Shown: positions 1 through 64,000 of the stretch, in pieces
Layout of the letters: the number at the start of each line of letters is the position of its first letter
How positions within the stretch are numbered: position 1 is the first letter of the stretch
DNA from: Bacilli bacterium
GTDB taxonomy: Bacteria > Bacillota_I > Bacilli_A > RFN20 > CAG-826
Assembly (NCBI GenBank): GCA_022641095.1
Contig: JALCDB010000006.1
Coordinates: 3,423 to 67,422 of the forward strand
DNA length: 64,000 nt
Reading direction: 5' to 3'
Notes under the pieces: generated by a model
Seen by the model: only the letters and a program-made list of their open reading frames with translations
Told to the model about the DNA's origin: nothing
Databases searched by the model: none
Position numbers and translations under genes: made by a program

Positions 1-3000
1 CGAATAACGGATTGGAACATGTACTCGCTGAGCGTTTTCGATCAAGGCAACGGAGGGAAGGCGTGTTTCTATCTTAACGGCAATTTCATTTGCATGCTGA
101 CGCTCGGCCACAAAATATCAGAGAATCTGACCGACCTGACGATCGGCGACACCGCTCTCGGAGACGGCCAAAGCGGAGCCTACCACGAGGCGAATGAGAC
201 GCCGATCAGAATCGCCATGCTCTCTATCGGAAGTTACTTCTATAAGAAAGCGAACTTCAAGGCGATATACGATATAAGCAAAAAATTCCTTTTCGATCCG
301 AGCGACGGCGATTCCTATTCTGGCGTCTGCTTTGAGACTTCGGATGGCGAGGATGGGGACTTCATCTCCCTTAACGGCGCATTCACGTCTTCGAAGCGGT
401 TGACCCCTCTCGTCGCCTCATATGGCGACGGTTCCTACAAAATCGACAAAGCGAGGAGTTTCGAGTTCGACAAGGAACTGAAACGCCACGTTTATTCTTC
501 CTATGATGGCGTCCTGAAACTTCAGGACCGAAACGAAAGCAGACTCGCCTATGAGCTAGGCCTTACGAATGAGGGGACGATCTCGCTTAAGTTCAAACCC
601 ACCATAAAGGGCGAAGACTACACAGAAAGGACGATAGTGTCCTTCTCCGACGGCGAACACAAAGAAAAGCTCTCGCTTTATCTCGACGCCAACGACGTTT
701 TGAACTACTCAGTCGATGGCAAGGCAAATAGCCTTGAGCTCATCGCCGAAAACGGTTCCTGGAACGCGCTCGTCATCAAACTCAACGGGCTCCTCGCCCT
801 TAACGGCGTCGAAAAGGCGCTTCCTCCGTTTGACCTGACGGGTCTCACAATGAACGTGGGATCCTCAATCGACGGAGCGGGCGCCCCAAACAAACACCTC
901 AACGGGCTCATCTGCGACATCCGTTTCGCAAAGGGCGATATTCGCAAACCCATCGAGTCCAGTTCCGTTTTGGAGAAACGCGACACGTTCGGAAGGAGAA
1001 CCGGCAAATGGATCTCGTTCGCCGGAAAAGCTCTTTCGAAAACGGAATATGGCTACGTTGCGCCCAAGGATGCGAACGGTAAGGCGATCCCCGGAAGAAC
1101 GTCAGTTGCCGTCGCTTTCGAGAACGGCGACAAAACCGGGAAGATCTCTTACGGATATGACGCTAACAGAAACGTGACCTCGCTCACCGTCGAAAAAAAC
1201 GGCAGCGAAAGCGTGACTTCTTATCGATACGACCCGCTTGAGAGGCTTGTCTCCTCGTCCAAAAAGGGAGACGCGGAGAAGAATGACTACGTCTACGACG
1301 ACAACGGGAACGTCTTAAGACGCACGCTCGTGAAAGACGGGACGACATCCGTCACGGAATTCCAGTACGACGAAGACAACAAAGAGAAGCTGGTCAAAGT
1401 GGTCAAGGATGGGCTGGAAACCCCGATAACGTACAGCCCAGACTCAATGTATCCGATCGCGATAGGCGAAGCTAGACTCAACTGGAGCATGGAAAGACTC
1501 TCGGAATTCGTCTCCGGCGATGTCCGGCTGCATTTCGACTACGACTATCTGGGAAGGAGAATCAAAAAGATTTCCGAAGGGTCGGAGATTGAATACGTCT
1601 ATGGCAAGGACAAACTGATCGCGGAGATCTCGGGATCGGCGAAGAAGTTCCTTGTCTACGACGAAAAAGGAAGCCTCGCTGGGTTCGTCAAAGAAACCGA
1701 CGGAGCGACGAGCCACTTCTTCTTCCTTAAGGACCAATTAGGCAACATCCGCTCGGTCATGGATTCTAAGGGGTCCATCGTGGCCGAATACGACTACGAC
1801 GACTATGGACTCGTTAAGAACCCCGAAAGTGTCGATTTCGAGTTCAACGACATCCTCTACAAGGGCTATGTATATGATCGTGAGACCGAACTATACCTGC
1901 TTGGTGGCAGATACTATTCGCCCGCCTTGATGAGATACATTTCCCCCGACAAGATCGGGAACCTCGTCTACGGGGCCTCGGATCTTGCTCAGTTCAATCT
2001 TTTCTCCTATTGCGGAGACAATCCAATCTCACGCATGGACGGAAACGGCGAGAACTGGTTCACGGATGCGTTCAAGAAAATCGGGAACGCGCTCAAGAAA
2101 GCGGCCGAAGCCGTCGTAGGTGGGGTAATAGCTGCCGCAGGAATAGTCATAGGCGCGGTAACAGGAGCCGTGGTTGGAGGCGCGAACGCCATGATCACGA
2201 GCATCAAAAAAGGCGAATCGTTTGGGGAAATTGCGTTCAATACGATAAAGGGGGTTGGCGAGGGCGCCGCCGTCGGGATAGCTGCCGTAATCTCCGCTGG
2301 CATATTCCTTTCAGGCTATATGTTCGGCGACGACGAAACGATGAAAATGGGAATAAATATCTTTGACAACACCGCCCTCCCGATGGCCATATCGTTTGCG
2401 CAGGAGAACATCATAGGCCTCATGAGCCTGGCCGGCGATTTGCACAACAGATTCACAACATTATCCGACGGGAACGATCCGTTCAGAGCAATCCTAAGTT
2501 ACATAACCAATGGGTCTTCTTGCGACAGCGACATAACCCAAGCGGATCTAGCTGAGGATGATTATTCCAAAAACATGAAAACCATAGGGGAAAACGAGAA
2601 GAACCTGATCTTCCCCACCATGAAGGACGAATTCGGATACCTCAAACCCACGAGTTCCCTCAACATAGTGGTCGACGGCAAGGTTTATATTACCAATCAA
2701 AACGATTCGTTCTATTCCACGATCAAATATGGATTCGCGACGATTAAGTTCAGCGGATGCGAGGTAATGGCGATCTACAACCTGCTTAGGTATCTCGGCA
2801 AGAAGGTCCCTTTCGCGAAACTCATTTATTACTTCGAGAAAAGGAACATCGCGTTCAGTTGCCTGGGCGCCTTACCGAACCACATGAGGGATCTGCTGGA
2901 CTCGATGGGAATCCCATATCGCTTCACCATAGACAAGAGTGACATACCTGAATTCACTCCGTCAAGGTTCGACGCCGTCGTGCCCACTTACTTCAACCAC

Positions 3001-3264
3001 TATTACGTCCCCGGCACGAAACTTACTGCCAAAAAAGACGCTAATTTCTATCTAATGATACACACAACATTCATGCCGAAAATAACCGTTTATACGTACA
3101 GATACGATGATCCGGACGGCGAAAAGGATTCATTAAAGTTCTTGGAGGTGAACGGCTCTGGTGAAACGAACGGATTTCAAACCTTAGAGGATAATGGAAT
3201 CGTGCAGAACCCGACATCCGATAAAGACAAGGTGATGATATCCCTGTTCGGCTTCGAAAAATGA
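1..3264 (+). CDS. RHS/YD-repeat polymorphic toxin, 5'-truncated by the window edge
   Basis: The frame of ORF 19..3264 stays open back to nt 1, so the gene probably starts upstream. It has a LamG/concanavalin-like N-region and YD repeats (YRYDPLERL, YVYDDNGNV, FDYDYLGRR, YDYDDYGLV). The RHS core end (RYYSPALMRYISPDKIG...GDNPISRMDGNGE) lies at about nt 1900-2050. A roughly 400-aa unrelated C-terminal module follows. Confidence 0.85.
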   Translation, partial: RITDWNMYSLSVFDQGNGGKACFYLNGNFICMLTLGHKISENLTDLTIGDTALGDGQSGAYHEANETPIRIAMLSIGSYFYKKANFKAIYDISKKFLFDPSDGDSYSGVCFETSDGEDGDFISLNGAFTSSKRLTPLVASYGDGSYKIDKARSFEFDKELKRHVYSSYDGVLKLQDRNESRLAYELGLTNEGTISLKFKPTIKGEDYTERTIVSFSDGEHKEKLSLYLDANDVLNYSVDGKANSLELIAENGSWNALVIKLNGLLALNGVEKALPPFDLTGLTMNVGSSIDGAGAPNKHLNGLICDIRFAKGDIRKPIESSSVLEKRDTFGRRTGKWISFAGKALSKTEYGYVAPKDANGKAIPGRTSVAVAFENGDKTGKISYGYDANRNVTSLTVEKNGSESVTSYRYDPLERLVSSSKKGDAEKNDYVYDDNGNVLRRTLVKDGTTSVTEFQYDEDNKEKLVKVVKDGLETPITYSPDSMYPIAIGEARLNWSMERLSEFVSGDVRLHFDYDYLGRRIKKISEGSEIEYVYGKDKLIAEISGSAKKFLVYDEKGSLAGFVKETDGATSHFFFLKDQLGNIRSVMDSKGSIVAEYDYDDYGLVKNPESVDFEFNDILYKGYVYDRETELYLLGGRYYSPALMRYISPDKIGNLVYGASDLAQFNLFSYCGDNPISRMDGNGENWFTDAFKKIGNALKKAAEAVVGGVIAAAGIVIGAVTGAVVGGANAMITSIKKGESFGEIAFNTIKGVGEGAAVGIAAVISAGIFLSGYMFGDDETMKMGINIFDNTALPMAISFAQENIIGLMSLAGDLHNRFTTLSDGNDPFRAILSYITNGSSCDSDITQADLAEDDYSKNMKTIGENEKNLIFPTMKDEFGYLKPTSSLNIVVDGKVYITNQNDSFYSTIKYGFATIKFSGCEVMAIYNLLRYLGKKVPFAKLIYYFEKRNIAFSCLGALPNHMRDLLDSMGIPYRFTIDKSDIPEFTPSRFDAVVPTYFNHYYVPGTKLTAKKDANFYLMIHTTFMPKITVYTYRYDDPDGEKDSLKFLEVNGSGETNGFQTLEDNGIVQNPTSDKDKVMISLFGFEK

Positions 3265-3311
3265 GTGAAGTACTAACAGAACGGAGTGAGGGGTCATCGA
3301 CGGCGTCCCCG

Positions 3312-3341
3312 TTATCACCCACGCTATACCCCTGCTATAAT
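3312..3341 (+). promoter_or_regulatory. candidate promoter for the lipoprotein array (-35 TTATCA, 18-nt spacer, extended -10 TGCTATAAT)
   Basis: Read directly in the 116-nt spacer between the RHS stop and the first lipoprotein ATG. The TGn-TATAAT element lies at about 3333-3341. Confidence 0.35.
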
Positions 3342-3380
3342 AGGTGCGTAAATGTAGCGGATGGGGGGCCGCCGAAAAAC

Positions 3381-4097
3381 ATGGGAAAAAGAAAAAGGAA
3401 GCTCCGGCCCGCCATCGCCGCCTCGCTCGTCGGGCTCTCGATGCTTTTGAGCTCCTGCGACGTCAAAACGGTCTACAGGGTCGGGGTCGACGAGGAGCAC
3501 AACCTCAGGTTCGTGCAGAGCTGCGAGAGCGACAACTGCCTGAGCGTCGACGAGTACTACTACGACGGGCCCGCCCGAAGCGGCAGGATCGCCATGGGCA
3601 TCGTGATACCGGAGTCCATCGAGGGCATGCCGGTGAGGGTCATGGGCAGGGACGACGTGTCCATTAGGCAGGTCTACGACGACCCCGAGTACCGCCACGA
3701 CGCGGCCTGGCCCGGAGGCTCCTGCAGCGATTTCATCGTGGCCACCCGGGTTCCCTTCGAGGAGGGGACCTCGTTCGAGTTCGACTTCGACATAAGGGCC
3801 GACCTGGACTACGTGTCCCTGAGCGGAACCCTTAGCCTTGGCGGAGGAGGAGGAGGGTTCCTCATGGACAGGTACGAAAGCTGCCCGTCGCACACCGAAC
3901 GCGTCATGTTCGACTGCTCGTTCAGCTTCGAGGTCGCCGAGGGCTGCGAGAACTACTACTCGAGGGACGGGAGGCTGTTCAGGAGGAGGGAAGGCGGCGA
4001 CAAGGAGATAACGATGCCAGAACAGGTGTACGTCGACTCCGACTTCTACCACCGCAACTGCAGCGAACCGGGCCAGGCCCCGTCGTCCCAGCCATGA
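3381..4097 (+). CDS. tandem paralogous lipoprotein, copy 1 (candidate RHS-toxin immunity protein)
   Basis: This is an internal ATG of track ORF 3261..4097. The protein starts MGKRKRKLRPAIAASLVGLSMLLSSCDVK (n-region, hydrophobic core, lipobox LSSC). It is 238 aa and highly similar to the next two ORFs. Its stop overlaps the next ATG (ATGA). Confidence 0.75.
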   Translation: MGKRKRKLRPAIAASLVGLSMLLSSCDVKTVYRVGVDEEHNLRFVQSCESDNCLSVDEYYYDGPARSGRIAMGIVIPESIEGMPVRVMGRDDVSIRQVYDDPEYRHDAAWPGGSCSDFIVATRVPFEEGTSFEFDFDIRADLDYVSLSGTLSLGGGGGGFLMDRYESCPSHTERVMFDCSFSFEVAEGCENYYSRDGRLFRRREGGDKEITMPEQVYVDSDFYHRNCSEPGQAPSSQP

Positions 4098-4807
4098 GGA
4101 AGAGCGAAAGGAAGCTCCGGCCAGCCCTTGTCGCCTCCCTCGTCGGGCTCTCGATGCTTTTGAGCTCCTGCGACGTCAAAACGGTCTACAGGGTCGGGGT
4201 CGACGAGGAGCACAGCCTCAGGTTCGTGCAGGACTACGAGAGCAGCAACTGCCTGAGCGTCGACGAGTACTACTACGACGGGCCCGCCCGAAGCGGCAGG
4301 ATCGCCATGGGCATCGTGATACCGGAGTCCATCGAAGGATTGCGGGTGAGGGTCATGGGGAGGGATTTCCCGGACAGTATGCAGGTCTACGACGACCCCG
4401 AGTACCGCCACGACGCGGCCTGGCCCGGAGGCTCCAGCAGCGATTTCATCGTGGCCACCCGGGTTCCCTTCGAGGAGGGGACCTCGTTCGAGTTCGACTT
4501 CGACATAAGGGCCGACCTGGACTACGTGTCCCTGAGCGGAACCCTTAGCCTTGGCGTAGGAGGAGGGTTCCTCATGGACAGGTACGAAAGCTGCCCGTCG
4601 CACACCGAACGCGTCATGTTCGACTGCTCGTTCAGTTTCGCGGTCGCCGAAGGGTGCCGGAACTACTACTCGAGGGGCGGGAGGCTGTTCAGGAGGAGGG
4701 AAGGCGGCGACAAGGAGATAACGATGCCAGAACAGGTGTACGTCGACTCCGACTTCTACCACCGCAACTGCAGCGAACCGGGCCAGGCCCCGTCGTCCCA
4801 GCCATGA
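4094..4807 (+). CDS. tandem paralogous lipoprotein, copy 2 (candidate immunity protein)
   Basis: The ORF starts MRKSERKLRPALVASLVGLSMLLSSC. It has an ATGA overlap with both neighbours and is a paralog of copies 1 and 3. Confidence 0.75.
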   Translation: MRKSERKLRPALVASLVGLSMLLSSCDVKTVYRVGVDEEHSLRFVQDYESSNCLSVDEYYYDGPARSGRIAMGIVIPESIEGLRVRVMGRDFPDSMQVYDDPEYRHDAAWPGGSSSDFIVATRVPFEEGTSFEFDFDIRADLDYVSLSGTLSLGVGGGFLMDRYESCPSHTERVMFDCSFSFAVAEGCRNYYSRGGRLFRRREGGDKEITMPEQVYVDSDFYHRNCSEPGQAPSSQP

Positions 4808-5511
4808 GGAAGAGCGAAAGGAAGCTCCGGCCAGCCCTTGTCGCCTCCCTCGTCGGGCTCTCGATGCTTTTGAGCTCCTGCGACGTCAAAACGGTCTACA
4901 GGGTCGGGGTCGACGAGGAGCACAGCCTCAGGTTCGTGCAGGACTACGAGAGCAGCAACTGCCTGAGCGTCGACGAGTACTACTACGACGGGCCCGCCCG
5001 AAGCGGCAGGATCGCCATGGGCATCGTGATACCGGAGTCCATCGAAGGATTGCCGGTGACTGAAATGGGAAGAGGAAATGTGGAGTGTACGCAGGTCTAC
5101 GACGACCCCGAATACCGCCACGACGCGGGCGGGTATGGCAGCCCTTTTGGCTGTTTCATAGTGGCCACCAAGGTGCCATTCGAAGAGGGGACCTCGTTCG
5201 AGTTCGACTTCGACATAAGGGCCGACCTGCACTACGTGTCCCTGAGGGATGACTCCGATGGAGGCGGCTTCCTCATGGACAGGTACGAAAGCTGCCCGTC
5301 GCCCACCGAACGCGTCATGTTCGACTGCTCGTTCAGCTTCGAGGTCGCCGAAGGGTGCCGGGACTACTACTCGAGGGACGGGAGGCTTTTTGAGAGGTAC
5401 CGAGACGGAAGCGGCGAAAGGGAAATAGAGACCCCATCGCATGTTTACGTCGAGTCCGACTCCCTTTATTATCGCTGCAGCGAACCGGGCCACCCATCTC
5501 CGCAGCCATGA
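4804..5511 (+). CDS. tandem paralogous lipoprotein, copy 3 (candidate immunity protein)
   Basis: This is the internal ATG (codon 51) of track ORF 4654..5511. Its first ~83 aa are identical to copy 2, and the central and C-terminal patches diverge. Confidence 0.75.
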   Translation: MRKSERKLRPALVASLVGLSMLLSSCDVKTVYRVGVDEEHSLRFVQDYESSNCLSVDEYYYDGPARSGRIAMGIVIPESIEGLPVTEMGRGNVECTQVYDDPEYRHDAGGYGSPFGCFIVATKVPFEEGTSFEFDFDIRADLHYVSLRDDSDGGGFLMDRYESCPSPTERVMFDCSFSFEVAEGCRDYYSRDGRLFERYRDGSGEREIETPSHVYVESDSLYYRCSEPGHPSPQP

Positions 5512-5595
5512 GGAAGAGAAAAAAGTTTTGGGTTGCTACGGCCGCCTCTTCTCACAAAAACGCGCGAGTTCATATCGCTACCATTGCTTGTTTGC

Positions 5596-6675
5596 TTATT
5601 CTTTGGAACGAGACCGATCAATTTCGTTTCCAAAGACGAAAGACTCGCCCCTCACGATTCTTGGATTCTGATAATAGCCGTTTTTCGCTATTTTCCTGTT
5701 GATCAACCGCACCAGGATGTCGGTTGCCTGTTTGGTCATACTCGTGTAGTTTTGTTTGACGTAACTGAGTTTAGGGCGAAAGACAAGTTTCGGATTGTTG
5801 GTTCCGCCAAGGGCGAACACCGCCACGTCTTTGCCGACTTGCAAATTCCGTTCTCCCGCGGCTTTGTACACCGAGTAAGCGTGATCTCCGGAGCCAACGA
5901 TAAAAGCCCGGTATTCCTGATCAAGCAGCTTTAACGCTTCGATTCTTCCTTCCTCGATGTCCCGTGGCATCGACAAATTGGAAATGTGCCCTTCGAAATG
6001 ATACTCTTCGCTCGCGGCCTTAAACGCGTCGTCGCGATCCCGCCCCACGGAGACGATATCTGAAACGTTGATGAGGGCGATTTTACTAAATCCGGCTTCC
6101 ACCATGGCTTTGGCGACATTCTTCGTGATGTTGATGATTTCGGAATCGACAAAGGAAAAATTTGGGTTGTGAACCTTGAAGTGCGGATTCCCTATGCAGA
6201 CGCATGGGATGCAATTATCCGACAGGCGCTTAACCTTGGCTTCGGATATTTGCGGATTAAGCAAAATCGCGCCATCTATGGGCGAAGAGCCGCTGGAGAG
6301 ATGGCTTACGATCTCGTCTGCGCTGACGCCAAAATAAACCAGAACGTTGTAGCCAAAGGCAAAGGCCTCGGTAATGCAGGATTGCGAAACATCCCGGAAG
6401 AAATGAAGGTACTGGTTCTCCCGCACGTACAAAAAAAGACCGATGATGTGGGTCGAACGGTTGGGCTTGGAGAGAGCGCCAGCATAAAAGTCCGGGGTAT
6501 AGGAAAGGTCTTTGGCGGCATCCAGCACTTTCTCGGTGATGGAAGGCGAGACTTTCTTGGCGCCGCTAAAAACGTTGGAGACCGTCGATTTCGCCACCCC
6601 AACTTTCGTAGCAATATCAATTAATCGGCTTTTTTCTTGCTTTTTAGAGGATACTGGAGAAACGGTTTTTTTCAT
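5596..6675 (-). CDS. LacI-family transcriptional regulator (paralog 1)
   Basis: The HTH reads IDIATKVGVAKSTVSNVFSG...YTPDFYAGALS, followed by a periplasmic-binding-protein-like sugar-binding core. I prefer the ATG at 6675 (MKKTVSP) over the track's upstream TTG at 6693. Confidence 0.9.
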   Translation of the reverse strand: MKKTVSPVSSKKQEKSRLIDIATKVGVAKSTVSNVFSGAKKVSPSITEKVLDAAKDLSYTPDFYAGALSKPNRSTHIIGLFLYVRENQYLHFFRDVSQSCITEAFAFGYNVLVYFGVSADEIVSHLSSGSSPIDGAILLNPQISEAKVKRLSDNCIPCVCIGNPHFKVHNPNFSFVDSEIINITKNVAKAMVEAGFSKIALINVSDIVSVGRDRDDAFKAASEEYHFEGHISNLSMPRDIEEGRIEALKLLDQEYRAFIVGSGDHAYSVYKAAGERNLQVGKDVAVFALGGTNNPKLVFRPKLSYVKQNYTSMTKQATDILVRLINRKIAKNGYYQNPRIVRGESFVFGNEIDRSRSKE

Positions 6676-6888
6676 CGTTAGTATTCTACACAATTATTCC
6701 GCTCGGTTAAAAGCGGGTTTTTGAGGAGCCAGCAACAAAAATAGTTTTTATGAATTGTAAATTTAGAATATTGATATGGCGGTTTTATCAAAAGATTTAA
6801 CGAAAAATCACAAAAAAATAGCATGATAAATGCATTGTTTGCAACGGTTGTTTTCGCCATTTGTAAACTGTTTTCCTGCGAGAGTGGA

Positions 6889-6938
6889 TTGAATATTTCG
6901 TTATTGGTTTTTATAATCATGTTTGAAAACCGGTTTTC
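6889..6938 (+). promoter_or_regulatory. promoter (-35 TTGAAT 6889-6894, 17 nt, -10 TATAAT 6912-6917) plus perfect 14-bp palindromic operator GAAAACCGGTTTTC (6925-6938)
   Basis: Read directly. The palindrome lies between the -10 box and the AAGGAGG RBS (6941-6947) of the gene starting at 6953. It has the central-CG dyad typical of LacI-family operators. Confidence 0.55.
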
Positions 6939-6952
6939 TTAAGGAGGAACTT

Positions 6953-8932
6953 ATGGATAACCGCAAAAACAAATCCGCCTGTCTTATTCTCTCTTCAACC
7001 TTTTTGGCCTTGGCTCTAACGTTATCAGCCTGCGGCAACACGAATCCGCCAACGTCAAGCCCTGACGCAAACAGCGTGACAACAAGCTCAAAACAAACCG
7101 TTGCCCTGGCTGCGCCTGTTGTTTCTTTAAACGGAAAGAACGTTTGTTGGAACGCTGTCCCTGGCGCAACCTCTTATCTCGTCAACATCGACGGAAACGA
7201 AAGCGAAGTGACGGCCACTTCCTATTCTTTGGAGTCCCTGACCGATCCGAAGGATTATAGCGTTTCCGTCAAAGCCAAAGCGGGCGAGGTCGTTTCCTCG
7301 TCATCCAACGTGGTTACTTATGTTCTTACCGTCACCCTTGCCACCCCGGTCATCGCCATTTCTGGCAACCTCGTCAGTTGGGAGGCCGTCGACAAAGCCA
7401 CTTCTTACGAAGTCTTTGTGAACGAGGTTTCCGTTACGACCGTAAGCGAAACGCATTACGCGATCACGGATGAGGACGAGGGAGATTACGTCGTTGCCAT
7501 CAAAGCCCACTCAACGGACACCCATTATCTGACCTCAGATATAAGCAATAGCGTTAAGTACACCATCGCCCCTGCCCCAGAGCCGGTGAAACTGGCCACG
7601 CCAGTCGTCACTTTGGAAAACAAAGTCATTTCCTGGTCGGCGATCGCCAACGCCACAACCTATGAAGTTTATTTGAACGACGCCCTTAAGGACGAAACGT
7701 CGGAGTTGAACTACGATCTCAGTTTGCTGACCGCCGGCGTTTATTCGATTCAAGTCGATGCCTGCAACAAGGCCTCGAGCGATTACTCCACAAGCGACAA
7801 GAGCATCGCGGTCTCTTTAACGATCGAAGACCTCTCGTTCTCGAAACCGATTATCGCCTACTATCCAAGCAGCGACGACGGCAACATCCTTTTGAAAGAC
7901 ACCGATGAAGGCGTCATGCACGAATTCGTGCCGACCGCCACCGACGACTTGGCTTTGAACACTTGGTATTTCGAAGCCGTCGATGGACAGGCGAACACCT
8001 ATTTCATCAAACTTTATAATGGCTATTACCTTACCTATAGTTCCAGCGTCGCCGACGGGTCGGAAACGGTCGCTGACCCAAAACTGCCGAGCGATTCCTC
8101 AAGCATCATCAACCAGGAGTGGAAGATAACCACGAACGGGGATGGATACGATTTGCAGAATCTGGGCCATATCGCCCGTTGGGGGAATTATTACTTCGGC
8201 AAGGTCGATGGGAAGATGAAGTTTGGCTCGGGTCTGAAGGCGTGGCTATTGAACAACAACGCCAACGCCTATATGAATAAGACCAAACTGAGCGCCCCAA
8301 GCCTCACCGCTTCGGGCTATGTCGTGAGTTGGGCTGGCGTCAGCGGCGCCACCGCCTATGAAGTCTACGTCGACGGTGTCTTAGCGGACACGGTCAGCGA
8401 GACGGCCTACACCGTTACGAAGGACTGCAAAGTCCAAGTCAAAGCCATCTCAAGCGACGATGCTTATTTGGCCAGCTACCTCTCATCCAGCGTTGATTGC
8501 AGCGACCTTTTCGCCAAGAAAGTTTGGGCTTATTATAACGGTAGCCACAAGACTTTAGGCTATGTTGACGGCGATGATGGCAATATCTTCAAGATCGGTG
8601 CCGCCTACACCGACGTCAGCGATTACGCCCCTTACGAATGGACGGTTTCCCTCGTTCCTGGGACAAACTATTACACCATCGCCTTCGATAGCGGGTTGAA
8701 TCTCTCCTATTTCGACAATTCCGCCTCTGGGAACGTCCCCCAAACCAAAGCGGTCGTTGCCGACGCCACGGATTCCAAACAACAATGGAAACTCATCAGC
8801 GACGGCACGAATGCCTACAAACTCGAAAACGTGTATTTGTCCAATTACTATTCGAACGTCTACCTTGGCGAATACTACGGCGTTTACAAATTCAACGGCG
8901 TTTGCACGAGTTGGGTGTTCGCCAACGTATAA
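6953..8932 (+). CDS. surface lipoprotein with 4 Fn3-like repeats and 2 beta-trefoil (ricin-B-like) modules; putative glycan-binding protein
   Basis: AAGGAGG lies 6 nt upstream of ATG 6953. The lipobox is LTLSAC. Four repeats carry the SW-AV--A-sYeV motif. The QxW-type motifs QEWKI and QQWKL are present. Confidence 0.8.
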   Translation: MDNRKNKSACLILSSTFLALALTLSACGNTNPPTSSPDANSVTTSSKQTVALAAPVVSLNGKNVCWNAVPGATSYLVNIDGNESEVTATSYSLESLTDPKDYSVSVKAKAGEVVSSSSNVVTYVLTVTLATPVIAISGNLVSWEAVDKATSYEVFVNEVSVTTVSETHYAITDEDEGDYVVAIKAHSTDTHYLTSDISNSVKYTIAPAPEPVKLATPVVTLENKVISWSAIANATTYEVYLNDALKDETSELNYDLSLLTAGVYSIQVDACNKASSDYSTSDKSIAVSLTIEDLSFSKPIIAYYPSSDDGNILLKDTDEGVMHEFVPTATDDLALNTWYFEAVDGQANTYFIKLYNGYYLTYSSSVADGSETVADPKLPSDSSSIINQEWKITTNGDGYDLQNLGHIARWGNYYFGKVDGKMKFGSGLKAWLLNNNANAYMNKTKLSAPSLTASGYVVSWAGVSGATAYEVYVDGVLADTVSETAYTVTKDCKVQVKAISSDDAYLASYLSSSVDCSDLFAKKVWAYYNGSHKTLGYVDGDDGNIFKIGAAYTDVSDYAPYEWTVSLVPGTNYYTIAFDSGLNLSYFDNSASGNVPQTKAVVADATDSKQQWKLISDGTNAYKLENVYLSNYYSNVYLGEYYGVYKFNGVCTSWVFANV

Positions 8933-8955
8933 TCATCGAGGTTTTATCACTCATC

Positions 8956-11586
8956 ATGAAACGAAAGCAATTTTCACTCCTTGCCTTAGCCATGGCCACA
9001 TCGTTATTCGCTTGCAAAGCCCCCGATGGAAGTTCGTCCGTCCCCACGAGCGGCGAGGCTTCCTCTTCCGATGGGACCGCCAAGAAACTCGCCGCCCCGA
9101 CCGTAGTTTTGAAAGATTCGATCGTCAGTTGGAACGCCATTCCTAACGCCGATTATTATCACGTCTACATCAATTCCAACGAAAAAGGAGACGTCTTTGC
9201 CACGCGTTACTCCTTGGATTCCTTAACGGAAGCCGGAACTTACCTCATCCAGGTCAGCGCCGATAACAGCGCCCAGGATGGCGTTTGCTCCGATTTGTCC
9301 AATTTGCTTTCCTACACCGTGTCCGCCAAAGACAGCGCGGTCCCCTTAGCCGTGACATCTCTTGGCTCAAAAGCCGATTATACCTATGACGGCACTTGGA
9401 AGAAAGTTACGGACACCGTTTTGAATCGACAACTGCTGAAAGCCGATCTTTGGAGCGGGTTCGTCAATCAGTTCCGTTCCAACGTCGATGGGGATGGATA
9501 CGGTTGGCGCGGCGAATTTTGGGGCAAGATGATGATGGGCGCGACGGCGATGTACGAACAGAGCAAAGACCCCACGCTTTATCAGATTTTGCTGACGACT
9601 TGCAAGGATATTCTGACTACGCAGAGCCCCGATGGCAGAATCTCCAGCTATGGCCGGCTCAGCGAAGACGACTCCAGCGAGTTTTACGGTTGGGATATAT
9701 GGTGCCGGAAATATGTTTTGATGGGACTGGAAAGTTTTTACGACATTTGCCAAGACGAAAACGTGAAAGCCCAGCTTCTGACGGCCATGGAGAGGCACGT
9801 CGATTACATTCTCCGCTACATCGGCCCCGAAACGGGCAAAAAGAGCATCTTGGATTCCTCGTCGCAATGGGGCGGGCTGCCTTCTTGCAGCATCTTGGAA
9901 GGCATCGTCAAACTATATACGCTCAGCAAAGAAGAAAAATATTTGGACTTCGCGAGCTATATCGTCTCTACCGGTGGCTCGAAATTCGGCAACCTGGTTG
10001 CCCAAGCGATCGTCAATACGACGCTTCCTTATCAATGGGGAAGCCCAAAAGCCTATGAACTGACTTCTTTTTTCAACGGTTTGCTGTCCTACTCATTGAC
10101 TACCGGGGACGCGGACTGCCGAACCGCGGCTTTAAACTACGCCGAGGACTTGCTGGATAGCGAGATCACGTTGACTGGCGGCATGGGATGCGCGGGCGAA
10201 GAATTGAATTATTCGGTGATCGACCAAGCCAATCCGGATCGCACGGGAACGATGCTGGAAACCTGCGTCAGCGTCGAATTGCTCCGTTTCTTTTTGAACG
10301 TCTATCAAGCCACGGGCGATGTCCGTTATGTGGATTCGGCCGAACGGACCCTTTACAACGCTTTGATCGGAGCCGTCGACATGGACTGCAACTATGACCA
10401 CGCTTTCACGAGTTATTTCAACCTGGTTTTTGGCATAAAGACTCGCAGCGCGGCCGGCGGAATGCACATGGCGGAGCGCGATTATGGCTGCTGCATTTCC
10501 TTCGGCTCGGCCGGAACCGGGGCGATTCATCGTTACCAGATCGTCGAAAACGGGGCCGATCGCTACTTATTGAATTTTTATTTACCGGGAACGGTTTCCT
10601 TTGCTTTGGCCAGCGGGCAGAAGGTCAAGCTAACCACCGAAACCAATTACCCTTATTCGGGCCTTGTTTCCATGAAAGTTGGCTTGGAAGGACCCGCTGA
10701 ATTCCGTTTGGGTTTGCGCATTCCTTCCTGGTCAAAACAAACGACAATCGCGGTCAATGGCATGGCGCAAACCATCAGCCAATCGGGTTTTGATTACCTT
10801 TTGGAAAGAACCTGGCAAAACGGCGACCTCATAACGATGAAAATGGATATGAACCCCCGCCTTTATTGGGGATCGAGACTTTGCCTCAACAAGAACGCCC
10901 AATACAACGTCGCAATCAATTATGGGCCGTTGGTACTGGCTCGCGATCGTCGGTTGGACGAAGGCAATATCTTCCAAACCATTCATATGAAGACAATCGA
11001 CGGGGCTCCGGTTCTTACCGCGAGCAAAACGGCCGCTTTCTTCACCCAAGCGGAATTTTCCCTTAGCTTAGAAGACGGAACAAACGTGCATCTGATCGAT
11101 TACGCTTCCGCGGGCAAAACATATGACCTCAGTTCCCTTTACACCGTTTTCATGCCCACTACGGATTATTGGAATAAAATCTCTGACATGAGCAAGAAAC
11201 TCGTTCTCGTTTCGGAAGACAACTCCGCTCTAATTTCCTTATCGAGCGACGGCAGCCGGTTCCAGATGGGTGGTTTCTATTACGATCATGAGAACGAACT
11301 CGGCAAATGCGCTTTCAATATCACGGACCGAGGCGATTCTTACTATTCCTTGGATTGGTCCGCAAGCGGATTGTCCTTGACCGCCGACGGCGCCACCGCC
11401 GTTCCGAAAGCCTATGACGGCGGCGATGACCAGCTCTTCAAGATCGATCGTTTGAATCTCGTCTCCTATGCCTTTATCAGCAAGAGCGGAGGCGCTCTTC
11501 TCTCCGTGGATGGCGACGGGCTTAATCTCCATCTCTATTCCGATTGCTCGAGCCCAAAGCAGCGCTGGAAAATCATTAACGCCTAA
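8956..11586 (+). CDS. surface lipoprotein, GH127/GH146-like (DUF1680, beta-L-arabinofuranosidase fold) with an N-terminal Fn3-like and a C-terminal beta-trefoil-like module
   Basis: I use the ATG at 8956 (MKRKQFSLLALAMATSLFAC lipobox) rather than the track start at 8785. The GH127 hallmarks MLETC (Glu-x-Cys) and DYGCC (Cys-Cys) are present, and TLYNALIGAV resembles the family. The C-terminal motif is KQRWKI. Confidence 0.7.
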   Translation: MKRKQFSLLALAMATSLFACKAPDGSSSVPTSGEASSSDGTAKKLAAPTVVLKDSIVSWNAIPNADYYHVYINSNEKGDVFATRYSLDSLTEAGTYLIQVSADNSAQDGVCSDLSNLLSYTVSAKDSAVPLAVTSLGSKADYTYDGTWKKVTDTVLNRQLLKADLWSGFVNQFRSNVDGDGYGWRGEFWGKMMMGATAMYEQSKDPTLYQILLTTCKDILTTQSPDGRISSYGRLSEDDSSEFYGWDIWCRKYVLMGLESFYDICQDENVKAQLLTAMERHVDYILRYIGPETGKKSILDSSSQWGGLPSCSILEGIVKLYTLSKEEKYLDFASYIVSTGGSKFGNLVAQAIVNTTLPYQWGSPKAYELTSFFNGLLSYSLTTGDADCRTAALNYAEDLLDSEITLTGGMGCAGEELNYSVIDQANPDRTGTMLETCVSVELLRFFLNVYQATGDVRYVDSAERTLYNALIGAVDMDCNYDHAFTSYFNLVFGIKTRSAAGGMHMAERDYGCCISFGSAGTGAIHRYQIVENGADRYLLNFYLPGTVSFALASGQKVKLTTETNYPYSGLVSMKVGLEGPAEFRLGLRIPSWSKQTTIAVNGMAQTISQSGFDYLLERTWQNGDLITMKMDMNPRLYWGSRLCLNKNAQYNVAINYGPLVLARDRRLDEGNIFQTIHMKTIDGAPVLTASKTAAFFTQAEFSLSLEDGTNVHLIDYASAGKTYDLSSLYTVFMPTTDYWNKISDMSKKLVLVSEDNSALISLSSDGSRFQMGGFYYDHENELGKCAFNITDRGDSYYSLDWSASGLSLTADGATAVPKAYDGGDDQLFKIDRLNLVSYAFISKSGGALLSVDGDGLNLHLYSDCSSPKQRWKIINA

Positions 11587-11597
11587 GGAGGCCCCCC

Positions 11598-14372
11598 ATG
11601 AACTACCGAAAAAGAATCTTCGTCTTCTTGCTCTCGGGGGCCCTCGTCTCTTGCGGAATCCCTAGTCAAAGCGATTCGACGCCTTTAACAAGTGGGAGCT
11701 CTTCCTCCTCTGCCGTCGTCGACAACCAAAAGGACCTTTTCTTCAAAACGCCGGGTTTCGCCGATTGCGTATACGTGCTTTCCTATTCTTCGCTAAGCGC
11801 CGATGAGTTCGCGATCGCCGGGGCCTTGCAGGGGATTTTGGCGCAGAAGGCCAGCGAATTGTATATCCAGGGAGCCGACGGAGACGATGGAAGCTGGTTC
11901 CAAGCCTGCAAGAGCCGTTATGGCTTCGCCAGTAAAAGCCTCGCTTCGATTTGGGACGCCGTTGACCAATTCTCCTCCCGAATCAAAGGGCAGAAATACG
12001 TCGTCTACGACAGCCAGGCATCCGGGGCTTCCTATAGCGACGATAGCATCAACCAAGCCGCGGTGATCGCCGCTTGCGAAAACTATCTGCCCATACCCTC
12101 TTCTTTGGTGGGCAAAGCCCAGGGGCATGGCCTAAGCCAAGGCGAAGACGCACGGAACTACACAACCAGAACGGTCTTCGAAAAATACAAGGACCGATTG
12201 AATAACGCTTTCTTGATCCATCAGTCCCCCAGCAATTATTTCCTCCGCGATTATGGCATCGCGGGCAAAGCGATGTGCTTCTATTCTTCGACCGATGACT
12301 ATGAGGTTTCCAATGAGATCAAAAGATGGGCGAAGGCCAATGCCCCGATCTTAGGATGGACCGACAACGAGGTCGATTTCGTTTCCTCGAACTCTTTGCT
12401 TTCCAAGATAACTTACGCCGCCGATTATTCGGCCAATCTTTCGTTTTATTCGGCCGCTTCGTACAAAACGTTGACCCAAAGGAAAAACGATAGCCCCATA
12501 ACGCCGGAAAAAGGCAAACATTACGCCGCCATCCTTATGAGCGATGGCGACAACATCCAATGGATGGAAAACGACTTCTCGACGTCCAATAAATACTATG
12601 GTTCCCCGAAGCGGGGCGCTTTCCCGGTCACTTGGACCACGTCGCCCGCCCTTTATGACCTCGCTCCGAATATCCTTAAGGATCTCTACGACAAGGAGAC
12701 CGCCAACGACGACTTCATCGCCGGCCCTTCGGGAGTGGGTTACGTCAACCCTTATGATTACGCTTCTTCTTCCATCGACGAATACGCCGCGAAAACCGCT
12801 TCTTACATGAAGGCCAGCGACCTGCACTGCGTCAACCTGCTCGACGGCGTCGTTCCCGATCCGGAGAACCGCTCCGAAGTCGTTGCCCCATTCGCCAAGC
12901 AAGAGGGGATCGAAGGCGGCGTTTGGTCGCTTGGCGATTACTACCTGGGCGGCAACGGATCCGTGACTTGGTCCAATGACAAACCTTTCGTCTCCGTTCG
13001 CGAGAGTCTATGGCTCGACACTAACGCCACCGATCACAACAAATACTACGGCTATCCGGAACGTATCGCCCAACGGGTGAACGCCTATAGAAAGGATTAC
13101 ACAAAGATCGAAGGCTATTCCGTGATCCTCGCTCACGTTTGGAGCGCTGGCACGATGCAAGGGGTGAGCCGTTTGGCCTCGTGTTTGGACGACGATGTTG
13201 TTTTGGTGAGCGTTCCTCAGTTATTACGGTTGATCAAAGACAACGTCCCCCATAACAACGTCGACACTCTCAATGACATCAAACCAAGCGATTTCGACGG
13301 AAACTTAACCCCGCTTCTTTCCGAGCAATACGACGTCGCGACGCTTAGCGCGGTCACGACCAGCGACACTCGGGTTTTTGCCTTTAGCGACGCCACTTCA
13401 AGCCTTGGTTGGCAGTTAGGAAACGGCGGAGAGCAATATGATTCCTCCCGTTTTGCCGACGCCTCGGGTGGCGGGGCTCCGGCGATCTGCCTCGATGGGT
13501 CCGATTTGGGGAACGTCGCCGATCCCTATCCCAACGCTTGGGCTTATAACCGCTTCGTTTTGTCGAGCGATTCCTCAAGCGACAATTGGCTGAATCTCCA
13601 TTTAGGAGGCTCTTCCGGCAACGTCGATGGGAACTTCCGAGTCAGGGTCTTGGAACTCAATAACGGAAAGATCGTTTCCACGACTTTGGTGTCTCCGGAC
13701 TACACAACCGAGGTCAATGAATTCGGATATTACCTGCACACTTCTTCTTCCCCTGGCCGTTATGCCTTCGACCTCGCTCCCTTCAAGGGGAAAAACGTCA
13801 TCGTTTCCCTTGAGCAAGACGACAGCGGCGAAGGCAGCGGCGAGGCGATCTATTTATATCGGATCAGCATCGACGCCGCGCGCGAGGTGGCGGGCTCAAG
13901 GACTTGGTGGGACAACGAGTATCTCTTTCTGGATTGGAATAAATCCGGAACGGTGGCTCGCCTTCCCGAAGGCGTGTCTTTGGAAGCGAGCAACGGCCCT
14001 TCTTCCATCAGTGACGGGATCGCCATTACGAACGAATTGAAATACTTGAAGTTCTACGTTCGCATGTTCATTCGAAGCGGCACCCAAGCCGATACGTCGC
14101 CCGAGCTTTCCTTCAGCGTGAACGGCACCCAAGTCAAGCCTTTCGGCGTCGAGGGAACGACTCTGACGATCGCGAGCGATTATTATCGTTGCTGCGCCTA
14201 TGATCTGTCCGCTTACGTCGGAACGAAGGCGAAAGTGACCCTCACGTCGCTAAAGGGCGAGCACGCGGCGATTTATTTGGCCAAACAGGACGGCGTTTGC
14301 ACTAACGCCGAGGTGAATTCGCTCTATTCCGAAGCTCAGTTAAAAGAGATGGTTTCCAAGCTCGCGGTTTAG
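11598..14372 (+). CDS. GxGYxYP-family putative glycoside hydrolase, lipoprotein, with C-terminal beta-sandwich-like modules
   Basis: AGGAGG lies 6 nt upstream of the start and the lipobox is LVSCG. The family motifs are ILMSDGDNIQW and AGPSGVGYVNP. The C-terminal module contains SLEQDDSGEGSGE. Confidence 0.75.
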   Translation: MNYRKRIFVFLLSGALVSCGIPSQSDSTPLTSGSSSSSAVVDNQKDLFFKTPGFADCVYVLSYSSLSADEFAIAGALQGILAQKASELYIQGADGDDGSWFQACKSRYGFASKSLASIWDAVDQFSSRIKGQKYVVYDSQASGASYSDDSINQAAVIAACENYLPIPSSLVGKAQGHGLSQGEDARNYTTRTVFEKYKDRLNNAFLIHQSPSNYFLRDYGIAGKAMCFYSSTDDYEVSNEIKRWAKANAPILGWTDNEVDFVSSNSLLSKITYAADYSANLSFYSAASYKTLTQRKNDSPITPEKGKHYAAILMSDGDNIQWMENDFSTSNKYYGSPKRGAFPVTWTTSPALYDLAPNILKDLYDKETANDDFIAGPSGVGYVNPYDYASSSIDEYAAKTASYMKASDLHCVNLLDGVVPDPENRSEVVAPFAKQEGIEGGVWSLGDYYLGGNGSVTWSNDKPFVSVRESLWLDTNATDHNKYYGYPERIAQRVNAYRKDYTKIEGYSVILAHVWSAGTMQGVSRLASCLDDDVVLVSVPQLLRLIKDNVPHNNVDTLNDIKPSDFDGNLTPLLSEQYDVATLSAVTTSDTRVFAFSDATSSLGWQLGNGGEQYDSSRFADASGGGAPAICLDGSDLGNVADPYPNAWAYNRFVLSSDSSSDNWLNLHLGGSSGNVDGNFRVRVLELNNGKIVSTTLVSPDYTTEVNEFGYYLHTSSSPGRYAFDLAPFKGKNVIVSLEQDDSGEGSGEAIYLYRISIDAAREVAGSRTWWDNEYLFLDWNKSGTVARLPEGVSLEASNGPSSISDGIAITNELKYLKFYVRMFIRSGTQADTSPELSFSVNGTQVKPFGVEGTTLTIASDYYRCCAYDLSAYVGTKAKVTLTSLKGEHAAIYLAKQDGVCTNAEVNSLYSEAQLKEMVSKLAV

Positions 14373-14432
14373 CCGTCCGCCCTCTCTTGCGAGGAGCAAA
14401 CCCCTCCCGTCAACATACGATTGATCTTCCTT

Positions 14433-14469
14433 AAAAAGCCTTGCCAGCGGTCGCGGCAAGGCTTTTTTT
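14433..14469. terminator. bidirectional rho-independent terminator between convergent genes
   Basis: The sequence is AAAAAGCCTTGCC-agcggtcgc-GGCAAGGCTTTTTTT, with A-run and T-run flanks. Confidence 0.7.
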
Positions 14470-14480
14470 CGCGAACTCAG

Positions 14481-15440
14481 TCAGACCTTCATCCAAAGCG
14501 CGGCGGCGCCGAGGATGCCGGCGTCGTTGCCAAGGCTCGACACCACGATGTCAACCTTCGGCGAATGGGACCCGCCAAAGCCAAAACCCTGAGAAGCCAC
14601 ATAGGCGACTAACGGCTTCGTCAAAGCTTCTTTCTGCCCGGACAGGCCGCCGCCCAAAACGATGGCGTCAGGACGGAAAACGTTGATGAAGTTCAGACAA
14701 CCCTCGCCTAAGAAGCGAATGTATTGATCCACGACCTTCTGAGCTGAGGGATCACCCTTTTTGGCGCATTCGAAAGCCGTGAAGCCGCTAACTTTGGCGA
14801 TGTCGCCGCCAACGTAACCCCACATCGCCGACTTAGGGTCTTTCCGCATCGCCCCTAAGGTGTCTTTGATCAAGGCGCTCACCGAGGCGTAGGCCTCTAA
14901 GCAACCAAAACGGCCGCAAGTGCATTCGCGGCCATCCATTACCAAAAGGGAGTGGCCAAGCTCAGCCCCCTTGCTCTCGTTGCCTTCATACAACCGGTCA
15001 TTAAGATACAGGCCGCCGCCAACGCCGGTGCCCAAAGTCAGCATGACGACGCTGTGGTAGCCTTTGGCGGCGCCTAAACGAACCTCACCAAGGATCGCCG
15101 CGTTGGCGTCGTTCATGACTTTCGAAGGGATCGAGGTCAGTTTTTCGACGATTGCTACAACGGGAAGGTTTTCCCAACGAAGGTTATTGGAATAATCGCA
15201 ATACCCGGTGGTCGAATTGATCGATCCTGGGCAACCAATTCCGATCCCTGAGATATCTTTCGGGGACAAGGCATTGTCCAAAAGGGTCTTGTTGATCAGT
15301 TTCCCTAACTCCAAAAGGGTCTCCTCGCCACTCTTGCGGGGGTCGATGCGAAAAGAAAAGCGGACAAGCAGTTGGCCTTCTTCGTCCACGATCGCGGATT
15401 TGATGGATGTCCCGCCGATATCAACGCCGATGATTTTCAT
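14481..15440 (-). CDS. ROK-family sugar kinase (gluco/manno/fructokinase type)
   Basis: The N-terminus is MKIIGVDIGGTSIKSAIV and the ROK Zn motif is CTCGRFGCLEAYAS. It has an ATGA overlap with the upstream isomerase gene. Confidence 0.85.
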   Translation of the reverse strand: MKIIGVDIGGTSIKSAIVDEEGQLLVRFSFRIDPRKSGEETLLELGKLINKTLLDNALSPKDISGIGIGCPGSINSTTGYCDYSNNLRWENLPVVAIVEKLTSIPSKVMNDANAAILGEVRLGAAKGYHSVVMLTLGTGVGGGLYLNDRLYEGNESKGAELGHSLLVMDGRECTCGRFGCLEAYASVSALIKDTLGAMRKDPKSAMWGYVGGDIAKVSGFTAFECAKKGDPSAQKVVDQYIRFLGEGCLNFINVFRPDAIVLGGGLSGQKEALTKPLVAYVASQGFGFGGSHSPKVDIVVSSLGNDAGILGAAALWMKV

Positions 15441-16348
15441 AATTTCCTTACCTGAGTCAACACGAATCCCCCACTGCCTTTTAGGCTCCCTTTTTGGCCG
15501 CAGGGAAGAAAGAAAGTGTCGCCTTTATGGTAATCCATCCCCGCGAAAACCCCTTCCCCTGAAATGAAAGTGAGGGAAGCGAAGGACTCTTTCGGGGCTG
15601 CGATTTCGCAAAAATCATTAGCCGCGTACGCATAGGCCTGGAAATACTTCGAAGCCCCGATGCATGGGCGTTTGAAGATAATGGGTCGATACGGTTCAAA
15701 GTCCATGACCAGGAGGGCTTTATCAAGATTCAATTGCCTTGGCTTGCCGTCTTTGCCTAAACGTTTGTAGTCATAGAGACGATAGGTCAAAGTGCTGTTC
15801 TGTTGAATCTCAATGAGAGTGATCCCCTTCCCGATCGCGTGGACCGTCCCCGAAGGGATGAAATAAACCTCCCCCGGCTTCGCTGGGCAAAAATTAAGGA
15901 GATCTACGATCGAATCGTCTCTGACCGCTTTCCGTACCTCCGCCGCCGAGGTCTTTCTCCTGAAGCCAACATAAAGCCCCGCGCCTTCCTCCGCCTCGAT
16001 GACATACCACATTTCGGTTTTGCCATACTGGCCTTCCTTGGATAAGGCGTAATCGTCGCCCGGATGAACCTGAACCGATAGATTATCGGCCGAATCGATG
16101 AGTTTGATTAAGACCGGGAAAAAAGGAAAGCCCGAAGGAACCGGGCCCACGTCCGCCACGGTTGCAACATCCTTCAAATAACGGCCCTCGTCCTTGCCGG
16201 ATGCGATGAGGGATGGACCATCCGGATTGAAAGAAAGTTCCCAACATTCGGCGATGGAGTCGCTAAGAGAGGCCTTGCCCCAACCCTTCAGTTTCGTGCC
16301 GCCCCAAATGTAATCTTTGGTAGCTGGTTTTAGTTTGACGATATCCAT
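15437..16348 (-). CDS. manA: class I mannose-6-phosphate isomerase (cupin)
   Basis: The motifs are LSVQVHPGDDYA, GKTEMWYVI and YFIPSGTVHAIGKG. At about 300 aa it matches the Bacillus-type PMI. Confidence 0.8.
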   Translation of the reverse strand: MDIVKLKPATKDYIWGGTKLKGWGKASLSDSIAECWELSFNPDGPSLIASGKDEGRYLKDVATVADVGPVPSGFPFFPVLIKLIDSADNLSVQVHPGDDYALSKEGQYGKTEMWYVIEAEEGAGLYVGFRRKTSAAEVRKAVRDDSIVDLLNFCPAKPGEVYFIPSGTVHAIGKGITLIEIQQNSTLTYRLYDYKRLGKDGKPRQLNLDKALLVMDFEPYRPIIFKRPCIGASKYFQAYAYAANDFCEIAAPKESFASLTFISGEGVFAGMDYHKGDTFFLPCGQKGSLKGSGGFVLTQVRKL

Positions 16349-16361
16349 TTTTCTTACCTCC

Positions 16362-16376
16362 TAAGCCTTAGGCTTA
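16362..16376. promoter_or_regulatory. 7-1-7 palindrome TAAGCCT-t-AGGCTTA in the divergent manA / membrane-protein intergenic region
   Basis: Read directly, immediately upstream of the manA RBS. A weaker GGAAA-N5-TTTCC dyad lies at about 16410-16424. Confidence 0.3.
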
Positions 16377-16476
16377 TCAACGAAACGCTATTTGGAATCC
16401 CTTCAGATTGGAAATGGTTTTTCCCCTCATAAAACCATGGGACAAACACAGGTGGAATGGTAAACTATTGGCGAGA

Positions 16477-17328
16477 ATGAAGAAGTCTGATTTTCTAAGC
16501 AAACTGATCATCGGCGGGGAAGAGGGGGAGCGCCTTCCTTCTTTTCGAAAAGAGCAGTTTTTGTATATCGTTCGGGACCATTACGTCTTGGTTTTCCTGT
16601 CAGGGTGGCTACTGTTTTTGTTCGTTCTACCCGCTTTGGGTTATCAAGTTTATATGAGTTACCAACTCTCCTTGATATCCGACCCCACCACCTCGGATTT
16701 GCTGTCTTGGAGTCTTACCGCTTACGGGGTGATGATTCCTCTCGTCGCTCTTGTTTTCCTTGGTTTGTGCGGCGATTTTTGCCTTCTTTCCCAATTTGTC
16801 AAAGGCCGCTCCGCCACTTTGGGGACCTTCTTCCGCGGGATTAAGGAGAATTGGGCGCGTTCCCTCTTTTTGGGGCTCCTTTGCGGCCTCGCCCTGTTCT
16901 TGTCCGTTTTCTCCTATATCTACTACGCGAGAAGCGTAAACAATCTTCCGCTACGCTATTTCGCCAGCGCTTTCACACTGTTCATTGGGTTCCTTTTGGT
17001 CTCTTTCAGCCTCTATGCCTTAGGGGTTCAGGTCCACTATAGGAATCCCTTCGGCGCTTATCTTGGCACTTCGCTTCGGCTTTTCGCCAAGCGGATGCTT
17101 CCCGCCTGCGCAATGAGCTTCTTGATTGTGGGGGGGTTCGTAGGCCCAGCCTTGTTAAAAGGGGGTTGGCAGTTTGGCGCATATCTCATTGTCTTCTTCC
17201 TGTTTATGCCGCTCCTTTGCCTCGGCTACAACGAATATCAGGCGTTCGCGTTCGACAAAGACGTGAACCAAACGCTCTTCCCCAATCATTTTCGGGAAGG
17301 GCTCGATCGGCACAAACCTAAAGAATAA
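16477..17328 (+). CDS. multi-pass membrane protein, DUF624/YesL-like
   Basis: It has several hydrophobic helices, and FFRGIKENWARSLFLG resembles the YesL-family signature. I prefer the ATG at 16477 over the track's TTG at 16408. Its 3' end overlaps the convergent HAD gene by 11 nt. Confidence 0.5.
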   Translation: MKKSDFLSKLIIGGEEGERLPSFRKEQFLYIVRDHYVLVFLSGWLLFLFVLPALGYQVYMSYQLSLISDPTTSDLLSWSLTAYGVMIPLVALVFLGLCGDFCLLSQFVKGRSATLGTFFRGIKENWARSLFLGLLCGLALFLSVFSYIYYARSVNNLPLRYFASAFTLFIGFLLVSFSLYALGVQVHYRNPFGAYLGTSLRLFAKRMLPACAMSFLIVGGFVGPALLKGGWQFGAYLIVFFLFMPLLCLGYNEYQAFAFDKDVNQTLFPNHFREGLDRHKPKE

Positions 17329-18295
17329 ACGGCAAGAGGCTCAAGAGGTCTTTTTCAAAGCCGGCGCACAGGGCTTTCGTTCCGCTGGAAACGATATTGC
17401 CGCCATCGACTCCGAGAACGGTGAAGCCAGCCAAGCGGATCGAGCAAACGCCCGCCCCGCTATCCTCAATGCCAACGACTTGATTATGTTCGTTCGCTTT
17501 GATGCCAAGGCCGACGATACCGGTTTCGGCATAAAGCCAAGGATGCGGTTTGGGGGATAGTTCGCCAAGCGTGCCGACCTGACCTTTTTTAAGTTGGGTT
17601 CCCGCCGAAATGATGCAATCGTAAAAATCTCGAGGATCGCCCATATTCAGACTTTGGAAGGCGCCGCAGATTTCGGGCCAGGCCTTTTCGAATAAGCCCG
17701 AAGTGACGAGACCGATTTTGATGCCGCGTTTTTTTAGAGCCAGCAAAAACTCTTTAAGACCGGGCGCTGGAACAAAAGCGTTCTTCTTGCCCTGGCCTTT
17801 GGCGATGAGATCCATCTCGCGATGGGTGTGTTCAAAGTAATAAGAACGGGCTTCGTTGAGGCTGGCGCACGGCGCGTATTTGTTGATGCAGTATTGCAAA
17901 TGCTCCGACACGCTGTGGCCAGAAACGTTCGGCAAATCGTCTTCGTTCAAATGGAAGGAAGGGTCCTTCAATAGGCTTTGCATCGTCAACTCAATGATCC
18001 AAACCCAAAACTCCTCGCTCTTGACCGAAGTGCCATCGAGATCCATCAAAACATACTTGATCGGTTTCTTTTCGTGGACGGGCGCGATCGGATAATAGGC
18101 ACCGATGCCAACAAGCGAAGGAACATAGGCGATTGTGTAGTTCGAGTAACAATGGAACTCGACCTTACGATCGCCTGTCGCGAAAATGGCGATGACGCCA
18201 TCCCGCCCTTTTTTGTGCAGGCCATCAAGTGAGGCCTCAAGAGGGGTAAAGCCAGCATCATCGGGGAAATCCCCAATGTCAGGAATGTGAATCAT
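17318..18295 (-). CDS. HAD-IA family hydrolase (beta-phosphoglucomutase/phosphatase-like) with an ~85-aa N-terminal extension
   Basis: The HAD motifs are LMDLDGTS, GLVTSG and GIEDSGAGV. It starts 1 nt after the GH38 stop. Confidence 0.7.
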   Translation of the reverse strand: MIHIPDIGDFPDDAGFTPLEASLDGLHKKGRDGVIAIFATGDRKVEFHCYSNYTIAYVPSLVGIGAYYPIAPVHEKKPIKYVLMDLDGTSVKSEEFWVWIIELTMQSLLKDPSFHLNEDDLPNVSGHSVSEHLQYCINKYAPCASLNEARSYYFEHTHREMDLIAKGQGKKNAFVPAPGLKEFLLALKKRGIKIGLVTSGLFEKAWPEICGAFQSLNMGDPRDFYDCIISAGTQLKKGQVGTLGELSPKPHPWLYAETGIVGLGIKANEHNQVVGIEDSGAGVCSIRLAGFTVLGVDGGNIVSSGTKALCAGFEKDLLSLLPFIL

Positions 18296-18296
18296 G

Positions 18297-21143
18297 TCAC
18301 TTGACCCTGAGCAGATAGCTCGTGATTTCGGCCGGCCGCAAACTATCGGCGATCACGCCGTCATTAAGCGTCATTTCCTTGATCGGCTCTTCGTTGAGTT
18401 TGACTTTGCTCACCGAAATAAGCGGCAAATTGAAGCGGATGCCAATCTTCTTCGCCTTGTGGTCGACGTTCCAAACGCGGTAGATGTAATCTTTCCCGTT
18501 TTCGGCGAGTTTAAAGGCGCCCGGCATAAAGCATCCGTCCTCCGAAGTGATCTCGACGAATGACTTGGTGCAAGGCAACGATCCTTTGTATGGGACGCCG
18601 GAGATCGCCTTTAACGGAACCTTGTTCTCATAGGCTTTGACGATAACGTCGCTCGCCCTCGTCGTGCCGCGATGCGGATAAAGGGCGAAATCGTATTCCA
18701 TCCCGCCAATGCAATGCTGACCCGTGTATTTTAAGGTCTCCTCTTCTCTCATCTTCGAATTGGCGGTCATATAGGCGCGCTGCGTGCGAATCAAAGTGAT
18801 TTTCAATGTGCGACGCGCATCGTCCTCGACTTCGTATTCCCTTAAGCCACGGCTTAGGAAAGCAAAACCATTGGTTCCGTCGTTCACGTCAACGAAGTTC
18901 TGCATCGGCTGAAACGGGAAATACTGTTCGAAGTTATCTTTGTGGTCCTTCCAACGGATATCGCGACGAACCACGTCCCAAGACGATTCGACGTAAACGT
19001 CATTCGCGTTTTCGAGTTCGGTTGGATAATTGACCCAAAGCTTGTGATCGCGACTCGAATTAACGAGTTTCGTATGAACTTTAAGATAAGGGCAACCCTT
19101 TTCCAGCGTCAAAGTCGTTTCGATCGGAAGCGGCTTCATTTCCTTCGATCGGTCGTGGCCATCCAAAGTCGCCTCAGCGGGAATTTGCATGGTTATCCTG
19201 ATTCGAAAGCTACCACGCAAGAGATTGGATTCCATCATGTCGATCTGGGCGTGGGCCCCGATGGAAGTGATGGTGTAGTTGCTCGCGGTCCCCACGGAAA
19301 CGTGGGCGCTGCCGACTTCGCCCTGATCCGTGTAATAACCGACATGCTTCATCAAACGGCCGTTTTGTTTATTCAGAATATCGAAACTGCCGTTCTCCTT
19401 AATGCGGATCCGAAGGAATTCGTTTTCCAAAACGCCATCGCCGCGGGCGATAAGTTTCCGGTTGTCCATTGTCTGAGGCTCGAAGGCAAGGACCGGTTCT
19501 CTCGGACGCAAGGCCAAGGTGCGATAGCCACAAGCCGGGATATCCGCCTCGACCAAAACCCGTTTGCGAGAGGCGTCAAACTTAATCGATTTGGTATCGA
19601 GCTGACGCTCAACGCCAATCGAGACATTGTCGCGAGCCAATTCGACAAACGGCATCACGTGCCCTTCCTCATCGACAATATCGTAGAACTCGCCCAAATC
19701 CGCGGCGCCGCCGATGCCGTTGTCGCTGGCGACAACTTTACCTTTCGGGGTGTCGATGACCAGTTCGATGACTTCGTGGCGCTTGAACGGCAACGTGTTG
19801 AAAATAACGACCGGATAATCGTCTTTAAGGAACTTGGTTTGGGTGTCGATGTCGCCATATAAGGCCACGCAACTTCGGTTGGTAACTTCTTCCGCCACGG
19901 TCCTAGCCAAGGAAAAGTTGTACATCATGTCTTTGTGGGCTTGGTCCACCGCCGCGCCACAAATGGAGTCGTGAGCGTGATTCTTCAGCAACGCCTTCCA
20001 GGCTCTTTCGAAATTCGAAGCCGGGTATTCCTTGCCATAGAAACTGGCGATTGAGGCTAATGGTTCCGCCAAATCGATTAAATCCGTTTCGCAAACCTCA
20101 TTGGCGAGCTTGATGTTGATCCGGGACGAATGGGTGGCGCCGAGCAGACCGTTGAAGTTGTTGTACTCCATCGTGGTGAAACGAAGCTCGCCCGAATAAT
20201 CGGCGCATTGATATTCCCCATGATCCGCCAACTGGGTGATAGCCGCCATATAGTCGTCGAAAGTCGTCTGCTTAATGACGTATTTCCCCGGATAGATCTT
20301 GTTCATGTCATCGATCAACTCGCCCAATTTCCAATAAGGCTCATCGTTGTCTTCGATGTTCAAGGCCAAAATATTGTTCCCGATGGCGTAGGGTTCGGCC
20401 TGGTTGATCAAAGCGTCCAAGGCGCCTTTCATATTGGCTTGGCTATGAATGTAGTCGCCATCCTCTCGCAAGACCGTGAAGGCCTTTTCGTAGGATTGGG
20501 TATCCGCCATGTGAACCGGAACCTGGCGCTTATCAAACGTGTAGGAAAGGTCTTTGTCGCCCTTGCCAAGAACCGCTCTGCCATGAACGTAGAAATACCA
20601 GTTGGTGCGGGTCACCTCATCAAAGGTCCTTAATACTTTGATTTGGCTGCCATCGGGAGCCTTCCAGTTAAACAACGGCGTAAGGATGTGCTTGTTGGTG
20701 CCGCGGTAAAAAATAGCGTTGGGAATGTCAAAGCCCTCATAGAGCTGAGGCAACTGGCTCGGTTGGCCATAGCTTGTCGCCGTATAACCGCTGCGCATCG
20801 CTCCGCCCAAAGGAGCCGCCATTTTGTGACCCATCTGGATATTGCGGATCAATGACTCCGGAGCAACGGTGTTTAGTTCCGGCAAGGTGTACCAATTCAC
20901 GACGAAGAGTTTTTTCGCCTTGATGAGCTTTTCGATTCTCTCCCGATTTTCGGGGCGAACCGCCAAATAATCCTCAATAACGACCAGGCCGCCATCGATG
21001 ATGAAGGATTGATAGCTCTTATCCTCTTCCAAAACCTTGATGATGTAATCCATCAAGTCCATCAACCGCAATTTGCTTTGTTCAGCCGTATGGCGCCACT
21101 CCCGGTCCCAATGCGTTCCGCTAATTAAATGAATGGTTTTCAT
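18297..21143 (-). CDS. GH38 alpha-mannosidase, cytoplasmic (no signal peptide)
   Basis: The N-terminal MKTIHLISGTHWDREWRH is the GH38 metal-site motif. The size (948 aa) and overall pattern fit bacterial GH38 enzymes. Confidence 0.9.
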   Translation of the reverse strand: MKTIHLISGTHWDREWRHTAEQSKLRLMDLMDYIIKVLEEDKSYQSFIIDGGLVVIEDYLAVRPENRERIEKLIKAKKLFVVNWYTLPELNTVAPESLIRNIQMGHKMAAPLGGAMRSGYTATSYGQPSQLPQLYEGFDIPNAIFYRGTNKHILTPLFNWKAPDGSQIKVLRTFDEVTRTNWYFYVHGRAVLGKGDKDLSYTFDKRQVPVHMADTQSYEKAFTVLREDGDYIHSQANMKGALDALINQAEPYAIGNNILALNIEDNDEPYWKLGELIDDMNKIYPGKYVIKQTTFDDYMAAITQLADHGEYQCADYSGELRFTTMEYNNFNGLLGATHSSRINIKLANEVCETDLIDLAEPLASIASFYGKEYPASNFERAWKALLKNHAHDSICGAAVDQAHKDMMYNFSLARTVAEEVTNRSCVALYGDIDTQTKFLKDDYPVVIFNTLPFKRHEVIELVIDTPKGKVVASDNGIGGAADLGEFYDIVDEEGHVMPFVELARDNVSIGVERQLDTKSIKFDASRKRVLVEADIPACGYRTLALRPREPVLAFEPQTMDNRKLIARGDGVLENEFLRIRIKENGSFDILNKQNGRLMKHVGYYTDQGEVGSAHVSVGTASNYTITSIGAHAQIDMMESNLLRGSFRIRITMQIPAEATLDGHDRSKEMKPLPIETTLTLEKGCPYLKVHTKLVNSSRDHKLWVNYPTELENANDVYVESSWDVVRRDIRWKDHKDNFEQYFPFQPMQNFVDVNDGTNGFAFLSRGLREYEVEDDARRTLKITLIRTQRAYMTANSKMREEETLKYTGQHCIGGMEYDFALYPHRGTTRASDVIVKAYENKVPLKAISGVPYKGSLPCTKSFVEITSEDGCFMPGAFKLAENGKDYIYRVWNVDHKAKKIGIRFNLPLISVSKVKLNEEPIKEMTLNDGVIADSLRPAEITSYLLRVK

Positions 21144-21157
21144 TTTGATCCTCTTAA

Positions 21158-21174
21158 GGGAAAAGTGTTTTCCC
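21158..21174. promoter_or_regulatory. inverted repeat GGGAAAA-GTG-TTTTCCC between the predicted -10 box and the RBS of the GH38 operon (operator variant)
   Basis: Read directly. Its placement matches that of the GAAAACCGGTTTTC sites at other operons. Confidence 0.4.
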
Positions 21175-21235
21175 GTTTCTCCGTTTTATAGATTATAGCC
21201 CCTAGTATTTTTTGTAAATAGGAAACCGGTTCGCG

Positions 21236-21264
21236 TTGATTATGTTTTAGGACTCTTTTATAAT
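21236..21264 (+). promoter_or_regulatory. promoter (-35 TTGATT, 17 nt, -10 TATAAT) positioned for a leaderless transcript of the 21271 gene
   Basis: The TATAAT ends 6 nt before ATG 21271 and there is no SD sequence. An AAACCGGTT half-operator (about 21223-21231) abuts the -35. Confidence 0.45.
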
Positions 21265-21270
21265 GTTTTT

Positions 21271-22752
21271 ATGAAACGAATAATCCCCATTTTGGAGACG
21301 TCCTCCCTTTCCGAAAGCGAATTGGCTTTAGCGGTTTCTTTGCAAGGTCTTCTCGCGCAAAAGGGAGAAACTTTTCTTCTCGATTGCGACAACTATAAGC
21401 GCTTCATTGATAAGAACCTGTTTTCCGTTCGCCCCGTTTTTTTGAATACCCTTATCGCGGAAAACAAAGAGTCAATCCCCGGCTACGTTTTGTTTGATTT
21501 CACAAAATGCGACGGCTCCCTCAACGCCGCCAATATGCTAAGCAGCGCCAAAGGGTATCTCGCCGTTCCTTCCGAATGCGAGCCCTTGGTGTCTAAACTC
21601 TTTCCTTGCGTGCGCGATCTCCGTAAAGAGGATCCCGCAACCATACAAGAAACCGTCTTTGACGAATGCCTTCCTTTATTTAGAAAGGACGGCCTGATCC
21701 ATCAGGTTGAACGCAACAACGACCATAAAACCAATCTCCGGGATTATGGCATCCGAAACCATTGGGCAATTGTTTACTGCGACGAAAGCGAAAAAGGCCG
21801 GAAGTTTTTAGGCCACGTTCTTTCATCGCTCAATTCGGGAATCGCAATTTACGGTTGGACGACAGACGAAGTCTCTTTCATCGAATTCATTAGTCATTAT
21901 GGCGATTATGTCGTTCCCTCCGATTGGAGTTCCAACCGCTCTTTCTTCGCTTCCGATCAGGAAACGACAGTCAAATTCTACCCCAAACATGTGAAGATCC
22001 TGCCTAATAAGCATTACGTCGCGATTGAAGTATCCGACGGAGACAACACCCAATGGCTTGAGCGTGATTTCCCTTTCGAGGGCTATTACGGCAAGCGAAC
22101 GGAGACCAGTCGTGATTACCCGCTCGCTTTTACGATCGCGCCTTCTTTGACCTATCTCACTCCAGCCGCGCTTCGTTACATTTATTCTCGGGCGAAGAAT
22201 GAGACTTTCGCCGCGGGCGTCAGTGGCGCCGGTTATATGAACCCTTGCGCCTTCCCAAAGGAAGATCTACCGGCTTTCGTCGCCAAAACCGCCCGAATGA
22301 TGAAGGAAGCCAGCCTCAGCGTCGTAACGCTTCTCGAAAATAAGAATTATATGAATGACGAGACGGTCGATCGGGTGATCAATGAATATGCGAAACGCCC
22401 CGAAATTGAAGGCGGCGTCTGGGAAGTCGATCCCGTTTGCTATAAAGGGAACAATGGGAAAATCTATTTTTCCGATAACCACAAACCCTTCGTCAGCGTC
22501 CGTTATTCTCTATGGTCGCCTACCGGGAGCAAAACAGCCGATCAATCCTGGATTGACGAAATCGCCGATAAAATCAACAAACTCCCAATCGCCCCTAAGG
22601 AAGAAGAGGGATATAGTATTATTAATGTTCACCCATGGTCGACGAGCAACGATGACATCGACTATTTGGTCAATAAGCTCAGTGCCAAAAACCAGATTCT
22701 GCCTTTGGAAGACTTCATCAATCTCATCAAAAAGAATTTAGGAGGACGCTGA
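21271..22752 (+). CDS. GxGYxYP-family putative glycoside hydrolase, cytoplasmic paralog
   Basis: There is no signal peptide. The motifs are IEVSDGDNTQW and AGVSGAGYMNP. The N-terminal LAVSLQGLLAQ matches the other paralogs. Confidence 0.75.
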   Translation: MKRIIPILETSSLSESELALAVSLQGLLAQKGETFLLDCDNYKRFIDKNLFSVRPVFLNTLIAENKESIPGYVLFDFTKCDGSLNAANMLSSAKGYLAVPSECEPLVSKLFPCVRDLRKEDPATIQETVFDECLPLFRKDGLIHQVERNNDHKTNLRDYGIRNHWAIVYCDESEKGRKFLGHVLSSLNSGIAIYGWTTDEVSFIEFISHYGDYVVPSDWSSNRSFFASDQETTVKFYPKHVKILPNKHYVAIEVSDGDNTQWLERDFPFEGYYGKRTETSRDYPLAFTIAPSLTYLTPAALRYIYSRAKNETFAAGVSGAGYMNPCAFPKEDLPAFVAKTARMMKEASLSVVTLLENKNYMNDETVDRVINEYAKRPEIEGGVWEVDPVCYKGNNGKIYFSDNHKPFVSVRYSLWSPTGSKTADQSWIDEIADKINKLPIAPKEEEGYSIINVHPWSTSNDDIDYLVNKLSAKNQILPLEDFINLIKKNLGGR

Positions 22753-22754
22753 AA

Positions 22755-23768
22755 ATGACGACAATAAACGATATCGCGAAGGCGACCGGCATAGCCAAAT
22801 CAACCGTTTCCAACGTATTTAGCGGCAAGAAATTCGTTTCCGCAAAGATTCGAGAAAAAGTCCTGGCCGCCGCTGAGAAAATGGAGTATACGCCAAACTT
22901 CTACGCCCGTGTCCTTAGCCACAAAAACGAATCCAATATCTTGGGTCTGTTTCTTGAAAACAATGAGGCCGATGGCGGGTTTCAGCCTTACTATGATACC
23001 TTGATTCGCTCCTTAACGATCGAATCGGCCAAACATGGTTTTTCTTTGCTCATTTACTTCGGCTTATCCAACCAAGACATGGCCTGTGACTTAAAGCCTG
23101 GCCGTTCGCCAATCGATGCGGCGATTTTGGTTTCGCCCTCTATGGAGGATGAACGGTTGAGCAAAATCAGCTCTTCGTTAATCCCTTTCGTCGTTATAGG
23201 AAACGCCAAAGGTCTATTTGGGGGCAAAGAAGGCAACTCAATCGATACCGACAACGTCGGCTTGGTACGTCGCATAGTTTTCGAGATGAAGAGACAAGGC
23301 TGCAAGAAGATCGCCATGATCAACTCAAACCAAACCCTTACCATTACTAGCGATCGCGACAAAGGCTTCAATGAAGCCATTAGCCAAGACCCCAAAACAA
23401 AAGGCGATATTTTCTACAGCGCCCACAGCACGAAAGAAGATGGCTATTATTATGCCTCAAAAACCCTGAAGAACGGAACGGACGCCATCCTTTGCGCCAA
23501 TGGGTTCATCGCTTCCGGCGTTTACGAAGCGATTGGAGACTTGAATTTGAAAATCGGAACCGACGTCAAAGTCTTTTCTCTGGGCTACAGCCATAGCAAC
23601 GACCTTTCTTTCAGTCCTTCGCTTTCTTTTGCGGCTCAGGACTATGAAGAGTTCGCGAAACAGGCCGTGAATCTCATCGTTGATGATATCGCGAATAAAT
23701 CGGCCCCTAAATCCGTCATCATTTCCTCGAAAATTCATTACAACGATTCTTTTGGCGAACAAAAATAG
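22755..23768 (+). CDS. LacI-family transcriptional regulator (paralog 2)
   Basis: The HTH reads INDIAKATGIAKSTVSNVFSG...YTPNFYARVLS. A GGAGGA RBS is present. Confidence 0.9.
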   Translation: MTTINDIAKATGIAKSTVSNVFSGKKFVSAKIREKVLAAAEKMEYTPNFYARVLSHKNESNILGLFLENNEADGGFQPYYDTLIRSLTIESAKHGFSLLIYFGLSNQDMACDLKPGRSPIDAAILVSPSMEDERLSKISSSLIPFVVIGNAKGLFGGKEGNSIDTDNVGLVRRIVFEMKRQGCKKIAMINSNQTLTITSDRDKGFNEAISQDPKTKGDIFYSAHSTKEDGYYYASKTLKNGTDAILCANGFIASGVYEAIGDLNLKIGTDVKVFSLGYSHSNDLSFSPSLSFAAQDYEEFAKQAVNLIVDDIANKSAPKSVIISSKIHYNDSFGEQK

Positions 23769-23903
23769 TTTGTTTCTTGGATAATCTCGTATCGGAAATA
23801 GGCAAAAATCAGCGTAAATTGACCTATTGCAAAAACCGTTTTTCTACACTAATATAAAAAGGCTTGAAGCAAGCGCTTACACCATTTGCTCTTGCAGTAA
23901 AAG

Positions 23904-23917
23904 GAAAATCGGTTTTC
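23904..23917 (+). promoter_or_regulatory. operator-like near-palindrome GAAAATCGGTTTTC just upstream of the RBS of the ABC importer operon
   Basis: It has one mismatch to the 6925 site. A second site, AAAAACCGTTTTT, lies at about 23831-23843, next to a TTGACC -35-like hexamer (23819-23824). Confidence 0.45.
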
Positions 23918-23933
23918 TTTTGAGGACAATCAC

Positions 23934-25241
23934 ATGAAAAATCATTCGCATTTCGTTTCGCGCTGGGTTTGGGCCGCCTCCGTCTTGCTCGCTTTAACCC
24001 TCACCGGTTGCGATTTCGGTCAAAACAATTCCGCCGCTTCCGAAGACATGCAATCCTCCTTCGCTAACGACACGACAGCCAAAGTTACCATGTGGTATCC
24101 TTCCGGAGCCGAATATAACGACGCCTTGAATGACGCGATTTCCCGGTTCCAGCAAACATACCCGAATGTCACTTTCAAAATTGTCAAAAAAGCCGGCTTG
24201 GACATTTATCAAAGCTACCTCATCGCCCTCAACGATGACAATTCGCGACCGGATTTGGCCATCGTTGACCATGTCTACATTCCTAACCTTGCTTTCGAGG
24301 ATCAGGTTGCCAACATTGGCGAATTGAGCGCTGGGGATGGCGTGGAATCCAATTTCCCTTCTACCCTGTATTCCGCCAATTCCTATAACGGATCCGCCTA
24401 TGGTCTCCCTTTAAGCGCCAATACAGTTGTCTTAATGGGGAACATGGACATTCTGAACGCCGCCGGCATCGCCACGATGCCAAAGACTTATTCGGAACTC
24501 CTGGCCGATTGCCAAGCAATCAAAGAGAAGACCAGTTACACCCCGTTTGCCCAGCCAATCAACGAAACCTTCTGCGCTATGGGCTTCTCTTCCTACGTCG
24601 CGAGGGAAAAAGGCCAGATGGTCAGCGATGACTATAAGACGGTTCAACTCGACTCCCCCAACGTGAAAAAAGCGGTTAATGACTGGGTCGGACTTTCGAA
24701 ATACGCCTCGCAGAACGAATACGAAGAAGGCAAATTCTATGGTGGCGGCGTCGGCTTTATTGAGATGGGTTCCTGGAACCTAGCCAAGGTCTCGCAAGGC
24801 GAAACTTCCTTCAAACTCGGCTTAAGCGAAATGGTCACCATCGACTCCGAAACACCGAATTATTCAGGCCTTGGCCTTTACTCGATGGTCATCGCCAAAA
24901 AAAGCGCCGTCAAACAAGCGACCTATCGTTTCTCGAAGTTCCTAGCCACCGATAAAACCTTTCAAATGGCTTTCGCCAAGGTCAAAGCCTTGCTTCCGGT
25001 CACCAAAGACGCTTTGGCGGACGATTATTATGCCAAGAACCAATACCTTTCTTGTTTCGCCACTCAATTAACCAAAGTTGCCCCTCGTCCGGGCACGCCG
25101 GTTTGGTCAACCTTAGAGCAGCAAATCGTCAATATGCTTTACGGCGCCGTCACCGCCAGCGACAGCGCGGGCGTTGACGCCGCAATCGAATCCGCTCAAA
25201 AAAAGTCCCAAGAGGCCACAAACCGTAAGTTTAACGGATAA
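23934..25241 (+). CDS. ABC sugar transporter substrate-binding lipoprotein (family 1 SBP)
   Basis: The lipobox is LTLTGC. The protein has the general SBP_bac_1 pattern and is followed by two permease genes. Confidence 0.85.
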   Translation: MKNHSHFVSRWVWAASVLLALTLTGCDFGQNNSAASEDMQSSFANDTTAKVTMWYPSGAEYNDALNDAISRFQQTYPNVTFKIVKKAGLDIYQSYLIALNDDNSRPDLAIVDHVYIPNLAFEDQVANIGELSAGDGVESNFPSTLYSANSYNGSAYGLPLSANTVVLMGNMDILNAAGIATMPKTYSELLADCQAIKEKTSYTPFAQPINETFCAMGFSSYVAREKGQMVSDDYKTVQLDSPNVKKAVNDWVGLSKYASQNEYEEGKFYGGGVGFIEMGSWNLAKVSQGETSFKLGLSEMVTIDSETPNYSGLGLYSMVIAKKSAVKQATYRFSKFLATDKTFQMAFAKVKALLPVTKDALADDYYAKNQYLSCFATQLTKVAPRPGTPVWSTLEQQIVNMLYGAVTASDSAGVDAAIESAQKKSQEATNRKFNG

Positions 25242-25244
25242 GTT

Positions 25245-26177
25245 ATGAATGAAAACGCTCTCGCCCGTTCACCGCAGAAAAGAAAGAAAAGCAAGTGGTT
25301 CACCCACGAAGCGATAACCGCTTATCTTTGGCTTCTTTTTCCGATATTCTGGTGGGGCGTTTTCTTCCTGTTCGCTTTTGTCCGCGGCGTGGTTTTCTCC
25401 TTCACCGACCTAACCATCAGCATTTCCAAAATCTCAAAGTTCACCTTCGAACAATATAACCGCCTGTTCGCGGACGAGGTTTTCTGGACCGCCCTACGCA
25501 ACACAATCATTTGGACCTTGGTGATGACGGTTCTCAATAACGGTTTGGGCCTTTTCGTCGCCTATTTGATCTCCCGAATCCACCATGGCCAAAAAGTGTG
25601 GTTAACGCTCCTGTTTTGGCCGACCCTCGTTTCCGCTGTCGTTTCCAGCCAAATCACCACCTTGATCTTCGACCCTTCCGATACCGGCATCATGAACCAA
25701 ATCATCATGGCTTTCGGCGGAACTCCGCTAGCTTGGTACAACGATCCCAACCTCTCGCTATTTACCTTGATGATCATCCCAGCTTTGCTCGGCTTCTCGA
25801 GCCAGATGCTGATTTACTATGTCGCGATCGAGGGCATTCCAAAGAGTTATGTGGAGGCCGCCATAATGGACGGCGCTTCGACTTGGCAGATCTTTAAGCA
25901 CATCTACGTTCCCTCAATCAACGGCGCCATCCTCTATAACTGTCTTTTGTCCATCATCGGAGGCCTTCAGGTCATCGGCCCGATGCAACTGATCACCAAC
26001 GGCGGTCCTTTGGATAGTTCCATGTCGATCACGCTGTATATGTACAATTCGCTTATAGGCGGGGAGAACGGCTATGCCTGCGCCATCGCGGTTGTGACGT
26101 TGGGCCTCATTGTCTTGTTATCGGCTCTTCAGATTTGGATGCAACATCGGGCTTCCCACTCGGAAAAGGCTTTATGA
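25245..26177 (+). CDS. carbohydrate ABC transporter permease (MalF/UgpA-like)
   Basis: It has six hydrophobic segments and the EAA-loop region AAIMDGASTWQIFKHIYVP. Confidence 0.9.
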   Translation: MNENALARSPQKRKKSKWFTHEAITAYLWLLFPIFWWGVFFLFAFVRGVVFSFTDLTISISKISKFTFEQYNRLFADEVFWTALRNTIIWTLVMTVLNNGLGLFVAYLISRIHHGQKVWLTLLFWPTLVSAVVSSQITTLIFDPSDTGIMNQIIMAFGGTPLAWYNDPNLSLFTLMIIPALLGFSSQMLIYYVAIEGIPKSYVEAAIMDGASTWQIFKHIYVPSINGAILYNCLLSIIGGLQVIGPMQLITNGGPLDSSMSITLYMYNSLIGGENGYACAIAVVTLGLIVLLSALQIWMQHRASHSEKAL

Positions 26178-27061
26178 TCAAGAGAAGGCACTTTTCAGTC
26201 CCTATCGAGGAGAAAAACGACCGCCGCCTCCCTCACGTGGTTTTAAAGGTCCTGATCGTTCTTATCCTTTCGGTTTTAGCTTTATTGCAGTTGTTCCCGT
26301 TCTATCTCGAATTCATCCAATCGGTTCAGCCGATCGAAGGATTCACTCCGGTTGATGGCAAGGTTTATTTCTGGCCGGTCTCTTGGAACTGGTCCAATTA
26401 TATAACCGCCATTCAAGAAGGCGATTTGCTGACTGGGTTAAGGAACACCCTCATCGTTTCTTGCTCGTTTACCATCCTCAGCGCCGTGATCATTTTGGTC
26501 GTCGGTTACGTTTTGTCCAAAAAGAAATTCAAGGGCCGCAACATCATCACCGTCGCTCTTCTAATCACGATGATGGTACCGGGCCAACTTCTCATGATCA
26601 CCAACTATCAACTAGTTTCCTCCCTTCATTGGACCTCGACTTTCGCCGCTCTGATTTTGCCTGGCATTGTGAACGTTTCGGGCATTTTCCTAGTCAAAGC
26701 CTTCATGGATTCCGTTCCTAATGAAGTTTTGGAAGCGGCCAAGATCGACGGGGCGGGCGAAGTCAGAACCTTATTTCAAATCGTCATGCCGATGTGCTTG
26801 CCGGTCCTTGCCACTTACTTCATCATGACTTTCATCGCCCAATGGAACGATTATCTTTGGCCGATGCTGGTCACCGGCAACGAAGATCTCTATACGATTC
26901 AATTGAAACTAGTATTTTTCGGCGAAGGCGGCGGAGGCGGGTGGCGCGAGGCGTTTTTGAAGTCAGCAGCTCTGATTTCGACTTTGCTTCCAGTCATCGT
27001 CGTTTATGCCGTCTGCCAAAAAAAACTAATTGGAGGTTTGAACATCTCCGGAATTAAATGA
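26174..27061 (+). CDS. carbohydrate ABC transporter permease (MalG/UgpE-like)
   Basis: The ATG at 26174 overlaps the previous stop (ATGA). The EAA loop is EAAKIDGAGEVRTLFQIVMP. Confidence 0.9.
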   Translation: MIKRRHFSVPIEEKNDRRLPHVVLKVLIVLILSVLALLQLFPFYLEFIQSVQPIEGFTPVDGKVYFWPVSWNWSNYITAIQEGDLLTGLRNTLIVSCSFTILSAVIILVVGYVLSKKKFKGRNIITVALLITMMVPGQLLMITNYQLVSSLHWTSTFAALILPGIVNVSGIFLVKAFMDSVPNEVLEAAKIDGAGEVRTLFQIVMPMCLPVLATYFIMTFIAQWNDYLWPMLVTGNEDLYTIQLKLVFFGEGGGGGWREAFLKSAALISTLLPVIVVYAVCQKKLIGGLNISGIK

Positions 27062-29385
27062 AAGGATTTCCTATGCGACAAAATTGGCTTAGAAAGACAG
27101 CGGCTTTGCTTCTAAGCGTCGTTGTCTTAAGCGGATGCAATCCGGCTTCGAGCGGCATCTCCACAAGCGACGGGACGAATACCCAAGAAAGCGGGAGCGT
27201 TTCCCCTTCTTCCTCCAGTACTCAAGCGAACCCGCCAATTCAATCAGGCGTCTATTGGCGCTCGCCGGGCATTGCCGACACGGTCTACGCGATCTCGTCA
27301 ACCAATATGTCTGGTGACGAGATGTCCATGATCAGCAGCGTTCAAGGCATCCTAGCCCAAAAACTATCCAGAGTCTACGTTTACGACGGCACGGCCGATT
27401 CGAAGTACTGGCTGAGCCAGTTGCAGTCGAAGAAAGGTTTCCAGGTTAAAGAGTATACGGACGCATTCGCTCTTTTAAACGACGTGAAAACCTATCTCCC
27501 CAGCAAAAAATTCGTCACTTACAAGTCGGTGACCACGAGCGGTGACAACTATAATCTTTCCATCGATCACGCGGCGACAGTCAGCGGCGTCGAGGGATGG
27601 ATCATGGTCGACTCCTCGCTCGTGTCCAAAGCCATCGGCGCCGGCTTTACCCCCGGCATCGACGTCAGCGATTACTCCACCCGCCAAATCTTCGAGAAGT
27701 ATAAGTCACGGCTCAACAACCAATTGCTTCTCAACCAAAATCCGCAAAAAGCGATGCTGCGCGACTATTCGATTGCGGCCAAAGCCTTCTGCGGCTATAT
27801 GGATTACATCACCGACGACTCAACTATCAGAACGGAAATCGGGCAATGGGCGGTTAAGAATGCCCCTATTATCGGCTGGACTGAGAATGAGGTTAATTTC
27901 GTCTCCGTCAACTCGACTTTGTCCCTTGTGACCCTGGCGGCTGACTGGGCGATTTCGCTCAGCTTCCTTTCCGGTTACTCGCCCGCCGCGACACTTTCGT
28001 TCCCGAACTATCAGAAACGGAAAATCACGGCCACGAAAGGCAAGCATTACCTCGCGATCGTGATGAGCGACGGCGATAACGTTCAGTGGCTTGAGCGCAC
28101 CTTCATGGACGACACGAGATGGTATGGCTCCCCTCGCCGAGGTTCGTTCCCGATGACCTGGACCATTTCCCCCGCCCTCGCCGATTTGGCTCCTAACGTC
28201 ATGGAGACGATCTATTCCCGCGGTACCGCCAACGACGACTTCATGGCCGGGCCTTCGGGGGTAGGCTACATAAACCCTTCGGAGTACACCGAATCGTCTT
28301 TGCCGGACTACGCGGGGAAAACCGCCGGTTATATGGCTCGGAGCGGCTTGAGCAGCGTCAATTTGATCGATTCGTTCGTTAATCAGGATTGCCTTTCTTA
28401 TTTCGCCTCCCAGGACCAGATCAAAGGCGGCGTTTGGTCGCTCGGCGACTATTATCTCGAAGGCAAAGGCGGCGTCTATTGGTCCAACGACAAGCCGTTT
28501 GTCGCCGTGAGAGACACCCTCTGGCGCGATGGCAACTACAGCCACAACAAATACTATGGTTTCACGGAACGGGTGGCACAACGCATCAACAGCTATAAGA
28601 CGGATCCGAGCGACATCTCGGGTTACACCGTTTTGCTGACGCACGCTTGGAGCATCGGAACGATGGAGTACATCAATCGCTTCACGCGCCAACTCGATGA
28701 CCACGTTGAGCTCGTCAGCGTCGACGAATTGCTCGATCTCGTCAAAGAGAACGTCCCCCACAAAGACGAAGAGCAGGCGCCTGACATCGCGCCAAACGAT
28801 ATCGACCCACTCTGCGCTATTGACTCGCGAGCCTTCTATTGGAAGGACGTAAAAGACTATCCGATAACCACGGAACGCAATTTCGAATTCTCGAGCGCGA
28901 ATGATTTGGGCGGTTGGTCGCTTAATTGCGGCGGGCTCGAATACGACAAATGCTCTTGGAACAGTTGGTCCGCCTCCGGAAAAGGCTCCATCCTGCTCGA
29001 TGGCTCCGACCTCAACGACAAGATGGACGCCATTCCAAATTCCTACATGTACAACATGTTCCAGTTAGGAAGCGACGAGAGCAAACTCGAAATCCTTTGC
29101 AAAGGCGGCAACAACGCGGATACGTTCTTCCGCGTTCACGTCTACTACGAGGACGCTTCCTTGGCTGAAGGTTACGGCGAAGACATTCTAAAGGACGGCT
29201 ACGGAGACGGCGCGACGTTCGACGATTACGGCTACTACGAACGCGCCGACGGCTCCAACCTCACCACTTACGATTTCTCGTTAAGCAAATACGCCGGAAA
29301 GAAAACCCTTATCTCCCTTGAACAGGACGATGACGGCGACGGCTCTGGCGAGCAGATCTTCATCGATTACGTTCATATCTCTTAA
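27058..29385 (+). CDS. GxGYxYP-family putative glycoside hydrolase, lipoprotein
   Basis: It has an ATGA overlap with the permease; an alternative ATG is at 27073. The lipobox is VLSGC. The motifs are IVMSDGDNVQW and AGPSGVGYINP. The C-terminal module contains SLEQDDDGDGSGE. Confidence 0.8.
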   Translation: MKGFPMRQNWLRKTAALLLSVVVLSGCNPASSGISTSDGTNTQESGSVSPSSSSTQANPPIQSGVYWRSPGIADTVYAISSTNMSGDEMSMISSVQGILAQKLSRVYVYDGTADSKYWLSQLQSKKGFQVKEYTDAFALLNDVKTYLPSKKFVTYKSVTTSGDNYNLSIDHAATVSGVEGWIMVDSSLVSKAIGAGFTPGIDVSDYSTRQIFEKYKSRLNNQLLLNQNPQKAMLRDYSIAAKAFCGYMDYITDDSTIRTEIGQWAVKNAPIIGWTENEVNFVSVNSTLSLVTLAADWAISLSFLSGYSPAATLSFPNYQKRKITATKGKHYLAIVMSDGDNVQWLERTFMDDTRWYGSPRRGSFPMTWTISPALADLAPNVMETIYSRGTANDDFMAGPSGVGYINPSEYTESSLPDYAGKTAGYMARSGLSSVNLIDSFVNQDCLSYFASQDQIKGGVWSLGDYYLEGKGGVYWSNDKPFVAVRDTLWRDGNYSHNKYYGFTERVAQRINSYKTDPSDISGYTVLLTHAWSIGTMEYINRFTRQLDDHVELVSVDELLDLVKENVPHKDEEQAPDIAPNDIDPLCAIDSRAFYWKDVKDYPITTERNFEFSSANDLGGWSLNCGGLEYDKCSWNSWSASGKGSILLDGSDLNDKMDAIPNSYMYNMFQLGSDESKLEILCKGGNNADTFFRVHVYYEDASLAEGYGEDILKDGYGDGATFDDYGYYERADGSNLTTYDFSLSKYAGKKTLISLEQDDDGDGSGEQIFIDYVHIS

Positions 29386-29402
29386 TCTAGAAAGGATTAT
29401 TT

Positions 29403-32138
29403 ATGAAACATCTAGCAAAACCTATCGCTTTGATTCTCTCGGCTCTCGCTTTGGCGGCGTGCGGCGACACGACTTCTTCGCTTGCCCCGACCTCCGTAAG
29501 CGGGGGAACCTCCTCTTCAGCGACGGCGTCGGCAACCACCAGCTCAACTTCGGCGAAAACCGCTTTGGAGGCGGCGGCCGTTTCCCTATCGCACTACACC
29601 GCAAGTTGGTCCGCGGTTGCCCACGCCGATGGCTACAAACTCTATTTGAATTCCGCGTTTTTGAAGACCAGTTCCGATCTTAGTTACGACTTCGACACCA
29701 CGATTTCGACAAAGCAGACGCTTTACGTCGTGGCAAGCGACAGCACGGGGGCTTATCTTGACGGCCCTTCCTCAAACTCCATTGAGTTCGTCGCGCCTTC
29801 TTCCTTAGAGGCGCCGCTCATCAGTTTCGATTCCGCTTCGAAGACCGTCAGTTGGTCGGCGGTAAGCAACGCCCTGACCTACATGGTGTTCGAAAACGGG
29901 TCCTTCATGGTCGAGACCGACAAACTCGCCTACACGGTAACCGATACCAACGTCGGCGCTTACTCCATAACCGTCAACGCCAAATACGGCGATTTGATGT
30001 CAGGTTACAGCAACGCCGTCGTTTACAAAGTCCTGCCAGAGACCATTGCGACGGCGGTTAAGTGGGATCGGGCGGGCTTATATGGCGATGACTGGACTCG
30101 GAGCGGCAGCTTCAATGAGGGCGTTGGCGAAGGCTGCGACATGCAGGCTGGAGCCAGCATGCTCATGGCCCACGCCATCACCGCCGATTGCCAATATCTC
30201 CGCGTGTCGATGCGGGTCTTCCACCGCGATGGGGAAACCTATCCGAAGTTTTACGTTTACGTCGACGGCGTGCTGAGCAGGGCGATCGGTAGCGCAAACG
30301 ATTATGTCACCACCGACCTCGATGCCGGAGCCACCTTCGACTACGACCTGACCTCAAAAGTCGGGGAAACCGTCATCATCGAGTTCAAGGAAACGGCCTC
30401 AACCCACACTTGCATCACCGGCGTATCGATGGTGAAGGCCCTAGGCGCCTCCCTTTCCTCGAAGACCTCTTGGAGCCGGAGCGAATTCTACGATGAGTGG
30501 TTCTGCGAAGGAACCTTCAATACCGGCGTCGGCGAAGGCGTTGACTTTACCGGAAGCGGCGCCGCCAGCATCATTTTGAACATCACCGCGAATACCAGAT
30601 TCTTCAACGTTGGCATTCGTCAGTTCGAGAACCAAGATTCCGACAAAGCACACCTGGCCCTCTACGCCAACGGAACGCTCGTCAAGACCGCCGATGGCGA
30701 TGATTATGCCGTATCAAGCCTTGATGGATCCACAATGGTTTATGCCTGGGATCTCAGCGAATACATCAACCAAAATGTCACTTTTAAATTTGCTTCGCTT
30801 GTCTCGAGCGTTAACCATTGCGTCGGAACGAGCTTTGCCTTAACCGCCACCTCCGAGTCAACCGTCCCGGGCAACGGTATGGTCTTAGCAAACGCTACCG
30901 CTTGGACAGGTGACCAAATCTCCTCGGATGAGGCTTGGGTAAAATCAAGCGGCGCCGTTCTTCGCAATGAGGGTTTCGATTTGGCCCATGGCGAGAGCGC
31001 GATGACTAAAATCGCCATCGCCTCTTCGACCGAATATCTCAACATCAAGTCTAGAATGTACGCCGGGCAGGATAGCGGGGCTTCCTTGCTTCAAGTCAAA
31101 GTGAACGGCGTCGCCATAAAAGCGGTCAACAGCGATTTCGACACTTTCCCGGTGCCGGTTTCCGATAGCGAGTTCGTCTATGCTTACGATCTGTCCGCCT
31201 TCACCGAGCTGAAGCCGGTCATAACCATTCTTAACGCTTCGGACTCGGCCAACCACATGGTCTTGACCAACGTCGAATTCGGCGCGGCCGACGCCCATAC
31301 CGCCGCCGACAACTACAATGTCGCGGTCACGGATTTCGATCGTGCTTACCTTTATTCGAAGTGGACGATTTCGGGTAGCAACACCGGCGTCGGCGAAGGC
31401 GTCGACCTCCAAGGCGCTGGCACGATGAGTTATCAATACACCGTGGACGCGGCCACCAAGCTTGTGAACGTGAAGACCCGTATCTTCAACGGACAAGACA
31501 GCGACAACGCTTCCTTTGTCTTCAAAGCTGGAAATACCGTAATCAAAGCCGTTAATAACAGCGCCGATTCCTGCGTCTTGCCGGCGGATACCGACAACTC
31601 GACTTGGTGGACTTTCGATCTCTCTTCCTACGTCGGAAGCCAAATCACCGTTTCCATTGCCTCGAACAACAGCAAGGTCAACCACATGGTCGTTGAGCAC
31701 GTGACATTGAACGCCATAGACGCCCACACGAACGAGGCGTTAACCGCCTTCTATCCCAACGCCATTAACACTTACTGGACCGTTGCGGACGCTAACACCA
31801 TCAACGAGGGCATCGACCTTGCGGCTTCCGGTTCTGTCAGCTATGTTTATAGCGTTGCTGACGCCACGAAAGCCCTAAAGATCAATAGCCGCATCTTCAA
31901 AGGGCAAGAAACCGTCCAGCCACAACTTGAGGTTATGGTCGGCACGACCATTATCAAAGCCAACGGCTTGGCCACCGATGCCGCTTCCCTTGCCATCGAC
32001 ACCGACAGCACTCAGACCTTCCAATATGATTTGAGCGCTTACGTTGGGCAAAGCATCAACGTCAAAATTCTTTCGATCCAAGGGCTTAATAACCACTTGG
32101 TCTTACAAAGCGTCTATTTAAACTCAGCTATCGCTTAA
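29403..32138 (+). CDS. 911-aa surface lipoprotein: 2 Fn3-like repeats plus 5 copies of an unassigned ~125-aa module
   Basis: The lipobox is LALAAC. The internal repeats are marked by N(E/T)G(V/I)GEG(V/C)D...G.G and end in -NH-V-. No catalytic motif was recognised. Confidence 0.75.
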   Translation: MKHLAKPIALILSALALAACGDTTSSLAPTSVSGGTSSSATASATTSSTSAKTALEAAAVSLSHYTASWSAVAHADGYKLYLNSAFLKTSSDLSYDFDTTISTKQTLYVVASDSTGAYLDGPSSNSIEFVAPSSLEAPLISFDSASKTVSWSAVSNALTYMVFENGSFMVETDKLAYTVTDTNVGAYSITVNAKYGDLMSGYSNAVVYKVLPETIATAVKWDRAGLYGDDWTRSGSFNEGVGEGCDMQAGASMLMAHAITADCQYLRVSMRVFHRDGETYPKFYVYVDGVLSRAIGSANDYVTTDLDAGATFDYDLTSKVGETVIIEFKETASTHTCITGVSMVKALGASLSSKTSWSRSEFYDEWFCEGTFNTGVGEGVDFTGSGAASIILNITANTRFFNVGIRQFENQDSDKAHLALYANGTLVKTADGDDYAVSSLDGSTMVYAWDLSEYINQNVTFKFASLVSSVNHCVGTSFALTATSESTVPGNGMVLANATAWTGDQISSDEAWVKSSGAVLRNEGFDLAHGESAMTKIAIASSTEYLNIKSRMYAGQDSGASLLQVKVNGVAIKAVNSDFDTFPVPVSDSEFVYAYDLSAFTELKPVITILNASDSANHMVLTNVEFGAADAHTAADNYNVAVTDFDRAYLYSKWTISGSNTGVGEGVDLQGAGTMSYQYTVDAATKLVNVKTRIFNGQDSDNASFVFKAGNTVIKAVNNSADSCVLPADTDNSTWWTFDLSSYVGSQITVSIASNNSKVNHMVVEHVTLNAIDAHTNEALTAFYPNAINTYWTVADANTINEGIDLAASGSVSYVYSVADATKALKINSRIFKGQETVQPQLEVMVGTTIIKANGLATDAASLAIDTDSTQTFQYDLSAYVGQSINVKILSIQGLNNHLVLQSVYLNSAIA

Positions 32139-32154
32139 CCGACGCAACCAAGGG

Positions 32155-32181
32155 AGGGCGGTCAAAATTGGCCGCCCTTTT
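32155..32181 (+). terminator. rho-independent terminator
   Basis: The sequence is AGGGCGG-tcaaaattgg-CCGCCCT followed by TTTT, 17 nt after the stop. Confidence 0.6.
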
Positions 32182-32362
32182 CGCTTGCTGGCTTTTCTAT
32201 GGAAGAAACGCTTACGAGTGCTTTCGTTAATCTCAAACTAGCCGCTGAGCATCGACCTTCCGCTCTTACGATTAAGCAAAAAAGGATCTGCATCGAGTTT
32301 GGATTTTGGTTCGATTCCCATAATAGGGGACAAGATAAACGGGTTGAGGGCATTGAGATGGT

Positions 32363-33376
32363 CTATTGTTTTCTGTTCGCGACGAACGAATCGCCAAACG
32401 TCAGCTTGCTCTTGATAACCAAGTGGCTTCTCGTTCTCTCGTGGTCGACCATCGCAATGAGGATTTTCGATGCGGCCTCTCCAAGCTTGGCATAATTCTG
32501 TGAGGCATATGAGAGCGACGGGCGAAACGCTTTCTCGTTTTTTGAGGCTGGGCCCAAGGAAAAGACGGCAATATCCTTGCCAACCCTTTTCCCGCTTTCT
32601 TTAATCGCTTGATAAGCCCCTTTTGCGGAATTCGGGGTGGCGCATATAATGGCGCTAGCCCCGCTTCGGATGGCTTTTTTAGCCACTTCGTATCCCTCAT
32701 CGGCATCAGCGGTTCGAAGAGGGTAAGTCAGCCCCTCGCTTTTGTCCAGAGCTTGGCAAAAAGCCTGGCGTTGAATCCGCCCCAAAGTCATGGACTCCGT
32801 CACGTGGAGAAAGGCGATCTTGCTGTGCCCAGCTTCTTCCATGAGTCTCGTGACGACCATGACGAGTCCCTCGTTATCAACGTCGACGTATTTTAAGCGG
32901 CGGGGGGCAGCGAACATCGGTTTGCCAATGGTGACGCACGGCAATTCGTCTTTCTTCAGTTGCTTAATACGGGCGTCGTCAAACGTCGGGTTGACGAGAA
33001 TGGCGCCAGCGATAGGCGTCGACTTGGCCTTCAGGCATTTCAGAAACTCATCATTGCTCAAACCTATGAAGACAAGGACCTTCTTCTTTCTTTGGCTAGC
33101 CACGCGCAACACCGCCCCCACCAGCGTGTCAAAATAATTCAGATAGACGTTGTGATTCGACTCCAAAAACAAGCCGATGATACTGTCATCCTTCTTGCCA
33201 GAGAGGCCCACCGCGTAGAATCCTGGAGTGTAATCTAGCTTTTTTGCGGTTCTCAAAACTTTGGCTTTGAGTTCGGGCGAAACGAAGGCACGGGAGGAAA
33301 AAACATTTGATATCGTGCTTTTGGTGACGCCAGCCGCTTTGGCGACATCGTTGATGGAGACGCTTTTTTTCTTCAT
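32363..33376 (-). CDS. LacI-family transcriptional regulator (paralog 3)
   Basis: The HTH reads INDVAKAAGVTKSTISNVFSS...YTPGFYAVGLS. It starts 1 nt after the stop of the upstream gene. Confidence 0.9.
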   Translation of the reverse strand: MKKKSVSINDVAKAAGVTKSTISNVFSSRAFVSPELKAKVLRTAKKLDYTPGFYAVGLSGKKDDSIIGLFLESNHNVYLNYFDTLVGAVLRVASQRKKKVLVFIGLSNDEFLKCLKAKSTPIAGAILVNPTFDDARIKQLKKDELPCVTIGKPMFAAPRRLKYVDVDNEGLVMVVTRLMEEAGHSKIAFLHVTESMTLGRIQRQAFCQALDKSEGLTYPLRTADADEGYEVAKKAIRSGASAIICATPNSAKGAYQAIKESGKRVGKDIAVFSLGPASKNEKAFRPSLSYASQNYAKLGEAASKILIAMVDHERTRSHLVIKSKLTFGDSFVANRKQ

Positions 33377-33377
33377 A

Positions 33378-36300
33378 TTATGTCATGCCAAAAATAAGGC
33401 AGGAGCCCCCTCTACAGGCGGAGAAGATTGTGTAGCCTTCTTCCTGATAGCTAGGCAAAACGCTCATGGAGCCGTATTCGTCGAAGAAAACGACTGAGCA
33501 TTCTTTATTGGCCTTCGCCAAAACGCGAACTCCAACGCTCGTGGCGAACTCATAGTCGGCGCCCTGATCGACAAACTGCAGGTCGAAGGCGTCGATAACC
33601 ACCTTGTTAGAAAATAGCGAAAGGGCTTCTTGTTTTTGTTTATCGCTCAATGTGCTCGTCTTCCGAAAAGCCTTAACCGCCAAAGCTTCTTCGTAGGAAT
33701 AGACACAATCCAAACCAGTTCCTTTGACGATGGTTTCGTCGTCGTACAAATCCTTTATGCCATCGCCATCGGTGTCCGGCAGGGCGTAATCTGGATCGAA
33801 ATCGTATCCGAGCGAGAAAAGCTCATACTTGCTCTCCTCCCAAATACCGTTTGCCAAGGAAACGAAATCGATGGTGATTTCGCCTTTCCCACGCGTAAAG
33901 GAAGAAGGGATGATAAAGTCGTCGTAGCGGGCGATGCTTTCTTCTCCTCTCAGAAATTTGTTCATCCACACGTTAACGAGCGTCCCGTCGCAGTAGACTT
34001 CGGCCTTTTGGTCGACATCCCGCAGATCATAGAGTCGGCGAATCATGATCCCGTCATTGTCCTCGGGGATTTTAACGCGCAACTCGCTTCTGCCATTCAG
34101 CACCCTCATGGGGCAATAGACGCCCGTGCCGATGCTATTCCCCTCCAAACGGCCTTCGATGTCTCCATCCGTCGAAGTTCCGTCCACCACGACGCAGTCG
34201 GGGTCCTCACCGCTAGCGGAATAAGCGCCCAAAGAATGAAGGGCGCTCTTTGAATTGGAGTAATAAAAGGCGGTGATGCAGTAATTTTCACCCGAGGTAT
34301 CATTGCTGGGGCCATGTTCAATAGTGGCCTCAATACCGTTCCTGAAAATGACTTGATCGGCGAGGAAACTCCGATAGGCAGAAATTCGGGCTTTGTCGTT
34401 GCCAGGATAGTCTCTCCATGTCATGCCGATGCTTCCTTGACTGAATTTTCCGCCAACGAAATACCAAGCGCTTTTGAAAATGTCCTCCGTTCCGGTTCCG
34501 TTGCAAACAGGGCTCGGGTTCCCATCGACGCTAATGATTTCGTCGCCTTCCAAAAACGCGAAAGAGGAGGAGCCAGTGCAGTTATACTGCAGTCCGACAA
34601 GCTTCCCCGATCCAGCGGCCGTAAGCCAAGGCAAGGGGGTTCCATAGGCCGAAACCCCTTGATGGATTTGGGACTTCAAAGTCAAAATCGGGCCATCGTC
34701 TTCGCTTGTTCCCGCATACGCGTAGGCGAAGACGCAGTTCAAAGGCCCATCCGCATTCGCTTGGCGGACAAGTGTGATGCGAATGCCGTCTTCATAAGGC
34801 AAGGGAAGATAGAAATATCCTAGGCCATTCTCATCCATGCCTTGGGCGTAACCATTGACCGCGGAAAAACCGTAGATGCCCATGTTGAAGAGAACGGATA
34901 GGGGGAGACAAATGTCTGGAACGTCGCTGCCCGATGTGTAGACGGAAAGAACGCTGTCGAGGACTAAAGAGTCATAATCGCAGGCATTCTGCATTTTTTC
35001 GTAGGCTTCTTCCCAGGCATCGCTCAATGAGTTGACGCCGTTGACTTTGACGGATGCAAAGGAAAAAACGCCATTGATGGCATGCTCTATGTCGTCCGCA
35101 ACGGACAGGCAATCCACCAAAACCCCATTTTCATATCCCCTTAAAGAGACGAGATTATTGCTGCCGGTTATCGGCACAAAAGTTATAACGACGCTGGTTT
35201 TCCCAGCAACATAGTCTAAAGGCAGGGCAAACGAGGTCTCTCCGATTTTGTCGCTACCATCATAGAAAGCATTCCAAGTGCCGGCCTTTTCCCCGTCTAC
35301 CCAAACATTGACGCTGGTGTCATCTTTCGAGGCGGCTTGCCGAATCAATCTGACATCGTTCCCTCCTGTCACGGAAAGGCGCATCGAAACCGCGTTTGAA
35401 TAATAGCCTGTTTGCTCTTGAGGGAGCGTATCGATTTTCTGGAAAGGATAAGCGGTGAGATCGGCGGCGTAAGCGGGGTCGTTCAGGGCCGCGTTAACGG
35501 AGCCGCTGCCGTTTTGCAAAACCACCGCGAACCCGTGGGCGCTTTCGCTGGAGCCGTTCAATATGTCGAGATAATCGGTGCAAATACTGCCCCCGGGGAC
35601 GATGCTGTACATCCAAACGTCAAAGAAAGGAAGGTCGATCCCCGAAACGGAAACGCATTCCAGCCGAAGCGTGACTTGGCTTTTCCCCTTTGTTAAGCAA
35701 CTGGGAATTTTTGCCACCAAATCAAGGATGCGGTAATCCGAGCCGCCCACGCCGGAATCAACCGTTGTAACGAACTGATCGTCGCAATAGACATCCACCA
35801 CCTGATTCGACCAAATGGCATCGATACGATATTTCAAGTAGCAGCCGTCGTTGTCGGGCCGGACATCCATGCGGAAAGACAGGTTCCCACCCGCTTTTAT
35901 GAAGCGCCCATCGGCGGCGATAGACGCGGGTTTGACTTTGGCATCGGCGATGCCATCGACATTCAAAGTAAAGCCCTGAATGAGACCATCCCCTTCTTTT
36001 TGGAGCAAGGTGGCGCCATCCCCCGGGTTCAGCGATATCTTGCCATTGTCAATGAGAGTACCGTCGCAACGCTCAGCCAAGTCGTGGGACGAGGAGAAAT
36101 ACTCCGGGACGACAAGCCCTTCGCTCATGGAAGTGGGGTGAACTTTGGCATCACTTGGCAGCAAAACGTAATCGATGTTGTAGTAGTTGAGGTATTCGGC
36201 AGTGATTTTCAGGGATTTTTGGAAGACAAGCGGGACATAGAAATAGCAACCGCCCCCTGAATCCGCCCCAATGCCAACATAGGGCTTCACGAAGGGGGAA

Positions 36301-36770
36301 ACCTTACCACCGAACAAGTCTTCGTGCTTAGCGCTGAACAAAAGTTCTCCGTCCAAGTAAAAATGAAAGACTTCTTTCGCCGTGTCATCGGCATATCCCT
36401 CGGCCCAAAACGTCGTCATGACTCCAGGCCCGTTGACGTCTAGCATCGTTGTGGTAGCGGCGATGCCCTCCTGATTGTTGAAATAAAAACCATCAAGGTT
36501 CCCGCCATCCAAATCGTAACTTGAGGCATGATAGTATTGATAGCCATTCAACGAAGAATAGAGGCTCTTCAGACTAAAGATGTCGCTGGCGGAAAGACCG
36601 TCCTCCATTTCGCTCGGAAACGGGGTGGTCGCAACTTGGCCATTCAGCGCCGCCTGTTCAATCCCAATACTCTGTTTCTCAGATGCCGCATCGGAACTTT
36701 TAAAATAATCCATTCCAGAAAAAAGAGGGATTAGCAAAGCCAAAATTGCTATCAAGCGCATCTTTTTCAT
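33378..36770 (-). CDS. secreted GH172/DUF2961-like protein with large inserted and C-terminal accessory domains
   Basis: The ATG at 36770 (MKKMRLIAILALL, GGAGGA RBS) overlaps the upstream stop. The DUF2961 hallmarks are LDVNGPGVMTTFW, GGGCYFYVPLVFQKSLKI and FLEGDEIISVDGN....NGTGTEDIFKSAWYF. Confidence 0.75.
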   Translation of the reverse strand: MKKMRLIAILALLIPLFSGMDYFKSSDAASEKQSIGIEQAALNGQVATTPFPSEMEDGLSASDIFSLKSLYSSLNGYQYYHASSYDLDGGNLDGFYFNNQEGIAATTTMLDVNGPGVMTTFWAEGYADDTAKEVFHFYLDGELLFSAKHEDLFGGKVSPFVKPYVGIGADSGGGCYFYVPLVFQKSLKITAEYLNYYNIDYVLLPSDAKVHPTSMSEGLVVPEYFSSSHDLAERCDGTLIDNGKISLNPGDGATLLQKEGDGLIQGFTLNVDGIADAKVKPASIAADGRFIKAGGNLSFRMDVRPDNDGCYLKYRIDAIWSNQVVDVYCDDQFVTTVDSGVGGSDYRILDLVAKIPSCLTKGKSQVTLRLECVSVSGIDLPFFDVWMYSIVPGGSICTDYLDILNGSSESAHGFAVVLQNGSGSVNAALNDPAYAADLTAYPFQKIDTLPQEQTGYYSNAVSMRLSVTGGNDVRLIRQAASKDDTSVNVWVDGEKAGTWNAFYDGSDKIGETSFALPLDYVAGKTSVVITFVPITGSNNLVSLRGYENGVLVDCLSVADDIEHAINGVFSFASVKVNGVNSLSDAWEEAYEKMQNACDYDSLVLDSVLSVYTSGSDVPDICLPLSVLFNMGIYGFSAVNGYAQGMDENGLGYFYLPLPYEDGIRITLVRQANADGPLNCVFAYAYAGTSEDDGPILTLKSQIHQGVSAYGTPLPWLTAAGSGKLVGLQYNCTGSSSFAFLEGDEIISVDGNPSPVCNGTGTEDIFKSAWYFVGGKFSQGSIGMTWRDYPGNDKARISAYRSFLADQVIFRNGIEATIEHGPSNDTSGENYCITAFYYSNSKSALHSLGAYSASGEDPDCVVVDGTSTDGDIEGRLEGNSIGTGVYCPMRVLNGRSELRVKIPEDNDGIMIRRLYDLRDVDQKAEVYCDGTLVNVWMNKFLRGEESIARYDDFIIPSSFTRGKGEITIDFVSLANGIWEESKYELFSLGYDFDPDYALPDTDGDGIKDLYDDETIVKGTGLDCVYSYEEALAVKAFRKTSTLSDKQKQEALSLFSNKVVIDAFDLQFVDQGADYEFATSVGVRVLAKANKECSVVFFDEYGSMSVLPSYQEEGYTIFSACRGGSCLIFGMT

Positions 36771-39658
36771 AAGGAATCCTCCGCAATGCCAATCGAATCG
36801 ACAAAACATATCTCTCCAACTCCGGTTCCATGATCGGTTTGCTCAAAGACAAGCCTTATCTTCTGCCCCGAGAACGATGAAAGGTCGAAACTCATGACAT
36901 TCCATGGCTCGCCGCTCACCAAAAGCCACCCCGAGTTCTTATCCGAACTGACGTTAAAGGAAACCCCCGCCTCATTCTCGACCCTCACGCGATAATACGT
37001 TGCGTTGGTCGGCCCGCCGGAACGAATCGAGAAAGTCAAGGTCTCTTGGCAAGAGGCGGCCAAGGAATACCACTTGCTCCAAGAGCAAATCGCGAGATTG
37101 GGGTCAAAACTGCCATTGTTGCTCCCATCCATCCTTAAGGATCCGTATCCGCCGTCGGCGGTAAGGTCGCCATACGTCGCGTCACCGCCTCGTTTCCAAC
37201 CCGAAAGGTTCCACTCCTCACTTGTCCCCGAAAAAGAATCCGTGACGTTCGTCGAATAGCAATAGTGACCAAGAAGATAGTCGAAAGACAAAGCGGTTAT
37301 TCGGCAATCCTGCGCTTGACCGACGAGACGGTTGAACTCCAAATAAAGAAGCACAGTCGAGCTTTCTTTGGTCGAAAGGTCCAAATGAAGCGTCCCCGTG
37401 CCCGAAATGGTGGTCCAAGGAAGGATCGCATCGTTGATATAGTTGCTTTCATCGATGGTCCTGACGCGAAACTGCGCGCTTCCATCGCAATCGTAACTGA
37501 GGGTCAGTTGGGCGTAATTCCCTTGGCTGGAGCCAACCGTGACTTTCTTCCATGCCGCCGCTTCGGCTTTGTTTTGAGCATTCTCCGTGGAACTGGAAAA
37601 CTCAATAGCGTTCCCGCTGAAGGAAACTGACCCTGCGTGATGCCAATCACCATCCGCCAAAGAAAGGGCGGAACCCGAACTTAGTACGACTGGGTCATCG
37701 GAAAACGCGACATCTCGCGCGGCCTCGGCGGTGAAACTGACGTTATCGAGATAAACCGTCTGATCCAAATACTGGGTTCCTATTTGCTCAAAAACAAGGC
37801 AGATAACGGCGGGCAGCGTTCCCCCATAAACCGCCTTCAGATCGATGCTGATGGTTTGGAAGCAAAGGTTCGTGTAATGCCCATAATCCAAAACATTCCA
37901 TTCGTCGGCGGAAACGTCATACGCTCGCACCCGGAAGGAAGAACCCTTTCCGGAACGAATCTGATAATTGAGATAACGAGTTAGGGAAGGAAGGCGAATC
38001 TTCAGGGAAAGGGAATTGCTGATTGATGAGGATTGCCCATGGTCGCTGATGACGAGAAAACCATCTTGGTTGACGATGGCGTCGTCGGTCTGGTAACTGT
38101 GGGCGGAGAAACCGCCATAGCCGCTTCCGAAAGAATACGTCGCCGCGTAATTAGGAGCGTCGTATTTGAAAGAAAACATGTCATAAAGGCCGTATTCCGG
38201 GCCAATCGAATCAGTCGAAGCGTTGCTAGGCAAGGCGTTCTGGGCATCGACGTGCGCGACTTTCTCCCGTAAGGCGGACAGCAATGCGGGAGCGGAAACG
38301 ATCTCAACCTCGGGGCTGAGGGCACTGTAGAATTTTTTGAGCGTGGCAAGGTCGGTTCCGCTTTTCACTCTGACGACGGAATACGCGGCCGCGGCCGTTA
38401 AGTCCCGCGAAGACTGATTGAGGGCGCAAGCCAAGGCATAGGCGTTATCGACTTCAAGGACGCCTGCGTATGAGAGGAACGGTTTGTGGTTGACGAAACG
38501 AAGGGCACCATCGTCCGCGGCGAGTACGCCACCGTCCAACGAACCCATATAGGCATAGGTTCCCAAAAAATCTTTTTCCGTTCCGTCAAGATAGGCAAAA
38601 CGCGAAAGGGATCCGGCAATCGCCTGATTCATGATCGTGGCGCGGCCGGAATCAATGCTTTCCGGGTTTCCCGCCACTATGTTCAAAAAGGAATCGAGAC
38701 CTCCGAAATGATAGAACAGCAAAGTCGGAAACTCCGCTTGCAGAATCGGCGAGACCGCATGGGTTTCGCCCAATAGCGAGGTCGACAGCGCGTCTTCGCA
38801 CACCACGGAAAGAAGGTGCTTGCCCTCGACTATCGCCTTCGTTTGGATTGATGGGCGGTTTTTCGGCAAAGCGCCATAAAAGGATAGGTTAGTCTTCGTC
38901 GGCATGTCCATCTGATATCCTATGCTGGCTTCGTCCCCCAAGGAGCAAACATAAGGTTCGCTTCCTTGATAGTCTCCGCTTTTGCTCAAAAAAATCGCGT
39001 TTTGGGCGATGCCGAAATCCAAATAGGAAAGGGGAGAACTGTCCTCAATCAAAAGTCGAGAATCCCCTTCGCCATCAAAAAGGCTGGCGTAATCTTGGGT
39101 GACAGGGTCTGGGAGCAAACCGGCTGCCGAAGCCAAAACGGCCTGACTATCGGGAATAAGAGGTTCTTGATAATGGGCGGAAAATGAGGCGCTTAGCGAA
39201 AAAGAGGAGAGAGGCATGTAGTTAGTTGCCTGAAGGCTCTCAACTGCCTGTTTAACGAAAGACCGGAAAGAAAGGAAACGCGTTACTTCGTAGGACGAAG
39301 AGAGCGTTTCGAAAGCCGCGTCGTTTTCGTTTTGAAGATAACAGCCTTGGCCTTTCGCGATCAGCAACCCCTGAAGGGAGGAGGCGAAAATCCGCTCATC
39401 ATCATTCAATGAGGAAACGTCCAAAAAATAAATTTCTTTGCCCGAGATACTTTGCTTACGAAAGAATGAGAACGAACCATCGACCAATGGATCGCCGGAT
39501 CCGCCGGTATCAGAGGAAACGGAGGAGGAACCCGGGGCCGAAGATGAAGAAAAGGAAGCGGAGGGGTCGCTTGATCCACCCGCGTTTCCTTGGCATGCAA
39601 AAAGGAGCGAGGAAAGAACTAAAGCGCAAAAGAATGTTTTCAGCAACCGTCGTCGCAT
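36767..39658 (-). CDS. lipoprotein, divergent GxGYxYP-N-like paralog lacking the family motifs, with C-terminal beta-sandwich-like modules
   Basis: A GGAGG lies 7 nt upstream of ATG 39658 (MRRRLLKTFFCALVLSSLLFAC), which I prefer to the SD-less ATG at 39709. The N-domain IFASSLQGLLIAKG aligns with the paralogs. SDGDN is replaced by CEDA and GxGYxNP by GNPESID. Confidence 0.6.
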   Translation of the reverse strand: MRRRLLKTFFCALVLSSLLFACQGNAGGSSDPSASFSSSSAPGSSSVSSDTGGSGDPLVDGSFSFFRKQSISGKEIYFLDVSSLNDDERIFASSLQGLLIAKGQGCYLQNENDAAFETLSSSYEVTRFLSFRSFVKQAVESLQATNYMPLSSFSLSASFSAHYQEPLIPDSQAVLASAAGLLPDPVTQDYASLFDGEGDSRLLIEDSSPLSYLDFGIAQNAIFLSKSGDYQGSEPYVCSLGDEASIGYQMDMPTKTNLSFYGALPKNRPSIQTKAIVEGKHLLSVVCEDALSTSLLGETHAVSPILQAEFPTLLFYHFGGLDSFLNIVAGNPESIDSGRATIMNQAIAGSLSRFAYLDGTEKDFLGTYAYMGSLDGGVLAADDGALRFVNHKPFLSYAGVLEVDNAYALACALNQSSRDLTAAAAYSVVRVKSGTDLATLKKFYSALSPEVEIVSAPALLSALREKVAHVDAQNALPSNASTDSIGPEYGLYDMFSFKYDAPNYAATYSFGSGYGGFSAHSYQTDDAIVNQDGFLVISDHGQSSSISNSLSLKIRLPSLTRYLNYQIRSGKGSSFRVRAYDVSADEWNVLDYGHYTNLCFQTISIDLKAVYGGTLPAVICLVFEQIGTQYLDQTVYLDNVSFTAEAARDVAFSDDPVVLSSGSALSLADGDWHHAGSVSFSGNAIEFSSSTENAQNKAEAAAWKKVTVGSSQGNYAQLTLSYDCDGSAQFRVRTIDESNYINDAILPWTTISGTGTLHLDLSTKESSTVLLYLEFNRLVGQAQDCRITALSFDYLLGHYCYSTNVTDSFSGTSEEWNLSGWKRGGDATYGDLTADGGYGSLRMDGSNNGSFDPNLAICSWSKWYSLAASCQETLTFSIRSGGPTNATYYRVRVENEAGVSFNVSSDKNSGWLLVSGEPWNVMSFDLSSFSGQKIRLVFEQTDHGTGVGEICFVDSIGIAEDSL

Positions 39659-39701
39659 AAGACAACCTCCAAAACAAAGAGAGTCCTTCGAAACGACCGA
39701 A

Positions 39702-42566
39702 TCAGACATTCATGAAAGCCGGGGCCGTCATGTAAAGCCGATTCTGATAAGGGGAGTCGATCATTTCGGAATCGTTGAATTGAAGCAATAAGGACACCGA
39801 TTTTCCCGAAATCGCCTGAGCGGTTTCGCTTGGAATGGCCTTGGTGAAAGCCACGTCGCTTCCCGGGCCGGCGAAGAAGCCCCAGTCATTGAGTATATAG
39901 ACATTCCCATCCTTGTCCACGGCCGACAGTTTGTAGAGGATGGACGTGTAGTTTCCGTAGTTGGAGAACGTGAAGCCGAACTTCATCGTCTTCCCTTCCT
40001 CGTAAGTAGGCATCGTGACGTCAGCGACATCGCCTTGATATTGATGGACTTTGGAGGAATCCGTGCAAGCAAGGCAACGCAACCAGCCGCCGGGAAGGGG
40101 ATAATTCCCAAATTCGACGTAACTGGAGAAATTGCTGGTCCACTCGCCCATGCCTTGATAGGCGGAACTAACGCCCATCTTCGTCGTATATTGGATCAAA
40201 TTGAATCCCGTGACAAAAAGTTTTTGCTCAGTGCCGTCGTTCGAATCGCGGGTCTCCAGCAAGAAACTGGCATTTTTCCCCGCGTATCCAAAGGCGAATT
40301 CATCGAGCGAAATCATGAAAATCTCGTAACGGTCGTTAGCGATGGCTTGGTTGACGGATCCCGCCGTAACAACGCTGCTGTTGTCGACAACCGAGGAAGT
40401 GCCACCTATTTTGTTCCAGTTATAAATCACAAAGGAATCGTCGCCGATTTTGGCGCTTAGCTTGAACTCGATGGAAGGAACCGCGGCCGTGTCGGTCGCC
40501 GGGGCGGCCTTGGCGTAGAAACTAACCCAGACATTGCTCGTCTTGCCTTCGTCGATGGTGGCAGCCAAGGCCGCGCTGGCCCCAGCGCTCAGGCTAAGCA
40601 AGCCTTCAAACGTCTCGGACTTGACCGGAACTTCAGCGGAGGCGTCATAACTTCCGGTTCCGCTCGTGACTTCCCAAGCGTGTGGGGTCACCGGCGTCGG
40701 AGTGGAGGCCTGGGTAAGGGCGAAGGCGGACAAATACGCACGCGCCTTCCAGCCATCGTTGTAGTTTTCCTGGCGCTGCCACTGAACGGTGAGATCAATC
40801 TTCTTTCCGCTCAGTTCTTTGGAATCGTCATCGCCGAAAGCGAACGAGAAAGAGGTGTCGGAGTCGAAGGCGTTGACAGCCCAATCGCTGATGGCGTAAA
40901 CCTTGCCCGTTTCTTCGCAGACAGCCGATATCTTCCATATCAAAGCGCTCTCGTTCGGACCGACGTTGCCAGCATTCATGCCAAAGACGTAGTGATCAAG
41001 CGTCAAAGCCGGTAACTGAATGGCTTTGCTCATGGATTGGTAACTAAGGCCGTTAGGGACGCTTTGCCCCGAGTTCGTTTTATTCACTCCTTTGAAAGTG
41101 CCATCATAGTCCACGACGGCCCAAGCGTTGAAATCGATGGCTATCGTGCTGTGCGGAATCCAGCAGTTGTAATAGAAAATGTCATTCATGTCGTCAACGT
41201 TTTGCAAGAAATTGCCATTGACGTTGAGATTGTAATCGGAGTCTCTTTCCGAAACCACGTCGGAAGGATAACTCGAAGCGCGGAAATCAAGAAGAGTGAT
41301 CGTGGTCCCTACCGTTTCGTTAGCGACGATGAACTTGTAGTTTGCCCCTAGAACGATGTCTGAGTTGCCGTCAAAACGTCTCGCCGCCAACTCGAAACCC
41401 GTCGATGTGCTGCAATTCACGGCGCCATCGACACCTTTGCCGACGATCGTTTCGTTTTCGATCGTCGTCGAATCCAAGACCGTAATCTCGGAACTCCCTT
41501 GGAGAAGTTTGATGTTATAGACGCTGGTTGAATTGGTCTTCACGAAATAGCGGAGCCAAACCCTAGCGGCCGTGGCATCTTCCACCATGACAACGGCGTA
41601 CGTTCCTCCATCGATGCGAATCGATTGGGTGAAGGCTTCGTCATATACGCTGTTGGCTTCCTCGACCGTGCCGCCGACCGTCAATGTCGTGGCTTTGGAT
41701 TTCCCCGAGGCCGTAAAGCGATCGGATTTGCTTTTCGCCTCAACCTCGACTTTGTAGGAACCCTTAGCGTGAACGTCGAGATCGATCGAGGTCGTCGTCA
41801 CGTTTTTCGCCAACGTATCATTCACGTAAACGTCATAGGAATCGGCATTGGCTACGGCATCCCAAGAAAAGACGTTGTATTTGTTGCTGACGACCGGGAT
41901 AGCAAGCTCCGATGCCTCTATTTTAAAAGTAACGGTGTTTGAAAGCGCGCTTTCGGTAAACAAAGCGGAAGCCGATGTCGCCTTAACCCCGACAACATAT
42001 GTCCCCAGTTCTTCTTTATCGATTTCATAATAAGTGGCTGTCTGCGAGGACACCTTTTGATCGTTAACGTAAACATCGTAGCCTTCCGCATGGTCAATGG
42101 CGCCCCAAGCGACCGTGGCGCCATCAAGCGTGAGCACCGGAGCAGCAAGAGCCACAGCCTGGAGCGTGTACGTGAGCGTGTTGGACCAATCGCTATCGGC
42201 ATAGGCGCTTCCCTCAGCTAACGCCTTGGCCATGACGTCCCAAGAGCCAGGAACGGTTTTCTCGATGGTGAAGCTCGTCTCGTTGGTTTCGTAACTGTCC
42301 GTTCCTACCTTGATTTGGTATAACCGCGCATTCTCGACTTCACCCCAAGACACCACGTTGGCGTTGAGCGTAAGCACCGGGGCTGGAATTTTCGTCGCCT
42401 TAGAAGAGGAAGAGCTGCCATCTGAGACGACCGAACTCGAAACGGGGGTCGGAGCCGACGAAGCAGAGGCCTCGCTCGTTTTATTGCTCGTTCCTGCGCA
42501 CGACGAAAGCGCGACTATGGACAAAAAAGCGGCGATAGCAACGCGACTTGTTATGGTTTTGTTCAT
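39702..42566 (-). CDS. 954-aa surface lipoprotein with 3 Fn3-like repeats and unassigned C-terminal modules
   Basis: It has an AGGAGG RBS and the lipobox ALSSC. The repeats read VVSWGEVENARLYQIKV, VAWGAIDHAEGYDVYVND and FSWDAVANADSYDVYVND. Confidence 0.75.
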   Translation of the reverse strand: MNKTITSRVAIAAFLSIVALSSCAGTSNKTSEASASSAPTPVSSSVVSDGSSSSSKATKIPAPVLTLNANVVSWGEVENARLYQIKVGTDSYETNETSFTIEKTVPGSWDVMAKALAEGSAYADSDWSNTLTYTLQAVALAAPVLTLDGATVAWGAIDHAEGYDVYVNDQKVSSQTATYYEIDKEELGTYVVGVKATSASALFTESALSNTVTFKIEASELAIPVVSNKYNVFSWDAVANADSYDVYVNDTLAKNVTTTSIDLDVHAKGSYKVEVEAKSKSDRFTASGKSKATTLTVGGTVEEANSVYDEAFTQSIRIDGGTYAVVMVEDATAARVWLRYFVKTNSTSVYNIKLLQGSSEITVLDSTTIENETIVGKGVDGAVNCSTSTGFELAARRFDGNSDIVLGANYKFIVANETVGTTITLLDFRASSYPSDVVSERDSDYNLNVNGNFLQNVDDMNDIFYYNCWIPHSTIAIDFNAWAVVDYDGTFKGVNKTNSGQSVPNGLSYQSMSKAIQLPALTLDHYVFGMNAGNVGPNESALIWKISAVCEETGKVYAISDWAVNAFDSDTSFSFAFGDDDSKELSGKKIDLTVQWQRQENYNDGWKARAYLSAFALTQASTPTPVTPHAWEVTSGTGSYDASAEVPVKSETFEGLLSLSAGASAALAATIDEGKTSNVWVSFYAKAAPATDTAAVPSIEFKLSAKIGDDSFVIYNWNKIGGTSSVVDNSSVVTAGSVNQAIANDRYEIFMISLDEFAFGYAGKNASFLLETRDSNDGTEQKLFVTGFNLIQYTTKMGVSSAYQGMGEWTSNFSSYVEFGNYPLPGGWLRCLACTDSSKVHQYQGDVADVTMPTYEEGKTMKFGFTFSNYGNYTSILYKLSAVDKDGNVYILNDWGFFAGPGSDVAFTKAIPSETAQAISGKSVSLLLQFNDSEMIDSPYQNRLYMTAPAFMNV

Positions 42567-42578
42567 GGAATTCCTCCT

Positions 42579-42594
42579 AAAAAACCGGTTTTTT
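42579..42594 (-). promoter_or_regulatory. 16-bp perfect palindrome AAAAAACCGGTTTTTT directly upstream of the RBS of the 42566 operon, with a putative promoter (-10 TAGAAT complement of 42603-42608, -35 TTGCAT complement of 42625-42630)
   Basis: Read directly. The architecture matches the 6925 site. Confidence 0.5.
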
Positions 42595-42664
42595 GTAATC
42601 TCATTCTATCATTAGCAAGATTTAATGCAATTTTTTTAAGCAAACTGAAAGTTAAAATACCAAA

Positions 42665-42682
42665 ATAAAAACCGGTTTTTAT
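42665..42682 (-). promoter_or_regulatory. second operator-like palindrome ATAAAAACCGGTTTTTAT, about 87 bp upstream of the first
   Basis: Read directly. On the minus strand it is preceded by TGTTATAAT, an extended -10-like element. Confidence 0.45.
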
Positions 42683-43026
42683 GACTTAAAAAACTCAATT
42701 GCCGATTATAACAAGGCTGAAATTTGATTAACAAATCAAACATGGTTTAGCAGTTCGTTTGGTACCCAAGTCATTTATTTTAACAAACAAAACCACAAAT
42801 ACAGGGTGAGAAACTTTCCCCCCGTTTTTGGACATTTCTGCCGTTTCAACTGTTTTATCCCAACGTATTGATGGTTTTATATGTTTCTGCTGAGTTTCCG
42901 ATAAATTCCCTCTCTATCGGATTCTTCTGATAACGTATCAAAGAAACACAAAAAGGCAAATCGACGTTGACGCCATAGGGCATGGGATTAAGGCGTTTGT
43001 TTGATTTTTATTATAAATGGTTGACT

Positions 43027-43093
43027 AAAGTATGACGGAGTATGAAAATGTTTTTGAAGTATGACAGAGTATGTAGGGGAATTAGAAGTATGA
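43027..43093 (+). repeat. about 2.3 copies of a 29-bp direct repeat containing paired AGTATGA boxes
   Basis: AGTATGA-like boxes lie at about 43029, 43039, 43058, 43068 and 43087, giving spacings of 10, 19, 10 and 19 nt. The last box contains the ATG at 43090. Confidence 0.55.
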
Positions 43094-44127
43094 AAGGGAA
43101 TCCATTCACGTTGTCTTTTGGAAGTTCGCCATCTGAGCACATCTCACGGGTTGGCATAAAAGACTCTTTGTCCAAGAACCTAGAGGCGGAGCCTCCGCTT
43201 TCGCATTGTTTCATCATCACCGGAGTCAGGGGATCCGGCAAAACAGTGCTACTAACTTCCATAGCGAAAGAATTCGAAAAGAACCCTAAGTGGGTTGTGG
43301 TGGAACTGAACCCTGAGGACGATATGCGCGAATCGCTTGCGGCGAAGCTTTATTCTTCCAGCAAAACCAAGCACCTCTTCCTCCAAAAAAGTTTCAGCGT
43401 CTCTTTCCATGGCGTTTCCTTTTCTTTGTCTGGGAAAAACCCCGTCCTCAACATCGATGATCTCTTGGAAAAGATGCTCGTAGAAATCAAAAGGCAGAAG
43501 AAAAAAGTCTTGGTGTTGGTCGATAAGGCTACAAGCAACCCCCAAATGAAACGCTTTGCCTTATCGTTCCAAATCCTAATCAGGAAGGACTGTCCTCTGT
43601 TTCTTTTGGCAACGGGCCTTTATGAAAACATCTCAACCTTGCAAAACGAAAAGAACCTGACGTTCCTCATCAGAGCGCCGAAGACATTTTTATCGCCTCT
43701 TAATATTTCTTCCATCGCGTTGTCATACCAAAACTCAATTGGCATCACTTACGAGGAAGCGCTTGAATACGCCAAACTGACGAAAGGCTATGCTTTCGCT
43801 TTCCAGTTGCTTGGATATCTTCTTTTCGAAAGCGGGAACAAAAAAATCGACTATAAGCTTTTGATTCAATTCGATCAGTATCTTTCCGAGTTCGTCTACA
43901 CGAAAGTGTGGTCATCGCTTTCTCCGGTTGAGCAAAACATAGCCAAAACATTTAAAACAAACGAGGAAATAGGCGTGAATGAGGTCTTAAGCCGCAACGA
44001 AATGACAAAAGAGTATTTCTCCCAATACCGAGATCGTTTGCTGAAAAAAGGAATACTAACCGCCCCTTCAAGAGGCCGGCTTTGTTTTGCTCTTCCTAGA
44101 TTCAAGGAGTTCATCGACACGCATTGA
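43090..44127 (+). CDS. AAA ATPase of the Arch_ATPase/ORC-like type with a C-terminal winged-helix-like region
   Basis: The N-terminus MKGNPFTLSFG is typical of the family. Walker A is GVRGSGKT and Walker B is VLVLVDKA. Alternative starts at 43042 and 43048 are possible. Confidence 0.7.
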   Translation: MKGNPFTLSFGSSPSEHISRVGIKDSLSKNLEAEPPLSHCFIITGVRGSGKTVLLTSIAKEFEKNPKWVVVELNPEDDMRESLAAKLYSSSKTKHLFLQKSFSVSFHGVSFSLSGKNPVLNIDDLLEKMLVEIKRQKKKVLVLVDKATSNPQMKRFALSFQILIRKDCPLFLLATGLYENISTLQNEKNLTFLIRAPKTFLSPLNISSIALSYQNSIGITYEEALEYAKLTKGYAFAFQLLGYLLFESGNKKIDYKLLIQFDQYLSEFVYTKVWSSLSPVEQNIAKTFKTNEEIGVNEVLSRNEMTKEYFSQYRDRLLKKGILTAPSRGRLCFALPRFKEFIDTH

Positions 44128-44349
44128 AACGTCTTGCTAAGAGCCGTTCCAACACCGAATTCATCGCTTGAACGTAAACCTATCTTGTGCTCCTGGTTTG
44201 ATCGTATAAGGATAAATAACGGCTGAATCCGTAACGCCGTCGCCAAAACAATCGGCTAACAAACGACATCAGTGGAGGCAATTCGATGAATCGGATGGAA
44301 AGACCGCATCTTTTTTTAAAACGAAACGTGCTGTGACATAATTGTGATA

Positions 44350-45366
44350 ATGAAGATAGGCGAATTCTCTAAAATAACAGGACTAAGCGAATCCTCAATC
44401 AGGTTTTACGTCAAGCATTGCCTTTTATCGCCAAGCAAAGAAGGCAGCCAATATGATTTTTCAAAAGCCGACGTTGAAGTTGTTAAAAAGATAAAGATCC
44501 TCAAGGAAGCGGGACTCTCCATAACTGAAATTTCCAAATTCTTTTTTCCATATATTATCACCAGCCAAAACGACCCCCTGACTGATGAACAAAGGGGAAT
44601 CCTAAACAAAAAATTGGAGATTCTCGCAAAAAAGCAGAAAGAAATTCGTGAAAGCCAATCCAGAATCGAAGACTTACTTACCGATAAAATGGAGTCGTCT
44701 CCTAAAACTTGTGGATTCGCCCTTTCGGCTCTTGAATACGTAATTTGCCCAAAATGCGGAGGCCGTCTCCGTTTTTCAAATTGTTCGATAGATGGAAACT
44801 CGATCTCGACAGCCGATGCCAAGTGCGAACAATGCGGAACCACCTTGGAGATCAGGGATGGAGTGCTATTCCCTGACTATTTCAAAAAGGATTTCTCAGA
44901 TTCTTTAGCGAGCCAGTTCGACTTATCATCCAACGATTGGGGCGATGCCGATAGACGCGAAAGCGACAGGAAGGCCATTCTTTATCAGCAAAACTTCAAC
45001 GAGGAATTGATCAATAACGGCAAACTAAACGGTTTCCCCTCGTTTTTAATTTCCAATGCCGATAATTCGCTTCTCATTTTGAAATGTTTTTGCCAACTCC
45101 CTAAATCCACCTTGCTTTTTATCCAAGGGGGAAGGGATCTTTTAGCGATTAAAAAAACGTTTGGTGATTTTAGCGGCCATAAAGTGGCCTATATTTTTTC
45201 CGATGAGGCGCTTCTCCCAATAAAGGAAGCGGTAATTTTTGGGGCCTCATCAATCTCGTTTTTGCCTTATCAAAAACCAAAGTTCCAAAAATGCTTATCA
45301 AGTAATGCCGTTCTTTTTGACAATTTGATCGAAAGGGACAAGTACTCTCTTTTCGTCAAAAAATAA
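44350..45366 (+). CDS. MerR-family regulator fused to a Zn-ribbon and a C-terminal domain of unknown function
   Basis: The MerR HTH is MKIGEFSKITGLSESSIRFYVKHCLL. It is followed by a coiled-coil and CPKCGG...CEQCG (four Cys). I prefer the ATG at 44350 to the track's GTG at 44344. Confidence 0.75.
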   Translation: MKIGEFSKITGLSESSIRFYVKHCLLSPSKEGSQYDFSKADVEVVKKIKILKEAGLSITEISKFFFPYIITSQNDPLTDEQRGILNKKLEILAKKQKEIRESQSRIEDLLTDKMESSPKTCGFALSALEYVICPKCGGRLRFSNCSIDGNSISTADAKCEQCGTTLEIRDGVLFPDYFKKDFSDSLASQFDLSSNDWGDADRRESDRKAILYQQNFNEELINNGKLNGFPSFLISNADNSLLILKCFCQLPKSTLLFIQGGRDLLAIKKTFGDFSGHKVAYIFSDEALLPIKEAVIFGASSISFLPYQKPKFQKCLSSNAVLFDNLIERDKYSLFVKK

Positions 45367-45408
45367 ACCAAGGTTTAATTTTTTTTGCAAATGGCCGTTT
45401 TTTGTGTG

Positions 45409-45439
45409 TTGACGTGAACTTTTGTTAACGGTTTATCCT
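45409..45439 (+). promoter_or_regulatory. MerR-type promoter candidate (-35 TTGACG, 19-nt spacer with imperfect dyad CGTGAAC-tttt-GTTAACG, -10 TATCCT)
   Basis: Read directly, between the MerR-like gene and the ABC exporter gene. An overlong 19-nt spacer is the hallmark of MerR-activated promoters. Confidence 0.35.
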
Positions 45440-45585
45440 TTTTGAAAGAGGAGGCAAAACTTGTTTTCTGTACCCGAAATGCTTTGGAAGAAAATGCAGA
45501 TTCGGAAGCAAGGATAAAGACGAATGCGAAGCAATGAAAAGAGAAATGTTACATTTTTACGAAGTTTACGCGGAGGGGCAGTTAC

Positions 45586-47200
45586 ATGAAAAAGTATCTC
45601 TTTTGGTCTAAATGGGGCTATGCGTTATTGATACTCCTTTCTTTGCTAAGCGCGGTTTTAGATTCTGGAATTGCCATAGTGATAGAGATTCTTGTCAACT
45701 ATATCTCTTCCCCCAATTTTGTAGTAACGACATTTTGGGCTTATGGGGGAGCCGCTGCGATTTATTCCTTGGCGATGATCGCCTCGTTCTATTGCTTTGA
45801 TGTATACGCCAATTGGTATTTGGAGGAGGCGGTGAGAAGACTGAATGATGACCTTTTCTCCTCTATAATGCGTAGAAACGGAGCTGATTTTAAAAAAGGC
45901 GGCGTCTCCGCTTATCTCTCTAACCTCACGACCGACTCCAACCATGTGACAAATCATTATCTTGGGCCCCTCGTTTTTTTGCCTGGTTATTGTTTCACTT
46001 ATTTATCGGCTCTAGGAATATCCCTTTATATCAACTGGTCAGTGGCCTTGATCTTACTTTCGTTTTCGGTTCTGGTTTTTATTTTGCCCTGCCTCTTCAA
46101 CAAACCAATGAACAAGAAGAACCTTGCAATACAGGAAAACTATGGCGCTTTGTCTCAAGTTTTCAGGCAATTTCTTGAAGGACACGGCGTTATCAGAAGC
46201 GCATTCGCTCTTGACTATGCTATGAAGAAAGAAACTGACGCTGAACTCAAGGCCACGAAATCAGTATGGCGACAAAATCGTCTTTCCACAGGAGTTTCCT
46301 CATTAGGCAATCTGCTTACGACGGTCATGCAATTATGCGTGATTGTGATAACCGGAATCCTGGCCTATAACGGCAAACTGGGCATTGGCTCGGTTCTGGC
46401 TTTCATCCAATTAGCCAGCAACCTTTATAACCCCTTGGGGAGCTTCGTGAATTCCCTTTCCAGCATAAAAGGAATGAAAGACGTCAATTCCAAACTGGTT
46501 TGTATTATCAGCGACAAACCCAAACCCGATAATGGCCATGACATTGCTTTTTCATCTTCTTTAAGAATTGAGAACCTTTCTTTCTCTTATGGGAAACAAG
46601 CCATCCTTTCCCATTTCTCTCATTCCTTCGAAAAGGGTAAGAAGTATCTGATTCTTGGACCATCCGGTTGCGGGAAAAGTACCTTACTCTCTTTGATTGC
46701 CGGAGACAGTGACGATTACCAAGGTTCGATTAAGATCGATGACGACGATTACCGCACGATTGGGTTGAACTCTATTCCAAAGTCGGTTTACCTATGTGAG
46801 CAGAATTCCATTATTTTTACTGGAAGCCTCAAGGACAACATATTCCTTGGCGCCCCTTTGGACAAAAAGAAACTTAGGACAGTAATCAGCAACGCCGGTC
46901 TTTTTTCTTTTCTAAATGAACGCGGGCTTGATTCACCTCTAGACCCCGAACTTTCCGCAAGCAGTGGCGGCGAAACGCAAAGGATAGCTCTAGCGCGAGC
47001 CATGTATCATGATCCCAAAATCCTTTTGCTCGATGAAATAACGGCGGGCCTCGATGAAGTTAACAATAAAAAAAATCCAGAAAACCATTCTTTCATTAGA
47101 CGCTACCGTTATTTTTGTTTCGCACAATGTTCCGAAAAATCTATTGAATGACTATAACGAAGTAATTTTTATGGGAAAAACCGAAGAAATGGCTGAGTAA
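45586..47200 (+). pseudogene. ABC exporter (fused TMD-NBD half transporter) with a +1 frameshift in an A8 run
   Basis: Track ORF 45586..47151 has six TM helices, Walker A GPSGCGKS, signature SSGGETQRIALAR and Walker B ILLLDEITAGLD. It then ends in nonsense (NPENHSFIRRYRYFCF...). The adjacent frame from about 47075 reads IQKTILSLDATVIFVSHNVPKNLLNDYNEVIFMGKTEEMAE* (H-loop) and stops at 47198-47200. The switch point is the A run at 47068-47075. Confidence 0.75.
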
Positions 47201-47380
47201 GAATTCTTCTTGATTGTCACTCTAATTGCAAGTTTCAATGGCGAATACAACTGGAATAAAGCCGCTTATGACCTTCGTTATTTCTTTGTTCTCAAGAATC
47301 GGAAAGCAATTCACAAAGTATCCATTGATATCGCTATCTTGGGATCTGGAAACCCCAACGGCTCAACAATCTTGACGTGT

Positions 47381-47420
47381 GTAGCGAAACAAAAAACATA
47401 TTGAGCCTAGTTTGATTGAG
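47381..47420 (+). repeat. left copy of a 40-bp direct repeat (CTTGACGTGTgTAGCGaaACAAAAAACATATTGAGCCTAG)
   Basis: It matches 49508-49547 at 37 of 40 positions. Both copies encode the same short C-terminal peptide (LTC(V/I)A(K/R)QKTY*). Confidence 0.6.
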
Positions 47421-47472
47421 GGCAAGGACGAAACGACAAATGAAGTTGTATTGTGAATAGACGCCAAGCGTA

Positions 47473-48883
47473 TTACTTAACGAACCATTTCTTCGCTTTG
47501 GTTTTCCCCACTATTTCAATTGCCCCTTCGTTTTTCAGGCGTTTGATCATCCTCCTTACCGTCCTGTCGGTGACGCCTAGCGCTGCCGCTAGTTCAGCCT
47601 GGGTGATCGTTTCGCTAGCGCGGATCATGTCAATTATCTTTTTCTCGTTCGGGGATAAAAGCAACGTTTGTTTGTTGCCAGAACCACGATTCGCCAGATC
47701 GCTCTCCGCCTCTTTACGATAATTGGAATTGGCTATTCTTACGACGAAAAAGGATGATGTGCTTGAGAACGTGACATGATTCATGCCATCTTTGAAAAGG
47801 GCGTTGGTCTTGTTTGTGATGTTTTCAAGGCCGGATCCTCTTTCGTTCATGTATTTGAGTTTCCAAAAAAGGTCAGAGATAATCGGGTTCCTTCTCATCG
47901 ATTCCATGGCAAAATCTATTTTCTCTGGGATTTTCTCGCCGGAGAACATCCCCCCAGGCGAAGAAATTTCAATCCTGTCGTCATATATGTTCAGGCAAAC
48001 CTCGGCTCCATGGTTGTTGTAATCCCGGTGAATAATCCCATTCACCAAAGCCTCGGTGATGGCCTCTTCGTCGTAGTCCGGGTCATAGATGGTCTTGGTT
48101 CCTTCTTTGTGCCATCCGATTTTGGTATTGTTCCTCCAAAATAGCAAGGCATCGGAAAGCTGCTTCAAAAGACTGCCAGAGAACGTCTTGTCATCAGCCG
48201 CTTCTTTCTCACCCACTTTGTTAAGACCGTTCCACCTTGTGCAGAAAACACGACTGTGCCTATAAGGGTTCTCATCGGCCAAAAGGATTCCGGCGTTGGT
48301 GAGATGGCCTTCTTTGTCGGAAAGCCCAAACGAGCGGAAGTCTTGCTCGTTGAAGGTGGTTTTGGTCCGTTCTAGAAAGACGGAACGGAGGGTAGAGAAT
48401 GAGAACTCGCTTTTCTTGTATCCGGTGACTATTCCGTCATAGGTTTTCCCCTGCCCCCTGAGAATCAGTTCATTGAGAATGTGGGTTGGGGTCTCAATGG
48501 ACTCGCTGCCAGCCCGGATATAGGAAACGCAAACCCCATCGGCCTTGTAATAATAAGGCGTCGATTGCCCAGGCAAGACCTTGAGCTCTATCAATAATTT
48601 CCCTTTTTCTTTGAAAGGCTTGAGGAAATAAATTGGCGTCGGATCAATTCTTTGGTTTATAAGTTCAGAGATCTTCTCACCGCACCTTTGGGCGTCGGAA
48701 AGCCCGACCGGGCGTTTGTCGTTGCTTACCCCGAAGAAAAGCGATCCGCCGACCCCGTCGGCAAACGCCGAAACCGACTTCAGCCAGCTCTTCGGTTTTG
48801 CTTCTTCCAGTCTCTCTTTATAGTCGCAGTCGGTGCATTCTGAAATGAGTTCGCTGAGCGTTTTGAAATCCTCCCGAACCCAT
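47473..48883 (-). pseudogene. AlbA_2 (Schlafen-like) + HATPase_c_4 + C-terminal HTH protein with a disrupted start
   Basis: Track ORF 47473..48594 starts at an internal TTG. The same frame stays open to 48882 and encodes the missing AlbA_2 N-terminus (DCDYKERLEE...SVSAFADGVGGSLFFGVSND). That stretch has no start codon and is preceded by TAA. An ATG at 48883 is out of frame by 1 nt across ATGGGTT. The HATPase_c_4 motif IIHRDYNNHGAEVCLNIYDDRIEISSPGG is present, and the C-terminal HTH reads ITQAELAAALGVTDRTVRRMIKRL. Confidence 0.65.
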
Positions 48884-48900
48884 TATAGCCTCCATTAAAC

Positions 48901-48946
48901 ATTTAGGACATGATTTAGGACACATTCAGGACATGATTTAGGACGC
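48901..48946. repeat. four tandem 11-12-bp direct repeats, ATTTAGGACA(T/C)G
   Basis: The sequence is atttaggacatg / atttaggacac / attcaggacatg / atttaggacg, lying 18-65 nt upstream of the ATG at 48883 (minus-strand gene). Confidence 0.6.
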
Positions 48947-49507
48947 ATGCGCCAAAAACCGATTCAGGAACTGAGTTAAATTACCAATGGTTCAAAAAAG
49001 TTGCGTGAGAAGGGCGCAGGCGATGAGACGCCGACCTCTAGATTCGATGTCGTCAAAGCGAACCAAGAAAACACAAGGGCGAGAAGACTGAGCCTCCAGG
49101 AGGGTTGATTAACTCCTCCATCAACGAAATTCTTGTTATTGATAAGGAGCGCATCATCCACTTGGTCGTAAAAAACGAAACCTATATATAAACAAGAAGA
49201 TTGGAGGCAATGGGAAAGCCCTCTCTCATATGTTTGAAATCGGGCATGGCAAGTATCCTGTAAATACCTGTTCCAAGACATACAAAATCAACTATGAAAT
49301 AATTTGGTTTGAGCAAAGTTTATAAACGCACAAAAAGCAGGTCTAGGTATTGCTCAGGCCTGTTTTGGTGTTCAAAATGCGTTTTATGAACGGAAGCAAC
49401 ATGAGTTATTCCCGATTGGGAAAACAGGCAAACAACACCTAAACGCCGACAACACGCCTTCAACGGGGGGCAACGGATTGCTTCCTTAGCACTAAAGCAA
49501 CTACCGT

Positions 49508-49547
49508 CTTGACGTGTATAGCGCGACAAAAAACATATTGAGCCTAG
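49508..49547 (+). repeat. right copy of the 40-bp direct repeat
   Basis: See 47381-47420. Confidence 0.6.
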
Positions 49548-49665
49548 GCGAACTGATGGCATGGTGATATCTCCTTTAGACGAAAACGACGCCTGAAGCC
49601 GCAGCACCAATTATGGCTTTAGATAGCCTCAGGCGCCTTGCTTTGGATAACGCTTTCTTTATTCC

Positions 49666-50712
49666 TTATCCTTTCGAATATCTTGCGTTTTTGGTCGATC
49701 CGCTCTTAACCGCCTTCCCTTCCTTCACCATTTTGGCAAGCACCGCCTCGATTGTGGTAACGCTCACGTCGGGGAGAAGGGAGGCGATATCCATTTTACT
49801 GACGGGCAATAGCGAATTCAAAACGGCTTGTTCGACCCTTTCGGTCTTGCTGACTTTGTTATCGCGCAAAGTCAGGAACCGCCTATCAAGTTCTTGGTAG
49901 CAACGGAACAACGTGAATATGGTATTCCCCACGAACGGAATATAATCGTTTTTCCCTTCATGCCATCCTAATGAGGATTGTTTAAGGGCTTCGTAGTATT
50001 TTCCTTTGTCTTTGTTGATCTGCTCTTCGAAAGAAATGTATTTGGGCACATCGAACCCGGCTTTGTATAAGAGGAAAAGGGTAAGGAGTCTGCTCATCCT
50101 TCCGTTTCCGTCCTTAAAAGGATGAATGCAAAGGAAGTCAAGGATGAAAACAGGAATAAGAAGGAGCTGGTTGACGCCGGAATCGTCTCTGGCGTCGAGG
50201 AAGGCCCCAACGAACCGCTCCATCGTCTCAGGCGTCTCTTTCGCCGATGTCGGAACCCATCTAATAAGCGTTGTTCCGTCGCCCCGTCTCTCTCTTATGA
50301 GGTTATCCTCGCTCTTGTACTGCCCTCCATACGGCAAGGCAGTGCGCGCGAGCATCATCCTATGAAGTTCCTTGATGAGGGCCTCGCTCAAAGAAAGGGA
50401 CTCGTAATTCTCGTGAATGTAATTCAAGGCGTCGCGGTATCCGGCGATTTCCTCCTCGCTGTGGTTCCTAGGGGCGCTGCTTTCGTTGACGATGGCCCTA
50501 ATCCTCGAGTCGCTTGTAATGATCCCTTCGATGGCGTTGCTGCCTTTGACGGACTCCACGATGGCGGTTTTCCGTAGCCCCGTGAAAACGTCCGGGAACT
50601 TATCCTTGAGCGAATCGGATTTGGACTTTAGCCCATATATGAAGGAGATGGACGAAAGAAAACCGGATGGGACCAAAAGGGATTTGAGGAAAGAATAATC
50701 AAACATTCTCAT
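49666..50712 (-). CDS. Fic-family protein (class II, N-terminal inhibitory helix) with a C-terminal winged-helix
   Basis: The Fic motif is HPFKDGNGRMSRLL, matching HxFx(D/E)GNGRxxR. The inhibitory motif is SNAIEG, matching (S/T)xxxE(G/N). The C-terminal region ASLLPDVSVTTIEAVLAKMVKEG is wHTH-like. Confidence 0.9.
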   Translation of the reverse strand: MRMFDYSFLKSLLVPSGFLSSISFIYGLKSKSDSLKDKFPDVFTGLRKTAIVESVKGSNAIEGIITSDSRIRAIVNESSAPRNHSEEEIAGYRDALNYIHENYESLSLSEALIKELHRMMLARTALPYGGQYKSEDNLIRERRGDGTTLIRWVPTSAKETPETMERFVGAFLDARDDSGVNQLLLIPVFILDFLCIHPFKDGNGRMSRLLTLFLLYKAGFDVPKYISFEEQINKDKGKYYEALKQSSLGWHEGKNDYIPFVGNTIFTLFRCYQELDRRFLTLRDNKVSKTERVEQAVLNSLLPVSKMDIASLLPDVSVTTIEAVLAKMVKEGKAVKSGSTKNARYSKG

Positions 50713-50724
50713 ACAAATAAAACT

Positions 50725-50833
50725 TTCTGCATATATTTTATATTAGATAATGCAGATTAACAACAGTATATGCAAATATTTCTGCATATTCGATAATTTT
50801 TTTATGCATATTGTCACGAAGATATGCAAATCG
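50725..50833. repeat. two degenerate ~55-bp units, each with three (A/C/T)TGCA(T/A/G)AT boxes, in the Fic upstream region
   Basis: TTCTGCATAT, A(A/T)TGCA(G/T)AT and (T/G)ATATGCAAAT each occur twice, about 54-55 bp apart. Coordinates are within 1 nt. Confidence 0.5.
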
Positions 50834-51989
50834 AAGAAAGTGAAGGCGGATTTTTGCAAAATGTCGATTCCATTGATCATTTTAGGGACGTGTTTCGCAT
50901 AAGGGTACGCTTTTTTAAAGCCACCAGGAATTCATTGGAATCTGAAAACGCGTCCTTCCAGCAAAACCCCGCTTTTCGCTCTTATCGATCTTCTTATGCA
51001 ACGGCGAAACAACCATCCCAACATGTGCTTAGTGGGGTCAATGCGACTATGGCCACCACCTTCAGGCTGGGCTGCATGACATGTCGGCCACTGGGCGAGG
51101 CCATGTGACAACCTCTCGTTTTTCCAACGGAAATAACCTGTTTTGAAAATAACTGTCATTGACGAGGAAGGCATGGATGCTTTCCTAAGTATGTTGACGC
51201 TAAAAAGAGAACATATAGTACGGCACAAATCCGATTCCGCTCCTAATGGCTCGCCACTTGTGCCAGGTCAAGCAGAAACCCAAGCAAACTTAGATGATAA
51301 ATGCCGTCTTTGTCATAACCATTCGGTTCCGATGTATCCTCAACGATGATTTTCCTAAAGGCATCGCCTCATAGAAAACGGCTCTTTTCCCCTAGTTTGA
51401 CTTTCCTTGGGGAGATGTGGATTCGGAATAGCCTTAGCCAAGGCGATCTCGTCGATGAAAACATAATTCACGCCTCCACTGAAAACTTTATCCACATATG
51501 TAAGATTTTTTCATCAGCAATCTTACAGGTGGTCTTCTACGCGAAGAAAAGGGGCCATAAGCATAGGCCAAGGAACAAACAAATCCAACCATCGTTAAGG
51601 CGCCTAGAGTGCAGTTGTGGACACACGAGAATAGAGAACTAAAAAATAGTCTTTTCACATTCTTATCGGATTTTTGATACTGGCCAAAATCCCAAAGTGT
51701 AACATCGCCTTTTTGAGATAGTGTTAAGGGCAAAACGCAGTGATGGAACATATAAAACAGATTGATTGGCAAAAACAAACCAGTTTCCCCAAAATATGCA
51801 TTTAATCGGGGAAAATTAAGGACTTTGAAAATAATGCTCTTTACCTCTCAAAGGAAGTTAGAAAGCGCTTCAGGCATCAAAGAGATGACATTCAAAGAAG
51901 AACGGCCACATCTGCTCAAAACCAAAACGTCAAAAGAAAAATAAAACATCGAGCAAATAACCCGTATAATTGTGATTATCCAATATAGT

Positions 51990-52004
51990 GGGCAATCATT
52001 GCCC
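51990..52004 (+). promoter_or_regulatory. 7-1-7 palindrome GGGCAAT-c-ATTGCCC between a TATAAT box (51965-51970) and the RBS of the helicase gene
   Basis: Read directly. No good -35 was found. Confidence 0.3.
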
Positions 52005-52039
52005 CAATTCGCGTCATTTTTCAACATCGGAGTGATTAA

Positions 52040-55000
52040 ATGAGGAATTACATCAGCTCACAAGAAATTTTCATCTTTGGATATACAATTTCTCAAACGG
52101 CCGAGATCCATATTAATTCCACAGCAAACGAAGACATGTTTAAGGATGTCGAAGACCATCTTTTGAAATTGCGGATTTTGGCCGTTGGAAGTTATGTCAA
52201 CTATTACCCATTTGAACTTGAGTCAAACAGCCGGATCTTTAGTTCTTTATCCCGCTTTAAATTAAACGATTGGTATATTGCCGCTGGATTGTTCAGTCAA
52301 ACGGACGGTCATTGTTTCCGCGTCTTCCTTATTCACAAAACAGAGCGAGATTGGGCGGTTTCGTATGATTTGGCGGCGCGTTGCGTGGTTGCTATTACGA
52401 ATATCGGTTTTGGTTTAATCGACGAAAAAGGCGACGAATACCACGGAGATAATGTCTATGGTCTCTTAGGTTTCGATGAGCCGCCAGCCTTACCGAAGGC
52501 GCGCTTTCAACTAGACACAAAAGGTCACGCGCCCAACGAAACCGTTGTCCCGAAGACAACGCAAGAACAGGTTATTGAGAATCCGAGAATATCCAGTTCG
52601 GTCTACCTTTTTATGCAACGCGACGGAAGCGATGTTCGCTTAAACGACGGGAGTCCGATGTTCGTCGACGCAGCAAACCAATTGAATCGCCTTCAATACT
52701 TCGATCCCTATTCCTCTCGTATTCTTTATTTTCCCTTTTGTGCCGAAAACGATAAAAGGATCAACGACATCGAATATTTCGTGGCATCGAAATGGTTTAT
52801 TGTTGGGGCCCAACTCTCATCAACGGGTTCGATTTATTCCCTTTTGCTGGCCTATAAAGCCGACCCGTCATTTGCTTTTTTGGCCTCCCCTTGGCGACAG
52901 ACCTATTATTCGGTTATGAGCAATGGCTACAACGCCAAGGTCGATGGCAAAGTAATTCCGTATGATGAAATCGCCCAGCGCCTTCCTCTCAGCGTTCTTG
53001 AAACCGTTCCATCATTGGCTGATGTTGCCGAAATCAAGCGGAAGGAAAAAGAGAGCGAGCAAAAAACAATTGGCCCGTCAAAGGACCCTCTTCTCAAAAA
53101 CAATGCGGCGTTGACCGAAAACATAACGGTCGGGACGCCGGCTTCTCTAATTAATGAAGAATCCAAAACCGGAGAAACGATCAACGAATTGGCTCCAGCA
53201 ACGCATGATCTCGCAGTTGAGGAGCCAAGCGTTGTAACCCCAAGACCCGAAACGCCGATTACGCCAACCGAACAAACTAAAGCGCCTCTTGATGTTCCGA
53301 CTTTCCAAAAACAAGCGAATCCCGAGGCCAGGACCGCCGACAAGCCGGAGAGCAAAGTTGCCGAACCGGAGCTTTCCCCAGAAGAACAATTCGTCAAAGA
53401 GCAAGAGGCCACCACCTCTTTGTTGGCGAAGCGCCACGTTTACGCCACGCGGAAATACTTGAAAACAATCGACGATCTCAAAGACAAATACAAAAACGAA
53501 CTTCGGGATGCTTTGGGCAAAATCTATCAAACTCTATTGACCGACAATGACGAAGACCTCGAACAATATCTTCGCATCAAACGAAGCACGGAAATAAACG
53601 GCCTCGAAGACTTTAATATCTACAAATTTCGGGTCGCGAATTCAGGAACCTTCCAAGCCTGCCGTCTTTTCTACACGCGAGGATATGATTTGAAGCGGCA
53701 TATTGAGCCGAACGCCATCGTTCTTCTGTATTTCAGCGACACCGGCGAGCATGACCGCCAAGGCAAAACGGCCCGTCAAATCGAAGAAGACGAAAAAAAA
53801 GATGAAAGCATCATTGAAAACGACATCATTAATCTTCATGGTCGCGATCCGATTATTGAGAAAGAACTGTATCGGATTACCTTCCAGCAATCAACCGATG
53901 CCAGTAAACCGAAATTCAGCGAGTACGGCGTTTTGTCTTTAGACCAGGCCGGCCTTCTCGAAGCGACCAAAGCCCCTTGTGCTTTCGGGGGTAGCGCAGG
54001 AACCGGAAAGACGCTGATGAGCATCGACCTCTACCGAAGCCTCGAGGAAACCTACCCAGACCAGCGGATCCTCTATCTCACTTATCAATACGCCCTAAAA
54101 TGGAAAGTCGAACAGCAATTCCAAGAATTGGACATCCCGGCGGAATGTTTGACATATCAGGAGTTGGCCGAACAGATTCTCGATGATGGAAAAACGTATT
54201 TCGGCCAAGAGAAATTCACGAAGTGGGCCCGGTCGGTCTACGCCATGGCGAGAAACCAAAAGAACAATTTACTAAAAATTGCCCCAACGATCGACGAGGC
54301 AATATCGATCGCTTACGTCTTCTACCGTGGGATCATCGAGGGAAGAAGCCATCAGTTCAGCCGGAATGACGCATCTTTGCTGAGTTCTAGTGATTTTAAA
54401 GAAGAGATCAAATCTGAGATGGGATTCGATTCGACCCAAAAAGAAAAAATCTACGATATCGCAAAGGCTTATCGAGTTTACGTTGATCGTTTAAGTGGCC
54501 GAACGGACAACATGGCAGCCGAAGAGCTGTTAGCGAAAAAACCGGCTTGCTACGATGCCATCATCGTCGATGAGACTCAGGACCTGACCGAGCTTCAGGT
54601 CTTGTCAATCTGCGCCTTGCTGAAAGAAGGATCCAAAAAACTGTATCTCTTCGGGGACGACAACCAAGCCATCAACCCGACGATATTCACAATCGAAAGT
54701 GCGGCCAGTTGTCTGAAAATGGGTTTGGGGCCCGGGATCGACGTTCCAATCCAAAACTTGCGAGGCGCCTATCGCAGCTCAAATTTCTTGGTTAGTTATA
54801 TCAACGAAATTAACCGGATCAAACGAAAGGCCATCGGTGCGCAAGGCAATGGCAACGATGACGACGAGCAATCTTTGCGAAAAGACGAAAAGGGATCGCT
54901 TCCGCGTTTGATCACTAACGAAGAGCTTGAGGATGAACTTCTGTCATCCCCTTCCACCTTTCAAAGCGATACTATCGTCATCGTCGTTGACGATGAAGCG

Positions 55001-55828
55001 AAGAAGGCGCTTTGCGACCAATACCCCTCCATATTGAAGGACGACGTTGTCACGATCAACGATGCCAAAGGCCGCGAATGGGACAACGTCATCATCGATA
55101 ATTTCCTTTCTTCGTCCCGTGGGCTCTGGGACCAGATGCTTTCCGATGAAAGGATTGGCAGGAAGTCGACCTTGCATCGGATGCTGTTCAATCGTTATTA
55201 CGTCGCTTTAACGCGAGCCAAAGATCGAATCATCGTGTTGGAAGACAACGTCTCGCCTCTCATTCAATCAAAGCTATTGCATGGTCTAAGCCTCTTGGAG
55301 CAAAAAGAGGAGATACCTCAATACCTCAACGACACCTTCACCAGCGAAGATTGGTATTCCTATGCCAGAGGATCCCTTTTACGGAAGGATTTCGTCAATG
55401 CTCATCGTTGCCTGAACAAGATACCCAAGGAGAAACGAGATGGACGAATGGAGAAGCTTGTCAGGCAACTGGATCTTTATGATTTGTTCCTCGACAGCCC
55501 CGATAAATTTGCAAAAGAGGACATCCACGCTTTTTCGGATCTGGTGGACTGCATGATCGAAATTCAGGATCAAACACATCTAAAGCAACTCTATTCCGTC
55601 CGCAACGCCGATATGAAACTCCGTTTGCTCGCGCTGGACGAAAAGGCGGATCCGGATTATTTGCAGAACGTCGCCCAATTCATCGTACGCAATCCCGATA
55701 AATTTACGGACGGAGAACAAAATTATTTCGTTTCCTTGCTGTTGCGCTATCTTAAGAAGAATATCGAGTCTTCGCTTTCGAGAATGGAATCGTTAAAACA
55801 AACAGGAGGCATTTATGCCACAAGATGA
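52040..55828 (+). CDS. 1262-aa multidomain SF1 (UvrD/Rep-like) helicase with novel N-terminal domains
   Basis: The helicase motifs are Walker A GGSAGTGKT, Walker B/II IIVDETQDLTELQV, LRGAYRSSNFLV, INDAKGREWDNVII and YYVALTRAKDRIIVL. The N-terminal ~600 aa has no motif I recognise, except for an internal duplication and a RelE/ParE-like stretch. Confidence 0.8.
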   Translation: MRNYISSQEIFIFGYTISQTAEIHINSTANEDMFKDVEDHLLKLRILAVGSYVNYYPFELESNSRIFSSLSRFKLNDWYIAAGLFSQTDGHCFRVFLIHKTERDWAVSYDLAARCVVAITNIGFGLIDEKGDEYHGDNVYGLLGFDEPPALPKARFQLDTKGHAPNETVVPKTTQEQVIENPRISSSVYLFMQRDGSDVRLNDGSPMFVDAANQLNRLQYFDPYSSRILYFPFCAENDKRINDIEYFVASKWFIVGAQLSSTGSIYSLLLAYKADPSFAFLASPWRQTYYSVMSNGYNAKVDGKVIPYDEIAQRLPLSVLETVPSLADVAEIKRKEKESEQKTIGPSKDPLLKNNAALTENITVGTPASLINEESKTGETINELAPATHDLAVEEPSVVTPRPETPITPTEQTKAPLDVPTFQKQANPEARTADKPESKVAEPELSPEEQFVKEQEATTSLLAKRHVYATRKYLKTIDDLKDKYKNELRDALGKIYQTLLTDNDEDLEQYLRIKRSTEINGLEDFNIYKFRVANSGTFQACRLFYTRGYDLKRHIEPNAIVLLYFSDTGEHDRQGKTARQIEEDEKKDESIIENDIINLHGRDPIIEKELYRITFQQSTDASKPKFSEYGVLSLDQAGLLEATKAPCAFGGSAGTGKTLMSIDLYRSLEETYPDQRILYLTYQYALKWKVEQQFQELDIPAECLTYQELAEQILDDGKTYFGQEKFTKWARSVYAMARNQKNNLLKIAPTIDEAISIAYVFYRGIIEGRSHQFSRNDASLLSSSDFKEEIKSEMGFDSTQKEKIYDIAKAYRVYVDRLSGRTDNMAAEELLAKKPACYDAIIVDETQDLTELQVLSICALLKEGSKKLYLFGDDNQAINPTIFTIESAASCLKMGLGPGIDVPIQNLRGAYRSSNFLVSYINEINRIKRKAIGAQGNGNDDDEQSLRKDEKGSLPRLITNEELEDELLSSPSTFQSDTIVIVVDDEAKKALCDQYPSILKDDVVTINDAKGREWDNVIIDNFLSSSRGLWDQMLSDERIGRKSTLHRMLFNRYYVALTRAKDRIIVLEDNVSPLIQSKLLHGLSLLEQKEEIPQYLNDTFTSEDWYSYARGSLLRKDFVNAHRCLNKIPKEKRDGRMEKLVRQLDLYDLFLDSPDKFAKEDIHAFSDLVDCMIEIQDQTHLKQLYSVRNADMKLRLLALDEKADPDYLQNVAQFIVRNPDKFTDGEQNYFVSLLLRYLKKNIESSLSRMESLKQTGGIYATR

Positions 55829-56186
55829 CAAATTATACGAGTCGCTTCAGCAAGTCGCGGACATCGCGGCGACACTCGGCCGGATCGAGGCGATAGAACG
55901 GCAATTCAATGAACAGGTTAAGGGTATCGAAACCCGCGTGACCAGTTTGGAGACGAGCGTTGAAAAATATCAGAAGCAAGTTGATCGAATCGAATCGACG
56001 ATCAATGAATTAAATCTCTTCTTAAAAGGGAAATCCTCCTTGACCGACGAACTACAGAATCTACTGGGCGGATTAAAGGACCTCGATGTCAACAAATTGA
56101 CCGGGGAACTCAATGAGGTCGAAAAAAGCACCAAAGTGCTGAATAAGACTATCCAAGGCAAAAAAGACAAGCAGAAGCGTCATTAA
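55815..56186 (+). CDS. 123-aa coiled-coil protein, translationally coupled to the helicase gene
   Basis: An AGGAGG lies 5 nt upstream of the ATG, inside the end of the helicase gene (14-nt overlap). The sequence is heptad-rich (IEAIERQFNEQVKGIETRVTSLETSVEKYQKQVDRIESTINELN) with no TM segment. Confidence 0.6.
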   Translation: MPQDDKLYESLQQVADIAATLGRIEAIERQFNEQVKGIETRVTSLETSVEKYQKQVDRIESTINELNLFLKGKSSLTDELQNLLGGLKDLDVNKLTGELNEVEKSTKVLNKTIQGKKDKQKRH

Positions 56187-56336
56187 TTTGCCTAATTGCC
56201 CAAGTTCGCCCTTCCAACAGCGAGCGCTAAATCTTTTTGGCTTCCGGCATTCCCGTCTTTTCCCTGAAAGCCTGACGCTTGGCTTTGGCATGGGTTCTTC
56301 CTAGAAGGAAACGAAACCCTTCGACGGTTTTGCAAT

Positions 56337-56364
56337 GAAAAAAGGGCCGAAGTCATCCGGCCCT
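56337..56364 (-). terminator. rho-independent terminator of the minus-strand surface-protein operon
   Basis: On the minus strand the sequence is AGGGCCGG-atgactt-CGGCCCT followed by TTTTTT, 22 nt after the stop at 56386. Confidence 0.65.
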
Positions 56365-56385
56365 ATAATTCGACGTTGCTAGCGA

Positions 56386-59300
56386 TTAGGCTGCAACGAG
56401 ATTGCTTCCGTCGTATGAATAGCTCCCGATGGGGTTCCCGCTCGCATCCGCGATGGAGAAGGCGGATTCACTGCCTTCGATGCTATCTCCGGAAGTGAAG
56501 GAAACGACTGCGCCAAGATAGATGGTCCCATCTTTCATAACGGCGTATTTGCGGCTGCCATCACTCGTCTTGACAACAGATTGGATGATGACTCCGGAAA
56601 CGTTATCGGCTCCCGCCGTCTTCACCTGCTGACCCGAAATCGCGTCGCTGGAGTAATTTCCGCAGTCCTTGCTCATCAGGTAATTATCGCTACCCTTGGT
56701 AACCCAAGCATCGGTGCTATCGGTCGTGATGGTGATGCCTTCGCCCGTCAAGAGTGAGATGCCGTTGGCTTCGCTGGCGATTGTGAGGTTAGAGATGGCG
56801 GTTCCGCTCTCCCAAGTGTACCCATCCGCGACGAGGGACATCTTGTAGTAGGAACTGCCGTTTCGGCATCCCATGTATTCGCCTAGAAAGGCCTTGCCAG
56901 ACAAAGGAGCCGAATAAACGCTCTTGGTGACGGAAATGGCGTTCCCGGCATCATCCTTGAGCAATAGGTAATACGTCGCCCCTTCGACGAAGTCGTAATG
57001 GAAGGCGTCGCCGGAAGAGGTTTGAAGCGTTTTTCCATCTTGGTCCAGCAAGGAAATCGAAACCGTCTCGCCCTCGCCATAAGCGAAAGCCAAGGTGCTG
57101 GTTGCGCTTACTGTAGGAACGAAAGCGTAATAAGTGCCGTTAACGGTGGCTGAAAGATCGGCCATTCCGTCGGCGAAATCGTAGGCAAGCGCCGATTCGA
57201 GGATCTCGCCTGGGGCGGCGACCAAGCACTGCAAGGCGAAAGCGGAGGTCGAACTGTTGCTCGAATAGCCGACTTTGACCAAATAATCGCCGGCCGCAAG
57301 CTTGCTATCGAGCTCGAAGGAAGTGCCATAGGTATATGTTGGGTCGCCCCAGCCGCTTCCGTCTTCCTCACCAACTTCGGTCTTGTTCGCGATGGCTGTC
57401 GCGCCATCGGCGCTCAGAAGGTAAATCTGTTTGGCATAGGACGAGGAGCCACCGCCTAATAGGAAGCGATAGGCCCCTTCCGAGGCGACCGTGACTTTAT
57501 AGAAAGAATACTGCACGCCGAGATTGGATACCGTAATGGCATCGGCCCCAACCGCCAAGGTGAGCGGATTGCTTCCGACGCTACCCTGAGCCGGCTCGGC
57601 AAAGGAGAAATAGACTTTCTCCGTCTCTGATGAAGGCCCGTTGGAAGAAGCCAGGACAATATAGGTATGACCGGCCTCCAAAGACAGCAAACTGATGGCC
57701 TTGGAAACACCAGAGCAATGAGCGATCTCGCTTGAAAGATCAGCGGTATCGTAAAGTTCGAAGGAGAAGTACATATTGCCGATGCTCTCGCCCGTAAACG
57801 ATACTTGTTTGTCGGTAGCTGGCGTATAGGAATACATCAGATCCTGATAGTTGCTATTGCTATAGCGGCCATCGAAGACCACTTCCTGTTTGGCTCCGAA
57901 ATCGGTATAAGGAGCGGCTGTTGCGACGGAGTCGTTAGCGGAGGTCCAAATGGCGATATCCATGTCGCCGAAAGCCTTCTTCTCGGGCGAATAGCTGTTG
58001 ACGTAGGCGTTGAGCGAAACGTAATAGACTTGGCCTTGTTCCATGTTCAGACCGTAAATCCAAGGATCGGAGGAGGAATAAGTCTGAATCGGATCGTCTT
58101 TTTCGATCCCAAAACTGACCGGGGCAACCTCGGTTTTGGCGGCATCGTAGAATTTGGTTTGCAAATAGCTGATGGCCGTCGTATCGCTGATGTCCGCGTT
58201 GATGGTGACTTCATTGATGGCGAAATAATAGATATCAGCCGCCGGAGCGGTGAATTTGATGAAGAAATCCGGCATTCCCGTGACAGTTGTGACCGTTCCG
58301 CTATAGGAAGCGGCGCTGATGTCAAACGGCTTATCGAGCGAGCAGCCATTCGGGAAATCGGCGTACTGGGCATATAGATCCAAATCCGCCGTCAAAGCGG
58401 TCGCGAAATCGTAAAGCGTGCCGCCCGTGGCTTCGGTAAACCAACCCGTGCAGTATTTGTCGGCCAAAATCGGCTTTCCGATTTCGGCGGCTTGGTGCCC
58501 TTTGATCGCTGAGACGACATAGTCGCCACTCACGCTTTCCCCATCGATCGCCAATGAGCCGGCGCCGATATGGTAAGTGACCGTGACCATCTCGGTATCG
58601 GAGCAAAAGACGTTATCGATATCAAGGCCGTTCTGCTTATCGCCAATCAAAGTCGCCCAAGCGGATGAAGTTCCGCCGTATTCGATCTTTTTGACAACAC
58701 GGCTCACATCGATGATGCGGGCCTCAGGAAGGGAAACGACCCCTTGGCTCACCCTCACCAAATCGATATCGCGCGAATCGAAAGTGTCGTTGATGGCGGA
58801 GAGGGCTTTGGCATCGTAAGTGAGCGTAGCCAAAGCCGACATATCGTTAAGGGCCGAACTGTCGATCGCCGTCAAGTCGCGGGGGAACGTCAAAGCCGTT
58901 AATTTTGAGCAATGGCTGAAGCAATATTTGTTGAACTCCTGAATCGTGTCTGGAAGAACGACCTCCGATAGATAGGAGCAGTCTTCAAAGCCGCCATTGT
59001 AGGAAGTCGGGTCGCCAACGCAGACGACGGGCCCCAAATCGGTGGCGATGTCGCCTTCGATCGAAAGGTGGCGCTCAGGTACAACGGCCTTGGAAATGCC
59101 GCCATCCGACTTAACGACGTGCCAAGTCCCGGCGGTTTTCTCCGCATCGGTCTGAGCGAAATCGACCCCTTCGCTCCCTTCGCCGACGATACCATAGACG
59201 TTGGCTGCCTGATTGGCCGAAAGAGCGTCGCCGTCAATCGGCGTCGCCGTCAAAGAGACATCCACCCTGTCGAACCAGTCGGTTTGAGGGATGTTCCGGA

Positions 59301-59754
59301 GCGTATAGACCATGAAATATTGGTAGGAATCATGAAGATCCGATAGCCAATGAATCGTGTCAGCGTCCTTGACGGAGGTATAGACGGTCGTCACGGCAAA
59401 GGCCTTCTCGTCTTTGATGACCGTGCCGTCTTTGGAAGTCACCGTGCGGGCGAAAGAGGCGGATTCAAGGCCTTCATAGCCATCGAGAGCCGCCACGAAA
59501 CGGAGGCTCTTTTTACCATCCTGCCCCGCTAACGCCTGAACGCCCATCACGGGAGACAAAGCGTCGTTTTCGTTGGCCAATAGCCGATGCGAGCCAAAGG
59601 GCAGCCCGGTTCCGATATCGTCGGAAACGACTTCATCGGTCAAATCACCCGCGATCGGCGCGGTTGCGGAAACGATCGCATTGACGCCGATGGCGCTCAA
59701 GGCCAGGGCGCATAAAGCGCCGGCGATGGATAACTTTTTGGTTTTGCTTAACAT
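56386..59754 (-). CDS. 1122-aa secreted surface protein: BspA-type LRR, Listeria-Bacteroides repeat, then several pre-peptidase-C-terminal-like beta-sandwich repeats
   Basis: The signal peptide is MLSKTKKLSIAGALCALALSAIG. The LRR_5-like segment is FEDCSYLSEVVLPDTIQEFNKYCFSHCSKLTALTFPRDLTAIDSSAL. The Flg_new-like segment is YCTGWFTEATGGTLYDFATALTADLDLYAQY. Confidence 0.75.
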   Translation of the reverse strand: MLSKTKKLSIAGALCALALSAIGVNAIVSATAPIAGDLTDEVVSDDIGTGLPFGSHRLLANENDALSPVMGVQALAGQDGKKSLRFVAALDGYEGLESASFARTVTSKDGTVIKDEKAFAVTTVYTSVKDADTIHWLSDLHDSYQYFMVYTLRNIPQTDWFDRVDVSLTATPIDGDALSANQAANVYGIVGEGSEGVDFAQTDAEKTAGTWHVVKSDGGISKAVVPERHLSIEGDIATDLGPVVCVGDPTSYNGGFEDCSYLSEVVLPDTIQEFNKYCFSHCSKLTALTFPRDLTAIDSSALNDMSALATLTYDAKALSAINDTFDSRDIDLVRVSQGVVSLPEARIIDVSRVVKKIEYGGTSSAWATLIGDKQNGLDIDNVFCSDTEMVTVTYHIGAGSLAIDGESVSGDYVVSAIKGHQAAEIGKPILADKYCTGWFTEATGGTLYDFATALTADLDLYAQYADFPNGCSLDKPFDISAASYSGTVTTVTGMPDFFIKFTAPAADIYYFAINEVTINADISDTTAISYLQTKFYDAAKTEVAPVSFGIEKDDPIQTYSSSDPWIYGLNMEQGQVYYVSLNAYVNSYSPEKKAFGDMDIAIWTSANDSVATAAPYTDFGAKQEVVFDGRYSNSNYQDLMYSYTPATDKQVSFTGESIGNMYFSFELYDTADLSSEIAHCSGVSKAISLLSLEAGHTYIVLASSNGPSSETEKVYFSFAEPAQGSVGSNPLTLAVGADAITVSNLGVQYSFYKVTVASEGAYRFLLGGGSSSYAKQIYLLSADGATAIANKTEVGEEDGSGWGDPTYTYGTSFELDSKLAAGDYLVKVGYSSNSSTSAFALQCLVAAPGEILESALAYDFADGMADLSATVNGTYYAFVPTVSATSTLAFAYGEGETVSISLLDQDGKTLQTSSGDAFHYDFVEGATYYLLLKDDAGNAISVTKSVYSAPLSGKAFLGEYMGCRNGSSYYKMSLVADGYTWESGTAISNLTIASEANGISLLTGEGITITTDSTDAWVTKGSDNYLMSKDCGNYSSDAISGQQVKTAGADNVSGVIIQSVVKTSDGSRKYAVMKDGTIYLGAVVSFTSGDSIEGSESAFSIADASGNPIGSYSYDGSNLVAA

Positions 59755-59773
59755 ATTGTTACCTCGCTTTCCT

Positions 59774-60811
59774 TTAGAAATCTTCGCCCGATCCGGCGCC
59801 GTCTCCGGCTTCCCCGCCTTCGTGGAAATATTTCTCGGCCGGGGTGATGCTTAACGCCGTGCTTCCAACTTCGCCATAGGTTGCGATAATGGCGACTCCG
59901 TCCTTCTCGCCCTTGCCCGTCACTAGCGAAAGGGAGACAAGGCCGCCGTCGGCTCCAACCCCCATCTCAACATAGGCGTCGGGATAGCTGGCAAGACCAA
60001 ACGATGTGCTGAAGCAGGTAAGCGCCGAGATAGCGTTAGAAGCGGGTACATCGCAATAGAAATAATCAAGGGCCGAGGCGGCATCGTAGGCGCCATAATG
60101 CCAAGTCGAGCTCGAAAGCAAGGTTTTGACATTGAACAAAGCCGAGAAAGAGGAGGGGGCGATAGGAGTCCCGTCGTCGGCGGCCAAATATTCGTCGGCG
60201 TAGTAGTAAGTGGCGTTGTCTTCGCCATAATGGACCGGATAAACCTTATCGTCGGCGTAGTAGTAGCCGGCGGCTCCGTCATCGATTCCGGCGGCGGTTA
60301 CTTTCTTGACATAGGTAACCATCTGCCCCGACTGGTCGAGGTAGCGGAAAGATGCCGTGTAGTTGCCTTCGACGGCAAAGGCCGCCTCCTTCAATTCCGG
60401 CGTCGAAACGACGACATCCAAAAATCCGGATGCCGTAGCGTCTTGGGTCGATGTGGCGGTGACGCGGGCCGAACCGACCCCAATCGCCGTCAAGACGCCA
60501 TCGCTAGAGACCGCAAGGACGTCTTGCGAAGGATCAACCGACCACGTCACTGCCGTGTCGGTGGCGTTAACGACCGTCGCGGTTAGCGTCTGCGACCGGC
60601 CATAGAGCATGGTCTTCTCGCCCATGACGGTGACGCTGAGGCTCAGCGAGGAAGACGAGGAGGAGCTAACGGAAGAGCTGGAGTTGCTGGACGTTCCCGA
60701 AACGCTCGAACCGGATGATGAGGAGGGGCCGCTAGAGGCGCTGGTCGTGCCGGCGCAGCCAGCCAAGAGGCTGGCGGCCAGGGTCAATAGAAGCAAGGAT
60801 TTTCTTTTCAT
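59774..60811 (-). CDS. lipoprotein with a Ser-rich linker and a Big_2-like Ig domain
   Basis: The lipobox is LLAGC. The linker is a poly-Ser tract. The Ig-like segment is TATVVNATDTAVTWSVDPSQDVLAVSSDGVLTAIGVGSARVTATS. Confidence 0.7.
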   Translation of the reverse strand: MKRKSLLLLTLAASLLAGCAGTTSASSGPSSSSGSSVSGTSSNSSSSVSSSSSSSLSLSVTVMGEKTMLYGRSQTLTATVVNATDTAVTWSVDPSQDVLAVSSDGVLTAIGVGSARVTATSTQDATASGFLDVVVSTPELKEAAFAVEGNYTASFRYLDQSGQMVTYVKKVTAAGIDDGAAGYYYADDKVYPVHYGEDNATYYYADEYLAADDGTPIAPSSFSALFNVKTLLSSSTWHYGAYDAASALDYFYCDVPASNAISALTCFSTSFGLASYPDAYVEMGVGADGGLVSLSLVTGKGEKDGVAIIATYGEVGSTALSITPAEKYFHEGGEAGDGAGSGEDF

Positions 60812-60843
60812 AATGCCATTCTCCTGAATTTTCAGTAGCGAAT

Positions 60844-62214
60844 TTAACCGGCTAGCCCATAATCGGCGATAGCCTTATCGACAAAGCCGACGTTGCCGTT
60901 CCCGAAATCGGAATACTGGGTTTCCACATAGGAGCCATTGGTGAAATGGAGCTGGAAACGGATGGCGCAGTCGCTGTCCTCAGTGGTCAGATTCGGGATA
61001 ATCGATAGATAACTGGTAGTGAGATGATTGGCTTTAATCATCTCGGAGTAACCATGGTTGGCGGCGAAGTCGGCCATGATTCCTTTATCGGTGAATTTGA
61101 TGACGCCATCGTCAAGGGTCGTCGCCTTCTGGAACTCATTGACGCATGTCATGTACGTCGGATAGTTCATGACCACCGAAACATCGGTGTAGATTTGGGT
61201 AAAGGACGATTGGGCATAGCCCGGCGAATTGGGATCCTCCCGCGTAACGAGCTGAAAGTCACCATCACTATTGAGGAAAAGATAGGTGCCGATGAAAACA
61301 AGGCTCGTCGATCCCACGACCAGTACCTTATTGTTGATGGCGATATAGCCTCGTTTGCCATAGGTCCCCGCGGTTTCCGGGTCTTTCTTAGCATAGGCAG
61401 CGGTAAAGTCAGTATAGAAATACTGCGGCATGAAATAATAGTATTGATCGATGGTATCATCCCCATCGAGATCGTTGCTGGCGATATAGTTCTTGAGGGC
61501 GAAAAGATCGCGGATGCGTTTTTCCGCTTCCGTCGGAGCGAAAGGCGGAAGATGGTCCGTCAAAACCTGATCGAGATAAGGGAAATCGACCTCGCCATAG
61601 CGATCAACGGACAAGACGGAAGTCATTTGCGCATCGCCTTCGCCAAAGGAAGCGGTGAATGTAAGGCCATCCGGCGTGGTTCGTTCGGCGGGATAAGCCG
61701 CCGTAAGGGACGTCAGCGTGAAAAGCCCGTCTGGGCTCAAGCCCATCATCTCAAAGAGGGAGAGCAAATTCTTCTTGCTCTTGCTGAAATCGACCTCGCC
61801 TGAATCCGACATGGCCAAGGAGGAAATATCGAGATCGTCGAAAGTCGCGATCATCTGGTGGTAATCGGTATAGCCTTTGCCCTCGTCGTCGCTCAGTAAT
61901 TCGGACCTAGACAGAGTCTCGTCCTCATACGCAAAGGAGGAAACGCCTCCGTTTTCGTTAAGGTAGCCTTTTTGGTTGTCGCCTAGGAAATAGTCTTTGG
62001 CGTAATAATGGACGAAAGAGGAGTTAAGGCCTCCGTTCTTGGTCATGACGGTGACCTGGAAGTTAGCGTCTTGCCGTTGCAATTCGCCAAGAGCCGAGAG
62101 GGTGTTCAATTCCTGGGGGGCAGGGGCGGAGGAAGCGGAGGAAGCGGAGGATTCCTGGCATCCCGCCAAAAGAAGGGCGCTTAGCAAAAGGAGGCCGCTT
62201 TGGAAACGCTTCAT
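60844..62214 (-). CDS. lipoprotein of unknown function
   Basis: The lipobox is LLLAGC. It has an ATGA overlap with the upstream gene. Confidence 0.7.
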   Translation of the reverse strand: MKRFQSGLLLLSALLLAGCQESSASSASSAPAPQELNTLSALGELQRQDANFQVTVMTKNGGLNSSFVHYYAKDYFLGDNQKGYLNENGGVSSFAYEDETLSRSELLSDDEGKGYTDYHQMIATFDDLDISSLAMSDSGEVDFSKSKKNLLSLFEMMGLSPDGLFTLTSLTAAYPAERTTPDGLTFTASFGEGDAQMTSVLSVDRYGEVDFPYLDQVLTDHLPPFAPTEAEKRIRDLFALKNYIASNDLDGDDTIDQYYYFMPQYFYTDFTAAYAKKDPETAGTYGKRGYIAINNKVLVVGSTSLVFIGTYLFLNSDGDFQLVTREDPNSPGYAQSSFTQIYTDVSVVMNYPTYMTCVNEFQKATTLDDGVIKFTDKGIMADFAANHGYSEMIKANHLTTSYLSIIPNLTTEDSDCAIRFQLHFTNGSYVETQYSDFGNGNVGFVDKAIADYGLAG

Positions 62215-64000
62215 GCCTGGACGCTCCTCGTGAAGACGGCGTAGCTATTGAAGTAGTTGCCGTCCTCATCGACGTAGTATTCGCCGAGGACATCTTCGTA
62301 GTTCTCTTCGTATTGGCTCCAGTCCATGGTGTCCTTCGCGAGGCCCAGCCAAATCGCTTCGGGATCACCGCCGCTCGCTTCGGCATAGTTCATTTCCCCG
62401 ACAAGGGACGTCGAAGAGTCGCCGGATTTTTCGCCTTTGAAACTGACTGTGAAATCGTGGTTGAAACTGCTTTCGACATAATCGTAGCCAAATTCATAAG
62501 TGGCGCTGCCAACGACAACGTAGCCATAATAAGGAGCATTAGCTAAGTAATAGGATAAAGAAGGGTCGACTTTGCTGTCGGTAAGAGTGAGAGTGGCGTG
62601 AGCCGAGGAGCATTTCCAAGTTCCCACCATATTCGCCCGGGAGTAGTCGGTTTTAAGCAGGACAACCGCAAACACGCTCGGGGTCACTTCCGAAGCGTAA
62701 TGGGAAGTGCGGACAGTCAAGGTGATCTTCGTTCCATCGGCGGGAGCGACCATATTCGTGGCATCGAAAAGGATATCCTTTTTGCTGGGGTCGGTTGCCG
62801 AAGCGACGATGGAGACCTTTAGTCCGGTCGTGTCATTCGACAGGGAAAGGGTCGTGTCGGCGGGAACGGCGCAGGCGCCGCTGCCGTCATAGGCCATCGC
62901 GCCAAGCTGGTAGCGACGGACATGCTTTTCGTAAACCAAGGCTTGGTTAGCCGTCTCGCCATCGTCGTTAGCGCCTTCGTAGCCATAAGGAAGAGTCAAA
63001 TTGAAGTCACGAATCTCTTTGGTATAGGCGACGTTGACGGTGACCTTCGCCACGATATCCTTGGTCGAAGAGTTGCTGATAGATAGTTCGGCTGAGCCGA
63101 CGGAACGGGCATTCCATTTGTTATAAACATCGTCGTAAGCGATAACGGCTTCGTCGGAACTGGCCTGAATCTGGTACTGCCAGCCATCCAAAGCCGTCGC
63201 CGGAGCGATATTCAGCGCCAAATAGTCGGACGGATCGTCGCCGGAATTGATGGTTGCCTCTTGGCTAGTGGCTTTGTTCTCGATGACGGGAGCAAGGGAG
63301 GAAACAAAGTAGGGCGTTGCGTCGAAAGGATTCAAATCGTCGCTAGGATCGCCATAGGAATAGGCGAAGGCAAGCCGCTTGGCGACGATGCCATCCCCGA
63401 TGATCTTGAAATTCGTGAAATCGTAAGACTTTTCGGTATAGTGGGTATCGAGATAGTCACCGCTTAGAATCGAGCCGGCCGAGGTGAAAGTGAGATTGAC
63501 GCTATATTCGTCATGGTACTTCACGACATCGGTGTTGGAAGAAACGGCGGTCGAATCGTAGGTGCTGGAAGAGACGATCGAGGTCGAGAAGGTGCCATCA
63601 TCGTTTTTATCCGAAGCAATCGCGACAGCCGCTTGGGTGATCTCGTCCTGAATCGTCTTGGCGACCCGATAGGAATACATGATATCGAAGTCAAGGGACC
63701 TCATATCGTGAGAATAGTTGTCGAGATCGAAAGCCGCGATATTCGAATTCACGAATTGCCGGTCGGGATCGAATTCCAGATCGTCCGTCGCATCGCCCCG
63801 ATCCTCATCGACATCACTGATTTTGTAGCGGCCTGAAAATTTGGTGACATCACCGGCCCGAGTCGGATCGGCCGACCCATCGGCGTGGTTTCCTTCGGTG
63901 TAGGTATCAGCCACCGAATAGACGCCATCCTTTATTTGCTTGTAGACAAAAGCGAGATCGCTCTTGTCGGAAAGCCTTTTGACCGTCGCATACGTTTTGT
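62211..64000 (-). CDS. secreted or surface protein of unknown function, N-terminus outside the window
   Basis: The track ORF starts at an internal GTG (63914). The frame stays open to the window end (..KTYATVKRLSDKSDLAFVYKQIKDGVYSVADTY..). Confidence 0.65.
   Translation of the reverse strand, partial: KTYATVKRLSDKSDLAFVYKQIKDGVYSVADTYTEGNHADGSADPTRAGDVTKFSGRYKISDVDEDRGDATDDLEFDPDRQFVNSNIAAFDLDNYSHDMRSLDFDIMYSYRVAKTIQDEITQAAVAIASDKNDDGTFSTSIVSSSTYDSTAVSSNTDVVKYHDEYSVNLTFTSAGSILSGDYLDTHYTEKSYDFTNFKIIGDGIVAKRLAFAYSYGDPSDDLNPFDATPYFVSSLAPVIENKATSQEATINSGDDPSDYLALNIAPATALDGWQYQIQASSDEAVIAYDDVYNKWNARSVGSAELSISNSSTKDIVAKVTVNVAYTKEIRDFNLTLPYGYEGANDDGETANQALVYEKHVRRYQLGAMAYDGSGACAVPADTTLSLSNDTTGLKVSIVASATDPSKKDILFDATNMVAPADGTKITLTVRTSHYASEVTPSVFAVVLLKTDYSRANMVGTWKCSSAHATLTLTDSKVDPSLSYYLANAPYYGYVVVGSATYEFGYDYVESSFNHDFTVSFKGEKSGDSSTSLVGEMNYAEASGGDPEAIWLGLAKDTMDWSQYEENYEDVLGEYYVDEDGNYFNSYAVFTRSVQA

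Follow-up and report, generated by a model that had tools for sequence, protein, structure and literature searches.

The window analysed here, a 64,000-nt stretch of metagenomic DNA from an uncultured sludge bacterium, begins with the 3′ end of an RHS toxin gene that is followed by three tandem lipoprotein genes. The features described from the letters alone are all there, at the positions given for them. We consider it probable that the locus as a whole encodes an RHS toxin with an encapsulated tip together with a recombining array of extracytoplasmic immunity lipoproteins, and comparison with related loci largely supports the reading of the array as an amplified immunity gene. The toxin and antidote families are both new, and the arrangement of the locus is of a known kind.

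The RHS gene and its C-terminal tip

The 3′ 3.2 kb of the RHS (YD-repeat cocoon) toxin gene lies on the + strand at 1/19–3264, 5′ of the array. Its assignment, first made from the letters alone, is confirmed by matches to RHS_repeat (PF05593, E = 4.6e-9) and Rhs_assc_core (TIGR03696, E = 1.4e-15, aa 593–677). Bases 1–18 contain no in-frame stop, so the gene extends past the window's 5′ end; full-length orthologs measure 2,411–2,415 aa, and the part in the window is 93% identical to residues 1335–2415 of the RHS protein of the related strain L001. The RHS-associated core domain (1795–2049, +) ends in the ...GDNPISRMDGNGENW motif at nt 2017, which marks where the encapsulated C-terminal tip begins. 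Trafficking domains of the PAAR, signal-peptide or LXG kind are absent. At the orthologous loci of L001 and L011 the RHS gene has no signal peptide, and upstream of it are genes for a sigma-70 region-4 protein, an XhlA-like protein and a Hol44-family holin, whose positions fall outside the window. No endolysin or spanin was identified with the RHS and holin genes of these two loci; whatever part the holin may play there, we infer it entirely.

The tip consists of a glycine-zipper-like hydrophobic region (2089–2328, +; 19-residue Kyte–Doolittle windows >1.6) and a C-terminal domain (2329–3261, +) with no detectable relatives. The hydrophobic region has two predicted membrane segments (about aa 696–725 and 746–770) and is kept in L011, L017 and P0014. 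No other part of the RHS protein evolves as fast between the window and L001 (dN 0.083), and the tip evolves 3–4 times faster than the shell (dN 0.056–0.083 versus 0.019). In L011 and L017 the tip contains a third hydrophobic stretch, so that a two-TM topology leaving the C-terminal domain outside is not general. Alignment of six lineages and fragments shows three conserved residues in the C-terminal domain, Cys914 (nt 2758–2760, motif GCE[IV]MA.YN.L.YL), His955 and His1015 (nt 3061–3063, motif HTTF), which make it a candidate Cys/His hydrolase. The domain has no match in Pfam, NCBIfam, PHROG or PDB, and its AF2 model reaches a pLDDT of only 35.8. The sequence-only reading had called the toxin polymorphic, a label that the comparison does not support, as each of the four homologous RHS proteins ends in a tip of one and the same family.

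Anatomy and variation of the lipoprotein array

Downstream of a 116-nt spacer (3265–3380, +), three paralogs lie head to tail on the + strand, as had been described: copy 1 (3381–4097, 238 aa), copy 2 (4094–4807, 237 aa) and copy 3 (4804–5511, 235 aa). Neighbouring genes overlap by ATGA, with start-to-start distances of 713 and 710 nt. The spacer does contain the proposed promoter, of sigma-70 type with a TG-extended –10 (TTATCA-18-TG-TATAAT, 3312–3341), which matches 10/12 consensus positions and is conserved in L001, and the interval between the RHS gene and the array has no terminator-like hairpin. In the window, a TAG comes directly after the in-frame upstream ATG that serves copy 1 of L001, so that copy 1 must start at 3381. 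The + strand is the coding strand of the array: GC3 in the + frame is 0.88, 0.87 and 0.79 for copies 1–3, and the long antisense ORFs (3324–4052, 4046–4762 and 4756–5493) display the mirror signature, with GC1 of 0.79–0.86. The GC3 of the array (0.79–0.88) differs strongly from that of the tip (0.63), which is unexpected for a co-inherited pair.

A LVGLSMLLSSC lipobox behind a basic, K/R-rich n-region is found in 3/3 copies, bearing out the prediction of extracytoplasmic lipoproteins, and a lipobox is present in 12/13 distant homologs, the remaining one having an N-terminal TM segment. Such a conserved extracytoplasmic anchor would fit neutralisation at the outer face of the membrane. Beyond the anchor, the lipoprotein shows a remote relationship to leucine-rich repeats of the BspA type. 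The weak tail of an exhaustive profile search consists of large repeat proteins, with LRR_5 in 7/7 of those tested (E 8e-10 to 8e-4), and the relationship of the lipoprotein itself to LRR_5 is under Pfam's threshold. The profile and structure searches proposed at the outset thus gave a weak LRR_5/BspA-type likeness for the lipoprotein but no significant Foldseek match (the top ones being the BspA-type LRR proteins PcpA and 4h09) and nothing in Pfam or PDB for the tip. Imm-LRR immunity proteins are on record (PMC3482391).

The window contains the junction CAGCCATGAGGAAGAG at 4089, 4799 and 5503 and nowhere else. Its third occurrence leads into a remnant of a further copy (5508–5550, +), about 45 nt or the first ~14 codons, comprising the ATGA junction and n-region; here MRKRKKFWVATAAS resembles MGKRKRGFWIAATAS of the signal-peptide n-region of L001 copy 1, after which there is no similarity. 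The array is thus truncated at its 3′ end, as suspected, close to the 3′ end of a convergent LacI-family gene (5596–6693, –). The remnant is common to the window, L001 (with a 1-nt deletion) and L002, so the truncation is older than the divergence of these strains.

The copies vary in number and sequence. There are three per locus in the window and L015, four in L001 and L010, and one in the other lineages. Relative to copy 1, protein identity is 91% for copy 2 and 78% for copy 3, and copies 1 and 3 are closest to L001 copy 2 (95% DNA identity) and L001 copy 4 (90%), respectively. Copy 2 is a mosaic, copy 3-like in its 5′ part (the first 240 nt are identical) and copy 1-like in its 3′ part (the last ~400 nt are nearly identical), with a stretch at 4334–4393 that is unlike every other known copy; a protein identical to it (P0001) is encoded on other assembled contigs, including L015. 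Throughout the copies, conserved blocks alternate with variable blocks that fall where the model has low-confidence loops. Along the lipoprotein alignment dN/dS never rises above 1 (its highest local value is 0.92), so the comparison does not demonstrate diversifying selection. Tandem Repeats Finder reported no repeat in the array, only because its maximum period was 500.

Linkage of toxin tip and lipoprotein across genomes

Both families are extremely rare: the lipoprotein profile gave 33 matches among 1.84 billion (1.84e9) cluster representatives and the family has 5 loci among 185,579 species genomes, while the tip family comprises a handful of proteins among 5.8e9. Chance adjacency is therefore excluded. 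In 4/4 lineages with an intact tip (42–47% identical), namely the window with L001, L010 and L015; L011, L004 and L016 (Mollicutes UMGS236); L005; and L017-19, a lipoprotein homolog lies directly downstream, the tip-adjacent homologs of the other lineages showing 30–36% identity. Identity between lineages is ~51% for the RHS shell, ~44% for the tip and ~30–33% for the lipoprotein. The RHS-linked loci are all one orthologous cassette (whole RHS protein 51–53% identical), so that the adjacency represents conserved synteny of single origin and not repeated independent association.

Lipoprotein genes also occur where the toxin is decayed or missing. In L014 (Firmicutes CAG:449) an intact lipoprotein gene stands beside frameshifted tip remnants, and orphan lipoproteins without a toxin are found in L003/L012/L013, L006, L020 and L023-25. 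The expectation that homologs always follow toxin genes thus stood for every intact tip but not for these orphans. Conversely, no intact tip without an adjacent lipoprotein was seen among the tips found, an asymmetry that is typical of toxin and immunity pairs. A lipoprotein that is always beside an intact tip and is also an orphan elsewhere is what one would expect if the gene conferred cognate immunity. Position thus largely supports the proposed immunity function, with neutralisation itself being what we infer.

Alternative explanations

An origin of the three copies as an assembly artefact, through a collapsed or expanded repeat or strain mixing, might be suspected from the metagenomic source and from short-read unitigs that break within the repeat. 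It is hardly credible, since the copies differ by 6–16% in DNA, a separate JGI contig (L015) has the same three genes and is 99.98% identical over 10.8 kb, related strains have four ordered copies in three assemblies, and k-mer depth in independent runs is 2–3 times higher in the repeat than in its flanks; the three-copy array is real. The genes might also be variable surface lipoproteins, providing antigenic or phage-receptor variation like Vlp/Vsp/Vsa of Mollicutes and merely adjoining the RHS gene. The hosts are indeed Mollicutes-like Bacilli, and the tandem genes are nearly identical in signal peptide and 5′ region, vary in internal blocks and recombine with one another. Nevertheless, one promoter drives ATGA-coupled genes with no phase-variation switch, invertible element or homopolymer tract, the gene is single-copy in other lineages, and the family's adjacency to this one tip far exceeds what chance would allow, which makes this explanation very improbable.

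Somewhat less improbable, though still unlikely, is that the lipoproteins serve the toxin system as accessory factors at the cell surface and not as immunity proteins; they could dock the released RHS particle on producer or target cells, or act as receptor or decoy. Surface adhesion is the typical role of BspA-type LRR proteins. The family's distant relation to LRR_5 surface proteins, the strictly membrane-anchored, extracellular location and the tight linkage to the RHS gene would all suit such a role, and a lipoprotein, MafA, accompanies MafB toxins (PMC3482391). Against it, the gene occupies the canonical immunity position downstream of the toxin, stays intact by the decayed toxin of L014, and occurs alone in RHS-free genomes (L003, L006, L012, L013, L020 and L023-25), which is unexpected for an export or display helper; non-identical, co-expressed, amplified variants are moreover known immunity-gene behaviour (PMC9484751). 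A further alternative concerns the toxin's mechanism and is compatible with lipoprotein immunity: the toxic part may be the glycine-zipper hairpin, forming a membrane-depolarising pore like EsxX or TspA, with the C-terminal domain serving for targeting or as what the lipoprotein grips. We regard it as unlikely, but the most plausible of the alternatives, given that two strongly hydrophobic Gly/Ala-rich segments are kept in all lineages, that outside-acting glycine-zipper toxins have been published (PMC12744356) and that the C-terminal domain matches no enzyme family. However, known immunity proteins to membrane-depolarising toxins (TsaI, ExiCD) are polytopic membrane proteins and not globular lipoproteins, and in the long C-terminal domain (~310 aa) Cys, His and further polar residues are invariant, as is typical of an active site.

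Proposed mechanism

In the amplified-immunity reading that we favour, the locus would form the 3′ end of a toxin cassette conserved in uncultured bacteria that are low-GC Bacilli or 'Mollicutes'-like. The toxin itself would be a ~2,400-aa RHS cocoon protein encapsulating a ~400-aa C-terminal tip, in which a putative glycine-zipper hydrophobic hairpin precedes a novel domain that carries the conserved Cys and His residues. The three genes after it are predicted to encode membrane-anchored extracytoplasmic lipoproteins on a degenerate BspA-type leucine-rich-repeat-like beta scaffold, most likely the cognate immunity proteins, which would catch a tip arriving at the outer face of the cytoplasmic membrane and keep it from acting or from inserting into the membrane. 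Because the producer's own tip would be sealed inside the RHS shell, cytoplasmic immunity would be unneeded. With their own promoter and ATGA translational coupling, all lipoprotein copies would be made together. The array probably grows, shrinks and reshuffles by homologous recombination between conserved blocks, giving a repertoire of variants that would differ mainly in loop regions and that plausibly widens protection against tip variants of related strains.

Comparison with known systems

Classical Rhs/WapA loci (rhs-CT/rhsI) share with this locus the RHS repeat shell, the Rhs-associated core before the C-terminal tip and a small gene immediately downstream (PMC3482391). They differ in that no tip polymorphism is seen here, the array lacks their orphan tip-immunity modules, the trafficking domains named above are missing and the candidate immunity protein is a lipoprotein; among the immunity families of Zhang et al., only one record (Imm65) is a lipoprotein family (PMC3482391). 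EsxX, with its compartment-specific immunity proteins ExiAB and ExiCD, resembles this system in the toxin's glycine-zipper hydrophobic motif and in outside-protecting immunity that non-producers also carry as orphan genes (PMC12744356). The sequences are unrelated, however; ExiCD are polytopic membrane proteins, and the separate cytoplasmic immunity of ExiAB is here presumably replaced by the RHS shell. Holin-dependent release of large toxins (Tc toxins/T10SS; the C. difficile PaLoc tcdR-tcdE-tcdA/B) is a possible parallel to L001 and L011, where a holin gene lies upstream of an RHS gene that lacks a signal peptide. The TcC component of Tc toxins is an RHS cocoon too. Release by T10SS has been described (PMC10847048).

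Amplification of the immunity gene alone, which the sequence-only reading wrongly took to be unusual, has been published for tipC, esaG and tsaI, which form strings of paralogs without interleaved toxin tips (PMC9484751). In Staphylococcus aureus, EsaD-EsaG and TspA-TsaI have such immunity-only tandem arrays of up to 12 copies, and esaG copies are gained and lost by homologous recombination between conserved blocks (PMC9484751). Their protein families are unrelated to those here, EsaG being cytoplasmic (DUF600), TsaI a membrane protein and the toxins T7SS substrates. TelC-TipC of Streptococcus, whose toxin is a T7SS LXG protein, differs in sequence, as the locus here has no similarity to TipC or TelC and profile searches of PDB, which includes TipC2 (6DHX), gave no match at E<=10; it differs also in the toxin, here an RHS cocoon protein that has neither an LXG domain nor a T7SS context, and in that the lipoprotein copies here are translationally coupled via ATGA overlaps. 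In organisation the two are alike: TipC, with its probable lipoprotein signal, is exposed to the extracellular space and protects against TelC, a toxin that acts extracellularly, and multiple non-identical tandem immunity copies lie directly beside the toxin gene, with conserved 5′ and 3′ blocks around variable regions, strain-variable copy number and recombination between paralogues, as in esaG (PMC9484751).

The RHS gene and its C-terminal tip

The window opens inside an RHS gene, whose plus-strand reading frame is open from base 1 up to the stop codon at 3262-3264, with its first ATG at 19; since bases 1-18 contain no in-frame stop, the gene extends upstream of the window. RHS repeats (PF05593, E 4.6e-9) were detected in this frame by Pfam scan, and the Rhs-associated core TIGR03696 matches residues 593-677 above the curated cut-off (E 1.4e-15). 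The core motif ends with GDNPISRMDGNGENW, after which a 404-aa C-terminal tip begins. In the full-length ortholog at L001 (with L010, NCBI 'MAG: Bacilli bacterium' UW_MP_BACIL6_1), precomputed Pfam annotation records the TEN_YD-shell PF25023, and our Pfam scan of the N-terminal 1,334 aa recovered PF05593 at E 2.7e-21. This ortholog has no PAAR or LXG trafficking domain by Pfam and no hydrophobic N-terminal signal peptide.

Residues ~691-770 of the tip are rich in Gly and Ala and include two predicted membrane segments. The remaining ~310 aa carry the conserved motifs GCE[IV]MA.YN.L.YL (Cys914), WP.H (His955), PTYF and HTTF (His1015), and in our alignment Cys914 and His1015 are kept in every homolog that covers these positions. 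Searches of Pfam, NCBIfam, PHROGs and PDB sequences gave no usable match for the tip and no detectable homology to papain-like families; across the searches with the tip and the lipoprotein, PDB matches to WBP1, beta-2-microglobulin and monoglyceride lipase (E~0.1-1) were short chance matches and were discarded. Cys914 lies just before a helix in an AlphaFold2 (AF2) model, which was built from a 5-sequence alignment and is unreliable at a pLDDT of 35.8. Read from its motifs, the C-domain is possibly a Cys/His hydrolase, papain-like or C39-like; Tox-PL-C39 is listed among papain-like toxin domains by Zhang et al. (PMC3482391). A rival activity, which we regard as rather unlikely, would be membrane depolarisation by a glycine zipper in the tip, for which the glycine-zipper toxin EsxX provides a precedent (PMC12744356).

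Anatomy of the lipoprotein array

Downstream of the RHS gene, a 116-nt spacer (3265-3380) carries a predicted promoter, TTATCA-18-TATAAT with a preceding TG, at 3312-3341. Three plus-strand lipoprotein genes follow, at 3381-4097 (copy 1, 238 aa), 4094-4807 (copy 2, 237 aa) and 4804-5511 (copy 3, 235 aa), with successive copies coupled via an ATGA overlap and with copies 2 and 3 being 91% and 78% identical to copy 1 at the protein level. A lipoprotein signal has a basic n-region, followed by a hydrophobic h-region and then by the lipobox [LVI][ASTVI][GAS]C. All three copies carry such a signal, MRKSERKLRPALVASLVGLSMLLSS-C, in which LVGLSMLLSS-C follows a K/R-rich n-region. The 16-mer CAGCCATGAGGAAGAG occurs three times exactly in the window, at 4089, 4799 and 5503; 3′ of its third occurrence, about 14 codons resemble the n-region of a copy before similarity is lost. 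A convergent minus-strand LacI-family gene ends at 5596. An earlier sequence-only reading had described the RHS gene, the spacer promoter, three ATGA-joined copies with their lipobox, the junction motif and the 3′ truncation, and all of these were recovered here.

The conserved, lipobox-bearing start of copy 1 is at 3381; an in-frame upstream start, at 3261 or at the site used by L001 copy 1, was rejected as the window reads ATG-TAG at the L001 site. Further copies of the tip or of the lipoprotein family were not found elsewhere in the 64-kb window. The array was defined by repeat finding and alignments, its 713-nt period being above the limit of Tandem Repeats Finder, which missed it.

The array is unusually rich in GC at third codon positions. 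In the plus-strand frame GC3 is 0.88, 0.87 and 0.79 for copies 1 to 3, while the other genes of the window (0.45-0.69, median 0.62) and the toxin tip (0.63) all fall below this range. Single-copy homologs of the lipoprotein in the AT-rich loci L011 and L017 match their hosts in GC3 and show no excess. It is possible that the excess stems from GC-biased gene conversion between recombining copies, or from a separate origin of the array. Long antisense ORFs, one per repeat on the minus strand (3324-4052, 4046-4762 and 4756-5493; 242, 238 and 245 aa), were judged from GC by codon position not to be genes: with a GC1 of 0.79-0.86, the mirror image of GC3 on the sense strand, they are by-products of the GC-rich sense frame.

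Beyond the array, positions 5596-14369 hold the minus-strand LacI-family regulator and then large secreted or lipoprotein glycan-utilisation genes, whose syntenic counterparts at L001 show faint RicinB lectin matches and GH127 beta-L-arabinofuranosidase-like and GxGYxYP domains. These genes appear unrelated to the toxin locus.

Copy number and mosaicism

Independent assemblies support the array. The same three lipoprotein genes are found on a separate JGI contig (L015), which matches the window at 99.98% identity over 10.8 kb. The related strain represented by L001 and L010, whose RHS protein is 93% identical, has four copies at this locus. On L002, a short contig from another sample, the final three copies follow the 3′ end of a further one. 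L001 and L002 share the truncated fourth start, and the truncation is therefore old. In short-read unitigs from four bioreactor-sludge runs, assembly breaks inside the repeat at a depth of 2-3 times the flank, a measure of repeat excess and not of exact copy number.

Comparison of individual copies points to recombination. Copy 1 of the window corresponds to L001 copy 2 (95% DNA identity) and copy 3 to L001 copy 4 (90%). Copy 2 has a mosaic structure, being identical to copy 3 over the first 240 nt and near-identical to copy 1 from about nt 300; the intervening 60 nt (4334-4393) are unlike every other known copy. Unequal crossing-over would be expected to yield such a hybrid, with copy 3 at its 5′ end and copy 1 at its 3′ end, in the position between those two copies. 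In the seven GC-rich copies, dN/dS is 0.2-0.4 in conserved blocks (codons 21-40, 61-80, 121-140 and 181-200) and 0.4-0.9 in the variable blocks that alternate with them (codons 81-120, 141-180 and 201-240). Positive selection was looked for on the variable loops, and no block exceeded 1 (dN/dS at most 0.92).

Neither a homopolymer switch nor inverted repeats, as would mark phase-variable surface lipoprotein arrays of the Vlp/Vsp/Vsa type in Mollicutes, were seen at the array, and the single promoter upstream of copy 1 together with the ATGA-joined genes argues against expression of one copy at a time, as in those systems. In a wastewater library with an RNA-Seq label, two contigs of ~160 nt align to copy 1 (3462-3815) with 2 and 9 mismatches. 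This hints at a related strain transcribing copy 1, at a strength too weak for an expression claim; the contigs may also stem from contaminating DNA.

The lipoprotein family

The lipoprotein has no sequence match in Pfam, NCBIfam, PHROGs or the PDB. Its AF2 model, from an 11-sequence alignment (pLDDT 65.8), is all-beta, with confident strands split by low-confidence loops at 94-114 and 150-172. Foldseek, which the sequence-only reading had proposed for this protein, returned as its first two distinct PDB matches the BspA-type leucine-rich repeat (LRR) proteins PcpA (4cp6; E 0.046, TM 0.17) and 4h09 (E 0.58, TM 0.12), neither of them significant. The weak tail of an exhaustive profile search (1.84e9 sequences; E 7.7e-10 to 8.6e-4) consists of large repeat proteins, and LRR_5 (PF13306) is present in all seven that were scanned. 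These matches span query positions ~68-99 and ~179-211 alone, with the motifs IPESIxGxPV..G and YYSxDGxLF. At the Pfam gathering score, LRR_5 is found neither in copies 1-3 nor in P0008 and P0009, and none of these proteins has a Pfam match even at E<=10. We conclude that the lipoprotein is related to BspA-type LRR units in a small and degenerate form, and lies outside LRR_5 by the Pfam criterion.

A lipobox of the L[TS]SC type is found in 12 of 13 distant homologs, while the thirteenth carries a membrane anchor at its N-terminus, so that extracytoplasmic anchoring, mostly through predicted lipidation, is a property of the family. The earlier prediction of an extracytoplasmic lipoprotein fits all three copies and nearly all distant homologs.

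Linkage of tip and lipoprotein across lineages

Both families are rare. The lipoprotein gave 12 matches in a word-indexed search of 5.8e9 proteins, 33 in the exhaustive profile search of 1.84e9 cluster representatives, and five loci among 185,579 species genomes. For the tip we found four other proteins (P0013-P0016; three fragments), plus the RHS C-termini encoded in the loci. When the word-indexed search was repeated with an alignment of tips, glycine-rich words saturated it, and the one sequence gained was P0016, a 185-aa tip fragment that stands by itself.

In all four lineages with an intact tip the lipoprotein gene lies directly downstream, as it does beside one tip pseudogene. Hosts with about 50% GC (the window, L001, L010 and L015) have an intact RHS tip and three to four lipoprotein copies. 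A single copy accompanies an intact RHS protein of 2,411 aa in L011 and L016 (uncultured Mollicutes UMGS236; host GC 32%) and in L017-L019 (29-32%), and an intact tip on the short contig L005 (32%), where the lipoprotein gene is cut at the contig end. In L004, a near relative of L011 (32%), the tip is interrupted by an in-frame TAA (L004:9818-9820) at a codon that is sense in the intact L011 ortholog, and the one lipoprotein copy is intact. L014 (Firmicutes bacterium CAG:449; 26%) has two frameshifted tip remnants (L014:9442-9914) beside one intact lipoprotein gene.

Orphan lipoproteins in toxin-free neighbourhoods were found at L003, L006, L012, L013, L020 and L023-L025. Neighbours include TIR-domain and HipA-like genes at L003 and a DUF1016 gene at L020. 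What looks like an orphan mini-array is present at L023 (3338-4734; also L024 and L025), where two divergent tandem paralogs with a 34-nt overlap lie between RNase J and pyridine-nucleotide oxidoreductase genes, with no RHS gene or tip nearby. The sequence-only reading had proposed to check whether homologs always follow toxin genes: a lipoprotein gene lies behind every intact RHS tip found, but not every lipoprotein gene lies behind a toxin. An intact toxin that is always accompanied by the lipoprotein, a decayed toxin that keeps it, and lipoproteins that persist as orphans are expected of a cognate immunity gene, and are not expected of an export helper.

Identity between lineages declines along the usual gradient, from ~51% for the RHS shell through ~44% for the tip to ~30-33% for the lipoprotein. 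When the window is compared with L001, dN is lowest in the shell (0.019), higher in the C-domain (0.056) and highest in the hydrophobic region (0.083). The RHS proteins are 51-53% identical over ~2,400 aa and hence orthologous throughout, which makes the linkage one ancient cassette kept together and not several independent associations. For the same reason no tip polymorphism was seen on homologous shells: in this small sample, four homologous RHS proteins (window/L001, L011, L017 and L004) share one tip family with 42-47% identity, against the earlier description of the toxin as polymorphic. A metagenome scan with the tip returned an already known contig only and a viral-contig scan with the lipoprotein returned nothing, giving no evidence for a phage-borne pair.

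Proposed mechanism and upstream genes

An RHS tip is linked here to outward-facing lipoproteins that have a separate promoter, translational coupling and copy-number variation driven by recombination. The putative immunity role and the predicted outward-facing site of action are well supported by the comparative evidence. In the producer the tip would be sealed in the RHS shell, which would make cytoplasmic immunity unnecessary. Once released, the tip would reach neighbouring cells, where its hydrophobic hairpin may engage the membrane from outside; the lipoproteins would bind it on the outer side of the membrane, preventing its activity or insertion, and several non-identical copies could widen the range of tip variants neutralised. 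A third hydrophobic stretch in the L011 and L017 tips weakens the argument from two-segment topology that the C-domain is left outside.

Organisms of 52% GC (L001:1-1917) and 32% GC (L011:168-2363) share a set of genes 5′ of the RHS gene, beyond the edge of the window. These encode a sigma-70 region-4 protein, an XhlA-like protein (97-101 aa), a holin of the Hol44 family (PF16079, E 2e-14) and an NTP_transf_2 protein. The PaLoc of C. difficile is a case of holin-dependent release of large toxins. Tc toxins undergo holin-dependent release via a type of system termed T10SS (PMC10847048). By analogy with both, an RHS protein without a signal peptide and with a holin encoded upstream suggests holin-dependent release, which we offer as a conjecture. 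A second holin-like/XhlA-like pair with tail-fibre-like phage genes lies directly 3′ of the lipoprotein gene on the opposite strand at L011 (10956-14498), and the same pair is found at L004; the L011 cassette may lie beside a prophage lysis module.

These elements can be joined into one reading, which we regard as rather unlikely. The window would hold the end of a self-contained cassette of sigma factor, XhlA-like protein, Hol44 holin, nucleotidyltransferase, RHS protein and lipoprotein, carried by hosts of 26-52% GC. The cassette would release an RHS cocoon by a holin-dependent route of the PaLoc or T10SS kind and deliver a new-fold toxin acting outside the target membrane. With the RHS shell taking the place of cytoplasmic immunity, protection would come from outside only, through LRR-like lipoproteins, and the amplified, GC3-rich array would be a case of an immunity repertoire evolving by recombination that is possibly GC-biased.

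Comparison with known systems

If immunity is confirmed, an RHS toxin from uncultured Bacilli would join the T7SS toxins of staphylococci and streptococci as a case with a recombining tandem immunity repertoire. The toxin domain would be new, without detectable relatives and probably surface-acting, and the locus would offer a simple test case for RHS encapsulation removing the need for cytoplasmic immunity. The practical weight is modest, as both families are very rare and known from metagenomes only (bioreactor sludge, landfill, gut).

Imm-LRR is one of the immunity families catalogued by Zhang et al., in whose survey Imm65 is the only lipoprotein immunity family (PMC3482391). The present family, if confirmed, would be a second example of lipid-anchored, outward-facing immunity beside TipC and the bioinformatically recorded Imm65, on an LRR-like scaffold.

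The closest analogue is streptococcal TelC-TipC. TipC probably carries a lipoprotein signal peptide; exposed to the extracellular space, it neutralises TelC, a lipid II phosphatase that acts outside the cell. It is encoded by up to 15 tandem paralogues that recombine and in which conserved ends flank a variable middle, and esaG of S. aureus shows similar behaviour (PMC9484751). Given these published arrays (PMC9484751), the sequence-only claim that amplification of the immunity gene alone is unusual does not stand. The sequence-only interpretation is supported in part, with the novelty of the arrangement overstated. The likeness is one of arrangement, as the window proteins have no sequence relation to TipC or TelC and the toxin is an RHS protein, not an LXG/T7SS substrate. 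A profile search of PDB sequences, TipC (6DHX) being a PDB entry, gave no match of any kind at E<=10, and TipC is absent among the 50 Foldseek matches listed for the lipoprotein model. Overall, the toxin family and the candidate immunity family are both new, and their arrangement is of a kind already known.

Follow-up and report, generated by a model that had tools for sequence, protein, structure and literature searches.

A three-module glycan-utilisation cluster with GxGYxYP proteins and a mannose catabolic route in an RFN20-type bacterium

Which glycan is the target of a 37-kb cluster that combines a mannose route, relatives of furanosidases and no recognisable endo-acting enzyme, and which of its proteins would depolymerise that glycan? 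The cluster (5596-42566) lies in a window of 64,000 nucleotides, the whole stretch of DNA analysed, to which all positions refer; its host is close to an RFN20/CAG-826 metagenome-assembled genome (MAG). With modest confidence, we favour a single regulon under LacI control, made up of three neighbouring modules, which would capture, trim, import and catabolise a mannose-containing glycan in an RFN20-type gut/bioreactor bacterium predicted to be wall-less. The target is most likely rich in alpha-mannosides.

Gene content and modular layout

Domains were called with Pfam-A (2025), NCBIfam (2026) and PDB sequences, and lipoproteins and signal peptides by inspection of the lipobox and N-terminus of the cluster ORFs (Table 1). 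All gene classes listed in the original prediction were recovered, including the three LacI regulators and one ABC importer lacking an ATPase gene, but a membrane-protein gene (16408-17328) had been overlooked. The latter has no Pfam match, and its homologues are conserved next to similar ABC loci in 10 related loci. The boundaries proposed for the cluster were also correct, because the flanking genes are unrelated to glycans: an RHS protein plus a tandem array of three small lipoproteins upstream, and a STAND NTPase, MerR, an ABC exporter, Fic and a helicase downstream. Two ORF starts (8785 and 6923) were over-extended, the real ones being at about 8956 and 6954.

Table 1. Features of the cluster and of its control regions.
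Feature	Position	Strand	Basis or remark
LacI_A, LacI-family regulator, module A	5596..6693	-	Pfam LacI + Peripla_BP_3
Operator-like palindrome GAAAACCGGTTTTC	6925..6938	.	8 bp past TTGAAT-17-TATAAT promoter-like site, right before RBS of first surface operon
Surface lipoprotein, four Fn3-like repeats + two ricin-B lectin domains	6954..8932	+	Pfam RicinB_lectin_2; lipobox LSAC; internal repeats
GH127-like (PF07944/PF20736) lipoprotein, N-terminal Fn3-like module, C-terminal ricin-B domain	8956..11586	+	Pfam, 101 and 66 bits
GxGYxYP_924, surface lipoprotein, full GxGYxYP catalytic-type region + two C-terminal beta-sandwich modules	11598..14372	+	Pfam, four GxGYxYP domains
ROK-family sugar kinase, cytoplasmic	14481..15440	-	Pfam ROK 220 bits; TIGR00744 231 bits, below its cut-off
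Type-I phosphomannose isomerase (PMI), short Bacillus-type ManA	15437..16348	-	PMI_typeI_cat; TIGR00218 98 bits
Multi-pass membrane protein	16408..17328	+	NCBIfam MusI_fam E 6e-5, weak MusI-like match
HAD-IA (beta-phosphoglucomutase-like) hydrolase, 75-aa N-terminal extension	17318..18295	-	Pfam HAD_2
Cytoplasmic GH38 alpha-mannosidase	18297..21143	-	Four GH38 Pfam domains
Divergent GH38/GxGYxYP_493 promoter region	21159..21236	.	Degenerate operator-like palindromes GGGAAAAGTGTTTTCCC and GGAAACCGGTTCGC
GxGYxYP_493, cytoplasmic paralogue	21271..22752	+	Pfam; E...SDGDN conserved
LacI_B, regulator of module B	22755..23768	+	Pfam
Two operator copies, AAAAACCGTTTTTC at 23831 and GAAAATCGGTTTTC at 23904	23831..23917	.	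Upstream of SBP operon
ABC importer: lipoprotein SBP 23934-25241, permeases 25245-26177 and 26135-27061	23934..27061	+	Pfam SBP_bac_8/1, BPD_transp_1; lipobox LTGC
GxGYxYP_775, surface lipoprotein	27058..29385	+	Pfam
Lipo911, lipoprotein, two Fn3-like repeats + five CBM6/35/36-like beta-sandwich modules	29403..32138	+	Five internal repeats
LacI_C, regulator of module C, final gene in operon	32363..33376	-	Pfam
Secreted 1130-aa GH172 (DUF2961) protein, extra beta-sandwich modules	33378..36770	-	Pfam DUF2961 123 bits
Degenerate GxGYxYP-like lipoprotein	36767..39658	-	BLASTP, hhalign
Near-orphan 954-aa lipoprotein, three Fn3-like repeats + about 650 aa all-beta sequence	39702..42566	-	AF2 model, repeats
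Module C control region, perfect operator copies 42580-42593 and 42667-42680	42580..42734	.	Operator search

Three LacI-headed modules make up the whole region, and each is also met separately in other genomes, while all three are adjacent in a sister species. Module A contains the ricin-B lipoprotein, GH127-like, GxGYxYP, ROK and ManA proteins; module B the HAD and GH38 proteins, a cytoplasmic GxGYxYP, the ABC importer, a surface GxGYxYP and Lipo911; and module C GH172, a degenerate GxGYxYP and the near-orphan lipoprotein. In module A, the ricin-B lipoprotein is a putative glycan-binding protein, whose homologues adjoin GH127-like and GxGYxYP genes in four related loci (L009, L011, L025 and L034). 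Alignment to the PDB sequences of HypBA1 and Geobacillus GH127 shows that the Glu, Glu-x-Cys and Cys-Cys motifs are intact in the GH127-like protein. GxGYxYP_924 matches 3sgg (E 1e-48) with E...SDGDN conserved, and ManA carries the QVHP, TEMWY and GTVHA motifs. The module recurs in L011 and, with a PMI-kinase fusion, in L009.

In module B, the HAD hydrolase, for which no PDB relative was found, is matched across phyla by about 5000 homologues with 60-70% identity. It is a conserved GH38 partner, neighbouring GH38 in four related loci (L004, L005, L007 and L010), and the pair, conserved across phyla, adjoins three GxGYxYP genes in a Pirellulales MAG. The GxGYxYP proteins had been described as exported, which holds for the surface lipoproteins GxGYxYP_924 and GxGYxYP_775 (44% identical to each other) but not for GxGYxYP_493, which has no signal peptide at its N-terminus and has its orthologue at the equivalent position in L010. 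No ABC ATPase gene lies within the cluster, and the proposed supply in trans of a shared MsmK-type ATPase is plausible; relatives encode an MsmK-type ATPase inside the equivalent locus. Lipo911 has no Pfam match, but the AF2 model of one repeat (pLDDT 84) matches CBM6, CBM36 and CBM35, suggesting a putative surface glycan-binding protein; its homologues adjoin GxGYxYP in 20 loci. Module B recurs in an Izemoplasmatales MAG.

In module C, the GH172 protein has a signal peptide without a lipobox and retains the catalytic Glu...Glu-Asp of DgGH172c (PMC10115798). Four large lipoproteins of the cluster (6954-8932, 29403-32138, 36767-39658 and 39702-42566) had been considered non-catalytic and indeed have no Pfam catalytic domain; the 980-aa member (36767-39658), however, is a divergent GxGYxYP homologue (BLASTP E 1e-10; hhalign probability 98%, E 2e-13). 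As it has lost both the conserved acidic motif SDGDN and GxGY, it is probably non-catalytic. The 954-aa lipoprotein has no Pfam, NCBIfam or PDB match, only 7 relatives among 1.84 billion representatives, and an all-beta AF2 model (pLDDT 49).

GxGYxYP proteins as candidate depolymerases

Searches of Pfam, NCBIfam and PDB detected no known endo-glycanase family in any cluster ORF, the four large lipoproteins included, as originally noted. All three modules share just one element, a GxGYxYP-family protein. The putative catalytic Glu/Asp-x-Asp-Asn residues do not vary among 14 diverse members of the family and are kept in three of the four cluster proteins. Hence, the proposal that they represent the missing glycanase is supported by context, and they are the best candidates for this activity. 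Across 30 related GxGYxYP lineages, the CAZymes encoded nearby are mostly alpha-mannosidases (GH38 with HAD in 5, a second GH38 subfamily in 2, GH92 in 2 and GH125 in 1), together with PMI (3 lineages), while about half of the more distant loci lack a mannose-related neighbour. The glycanase idea is not new: GxGYxYP was proposed in 2014 as a novel glycoside hydrolase tied to alpha-mannan loci and GH38/GH92, with genes of the family located within the alpha-mannan-responsive BT3853-62 PUL and, in Caldithrix, adjoining GH92/GH38 (Rigden et al. 2014, PMC4071793). For no member of the family is an activity on record, and the cluster is a useful, though not unprecedented, handle on the function of the family.

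It is somewhat unlikely that the GxGYxYP proteins are instead esterases or deacetylases, enzymes that cleave phosphodiesters in phosphoglycans, or binding proteins, and that the depolymerase lies elsewhere, for example in the orphan 954-aa lipoprotein. Such roles are suggested by the C-terminal barrel, which resembles CE4/allantoinase-type 7-stranded barrels, and by the B. thetaiotaomicron mannan-PUL members, for which activity was not found (PMC4071793). In addition, phosphatases are recurrent neighbours (HAD in this cluster and in 5 lineages, a PTP-like phosphatase in 2), and the 954-aa lipoprotein fits no assignable family. The predicted fold of this protein, however, is all-beta and includes repeated sandwich modules, and its occurrence is restricted to the host's genus. 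Furthermore, the invariance of the acidic motif, and its loss exactly in the paralogue that lost the other motifs, argue for glycosidases, as do the cytoplasmic and surface paralogues, which match a polymer-then-oligosaccharide pattern.

An operator shared by the three modules

The 14-bp palindrome RAAAACCGGTTTTY precedes all three surface operons. Five sites with at most one mismatch were found (0.28 expected), all in the control regions of these operons; those of module C lie downstream of a TTGTTA-18-TATAAT promoter-like site (42705-42734, minus strand). The related loci contain 70 matches, compared with about 2 in Markov simulations, and the operator recurs next to GxGYxYP loci in other, distant taxa. 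Sharing of one motif makes co-regulation of modules A, B and C likely and, together with this recurrence, suggests that they probably form one regulon. Counting against a single regulon, only degenerate copies are present at the GH38 promoter within the window, while the equivalent intergenic region of L010 has two good copies; no recognisable copy was found for the ManA-ROK operon.

The shared operator could also derive from a recent duplication of the regulator and not from a common substrate, in which case three independent loci would lie side by side. Their substrates could be, for example, plant glycoproteins bearing beta-L-arabinofuranosyl groups (module A), oligosaccharides of high-mannose N-glycan or yeast mannan (module B), and alpha-D-fructofuranosides or D-arabinan (module C). 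We consider this improbable. Each module does come with a separate LacI gene and is found elsewhere without the others, the LacI paralogues are just 35-37% identical, and module A carries its own ABC importer in other genomes. However, the window holds a single importer for three modules, each of which includes a GxGYxYP-family protein, the partners of module A are PMI and a kinase and not arabinose genes, both here and in L009, and the same operator consensus is conserved beside GxGYxYP in distant taxa.

Target glycan and closest known systems

With GH38, the ROK kinase and type-I PMI present, the cluster contains the complete mannose-to-fructose-6-phosphate route that had been proposed, and mannose catabolism is supported by context. 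Catalytic residues are kept in both the GH172 and the GH127-like proteins, but the furanosidase assignment of the GH127-like protein is uncertain because, in other genomes too, its module is accompanied by PMI and a kinase and not by arabinose-catabolic genes. To our knowledge, neither GH127 nor GH172 has a role on mannans.

It had been suggested that the whole cluster targets one mannose plus furanose heteropolymer. Candidates would be the lipoarabinomannan/arabinomannan of actinobacteria (alpha-mannan plus D-arabinan) or a fungal galactomannan, from which GH172 and the GH127-like protein would strip furanosyl side chains, with GxGYxYP depolymerising the backbone. The common operator, the adjacency in the sister species and the intact GH172 residues, in a family whose activities on record are only on alpha-D-Araf and alpha-D-Fruf, are in keeping with this, as is a DUF5005/DUF4185 (GH183-like) protein in a locus abutting the sister-species module C. 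This heteropolymer is nonetheless unlikely and not required, since modules A and B stand alone in other genomes, GH172 accompanies this GxGYxYP clade only in the host's genus among the 30 lineages, no GH183, GH116 or galactofuranosidase family was found in the window, the DUF4185 match is weak (45 bits) in a cytoplasmic protein under a separate GntR regulator, and the GH127 substrate is beta-L-Araf whereas D-arabinan has beta-D-Araf.

For the preferred single regulon acting on an alpha-mannoside-rich glycan, the polymer would be bound by membrane-anchored lipoproteins (ricin-B, five-CBM, degenerate GxGYxYP and orphan beta-rich) and cut by the two surface GxGYxYP enzymes, aided by the GH127-like and GH172 proteins as accessory or cap-removing glycosidases. 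Oligosaccharides would enter through the single ABC importer, energised by an ATPase encoded elsewhere, and be converted to mannose by GxGYxYP_493, GH38 and the HAD phosphohydrolase/mutase, then to fructose-6-phosphate by the ROK kinase and ManA, feeding glycolysis. The three LacI paralogues may repress the surface operons through the shared operator until an oligosaccharide inducer appears. We infer the enzymatic specificities, the substrate, the regulator-site pairing and the HAD role from gene content, localisation signals, catalytic motifs, modularity, the conserved operator and neighbourhood statistics. Members of the CAG-826 family are predicted to have neither peptidoglycan nor sortases (PMC10868615), which would explain why every surface component is a lipoprotein. 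Counting against this scheme, the source bioreactor was fed lactose-rich milk permeate without obvious mannan; the substrate would need to be microbial biomass.

The GH38 protein is nearest to enzymes of Firmicute N-glycan systems (Streptococcus pyogenes SpGH38, PDB 2wyh; Enterococcus faecalis, PDB 3lvt/5kbp; E 1e-74 to 1e-79) and, as in these systems, is cytoplasmic and adjoins a carbohydrate ABC importer and a ROK kinase. Unlike them, the window has no GH85/GH18 endo-N-acetylglucosaminidase, GH125 or GH20. The conserved HAD partner and the GxGYxYP paralogues further set it apart, as we know of no described streptococcal GH38 locus that includes them. Compared with HypBA1-type GH127 of Bifidobacterium longum, the GH127-like protein retains PF07944, PF20736 and the motifs given above, but scores just 51 bits and has CCISF in place of the conserved CCPxN context. 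It is an extracellular lipoprotein carrying Fn3 and ricin-B modules, partnered by GxGYxYP and PMI/kinase, whereas HypBA1-type clusters contain GH121/GH43 and arabinose catabolism. In the D-arabinan systems of Dysgonomonas gadei and Microbacterium, GH172 exo-alpha-D-arabinofuranosidases occur with GH183/DUF4185 endo-arabinanases (PMC10115798, PMC10509167). The GH172 domain described here shares their catalytic Glu, Glu and Asp, but belongs to a secreted 1130-aa multidomain protein, scores 34-58 bits to characterised members, and has the degenerate GxGYxYP and the orphan lipoprotein as partners, with neither GH183 nor GH116 in the window.

BT3857 and BT3859 are GxGYxYP proteins encoded in the alpha-mannan PUL 69/MAN-PUL3 (BT3853-BT3862) of Bacteroides thetaiotaomicron (Rigden et al. 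2014, PMC4071793). In both loci, uncharacterised GxGYxYP paralogues are clustered with alpha-mannoside-active enzymes and split between surface and periplasmic/cytoplasmic steps. Their partners differ, with GH92 and GH99 in MAN-PUL3 and GH38, HAD, PMI, ROK, GH127-like and GH172 here. In contrast to the SusC/D and HTCS or ECF control of MAN-PUL3, the present locus has a Gram-positive-style LacI/ABC/lipoprotein architecture, in a host predicted to be wall-less.

Composition and borders of the cluster

An ORF listing combined with Pfam and NCBIfam scans recovered every gene class that the original prediction had placed in the cluster. The LacI regulators number three, and the importer consists of one SBP and two permeases. 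The cytoplasmic set is GH38, a HAD-IA hydrolase, ManA (a short PMI of type I) and a ROK kinase. A GH127-like lipoprotein, a DUF2961/GH172 protein that has a signal peptide and no lipobox, three GxGYxYP proteins by Pfam and four large lipoproteins devoid of a Pfam catalytic domain complete the list. Within the cluster, the same scans detected no ABC ATPase gene for the importer. Lipoboxes were inspected directly in the protein sequences. GxG_493, which had been called exported, has no signal peptide and is hence cytoplasmic; moreover, one membrane-protein gene had been overlooked and two ORF starts were over-extended.

The proposed boundaries hold, the genes on both sides being unrelated to the glycan cluster. 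Upstream, a 1081-aa RHS-repeat protein is followed by three tandem small lipoproteins, which are 76-91% identical, lack a Pfam match and share a signal sequence (...LVGLSMLLSSCDV). This arrangement may represent an RHS toxin followed by immunity-like or variable lipoproteins in an array. The downstream flank begins with a low-GC region (41-47% vs ~52%) that has the look of a defence or mobile island inserted here. It encodes a STAND NTPase, a zinc-ribbon MerR regulator, a fused ABC exporter, proteins of the HATPase_c_4/wHTH and Fic types, and a UvrD-like helicase of 1262 aa. In the related locus of a sister species (L012), the place of this region is occupied by a GntR/ABC sugar locus. Large surface proteins follow, one of 1122 aa carrying BspA-type leucine-rich repeats and a Listeria-Bacteroides repeat, the other a 345-aa Big_2 protein; two ORFs lacking a Pfam match come after these.

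Coordinates of the cluster, its putative control elements and the flanking features (window positions)
Feature	Position	Description
RHS protein and small lipoproteins	19-5511	upstream flank
Small lipoprotein genes	3261-4097; 4094-4807; 4654-5511	tandem
Glycan cluster	5596-42566	all predicted gene classes
RAAAACCGGTTTTY sites	6925; 23831; 23904; 42580; 42667	putative operator, at most one mismatch
Lipo669	6954-8932	large lipoprotein
GxG_924	11598-14372	surface GxGYxYP lipoprotein
TAAGCCTTAGGCTTA	16359-16376	directly upstream of the ManA RBS
Membrane-protein gene	16408-17328	
GxG_493	21271-22752	cytoplasmic GxGYxYP paralogue
GxG_775	27058-29385	surface GxGYxYP lipoprotein
Lipo911	29403-32138	large lipoprotein
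Lipo980	36767-39658	large lipoprotein
Lipo954	39702-42566	large lipoprotein
Low-GC region	42600-56000	downstream flank
LRR and Big_2 proteins	56386-60811	downstream flank
Two ORFs	60844-63914	downstream flank

Enzymes, lipoproteins and the missing endo-activity

In GH38, the N-terminal barrel, the middle domain and the two C-terminal domains all score above the Pfam cut-offs (4/4), the HWDREW metal-site motif is visible at the N-terminus, and the nearest structures in a PDB search are bacterial, including streptococcal and enterococcal cytoplasmic enzymes. The HAD hydrolase carries a DxD motif and has no relative among PDB sequences. Its family contains ~5000 proteins, 60-70% identical across phyla, and usually adjoins GH38 and often a URO-D-like gene. 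In loci from Pirellulales, Oscillospiraceae and another genome (L004, L005 and L008), HAD is repeatedly found together with a URO-D-like (PF01208) gene, whether or not GH38 is there; in L008, the pair lies amid GH63/MGH1-like genes and sulfatases, GH38 being absent.

The GH172 protein matches DUF2961 (123 bits, Pfam). The 21-residue spacing of its LEGDE...GTGTED motifs is identical to that of the catalytic residues of 8ah3 and 7v1v, and it retains the residues established for DgGH172c, namely the two catalytic glutamates (E233 and E254) and the aspartate beside them (D255). Its similarity to characterised members (34-58 bits) is too low for transfer of an alpha-D-arabinofuranosidase or alpha-D-fructofuranosidase specificity. 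The GH127-like protein matches PF07944 (101 bits) and PF20736 (66 bits) in Pfam. Its AGEEL, LETC and GCC motifs align with those of HypBA1 and a Geobacillus GH127, at 51-88 bits only and with a gap needed near GCC, and the CACCPxN context is altered to GCCISF. In HypBA1, E322 is the acid/base, E338 and C340 form the Zn-binding Glu-x-Cys, and the C417-C418 pair includes the nucleophile. The best NCBIfam match, aceric acid hydrolase, scores 106 bits where 950 are required, and the equivalog level is thus not reached. In the literature on newer GH127/GH146 specificities, nothing bearing on mannose was found. As far as can be judged from sequence, the GH172, GxGYxYP and GH38 enzymes look competent, and the GH127-like one may be.

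The predicted lack of a known endo-enzyme is also supported, since Pfam-A and NCBIfam gave no match to endo-mannanase or glycanase families (among them GH76, GH99, GH26, GH5 and GH183) in any of the 20 proteins of the region. Lipo669 contains four Fn3-like repeats and two ricin-B domains. Lipo911 contains two Fn3-like repeats and five repeats of ~140 aa, and the model of a single repeat (pLDDT 84) matches CBM6, CBM36 and CBM35. Lipo954 combines three Fn3-like repeats with ~650 aa that have no Pfam, NCBIfam or PDB match. Only 7 relatives of Lipo954 were found among 1.84 billion representative proteins (3 in another search), too few for a profile, and an AF2 model of its C-terminal 659 aa from a 3-sequence alignment is all-beta with a pLDDT of 48.8. 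Its Foldseek matches (reelin, Cry and tandem-CBM arrays) have TM <0.2 and were discarded as uninformative. Lipo980 likewise matches no PDB sequence. On these profile and model searches, none of the four large lipoproteins is assignable to a known endo-glycanase.

GxG_924, GxG_775 and GxG_493 pass the Pfam gathering threshold at 157-188 bits (GxGYxYP_C and N-terminal repeat domains). BT2193 (3sgg), the sole GxGYxYP structure found by the PDB search, is matched at E 1e-48. All three proteins keep E...SDGDN, equivalent to Glu272/Asp331/Asp333/Asn334 of BT2193, and these putative catalytic columns are invariant in an alignment of 14 diverse members. Lipo980, listed in the original prediction as a non-catalytic lipoprotein, is itself a degenerate GxGYxYP homologue, BLASTP (E 1e-10) and hhalign (98%, E 2e-13) alone revealing the kinship; it is probably non-catalytic, CEDAL replacing SDGDN and the GxGY motif being deleted. 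The choice of the GxGYxYP proteins as candidates for the missing endo-activity is supported. The link of the family to the alpha-mannan PUL BT3853-62, and to GH92/GH38 in Caldithrix, was noted in 2014 (PMC4071793), and the idea that GxGYxYP proteins are hydrolases is already published rather than new. Literature searches (GxGYxYP, PF14323, BT3857 and BT3859) found no member characterised since 2014.

Separable modules and a common palindrome

Related loci in other genomes and metagenomes divide the 37 kb into three separable units. The first (LacI, RicinB lipoprotein, GH127-like and a GxGYxYP protein of ~900 aa) has its own ABC importer in two loci (L009 and L011), and is followed by a PMI-kinase fusion in L009. 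The gene order of the second is kept in an Izemoplasmatales MAG, namely LacI, cytoplasmic GxGYxYP, GH38, HAD, SBP, two permeases, surface GxGYxYP and large lipoproteins. For the third (Lipo954, Lipo980, GH172 and LacI), the only other occurrences found were in sister species within the genus, in which the three modules once more lie side by side. A Pirellulales MAG has HAD, GH38, a URO-D-like gene and an SSF transporter in this order, followed by three GxGYxYP genes.

Scanning metagenomes with an alignment of GxGYxYP proteins yielded 79 loci, which were clustered by ORF and grouped into 30 lineages. GxGYxYP genes neighbour an ABC SBP with permeases in 11 of the 30 lineages, LacI also in 11, and Lipo911-like CBM-repeat lipoproteins in 7. 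GH38 with HAD and GH127-like with RicinB each occur in 5, PMI in 3, and a second GH38 subfamily, GH92, an MsmK-type ATPase and a PTP-like phosphatase in 2 each; GH125 was found once (L016), and GH172 only in the genus of the window. From these counts, the CAZymes that accompany this GxGYxYP clade are chiefly of alpha-mannosidase families, which extends the association noted in 2014 (PMC4071793). The PTP-like phosphatase is of the phytase type (PF14566) and recurs in two distant lineages (L080-L094); with the HAD of the window, two unrelated phosphatase types are tied to the family.

The 14-bp palindrome RAAAACCGGTTTTY occurs at five sites and nowhere else in the 64 kb, against 0.28 expected, a count reached by no shuffle. 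Every site has a good promoter-like element on one side and, on the other, the RBS of one of the surface operons (Lipo669-GH127-like-GxG_924, SBP through Lipo911, or Lipo954 through LacI_C). Generic promoter and terminator scans gave overall counts not above chance, and only the three best promoter-like sites, coinciding with the operator regions, were used. The divergent GH38/GxG_493 promoter holds degenerate versions only, and its Izemoplasmatales counterpart two good copies. In the full set of fetched loci, 39 carry the motif, 70 copies in all, where first-order Markov simulations give ~2; many of these loci are related, and the copies are hence not 70 independent events. No copy lies upstream of ManA-ROK; a perfect 15-bp palindrome unrelated to it, TAAGCCTTAGGCTTA, is found there and could be a separate control element.

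RAAAACCGGTTTTY contains AANCGNTT, a core typical of LacI-family operators, and we infer that the three paralogous LacI regulators recognise a common putative operator. The three modules would therefore act as one regulon, or as a cross-talking one. A cre/CcpA origin of the palindrome was rejected, as its outer positions differ from the cre consensus and the sites track local LacI/GxGYxYP loci.

Substrate, host and relation to known glycan loci

The mannose route of the original prediction is supported. The lipoprotein CBM arrays and ricin-type lectins would hold a mannose-containing polymer at the membrane, where the surface GxGYxYP enzymes would cut it with the GH127-like and GH172 proteins as accessory glycosidases. 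The oligosaccharides would be imported by the ABC system, their breakdown finished by GxG_493, GH38 and HAD in the cytoplasm, and fructose-6-phosphate delivered by ROK and ManA. The enzyme specificities in this scheme are presumed. More speculatively, and by analogy, HAD may dephosphorylate phospho-manno-oligosaccharides; phosphatases are present in B. thetaiotaomicron mannan PULs.

With an operator common to the modules and an arrangement kept within the genus, a single heteropolymer of mannose and furanose, as originally proposed, is possible. The data do not demand one, however: the modules can occur apart, GH172 is confined to one lineage, and PMI accompanies the GH127-like module. A DUF4185 (GH183-like) gene beside module C (the GH172 unit) of the sister species was considered as support for D-arabinan and down-weighted, the match being weak and the product cytoplasmic and under a separate GntR. 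The sugar locus concerned (L012 1-9100, Ga0183100_1000022) encodes GntR, a MalK-type ATPase, SBP, two permeases, a DUF624 protein and this 518-aa DUF5005/DUF4185 protein (45 bits), and has no counterpart in the window.

A protein 97% identical to the GH38 occurs in the MAG UW_MP_BACIL6_1 (Bacilli; RFN20; CAG-826; UBA4951), of 1.29 Mb and 80% completeness, from anaerobic reactors fermenting milk permeate (PMC9302107). CAG-826 was predicted to lack peptidoglycan and sortases (PMC10868615), which fits with every surface component being a lipoprotein. The locus would be a complete surface glycan-harvesting apparatus built purely from lipoproteins by a peptidoglycan-deficient bacterium, which gives ~2-3% of its 1.3-1.6 Mb genome to it. 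A tentative and rather unlikely reading is that GxGYxYP forms a novel family of glycoside hydrolases (or of enzymes cleaving glycosyl phosphodiesters) directed at mannose-containing envelope glycans of microbes, yeast phosphomannan and actinobacterial lipomannan/LAM being candidates, that genome-reduced, wall-less RFN20/Izemoplasmatales-type bacteria use the regulon as a feeding apparatus to scavenge the envelopes of their neighbours, and that the HAD-GH38 pair handles phosphorylated manno-oligosaccharides in the cytoplasm. If the substrate is a microbial envelope mannan, it would point to a scavenging lifestyle for this uncultured RFN20 lineage.

The GxGYxYP family, which is large and over-represented among gut bacteria, has had a crystal structure and a GH prediction since 2014, but an activity was never demonstrated. 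With surface and cytoplasmic paralogues in one regulon, conserved partners (GH38, HAD, PMI and kinase), a conserved candidate operator and a small genome with few competing pathways, the locus and those related to it form an unusually clean system in which to deorphanise the family. This is a tractable route to GxGYxYP function and overturns nothing. A local regulator, SBP-dependent permeases, surface binding proteins and enzymes, and cytoplasmic exo-glycosidases are all present, and the locus is a Gram-positive-type LacI/ABC glycan locus, a known kind of PUL. What is unusual here is a conserved operator of which no description was found, a host predicted to be wall-less and a gene set built around a family still uncharacterised.

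What the first reader, a model, noticed from the sequence alone, without database searches (positions are those of the whole stretch)
52040..56186. Candidate two-gene system: a giant SF1 helicase with a duplicated novel N-domain and a RelE/ParE-like insert, plus an overlapping coiled-coil gene
The 1262-aa ORF has a complete UvrD/Rep-type motor in its C-terminal half (GGSAGTGKT, IIVDETQD, YRSS, KGREWDNVII, YVALTRAKDRI). Its N-terminal ~600 aa is unusual in three respects. (a) There are two tandem copies of a ~150-aa domain with no motif I recognise. Compare YYPFELESNSRIFSSLSRFKLNDWYIAAGLFSQTDGHCFRVFLIHK with LYFPFCAENDKRINDIEYFVASKWFIVGAQLSSTGSIYSLLLAYK. (b) A ~120-aa Pro/Glu/Thr/Lys-rich, probably disordered linker follows. 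(c) The segment NIYKFRVANSGTFQACRLFYTRG....NAIVLLYFSDTGEHDRQGK resembles the beta-sheet core of RelE/ParE/HigB-type toxins, which have the pattern ...yelRv..g.yRviY......i.lL. The last 14 nt of the gene overlap a 123-aa heptad-rich ORF that has its own AGGAGG. The pair lies next to Fic and Schlafen-like genes. I cannot match this architecture to Gabija, Hachiman, Nhi, Mokosh, Hna or other described helicase-based defence systems. It is the best candidate in the window for an undescribed system. A sensor (duplicated N-domain), a helicase motor and a toxin-like effector domain would form a plausible single-polypeptide abortive-infection design.
Basis: inference. Interest (0 to 1): 0.8.

Follow-up and report, generated by a model that had tools for sequence, protein, structure and literature searches.

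The report
Undescribed helicase with toxin-fold domain, plus partner
The two genes are real and belong to a previously undescribed, sparsely but widely scattered family: a UvrD-type DNA helicase carrying a RelE/HigB-toxin-like fold, always followed by a small coiled-coil protein; it is a plausible but unproven phage-defence or genome-maintenance module.

Summary
The window has a 1262-aa ORF (52040-55828) and a 123-aa ORF (55815-56186) with a 14-nt overlap and its own AGGAGG. All quoted helicase motifs are present.

- **Duplication:** it is real. A profile built from copy-1 units only hits copy 2 at E=2e-15. Relatives carry 1-5 copies.
- **Linker:** it is disordered in the AlphaFold model.
- **'RelE-like' segment:** it folds confidently (pLDDT ~90) as beta-alpha-alpha(-alpha)-beta-beta-beta. 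Its best PDB matches are Cami1 (which I recall as a CARF-RelE fusion), HigB and HigB2 (probability 0.5-0.9, but E>0.01). No sequence profile detects RelE. Four residues (K529, R542, H571, Q574) are invariant across the family.

This module plus an SF1A motor plus a downstream coiled-coil gene defines a family seen in 139 GTDB species hits. It matches no PADLOC system model beyond partial GajB-type helicase hits.

The context evidence is mixed. Near relatives sit in variable regions that contain defence-type genes (SoFic-like Fic, type I R-M, Dam). In about 20 gut Bacilli species the pair lies in conserved synteny, apparently co-transcribed with a Vsr-NUDIX gene. There it evolves about twice as fast as its neighbours, and in one lineage the motor and partner have been lost.

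Verdict: a new multidomain helicase family. The defence role and toxin activity are plausible but unproven.

The parts
52029..52032 (+). GGAG ribosome-binding site, 7 nt before the ATG of the helicase gene
   Evidence: Read directly from the sequence. About 120 nt upstream of the ATG is 70% identical to the upstream region of relative L001.
52040..55828 (+). Multidomain SF1A helicase gene (1262 aa)
   Evidence: ORF list and translation. Relatives P0002 (80% identity) and P0004 conserve the whole N-terminus, so ATG 52040 is the start rather than the GTG at codon 116 used in the public gene call P0001.
52040..52489 (+). N-domain copy 1 (aa ~1-150), a family-specific domain with no Pfam or PDB match
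   Evidence: Profile hits over aa 10-145. It occurs as a separate 171-aa ORF (P0006) in L089. No Pfam or PDB sequence hit.
52595..52999 (+). N-domain copy 2 (aa ~186-320), the same domain type
   Evidence: A copy-1-only HMM hits it at E=2.3e-15. In the AlphaFold model, residues 10-140 have pLDDT 85-95 and form an alpha/beta part followed by a six-strand beta meander. Foldseek gives only weak WD40-blade-like hits with probability below 0.45.
53003..53416 (+). Disordered Glu/Thr/Pro/Ala/Lys-rich linker (aa ~322-459)
   Evidence: Composition. pLDDT is mostly below 50. Length and sequence are not conserved among relatives.
53426..53818 (+). RelE/HigB-fold module (aa ~463-593); K529, R542, H571 and Q574 are invariant and R465 is invariant among full-architecture members
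   Evidence: pLDDT is about 90, with topology b-a-a-a-b-b-b-a. Foldseek top PDB hits are 8phj_X Cami1 (prob 0.93), 6af4_G HigB (prob 0.90, TMt 0.51) and 5ja9_D HigB2 (TMt 0.56). Invariant columns. hhalign places YKFRV..CRLFY on RelE YKIKL..YRLVY at E=0.03.
53957..55279 (+). SF1A (UvrD/PcrA/Rep-like) helicase core, aa ~640-1080; Walker A at 53987-54013
   Evidence: Pfam AAA_19 and UvrD-helicase pass their cut-offs. The family profile hits PcrA at 6e-17, GajB at 7e-16, then UvrD and Rep in the PDB. All motor motifs are invariant in the family.
55280..55825 (+). C-terminal helical tail (aa ~1081-1262), possibly TPR-like
   Evidence: Conserved W/Y/A pattern in the family consensus. Only a faint TPR_COPA_B hit at E=0.15. 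Distant helicase hit P0041 carries Pfam TPR families somewhere in the protein. The fold was not modelled, so this is an inference.
55804..55809 (+). AGGAGG ribosome-binding site of the partner gene, inside the helicase gene
   Evidence: Read directly from the sequence.
55815..56186 (+). Partner gene: 123-aa coiled-coil protein with a basic C-terminal tail (8 K/R in the last 20 residues)
   Evidence: dN/dS is 0.08. A homologous or analogous ORF sits directly downstream (gap -20 to +18 nt) in most related loci. phmmer links it to partners of relatives with only ~30% helicase identity. The alignment is colinear. It gives only generic coiled-coil Pfam cross-hits.
56343..56364 (-). GC-rich hairpin between the convergent partner gene and LRR-protein gene; terminator-like on the minus strand and possibly bidirectional
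   Evidence: Consensus scan only. Function not shown.

Best explanation
The locus is a self-contained, horizontally mobile two-gene module of an undescribed family.

Gene 1 encodes an SF1A (UvrD/PcrA-like) ATP-driven translocase.
- Its motor is preceded by a RelE/HigB-fold domain. That domain keeps invariant Lys, Arg, His and Gln where RelE-type RNases carry catalytic residues.
- The motor is followed by a helical tail.
- The window's lineage has added two copies of a novel ~135-aa domain and a disordered linker at the N-terminus.

Gene 2 overlaps gene 1 by 14 nt, which suggests translational coupling. It encodes a ~125-aa coiled-coil protein with a basic tail.

Most likely role: a conflict (anti-phage or anti-mobile-element) module. 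In this reading:
- The motor loads on and tracks along foreign or aberrant nucleic acid (SF1A enzymes move 3'-5' on ssDNA).
- The RelE-fold domain is the nucleic-acid-cutting or -gripping effector.
- The N-domain array is a recognition or tethering part.
- The coiled-coil partner regulates or scaffolds the enzyme. The toxin-then-partner gene order is the same as in higBA.

Shown: the architecture, the fold, the invariant residues, the gene linkage, the mobility and the absence from defence model libraries. Inferred: the defence role, nuclease activity, substrate, and the roles of the N-domain and the partner.
For: Family and linkage.
- An exhaustive HMMER search with aa 1-640 finds 21 clusters, all giant helicases apart from two small N-domain-only ORFs.
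- The GTDB scan finds 139 relatives.
- A coiled-coil ORF lies directly downstream in most of the 73 related loci examined, often overlapping the helicase gene.
- The partner is under purifying selection.

Module.
- It is the N-terminal domain of ~800-870-aa relatives.
- It is a RelE/HigB fold by AlphaFold plus Foldseek.
- K529, R542, H571 and Q574 are invariant over ~20% identity.
- hhalign register equates K529 with RelE K52 and R542 with RelE R61.

Motor.
- All SF1 motifs are intact. The closest solved relatives are PcrA, GajB and UvrD.

Context.
- The window copy lies in a low-GC stretch: 0.41-0.47 over 42-56 kb, against 0.48-0.58 in most of the rest of the window.
- It sits beside a SoFic-like Fic gene and an HATPase_c_4/HTH gene.
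- The 54%-identical relative P0032 sits beside a Dam methylase, DUF6339, an integrase and a type I R-M system.
- Close relatives L001 and L002 have different flanks.
- 94 flanking genes from 38 non-syntenic loci fall in 106 Pfam families. These include GmrSD_N, Dam and Dcm methylases and PADLOC candidate-system proteins.

Rate and loss.
- In the syntenic Bacilli clade the helicase is 32% identical between species, against 57-62% for flanking PlsX and ABC genes.
- One lineage (L098) kept only the N-domain array in the same slot.
Against: - There is no functional data of any kind.
- The RelE assignment rests on fold matches with E=0.05-0.5. Pfam and PDB profile searches find no RelE/ParE family.
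- The domain could be a non-catalytic binder, as in ParE-like proteins.
- In about 20 gut Bacilli species the pair is vertically inherited in conserved synteny with housekeeping genes. There it is followed directly, in one case with a 4-nt overlap, by a Vsr-NUDIX DNA-repair-type gene.
- In one relative AddAB lies immediately upstream.
- In Bacillales relatives the partner ends in an SSB-like DDDLPF tail, which points to replication or repair.
- Defence genes are present among the neighbours but do not dominate.
- No relatives were found on phages or in IMG/VR.
Confidence: 0.45

Rival explanations
1. A lineage-specific genome-maintenance helicase (repair, replication restart or recombination control). 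The UvrD-like motor works with a Vsr-type nicking endonuclease and NUDIX hydrolase, or with the SSB interactome. The coiled-coil partner is an adaptor to replication or repair proteins. The RelE-fold domain is a nucleic-acid- or protein-binding module. The window copy is a horizontally acquired paralogue.
For: - Conserved synteny across 19-22 species: ABC exporter pair, GNAT, helicase, coiled-coil gene, then Vsr(73.7 bits)+NUDIX(59.8 bits).
- The Vsr-NUDIX gene overlaps the partner gene by 4 nt in L007.
- AddB and AddA lie directly upstream in L005.
- Partners in Paenibacillus, Saccharibacillus and Rossellomorea end in PID(V/I)(S/N)D(D/E)DLPF. By my recollection this is the SSB C-terminal tail motif. 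It occurs in only 4 of 7440 ORFs examined.
- The closest solved motors are PcrA, UvrD and Rep.
Against: - The family is rare: 139 hits among 185,579 species genomes. It is absent from most relatives of its hosts.
- It evolves about twice as fast as flanking housekeeping genes.
- The motor and partner were lost in L098 with the synteny otherwise intact.
- Close relatives of the window copy sit in unrelated contexts that contain defence-type genes, on a low-GC island.
- The window copy has no Vsr-NUDIX neighbour.
Confidence: 0.3
2. A toxin-antitoxin-like addiction module. The RelE-fold domain is a toxin tethered to a helicase. The downstream coiled-coil protein is its labile neutraliser, in HigB-then-HigA gene order. 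The main effect is stabilisation of the island that carries it.
For: - The best fold matches are HigB and HigB2 toxins.
- The partner gene is downstream and overlaps or abuts the helicase gene.
- The pair moves as a unit between contexts.
Against: - The partner has no HTH or RHH DNA-binding domain and no Pfam antitoxin hit.
- A ~1260-aa toxin with an intact ATP motor and invariant motor motifs is not what an addiction module needs.
- In L004 the partner is displaced 5 kb from the helicase.
- In L098 both the motor and the partner were lost together.
- No family member was found on the plasmids searched.
Confidence: 0.1
3. The RelE likeness is coincidental. The module is simply an accessory N-terminal domain of a divergent helicase with no toxin ancestry, and the pair has no special system-level function.
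For: - No Foldseek hit reaches E<=0.001.
- HMM profiles of 31 diverse modules hit no RelE/ParE family in Pfam or the PDB.
- hhalign against RelE aligns only 23 columns.
Against: - Among the top 20 PDB hits, the matches with probability above 0.5 are the Cami1 chains and the S. pneumoniae HigB and V. cholerae HigB2 toxin chains.
- The predicted topology agrees with the RelE/ParE fold as I recall it.
- The hhalign register puts invariant K529 and R542 on RelE K52 and R61.
- The strict conservation of the partner argues for a functional unit.
Confidence: 0.1

Closest known systems
UvrD/PcrA/Rep SF1A helicases, including Gabija GajB
   Same: All motor motifs are present. The family profile hits PcrA at 6e-17, GajB at 7e-16, then UvrD and Rep. 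The best PADLOC hits are GajB models.
   Different: The GajB hits are partial and weak (at most 47 bits for the window protein). No GajA/OLD nuclease was found among the eight neighbouring genes tested. It carries about 640 aa of N-terminal and 180 aa of C-terminal extra domains, and has a dedicated coiled-coil partner.
RelE/HigB-type toxins and the CRISPR-associated effector Cami1
   Same: The module is predicted to have the same fold, and these are the top Foldseek hits. Basic residues lie on strands 2 and 3 in the same register as RelE K52 and R61. By my recollection, Cami1 is a CARF-RelE fusion, which would show that a RelE fold can work as the effector of a larger sensor protein.
   Different: There is no sequence-profile membership. 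Here the fold is fused to a DNA-type helicase. The conserved C-terminal residues are (E)H..Q rather than R..Y. The partner lacks an antitoxin-type DNA-binding domain. By size and fusion partner, entry into the ribosomal A site is doubtful.
Single-polypeptide helicase-nuclease defence proteins (Nhi, Hna, Hhe, AbiO)
   Same: The design logic is shared: an SF1 motor plus a putative nucleic-acid-cutting domain in one chain. PADLOC gives partial Nhi and AbiO hits over the Walker B region, aa 834-940.
   Different: The hits cover only the shared motor. The effector fold is RelE-like rather than PD-(D/E)xK or Vsr. A second gene is obligatory. The N-domain repeats are novel.
Schlafen group III proteins (SLFN11/13-type)
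   Same: The layout is analogous: an N-terminal RNase-type domain followed by a C-terminal SF1 helicase. There is a marginal Pfam SLFN-g3_helicase hit (24.1 bits, cut-off 24) at the Walker A region.
   Different: The hit spans only 45 residues. The N-terminal fold is unrelated (no AlbA_2/Slfn core). The similarity is one of design, not of family.
HelD / helicase IV
   Same: It is an SF1 helicase with a long N-terminal extension.
   Different: NCBIfam helicase IV scores 21.6 bits against a cut-off of 543. HelD in the PDB is hit only at 2e-6, and over the motor region only. The profiles of aa 1-345 and aa 455-640 hit nothing in the PDB.

Membership tests
SF1A UvrD/Rep/PcrA helicase superfamily | Walker A (motif I), DExQD (motif II), and motifs III, IV, V and VI in order | tested here: met
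   GGSAGTGKT 650-658, DETQD 844-848, GDDNQ 872-876, YRSS 911-914, KGREWD 1010-1015, VALTRAKDR 1055-1063. All are invariant or nearly invariant in 20-34-sequence family alignments.
SF1A UvrD/Rep/PcrA helicase superfamily | Curated profile match above threshold | tested here: met
   Pfam AAA_19 scores 33.1 (cut-off 25.1) and UvrD-helicase scores 30.9 (cut-off 23). PDB profile hits to PcrA, UvrD and Rep are at 1e-12 to 6e-17.
RelE/ParE toxin superfamily | Sequence-profile match to a RelE/ParE/HigB/YoeB family | tested here: not met
   No such Pfam family appears for the window segment, for 37 or 31 family members scanned singly, or for the module profile against the PDB. hhalign against E. coli RelE gives 23 columns at E=0.03.
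RelE/ParE toxin superfamily | Fold: N-terminal strand, helical hairpin, three-stranded antiparallel sheet | tested here: inconclusive
   The AlphaFold topology is E-H-H-H-E-E-E-H at pLDDT ~90. The top Foldseek PDB hits are Cami1, HigB and HigB2, with probability 0.54-0.93 and TM-score to target 0.51-0.56 for the two toxins. E-values are 0.05-0.5 because the query was a 472-aa two-domain model.
RelE/ParE toxin superfamily | Catalytic residues or toxicity; neutralisation by a cognate antitoxin | not testable with these tools
   Invariant K529, R542, H571 and Q574 are compatible with a catalytic site. Activity, toxicity and partner binding need experiments.
Gabija (GajA+GajB) | GajB helicase encoded next to a GajA OLD-family nuclease | tested here: not met
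   PADLOC gave no GajA hit for any of the eight genes scanned, which span 43042-59754. The partners of five relatives have no PADLOC hit at E<=1e-5.
Nhi / AbiO / Hna-type helicase-nucleases | Full-length match including the family's nuclease domain | tested here: not met
   The Nhi and AbiO models match only aa 834-940, within the motor region.
HelD / helicase IV | Equivalog-level profile score; N-terminal secondary-channel domain | tested here: not met
   NCBIfam PRK11054 scores 21.6 bits against a cut-off of 543. HelD chains are hit only at 2e-6 over the motor. The N-terminal profiles hit nothing in the PDB.
Anti-phage defence system (generic) | Enrichment next to known defence genes and variable genomic context | tested here: inconclusive
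   Contexts with defence-type genes are seen for the window, L087/L088 and some second-tier loci. The context is conserved and housekeeping-like in about 20 Bacilli species. No genome-wide statistic could be computed.
Anti-phage defence system (generic) | Protection phenotype | not testable with these tools
   This requires cloning and phage challenge.

The most novel reading that the evidence does not exclude
This is a previously unrecognised class of two-gene immune (or genome-surveillance) system. A UvrD-type motor delivers a catalytically active RelE-fold endonuclease to nucleic acid that it tracks. A dedicated coiled-coil partner acts as its antitoxin-like brake. In some lineages an expandable array of a novel domain on SLiM-studded disordered linkers acts as the sensor or tether. 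It would be the first RelE-fold nuclease coupled to a helicase rather than to the ribosome.
Probability: 0.3. Interest if true: 0.8.

Novelty: new variant of a known kind. Interest (0 to 1): 0.6.

Why it matters
If it is functional as proposed, it would add a new effector-motor combination (RelE fold plus SF1A helicase plus coiled-coil regulator) to the list of helicase-based conflict systems. It would also show a RelE-type fold working outside the ribosome.

It defines a new protein domain, the repeated N-domain, that occurs only in this family.

The family is common in uncultured gut and rumen Bacilli; one 90%-identity cluster has 383 member sequences. Its function therefore bears on the biology of a poorly known part of the gut microbiota.

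The SSB-tail-like ending of the partner in Bacillales gives a directly testable handle on what the system talks to.

Tried and rejected
- **Word-index protein searches.** Searches with the whole protein and with a full-length family alignment returned only the three near-identical proteins. Low-complexity linkers probably swamped the candidate list. A linker-free alignment worked.
- **First AlphaFold run.** The run on aa 455-640 with a 3-sequence alignment gave pLDDT 40 and was discarded.
- **Mixed-fragment alignment A4.** MAFFT smeared it, so it was not used.
- **Alignment A5.** It was rebuilt as A7.
- **Baiting RelE/ParE toxins in the fetched loci.** Recalled seed sequences found none.
- **Other collections.** The IMG/VR scan, the phage database and the plasmid database gave no family members, only generic UvrD hits on plasmids.
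- **Literature.** Searches for RelE-helicase fusions found nothing relevant.
- **Metagenome scan with the Vsr-NUDIX protein.** It mostly returned unfused Vsr or NUDIX genes, but yielded L098 and L099.
- **Upstream gap.** Rfam and tRNA scans found nothing anywhere in the window, including the 1.3-kb upstream gap, and a remnant-gene search of the gap found nothing.
- **Rejected identities.** Gabija, Nhi, AbiO, HelD, and a type II TA system in the strict sense (see the membership tests).

Full report
**1. Observation**

The two ORFs exist exactly as described. The first is 52040..55828 (+, 1262 aa). The second is 55815..56186 (+, 123 aa). They overlap by 14 nt, and AGGAGG lies 5 nt before the second ATG.

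All quoted helicase motifs are present, and Pfam AAA_19 and UvrD-helicase pass their curated cut-offs over aa 640-878. Nothing in Pfam, NCBIfam or the PDB matches aa 1-640 or aa 1085-1262 by sequence.

The public gene call for this protein (P0001) starts at a GTG at codon 116. Relatives conserve the first 115 residues, so the ATG at 52040 is the better start.

**2. How rare the family is**

- The word-index search found only three proteins, including the window's own.
- An exhaustive HMMER pass with aa 1-640 over 1.84 billion representatives found 21 clusters. Nineteen are giant (940-1776 aa) helicases and two are small N-domain-only ORFs.
- A scan of one genome per GTDB species found 139 relatives.
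- The full architecture occurs in uncultured gut and rumen 'Bacilli', Erysipelotrichaceae and Candidatus Enteromonas MAGs at 31-35% identity.
- Shorter proteins of 790-1120 aa occur in Christensenellaceae, Treponema bryantii, Cetobacterium, Cellulosilyticum, Holtiella, Paenibacillus, Saccharibacillus, Rossellomorea, Elusimicrobia and Lentisphaeria.
- NCBI names them only 'AAA family ATPase' or 'hypothetical protein'.

**3. Domain anatomy**

*(a) The duplicated N-domain.* Pairwise BLASTP of the two halves is weak (E=0.034). An HMM built only from copy-1 units hits the window's copy 2 at E=2.3e-15. Family members carry one to five copies. The domain occurs only in this family. It is a separate ORF in one relative, L089, where the gene is split. 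With a 34-sequence alignment AlphaFold models copy 2 at pLDDT 85-95, as an alpha/beta part followed by a beta meander. Foldseek finds nothing better than WD40-blade-like fragments, with probability below 0.45.

*(b) The linker.* Residues ~322-459 are Glu/Thr/Pro/Ala/Lys-rich, not conserved and mostly disordered in the model.

*(c) The 'RelE-like' segment.*
- It is a compact domain (aa ~463-593, pLDDT ~90) with a strand, three helices, three strands and a helix.
- Its best PDB matches are Cami1, S. pneumoniae HigB and V. cholerae HigB2, with probability 0.93, 0.90 and 0.54. TM-scores normalised to the toxins are 0.51-0.56. That Cami1 is a CARF-RelE fusion is from my own knowledge, not from a tool.
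- No match reaches E<=0.001. No sequence profile detects RelE/ParE families, even when 31-37 diverse members are scanned.
- hhalign against E. coli RelE (my recalled sequence, verified as identical to PDB 4v7k) aligns only 23 columns at E=0.03. The register is the expected one: YKIKLRSSGYRLVY on YKFRVANSGTFQACRLFY.
- K529, R542, H571 and Q574 are invariant across the whole family, including members about 20% identical. R465 is invariant among the full-architecture members.
- I conclude that a RelE/HigB-type fold is likely and that catalytic competence is possible but untested.
- This module is not an insert. It is the N-terminal domain of the ~800-870-aa relatives. The ancestral unit is therefore module plus motor plus tail, and the N-domain array is a later addition.

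*(d) The motor.* The family profile hits PcrA (6e-17), GajB (7e-16), UvrD, Rep and FBH1 in the PDB. HelD is hit only at 2e-6 and RecB at 6e-6. It is a divergent SF1A helicase with every motif intact.

*(e) The C-terminal tail.* The last 180 aa have a conserved W/Y/A pattern that may be TPR-like. I could not model this part.

**4. The partner gene**

- A 108-285-aa coiled-coil ORF lies directly downstream, with a gap of -20 to +18 nt and often overlapping, in most of the related loci, including the most distant ones.
- phmmer with the window's partner reaches partners of helicases only ~30% identical. The alignment is colinear, with heptad-like hydrophobic columns and a basic tail.
- Between the window and L002 its dN/dS is 0.08, against about 2 in the other two frames.
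- In L004 the partner was displaced 5 kb by an inserted ABC/FtsX cassette but retained.
- Partners have no Pfam or PADLOC family.
- In the three Bacillales relatives the partner ends in ...PID(V/I)(S/N)D(D/E)DLPF. By established knowledge this is the SSB C-terminal tail motif (DDDIPF in E. coli, DDDLPF in B. subtilis). Only 4 of 7440 ORFs in all fetched loci end this way.

**5. Genomic context**

*The window copy.*
- It lies in a stretch of GC 0.41-0.47 (42-56 kb), against 0.48-0.58 in most of the rest of the window.
- The same stretch holds a STAND-like ATPase, a MerR regulator, an ABC exporter, an HATPase_c_4/HTH protein and a SoFic-like Fic protein.
- The rest of the window is chromosomal glycoside-hydrolase territory.

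*Close relatives.*
- L001 and L002 have unrelated flanks.
- P0032 (54% identity) sits next to an HTH gene, a Dam methylase, DUF6339, an integrase and a type I R-M system.
- P0007 sits between AddAB and a Fic gene.

*Non-syntenic loci as a whole.* Ninety-four immediate neighbours from 38 non-syntenic loci fall into 106 Pfam families. A minority are defence genes: GmrSD_N, Dam and Dcm methylases, SLFN-type helicases, PDC-M16A and PDC-M33C. This heterogeneity shows a self-contained mobile pair. The enrichment for defence genes is suggestive and was not quantified.

*The syntenic Bacilli clade.*
- In 19-22 gut Bacilli species the pair is embedded in a conserved block: Sel1-like gene, two ABC exporters, GNAT, helicase, partner, then a 315-aa Vsr+NUDIX fusion.
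- The Vsr-NUDIX gene overlaps the partner gene by 4 nt in L007.
- That is vertical inheritance over deep divergence, as expected of a resident function, possibly DNA repair.
- Within that clade the helicase is 32% identical between species, against 57-62% for PlsX and the ABC exporters and 55% for Vsr-NUDIX.
- In metagenome contig L098 the same slot holds only a 462-aa N-domain-linker-N-domain protein followed by Vsr-NUDIX. The module, motor, tail and partner are gone.
- So the motor and partner are not indispensable there.

**6. Comparison with known systems**

- PADLOC 2.0 gives only partial, weak GajB, AbiO, Nhi and DRT-helicase hits to the motor, and nothing beyond weak coiled-coil cross-hits for the partners.
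- No GajA-type nuclease is among the neighbouring genes tested.
- Helicase IV and HelD are excluded by score.
- No family member is in the phage database, IMG/VR or PLSDB.
- I found no paper describing a RelE-fold-helicase fusion.
- In design the closest analogues are helicase-nuclease defence proteins (Nhi, Hna, Hhe), Schlafen group III proteins (an RNase domain plus an SF1 helicase) and Cami1 (a sensor fused to a RelE domain). It is a member of none of them.

**7. Interpretation**

*What is shown:* a new multidomain SF1A helicase family with a RelE/HigB-fold N-terminal module that has invariant polar residues, an obligatory coiled-coil partner, and a family-specific repeat domain. The pair moves horizontally as a unit.

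*What I infer:*
- Conflict (defence-type) module, in which the motor tracks nucleic acid and the RelE-fold domain is the effector under control of the partner: 0.45.
- Lineage-specific genome-maintenance helicase, supported by the Vsr-NUDIX linkage, the AddAB neighbour and the SSB-like tails: 0.30.
- Toxin-antitoxin-like addiction module: 0.10.
- The RelE likeness is coincidental and the pair has no special system-level function: 0.10.

The two main readings are not fully exclusive, because surveillance of aberrant DNA serves both repair and immunity.

The 'undescribed defence system with a toxin effector' reading remains a good hypothesis and is not a result.

**8. Score**

Interest is 0.6. 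This is a genuinely new and fairly widespread architecture with a clear experimental path. It has no functional evidence, and the context signal is mixed.

Noticed in passing
window 52040-52387 (codons 1-116): The public gene call for this protein (P0001, 1147 aa) starts at a GTG at codon 116 and cuts N-domain copy 1 in half. Relatives conserve the missing 115 residues, so that annotated start is probably wrong.
   Followed up: yes
L058 2769-3395, L071 11443-12051, L073 11407-12087: In Paenibacillus, Saccharibacillus and Rossellomorea the coiled-coil partner of the related helicase ends in ...PID(V/I)(S/N)D(D/E)DLPF. This is a close copy of the SSB C-terminal protein-recruitment tail. Only 4 of 7440 ORFs in all loci end like this.
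   Followed up: partly
L098 6593-7981: In the same syntenic slot (ABC, ABC, GNAT, then Vsr-NUDIX) one metagenome lineage has only a 462-aa protein made of two N-domains joined by the linker. The RelE-fold module, motor, tail and partner gene are absent.
   Followed up: yes
L089 1181-1696 and 1718-4114: The family gene is split here. N-domain copy 1 is a separate 171-aa ORF (P0006). Twenty-one nt later comes an ORF that matches window aa 166-1038 at 53% identity.
   Followed up: partly
Linkers of P0010, P0012, P0014, P0019, P0020, P0023 and L098 6593-7981: The long Lys/Pro/Glu-rich linkers between N-domains in the Bacilli clade carry 2-4 copies of a short motif of the form (R/K)P-x-F-(V/E)-x-x-(S/G)-x-KKP-(K/R)-N-L-G. 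It looks like a repeated docking peptide. The window protein has at best a degenerate trace of it.
   Followed up: no
L007 14285-15232 and 21 other loci (cluster 2): A Vsr endonuclease + NUDIX hydrolase fusion (315 aa) lies directly after the partner gene in 22 related loci of gut and rumen Bacilli, overlapping it by 4 nt in L007. The window has no such gene.
   Followed up: partly
window 47370-47427 and 49507-49564: A 58-nt direct repeat (83% identical) brackets the HATPase_c_4/HTH gene (47473..48594, -) and the ORF-poor stretch after it. It may be the footprint of a small inserted cassette.
   Followed up: no
window 50713-52039: A 1.3-kb gap between the Fic gene and the helicase gene has no convincing ORF, no Rfam hit and no remnant of genes that flank relatives. 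Only the last ~120 nt resemble the upstream region of L001.
   Followed up: partly
window 49666-50712 (-); L029 405-1466; L039 17427-18464; L005 12424-13473: The neighbouring Fic protein matches the PADLOC SoFic model (117 bits) but is far below NCBIfam's SoFic cut-off (40 vs 550). Fic genes recur within 10 kb of family helicases in three other unrelated loci.
   Followed up: partly
window 42000-56000: A stretch of about 14 kb has GC 0.41-0.47, against 0.48-0.58 in most of the rest of the window. It holds a STAND-like ATPase, MerR, an ABC exporter, the HATPase_c_4/HTH gene, Fic and the helicase pair. No integrase, tRNA or flanking att-like repeat was found.
   Followed up: partly
L004 3841-9297: In this relative the partner gene (8914..9297) is separated from its helicase by about 5 kb of inserted genes: an HTH-ABC ATPase, an FtsX permease and others.
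   Followed up: no
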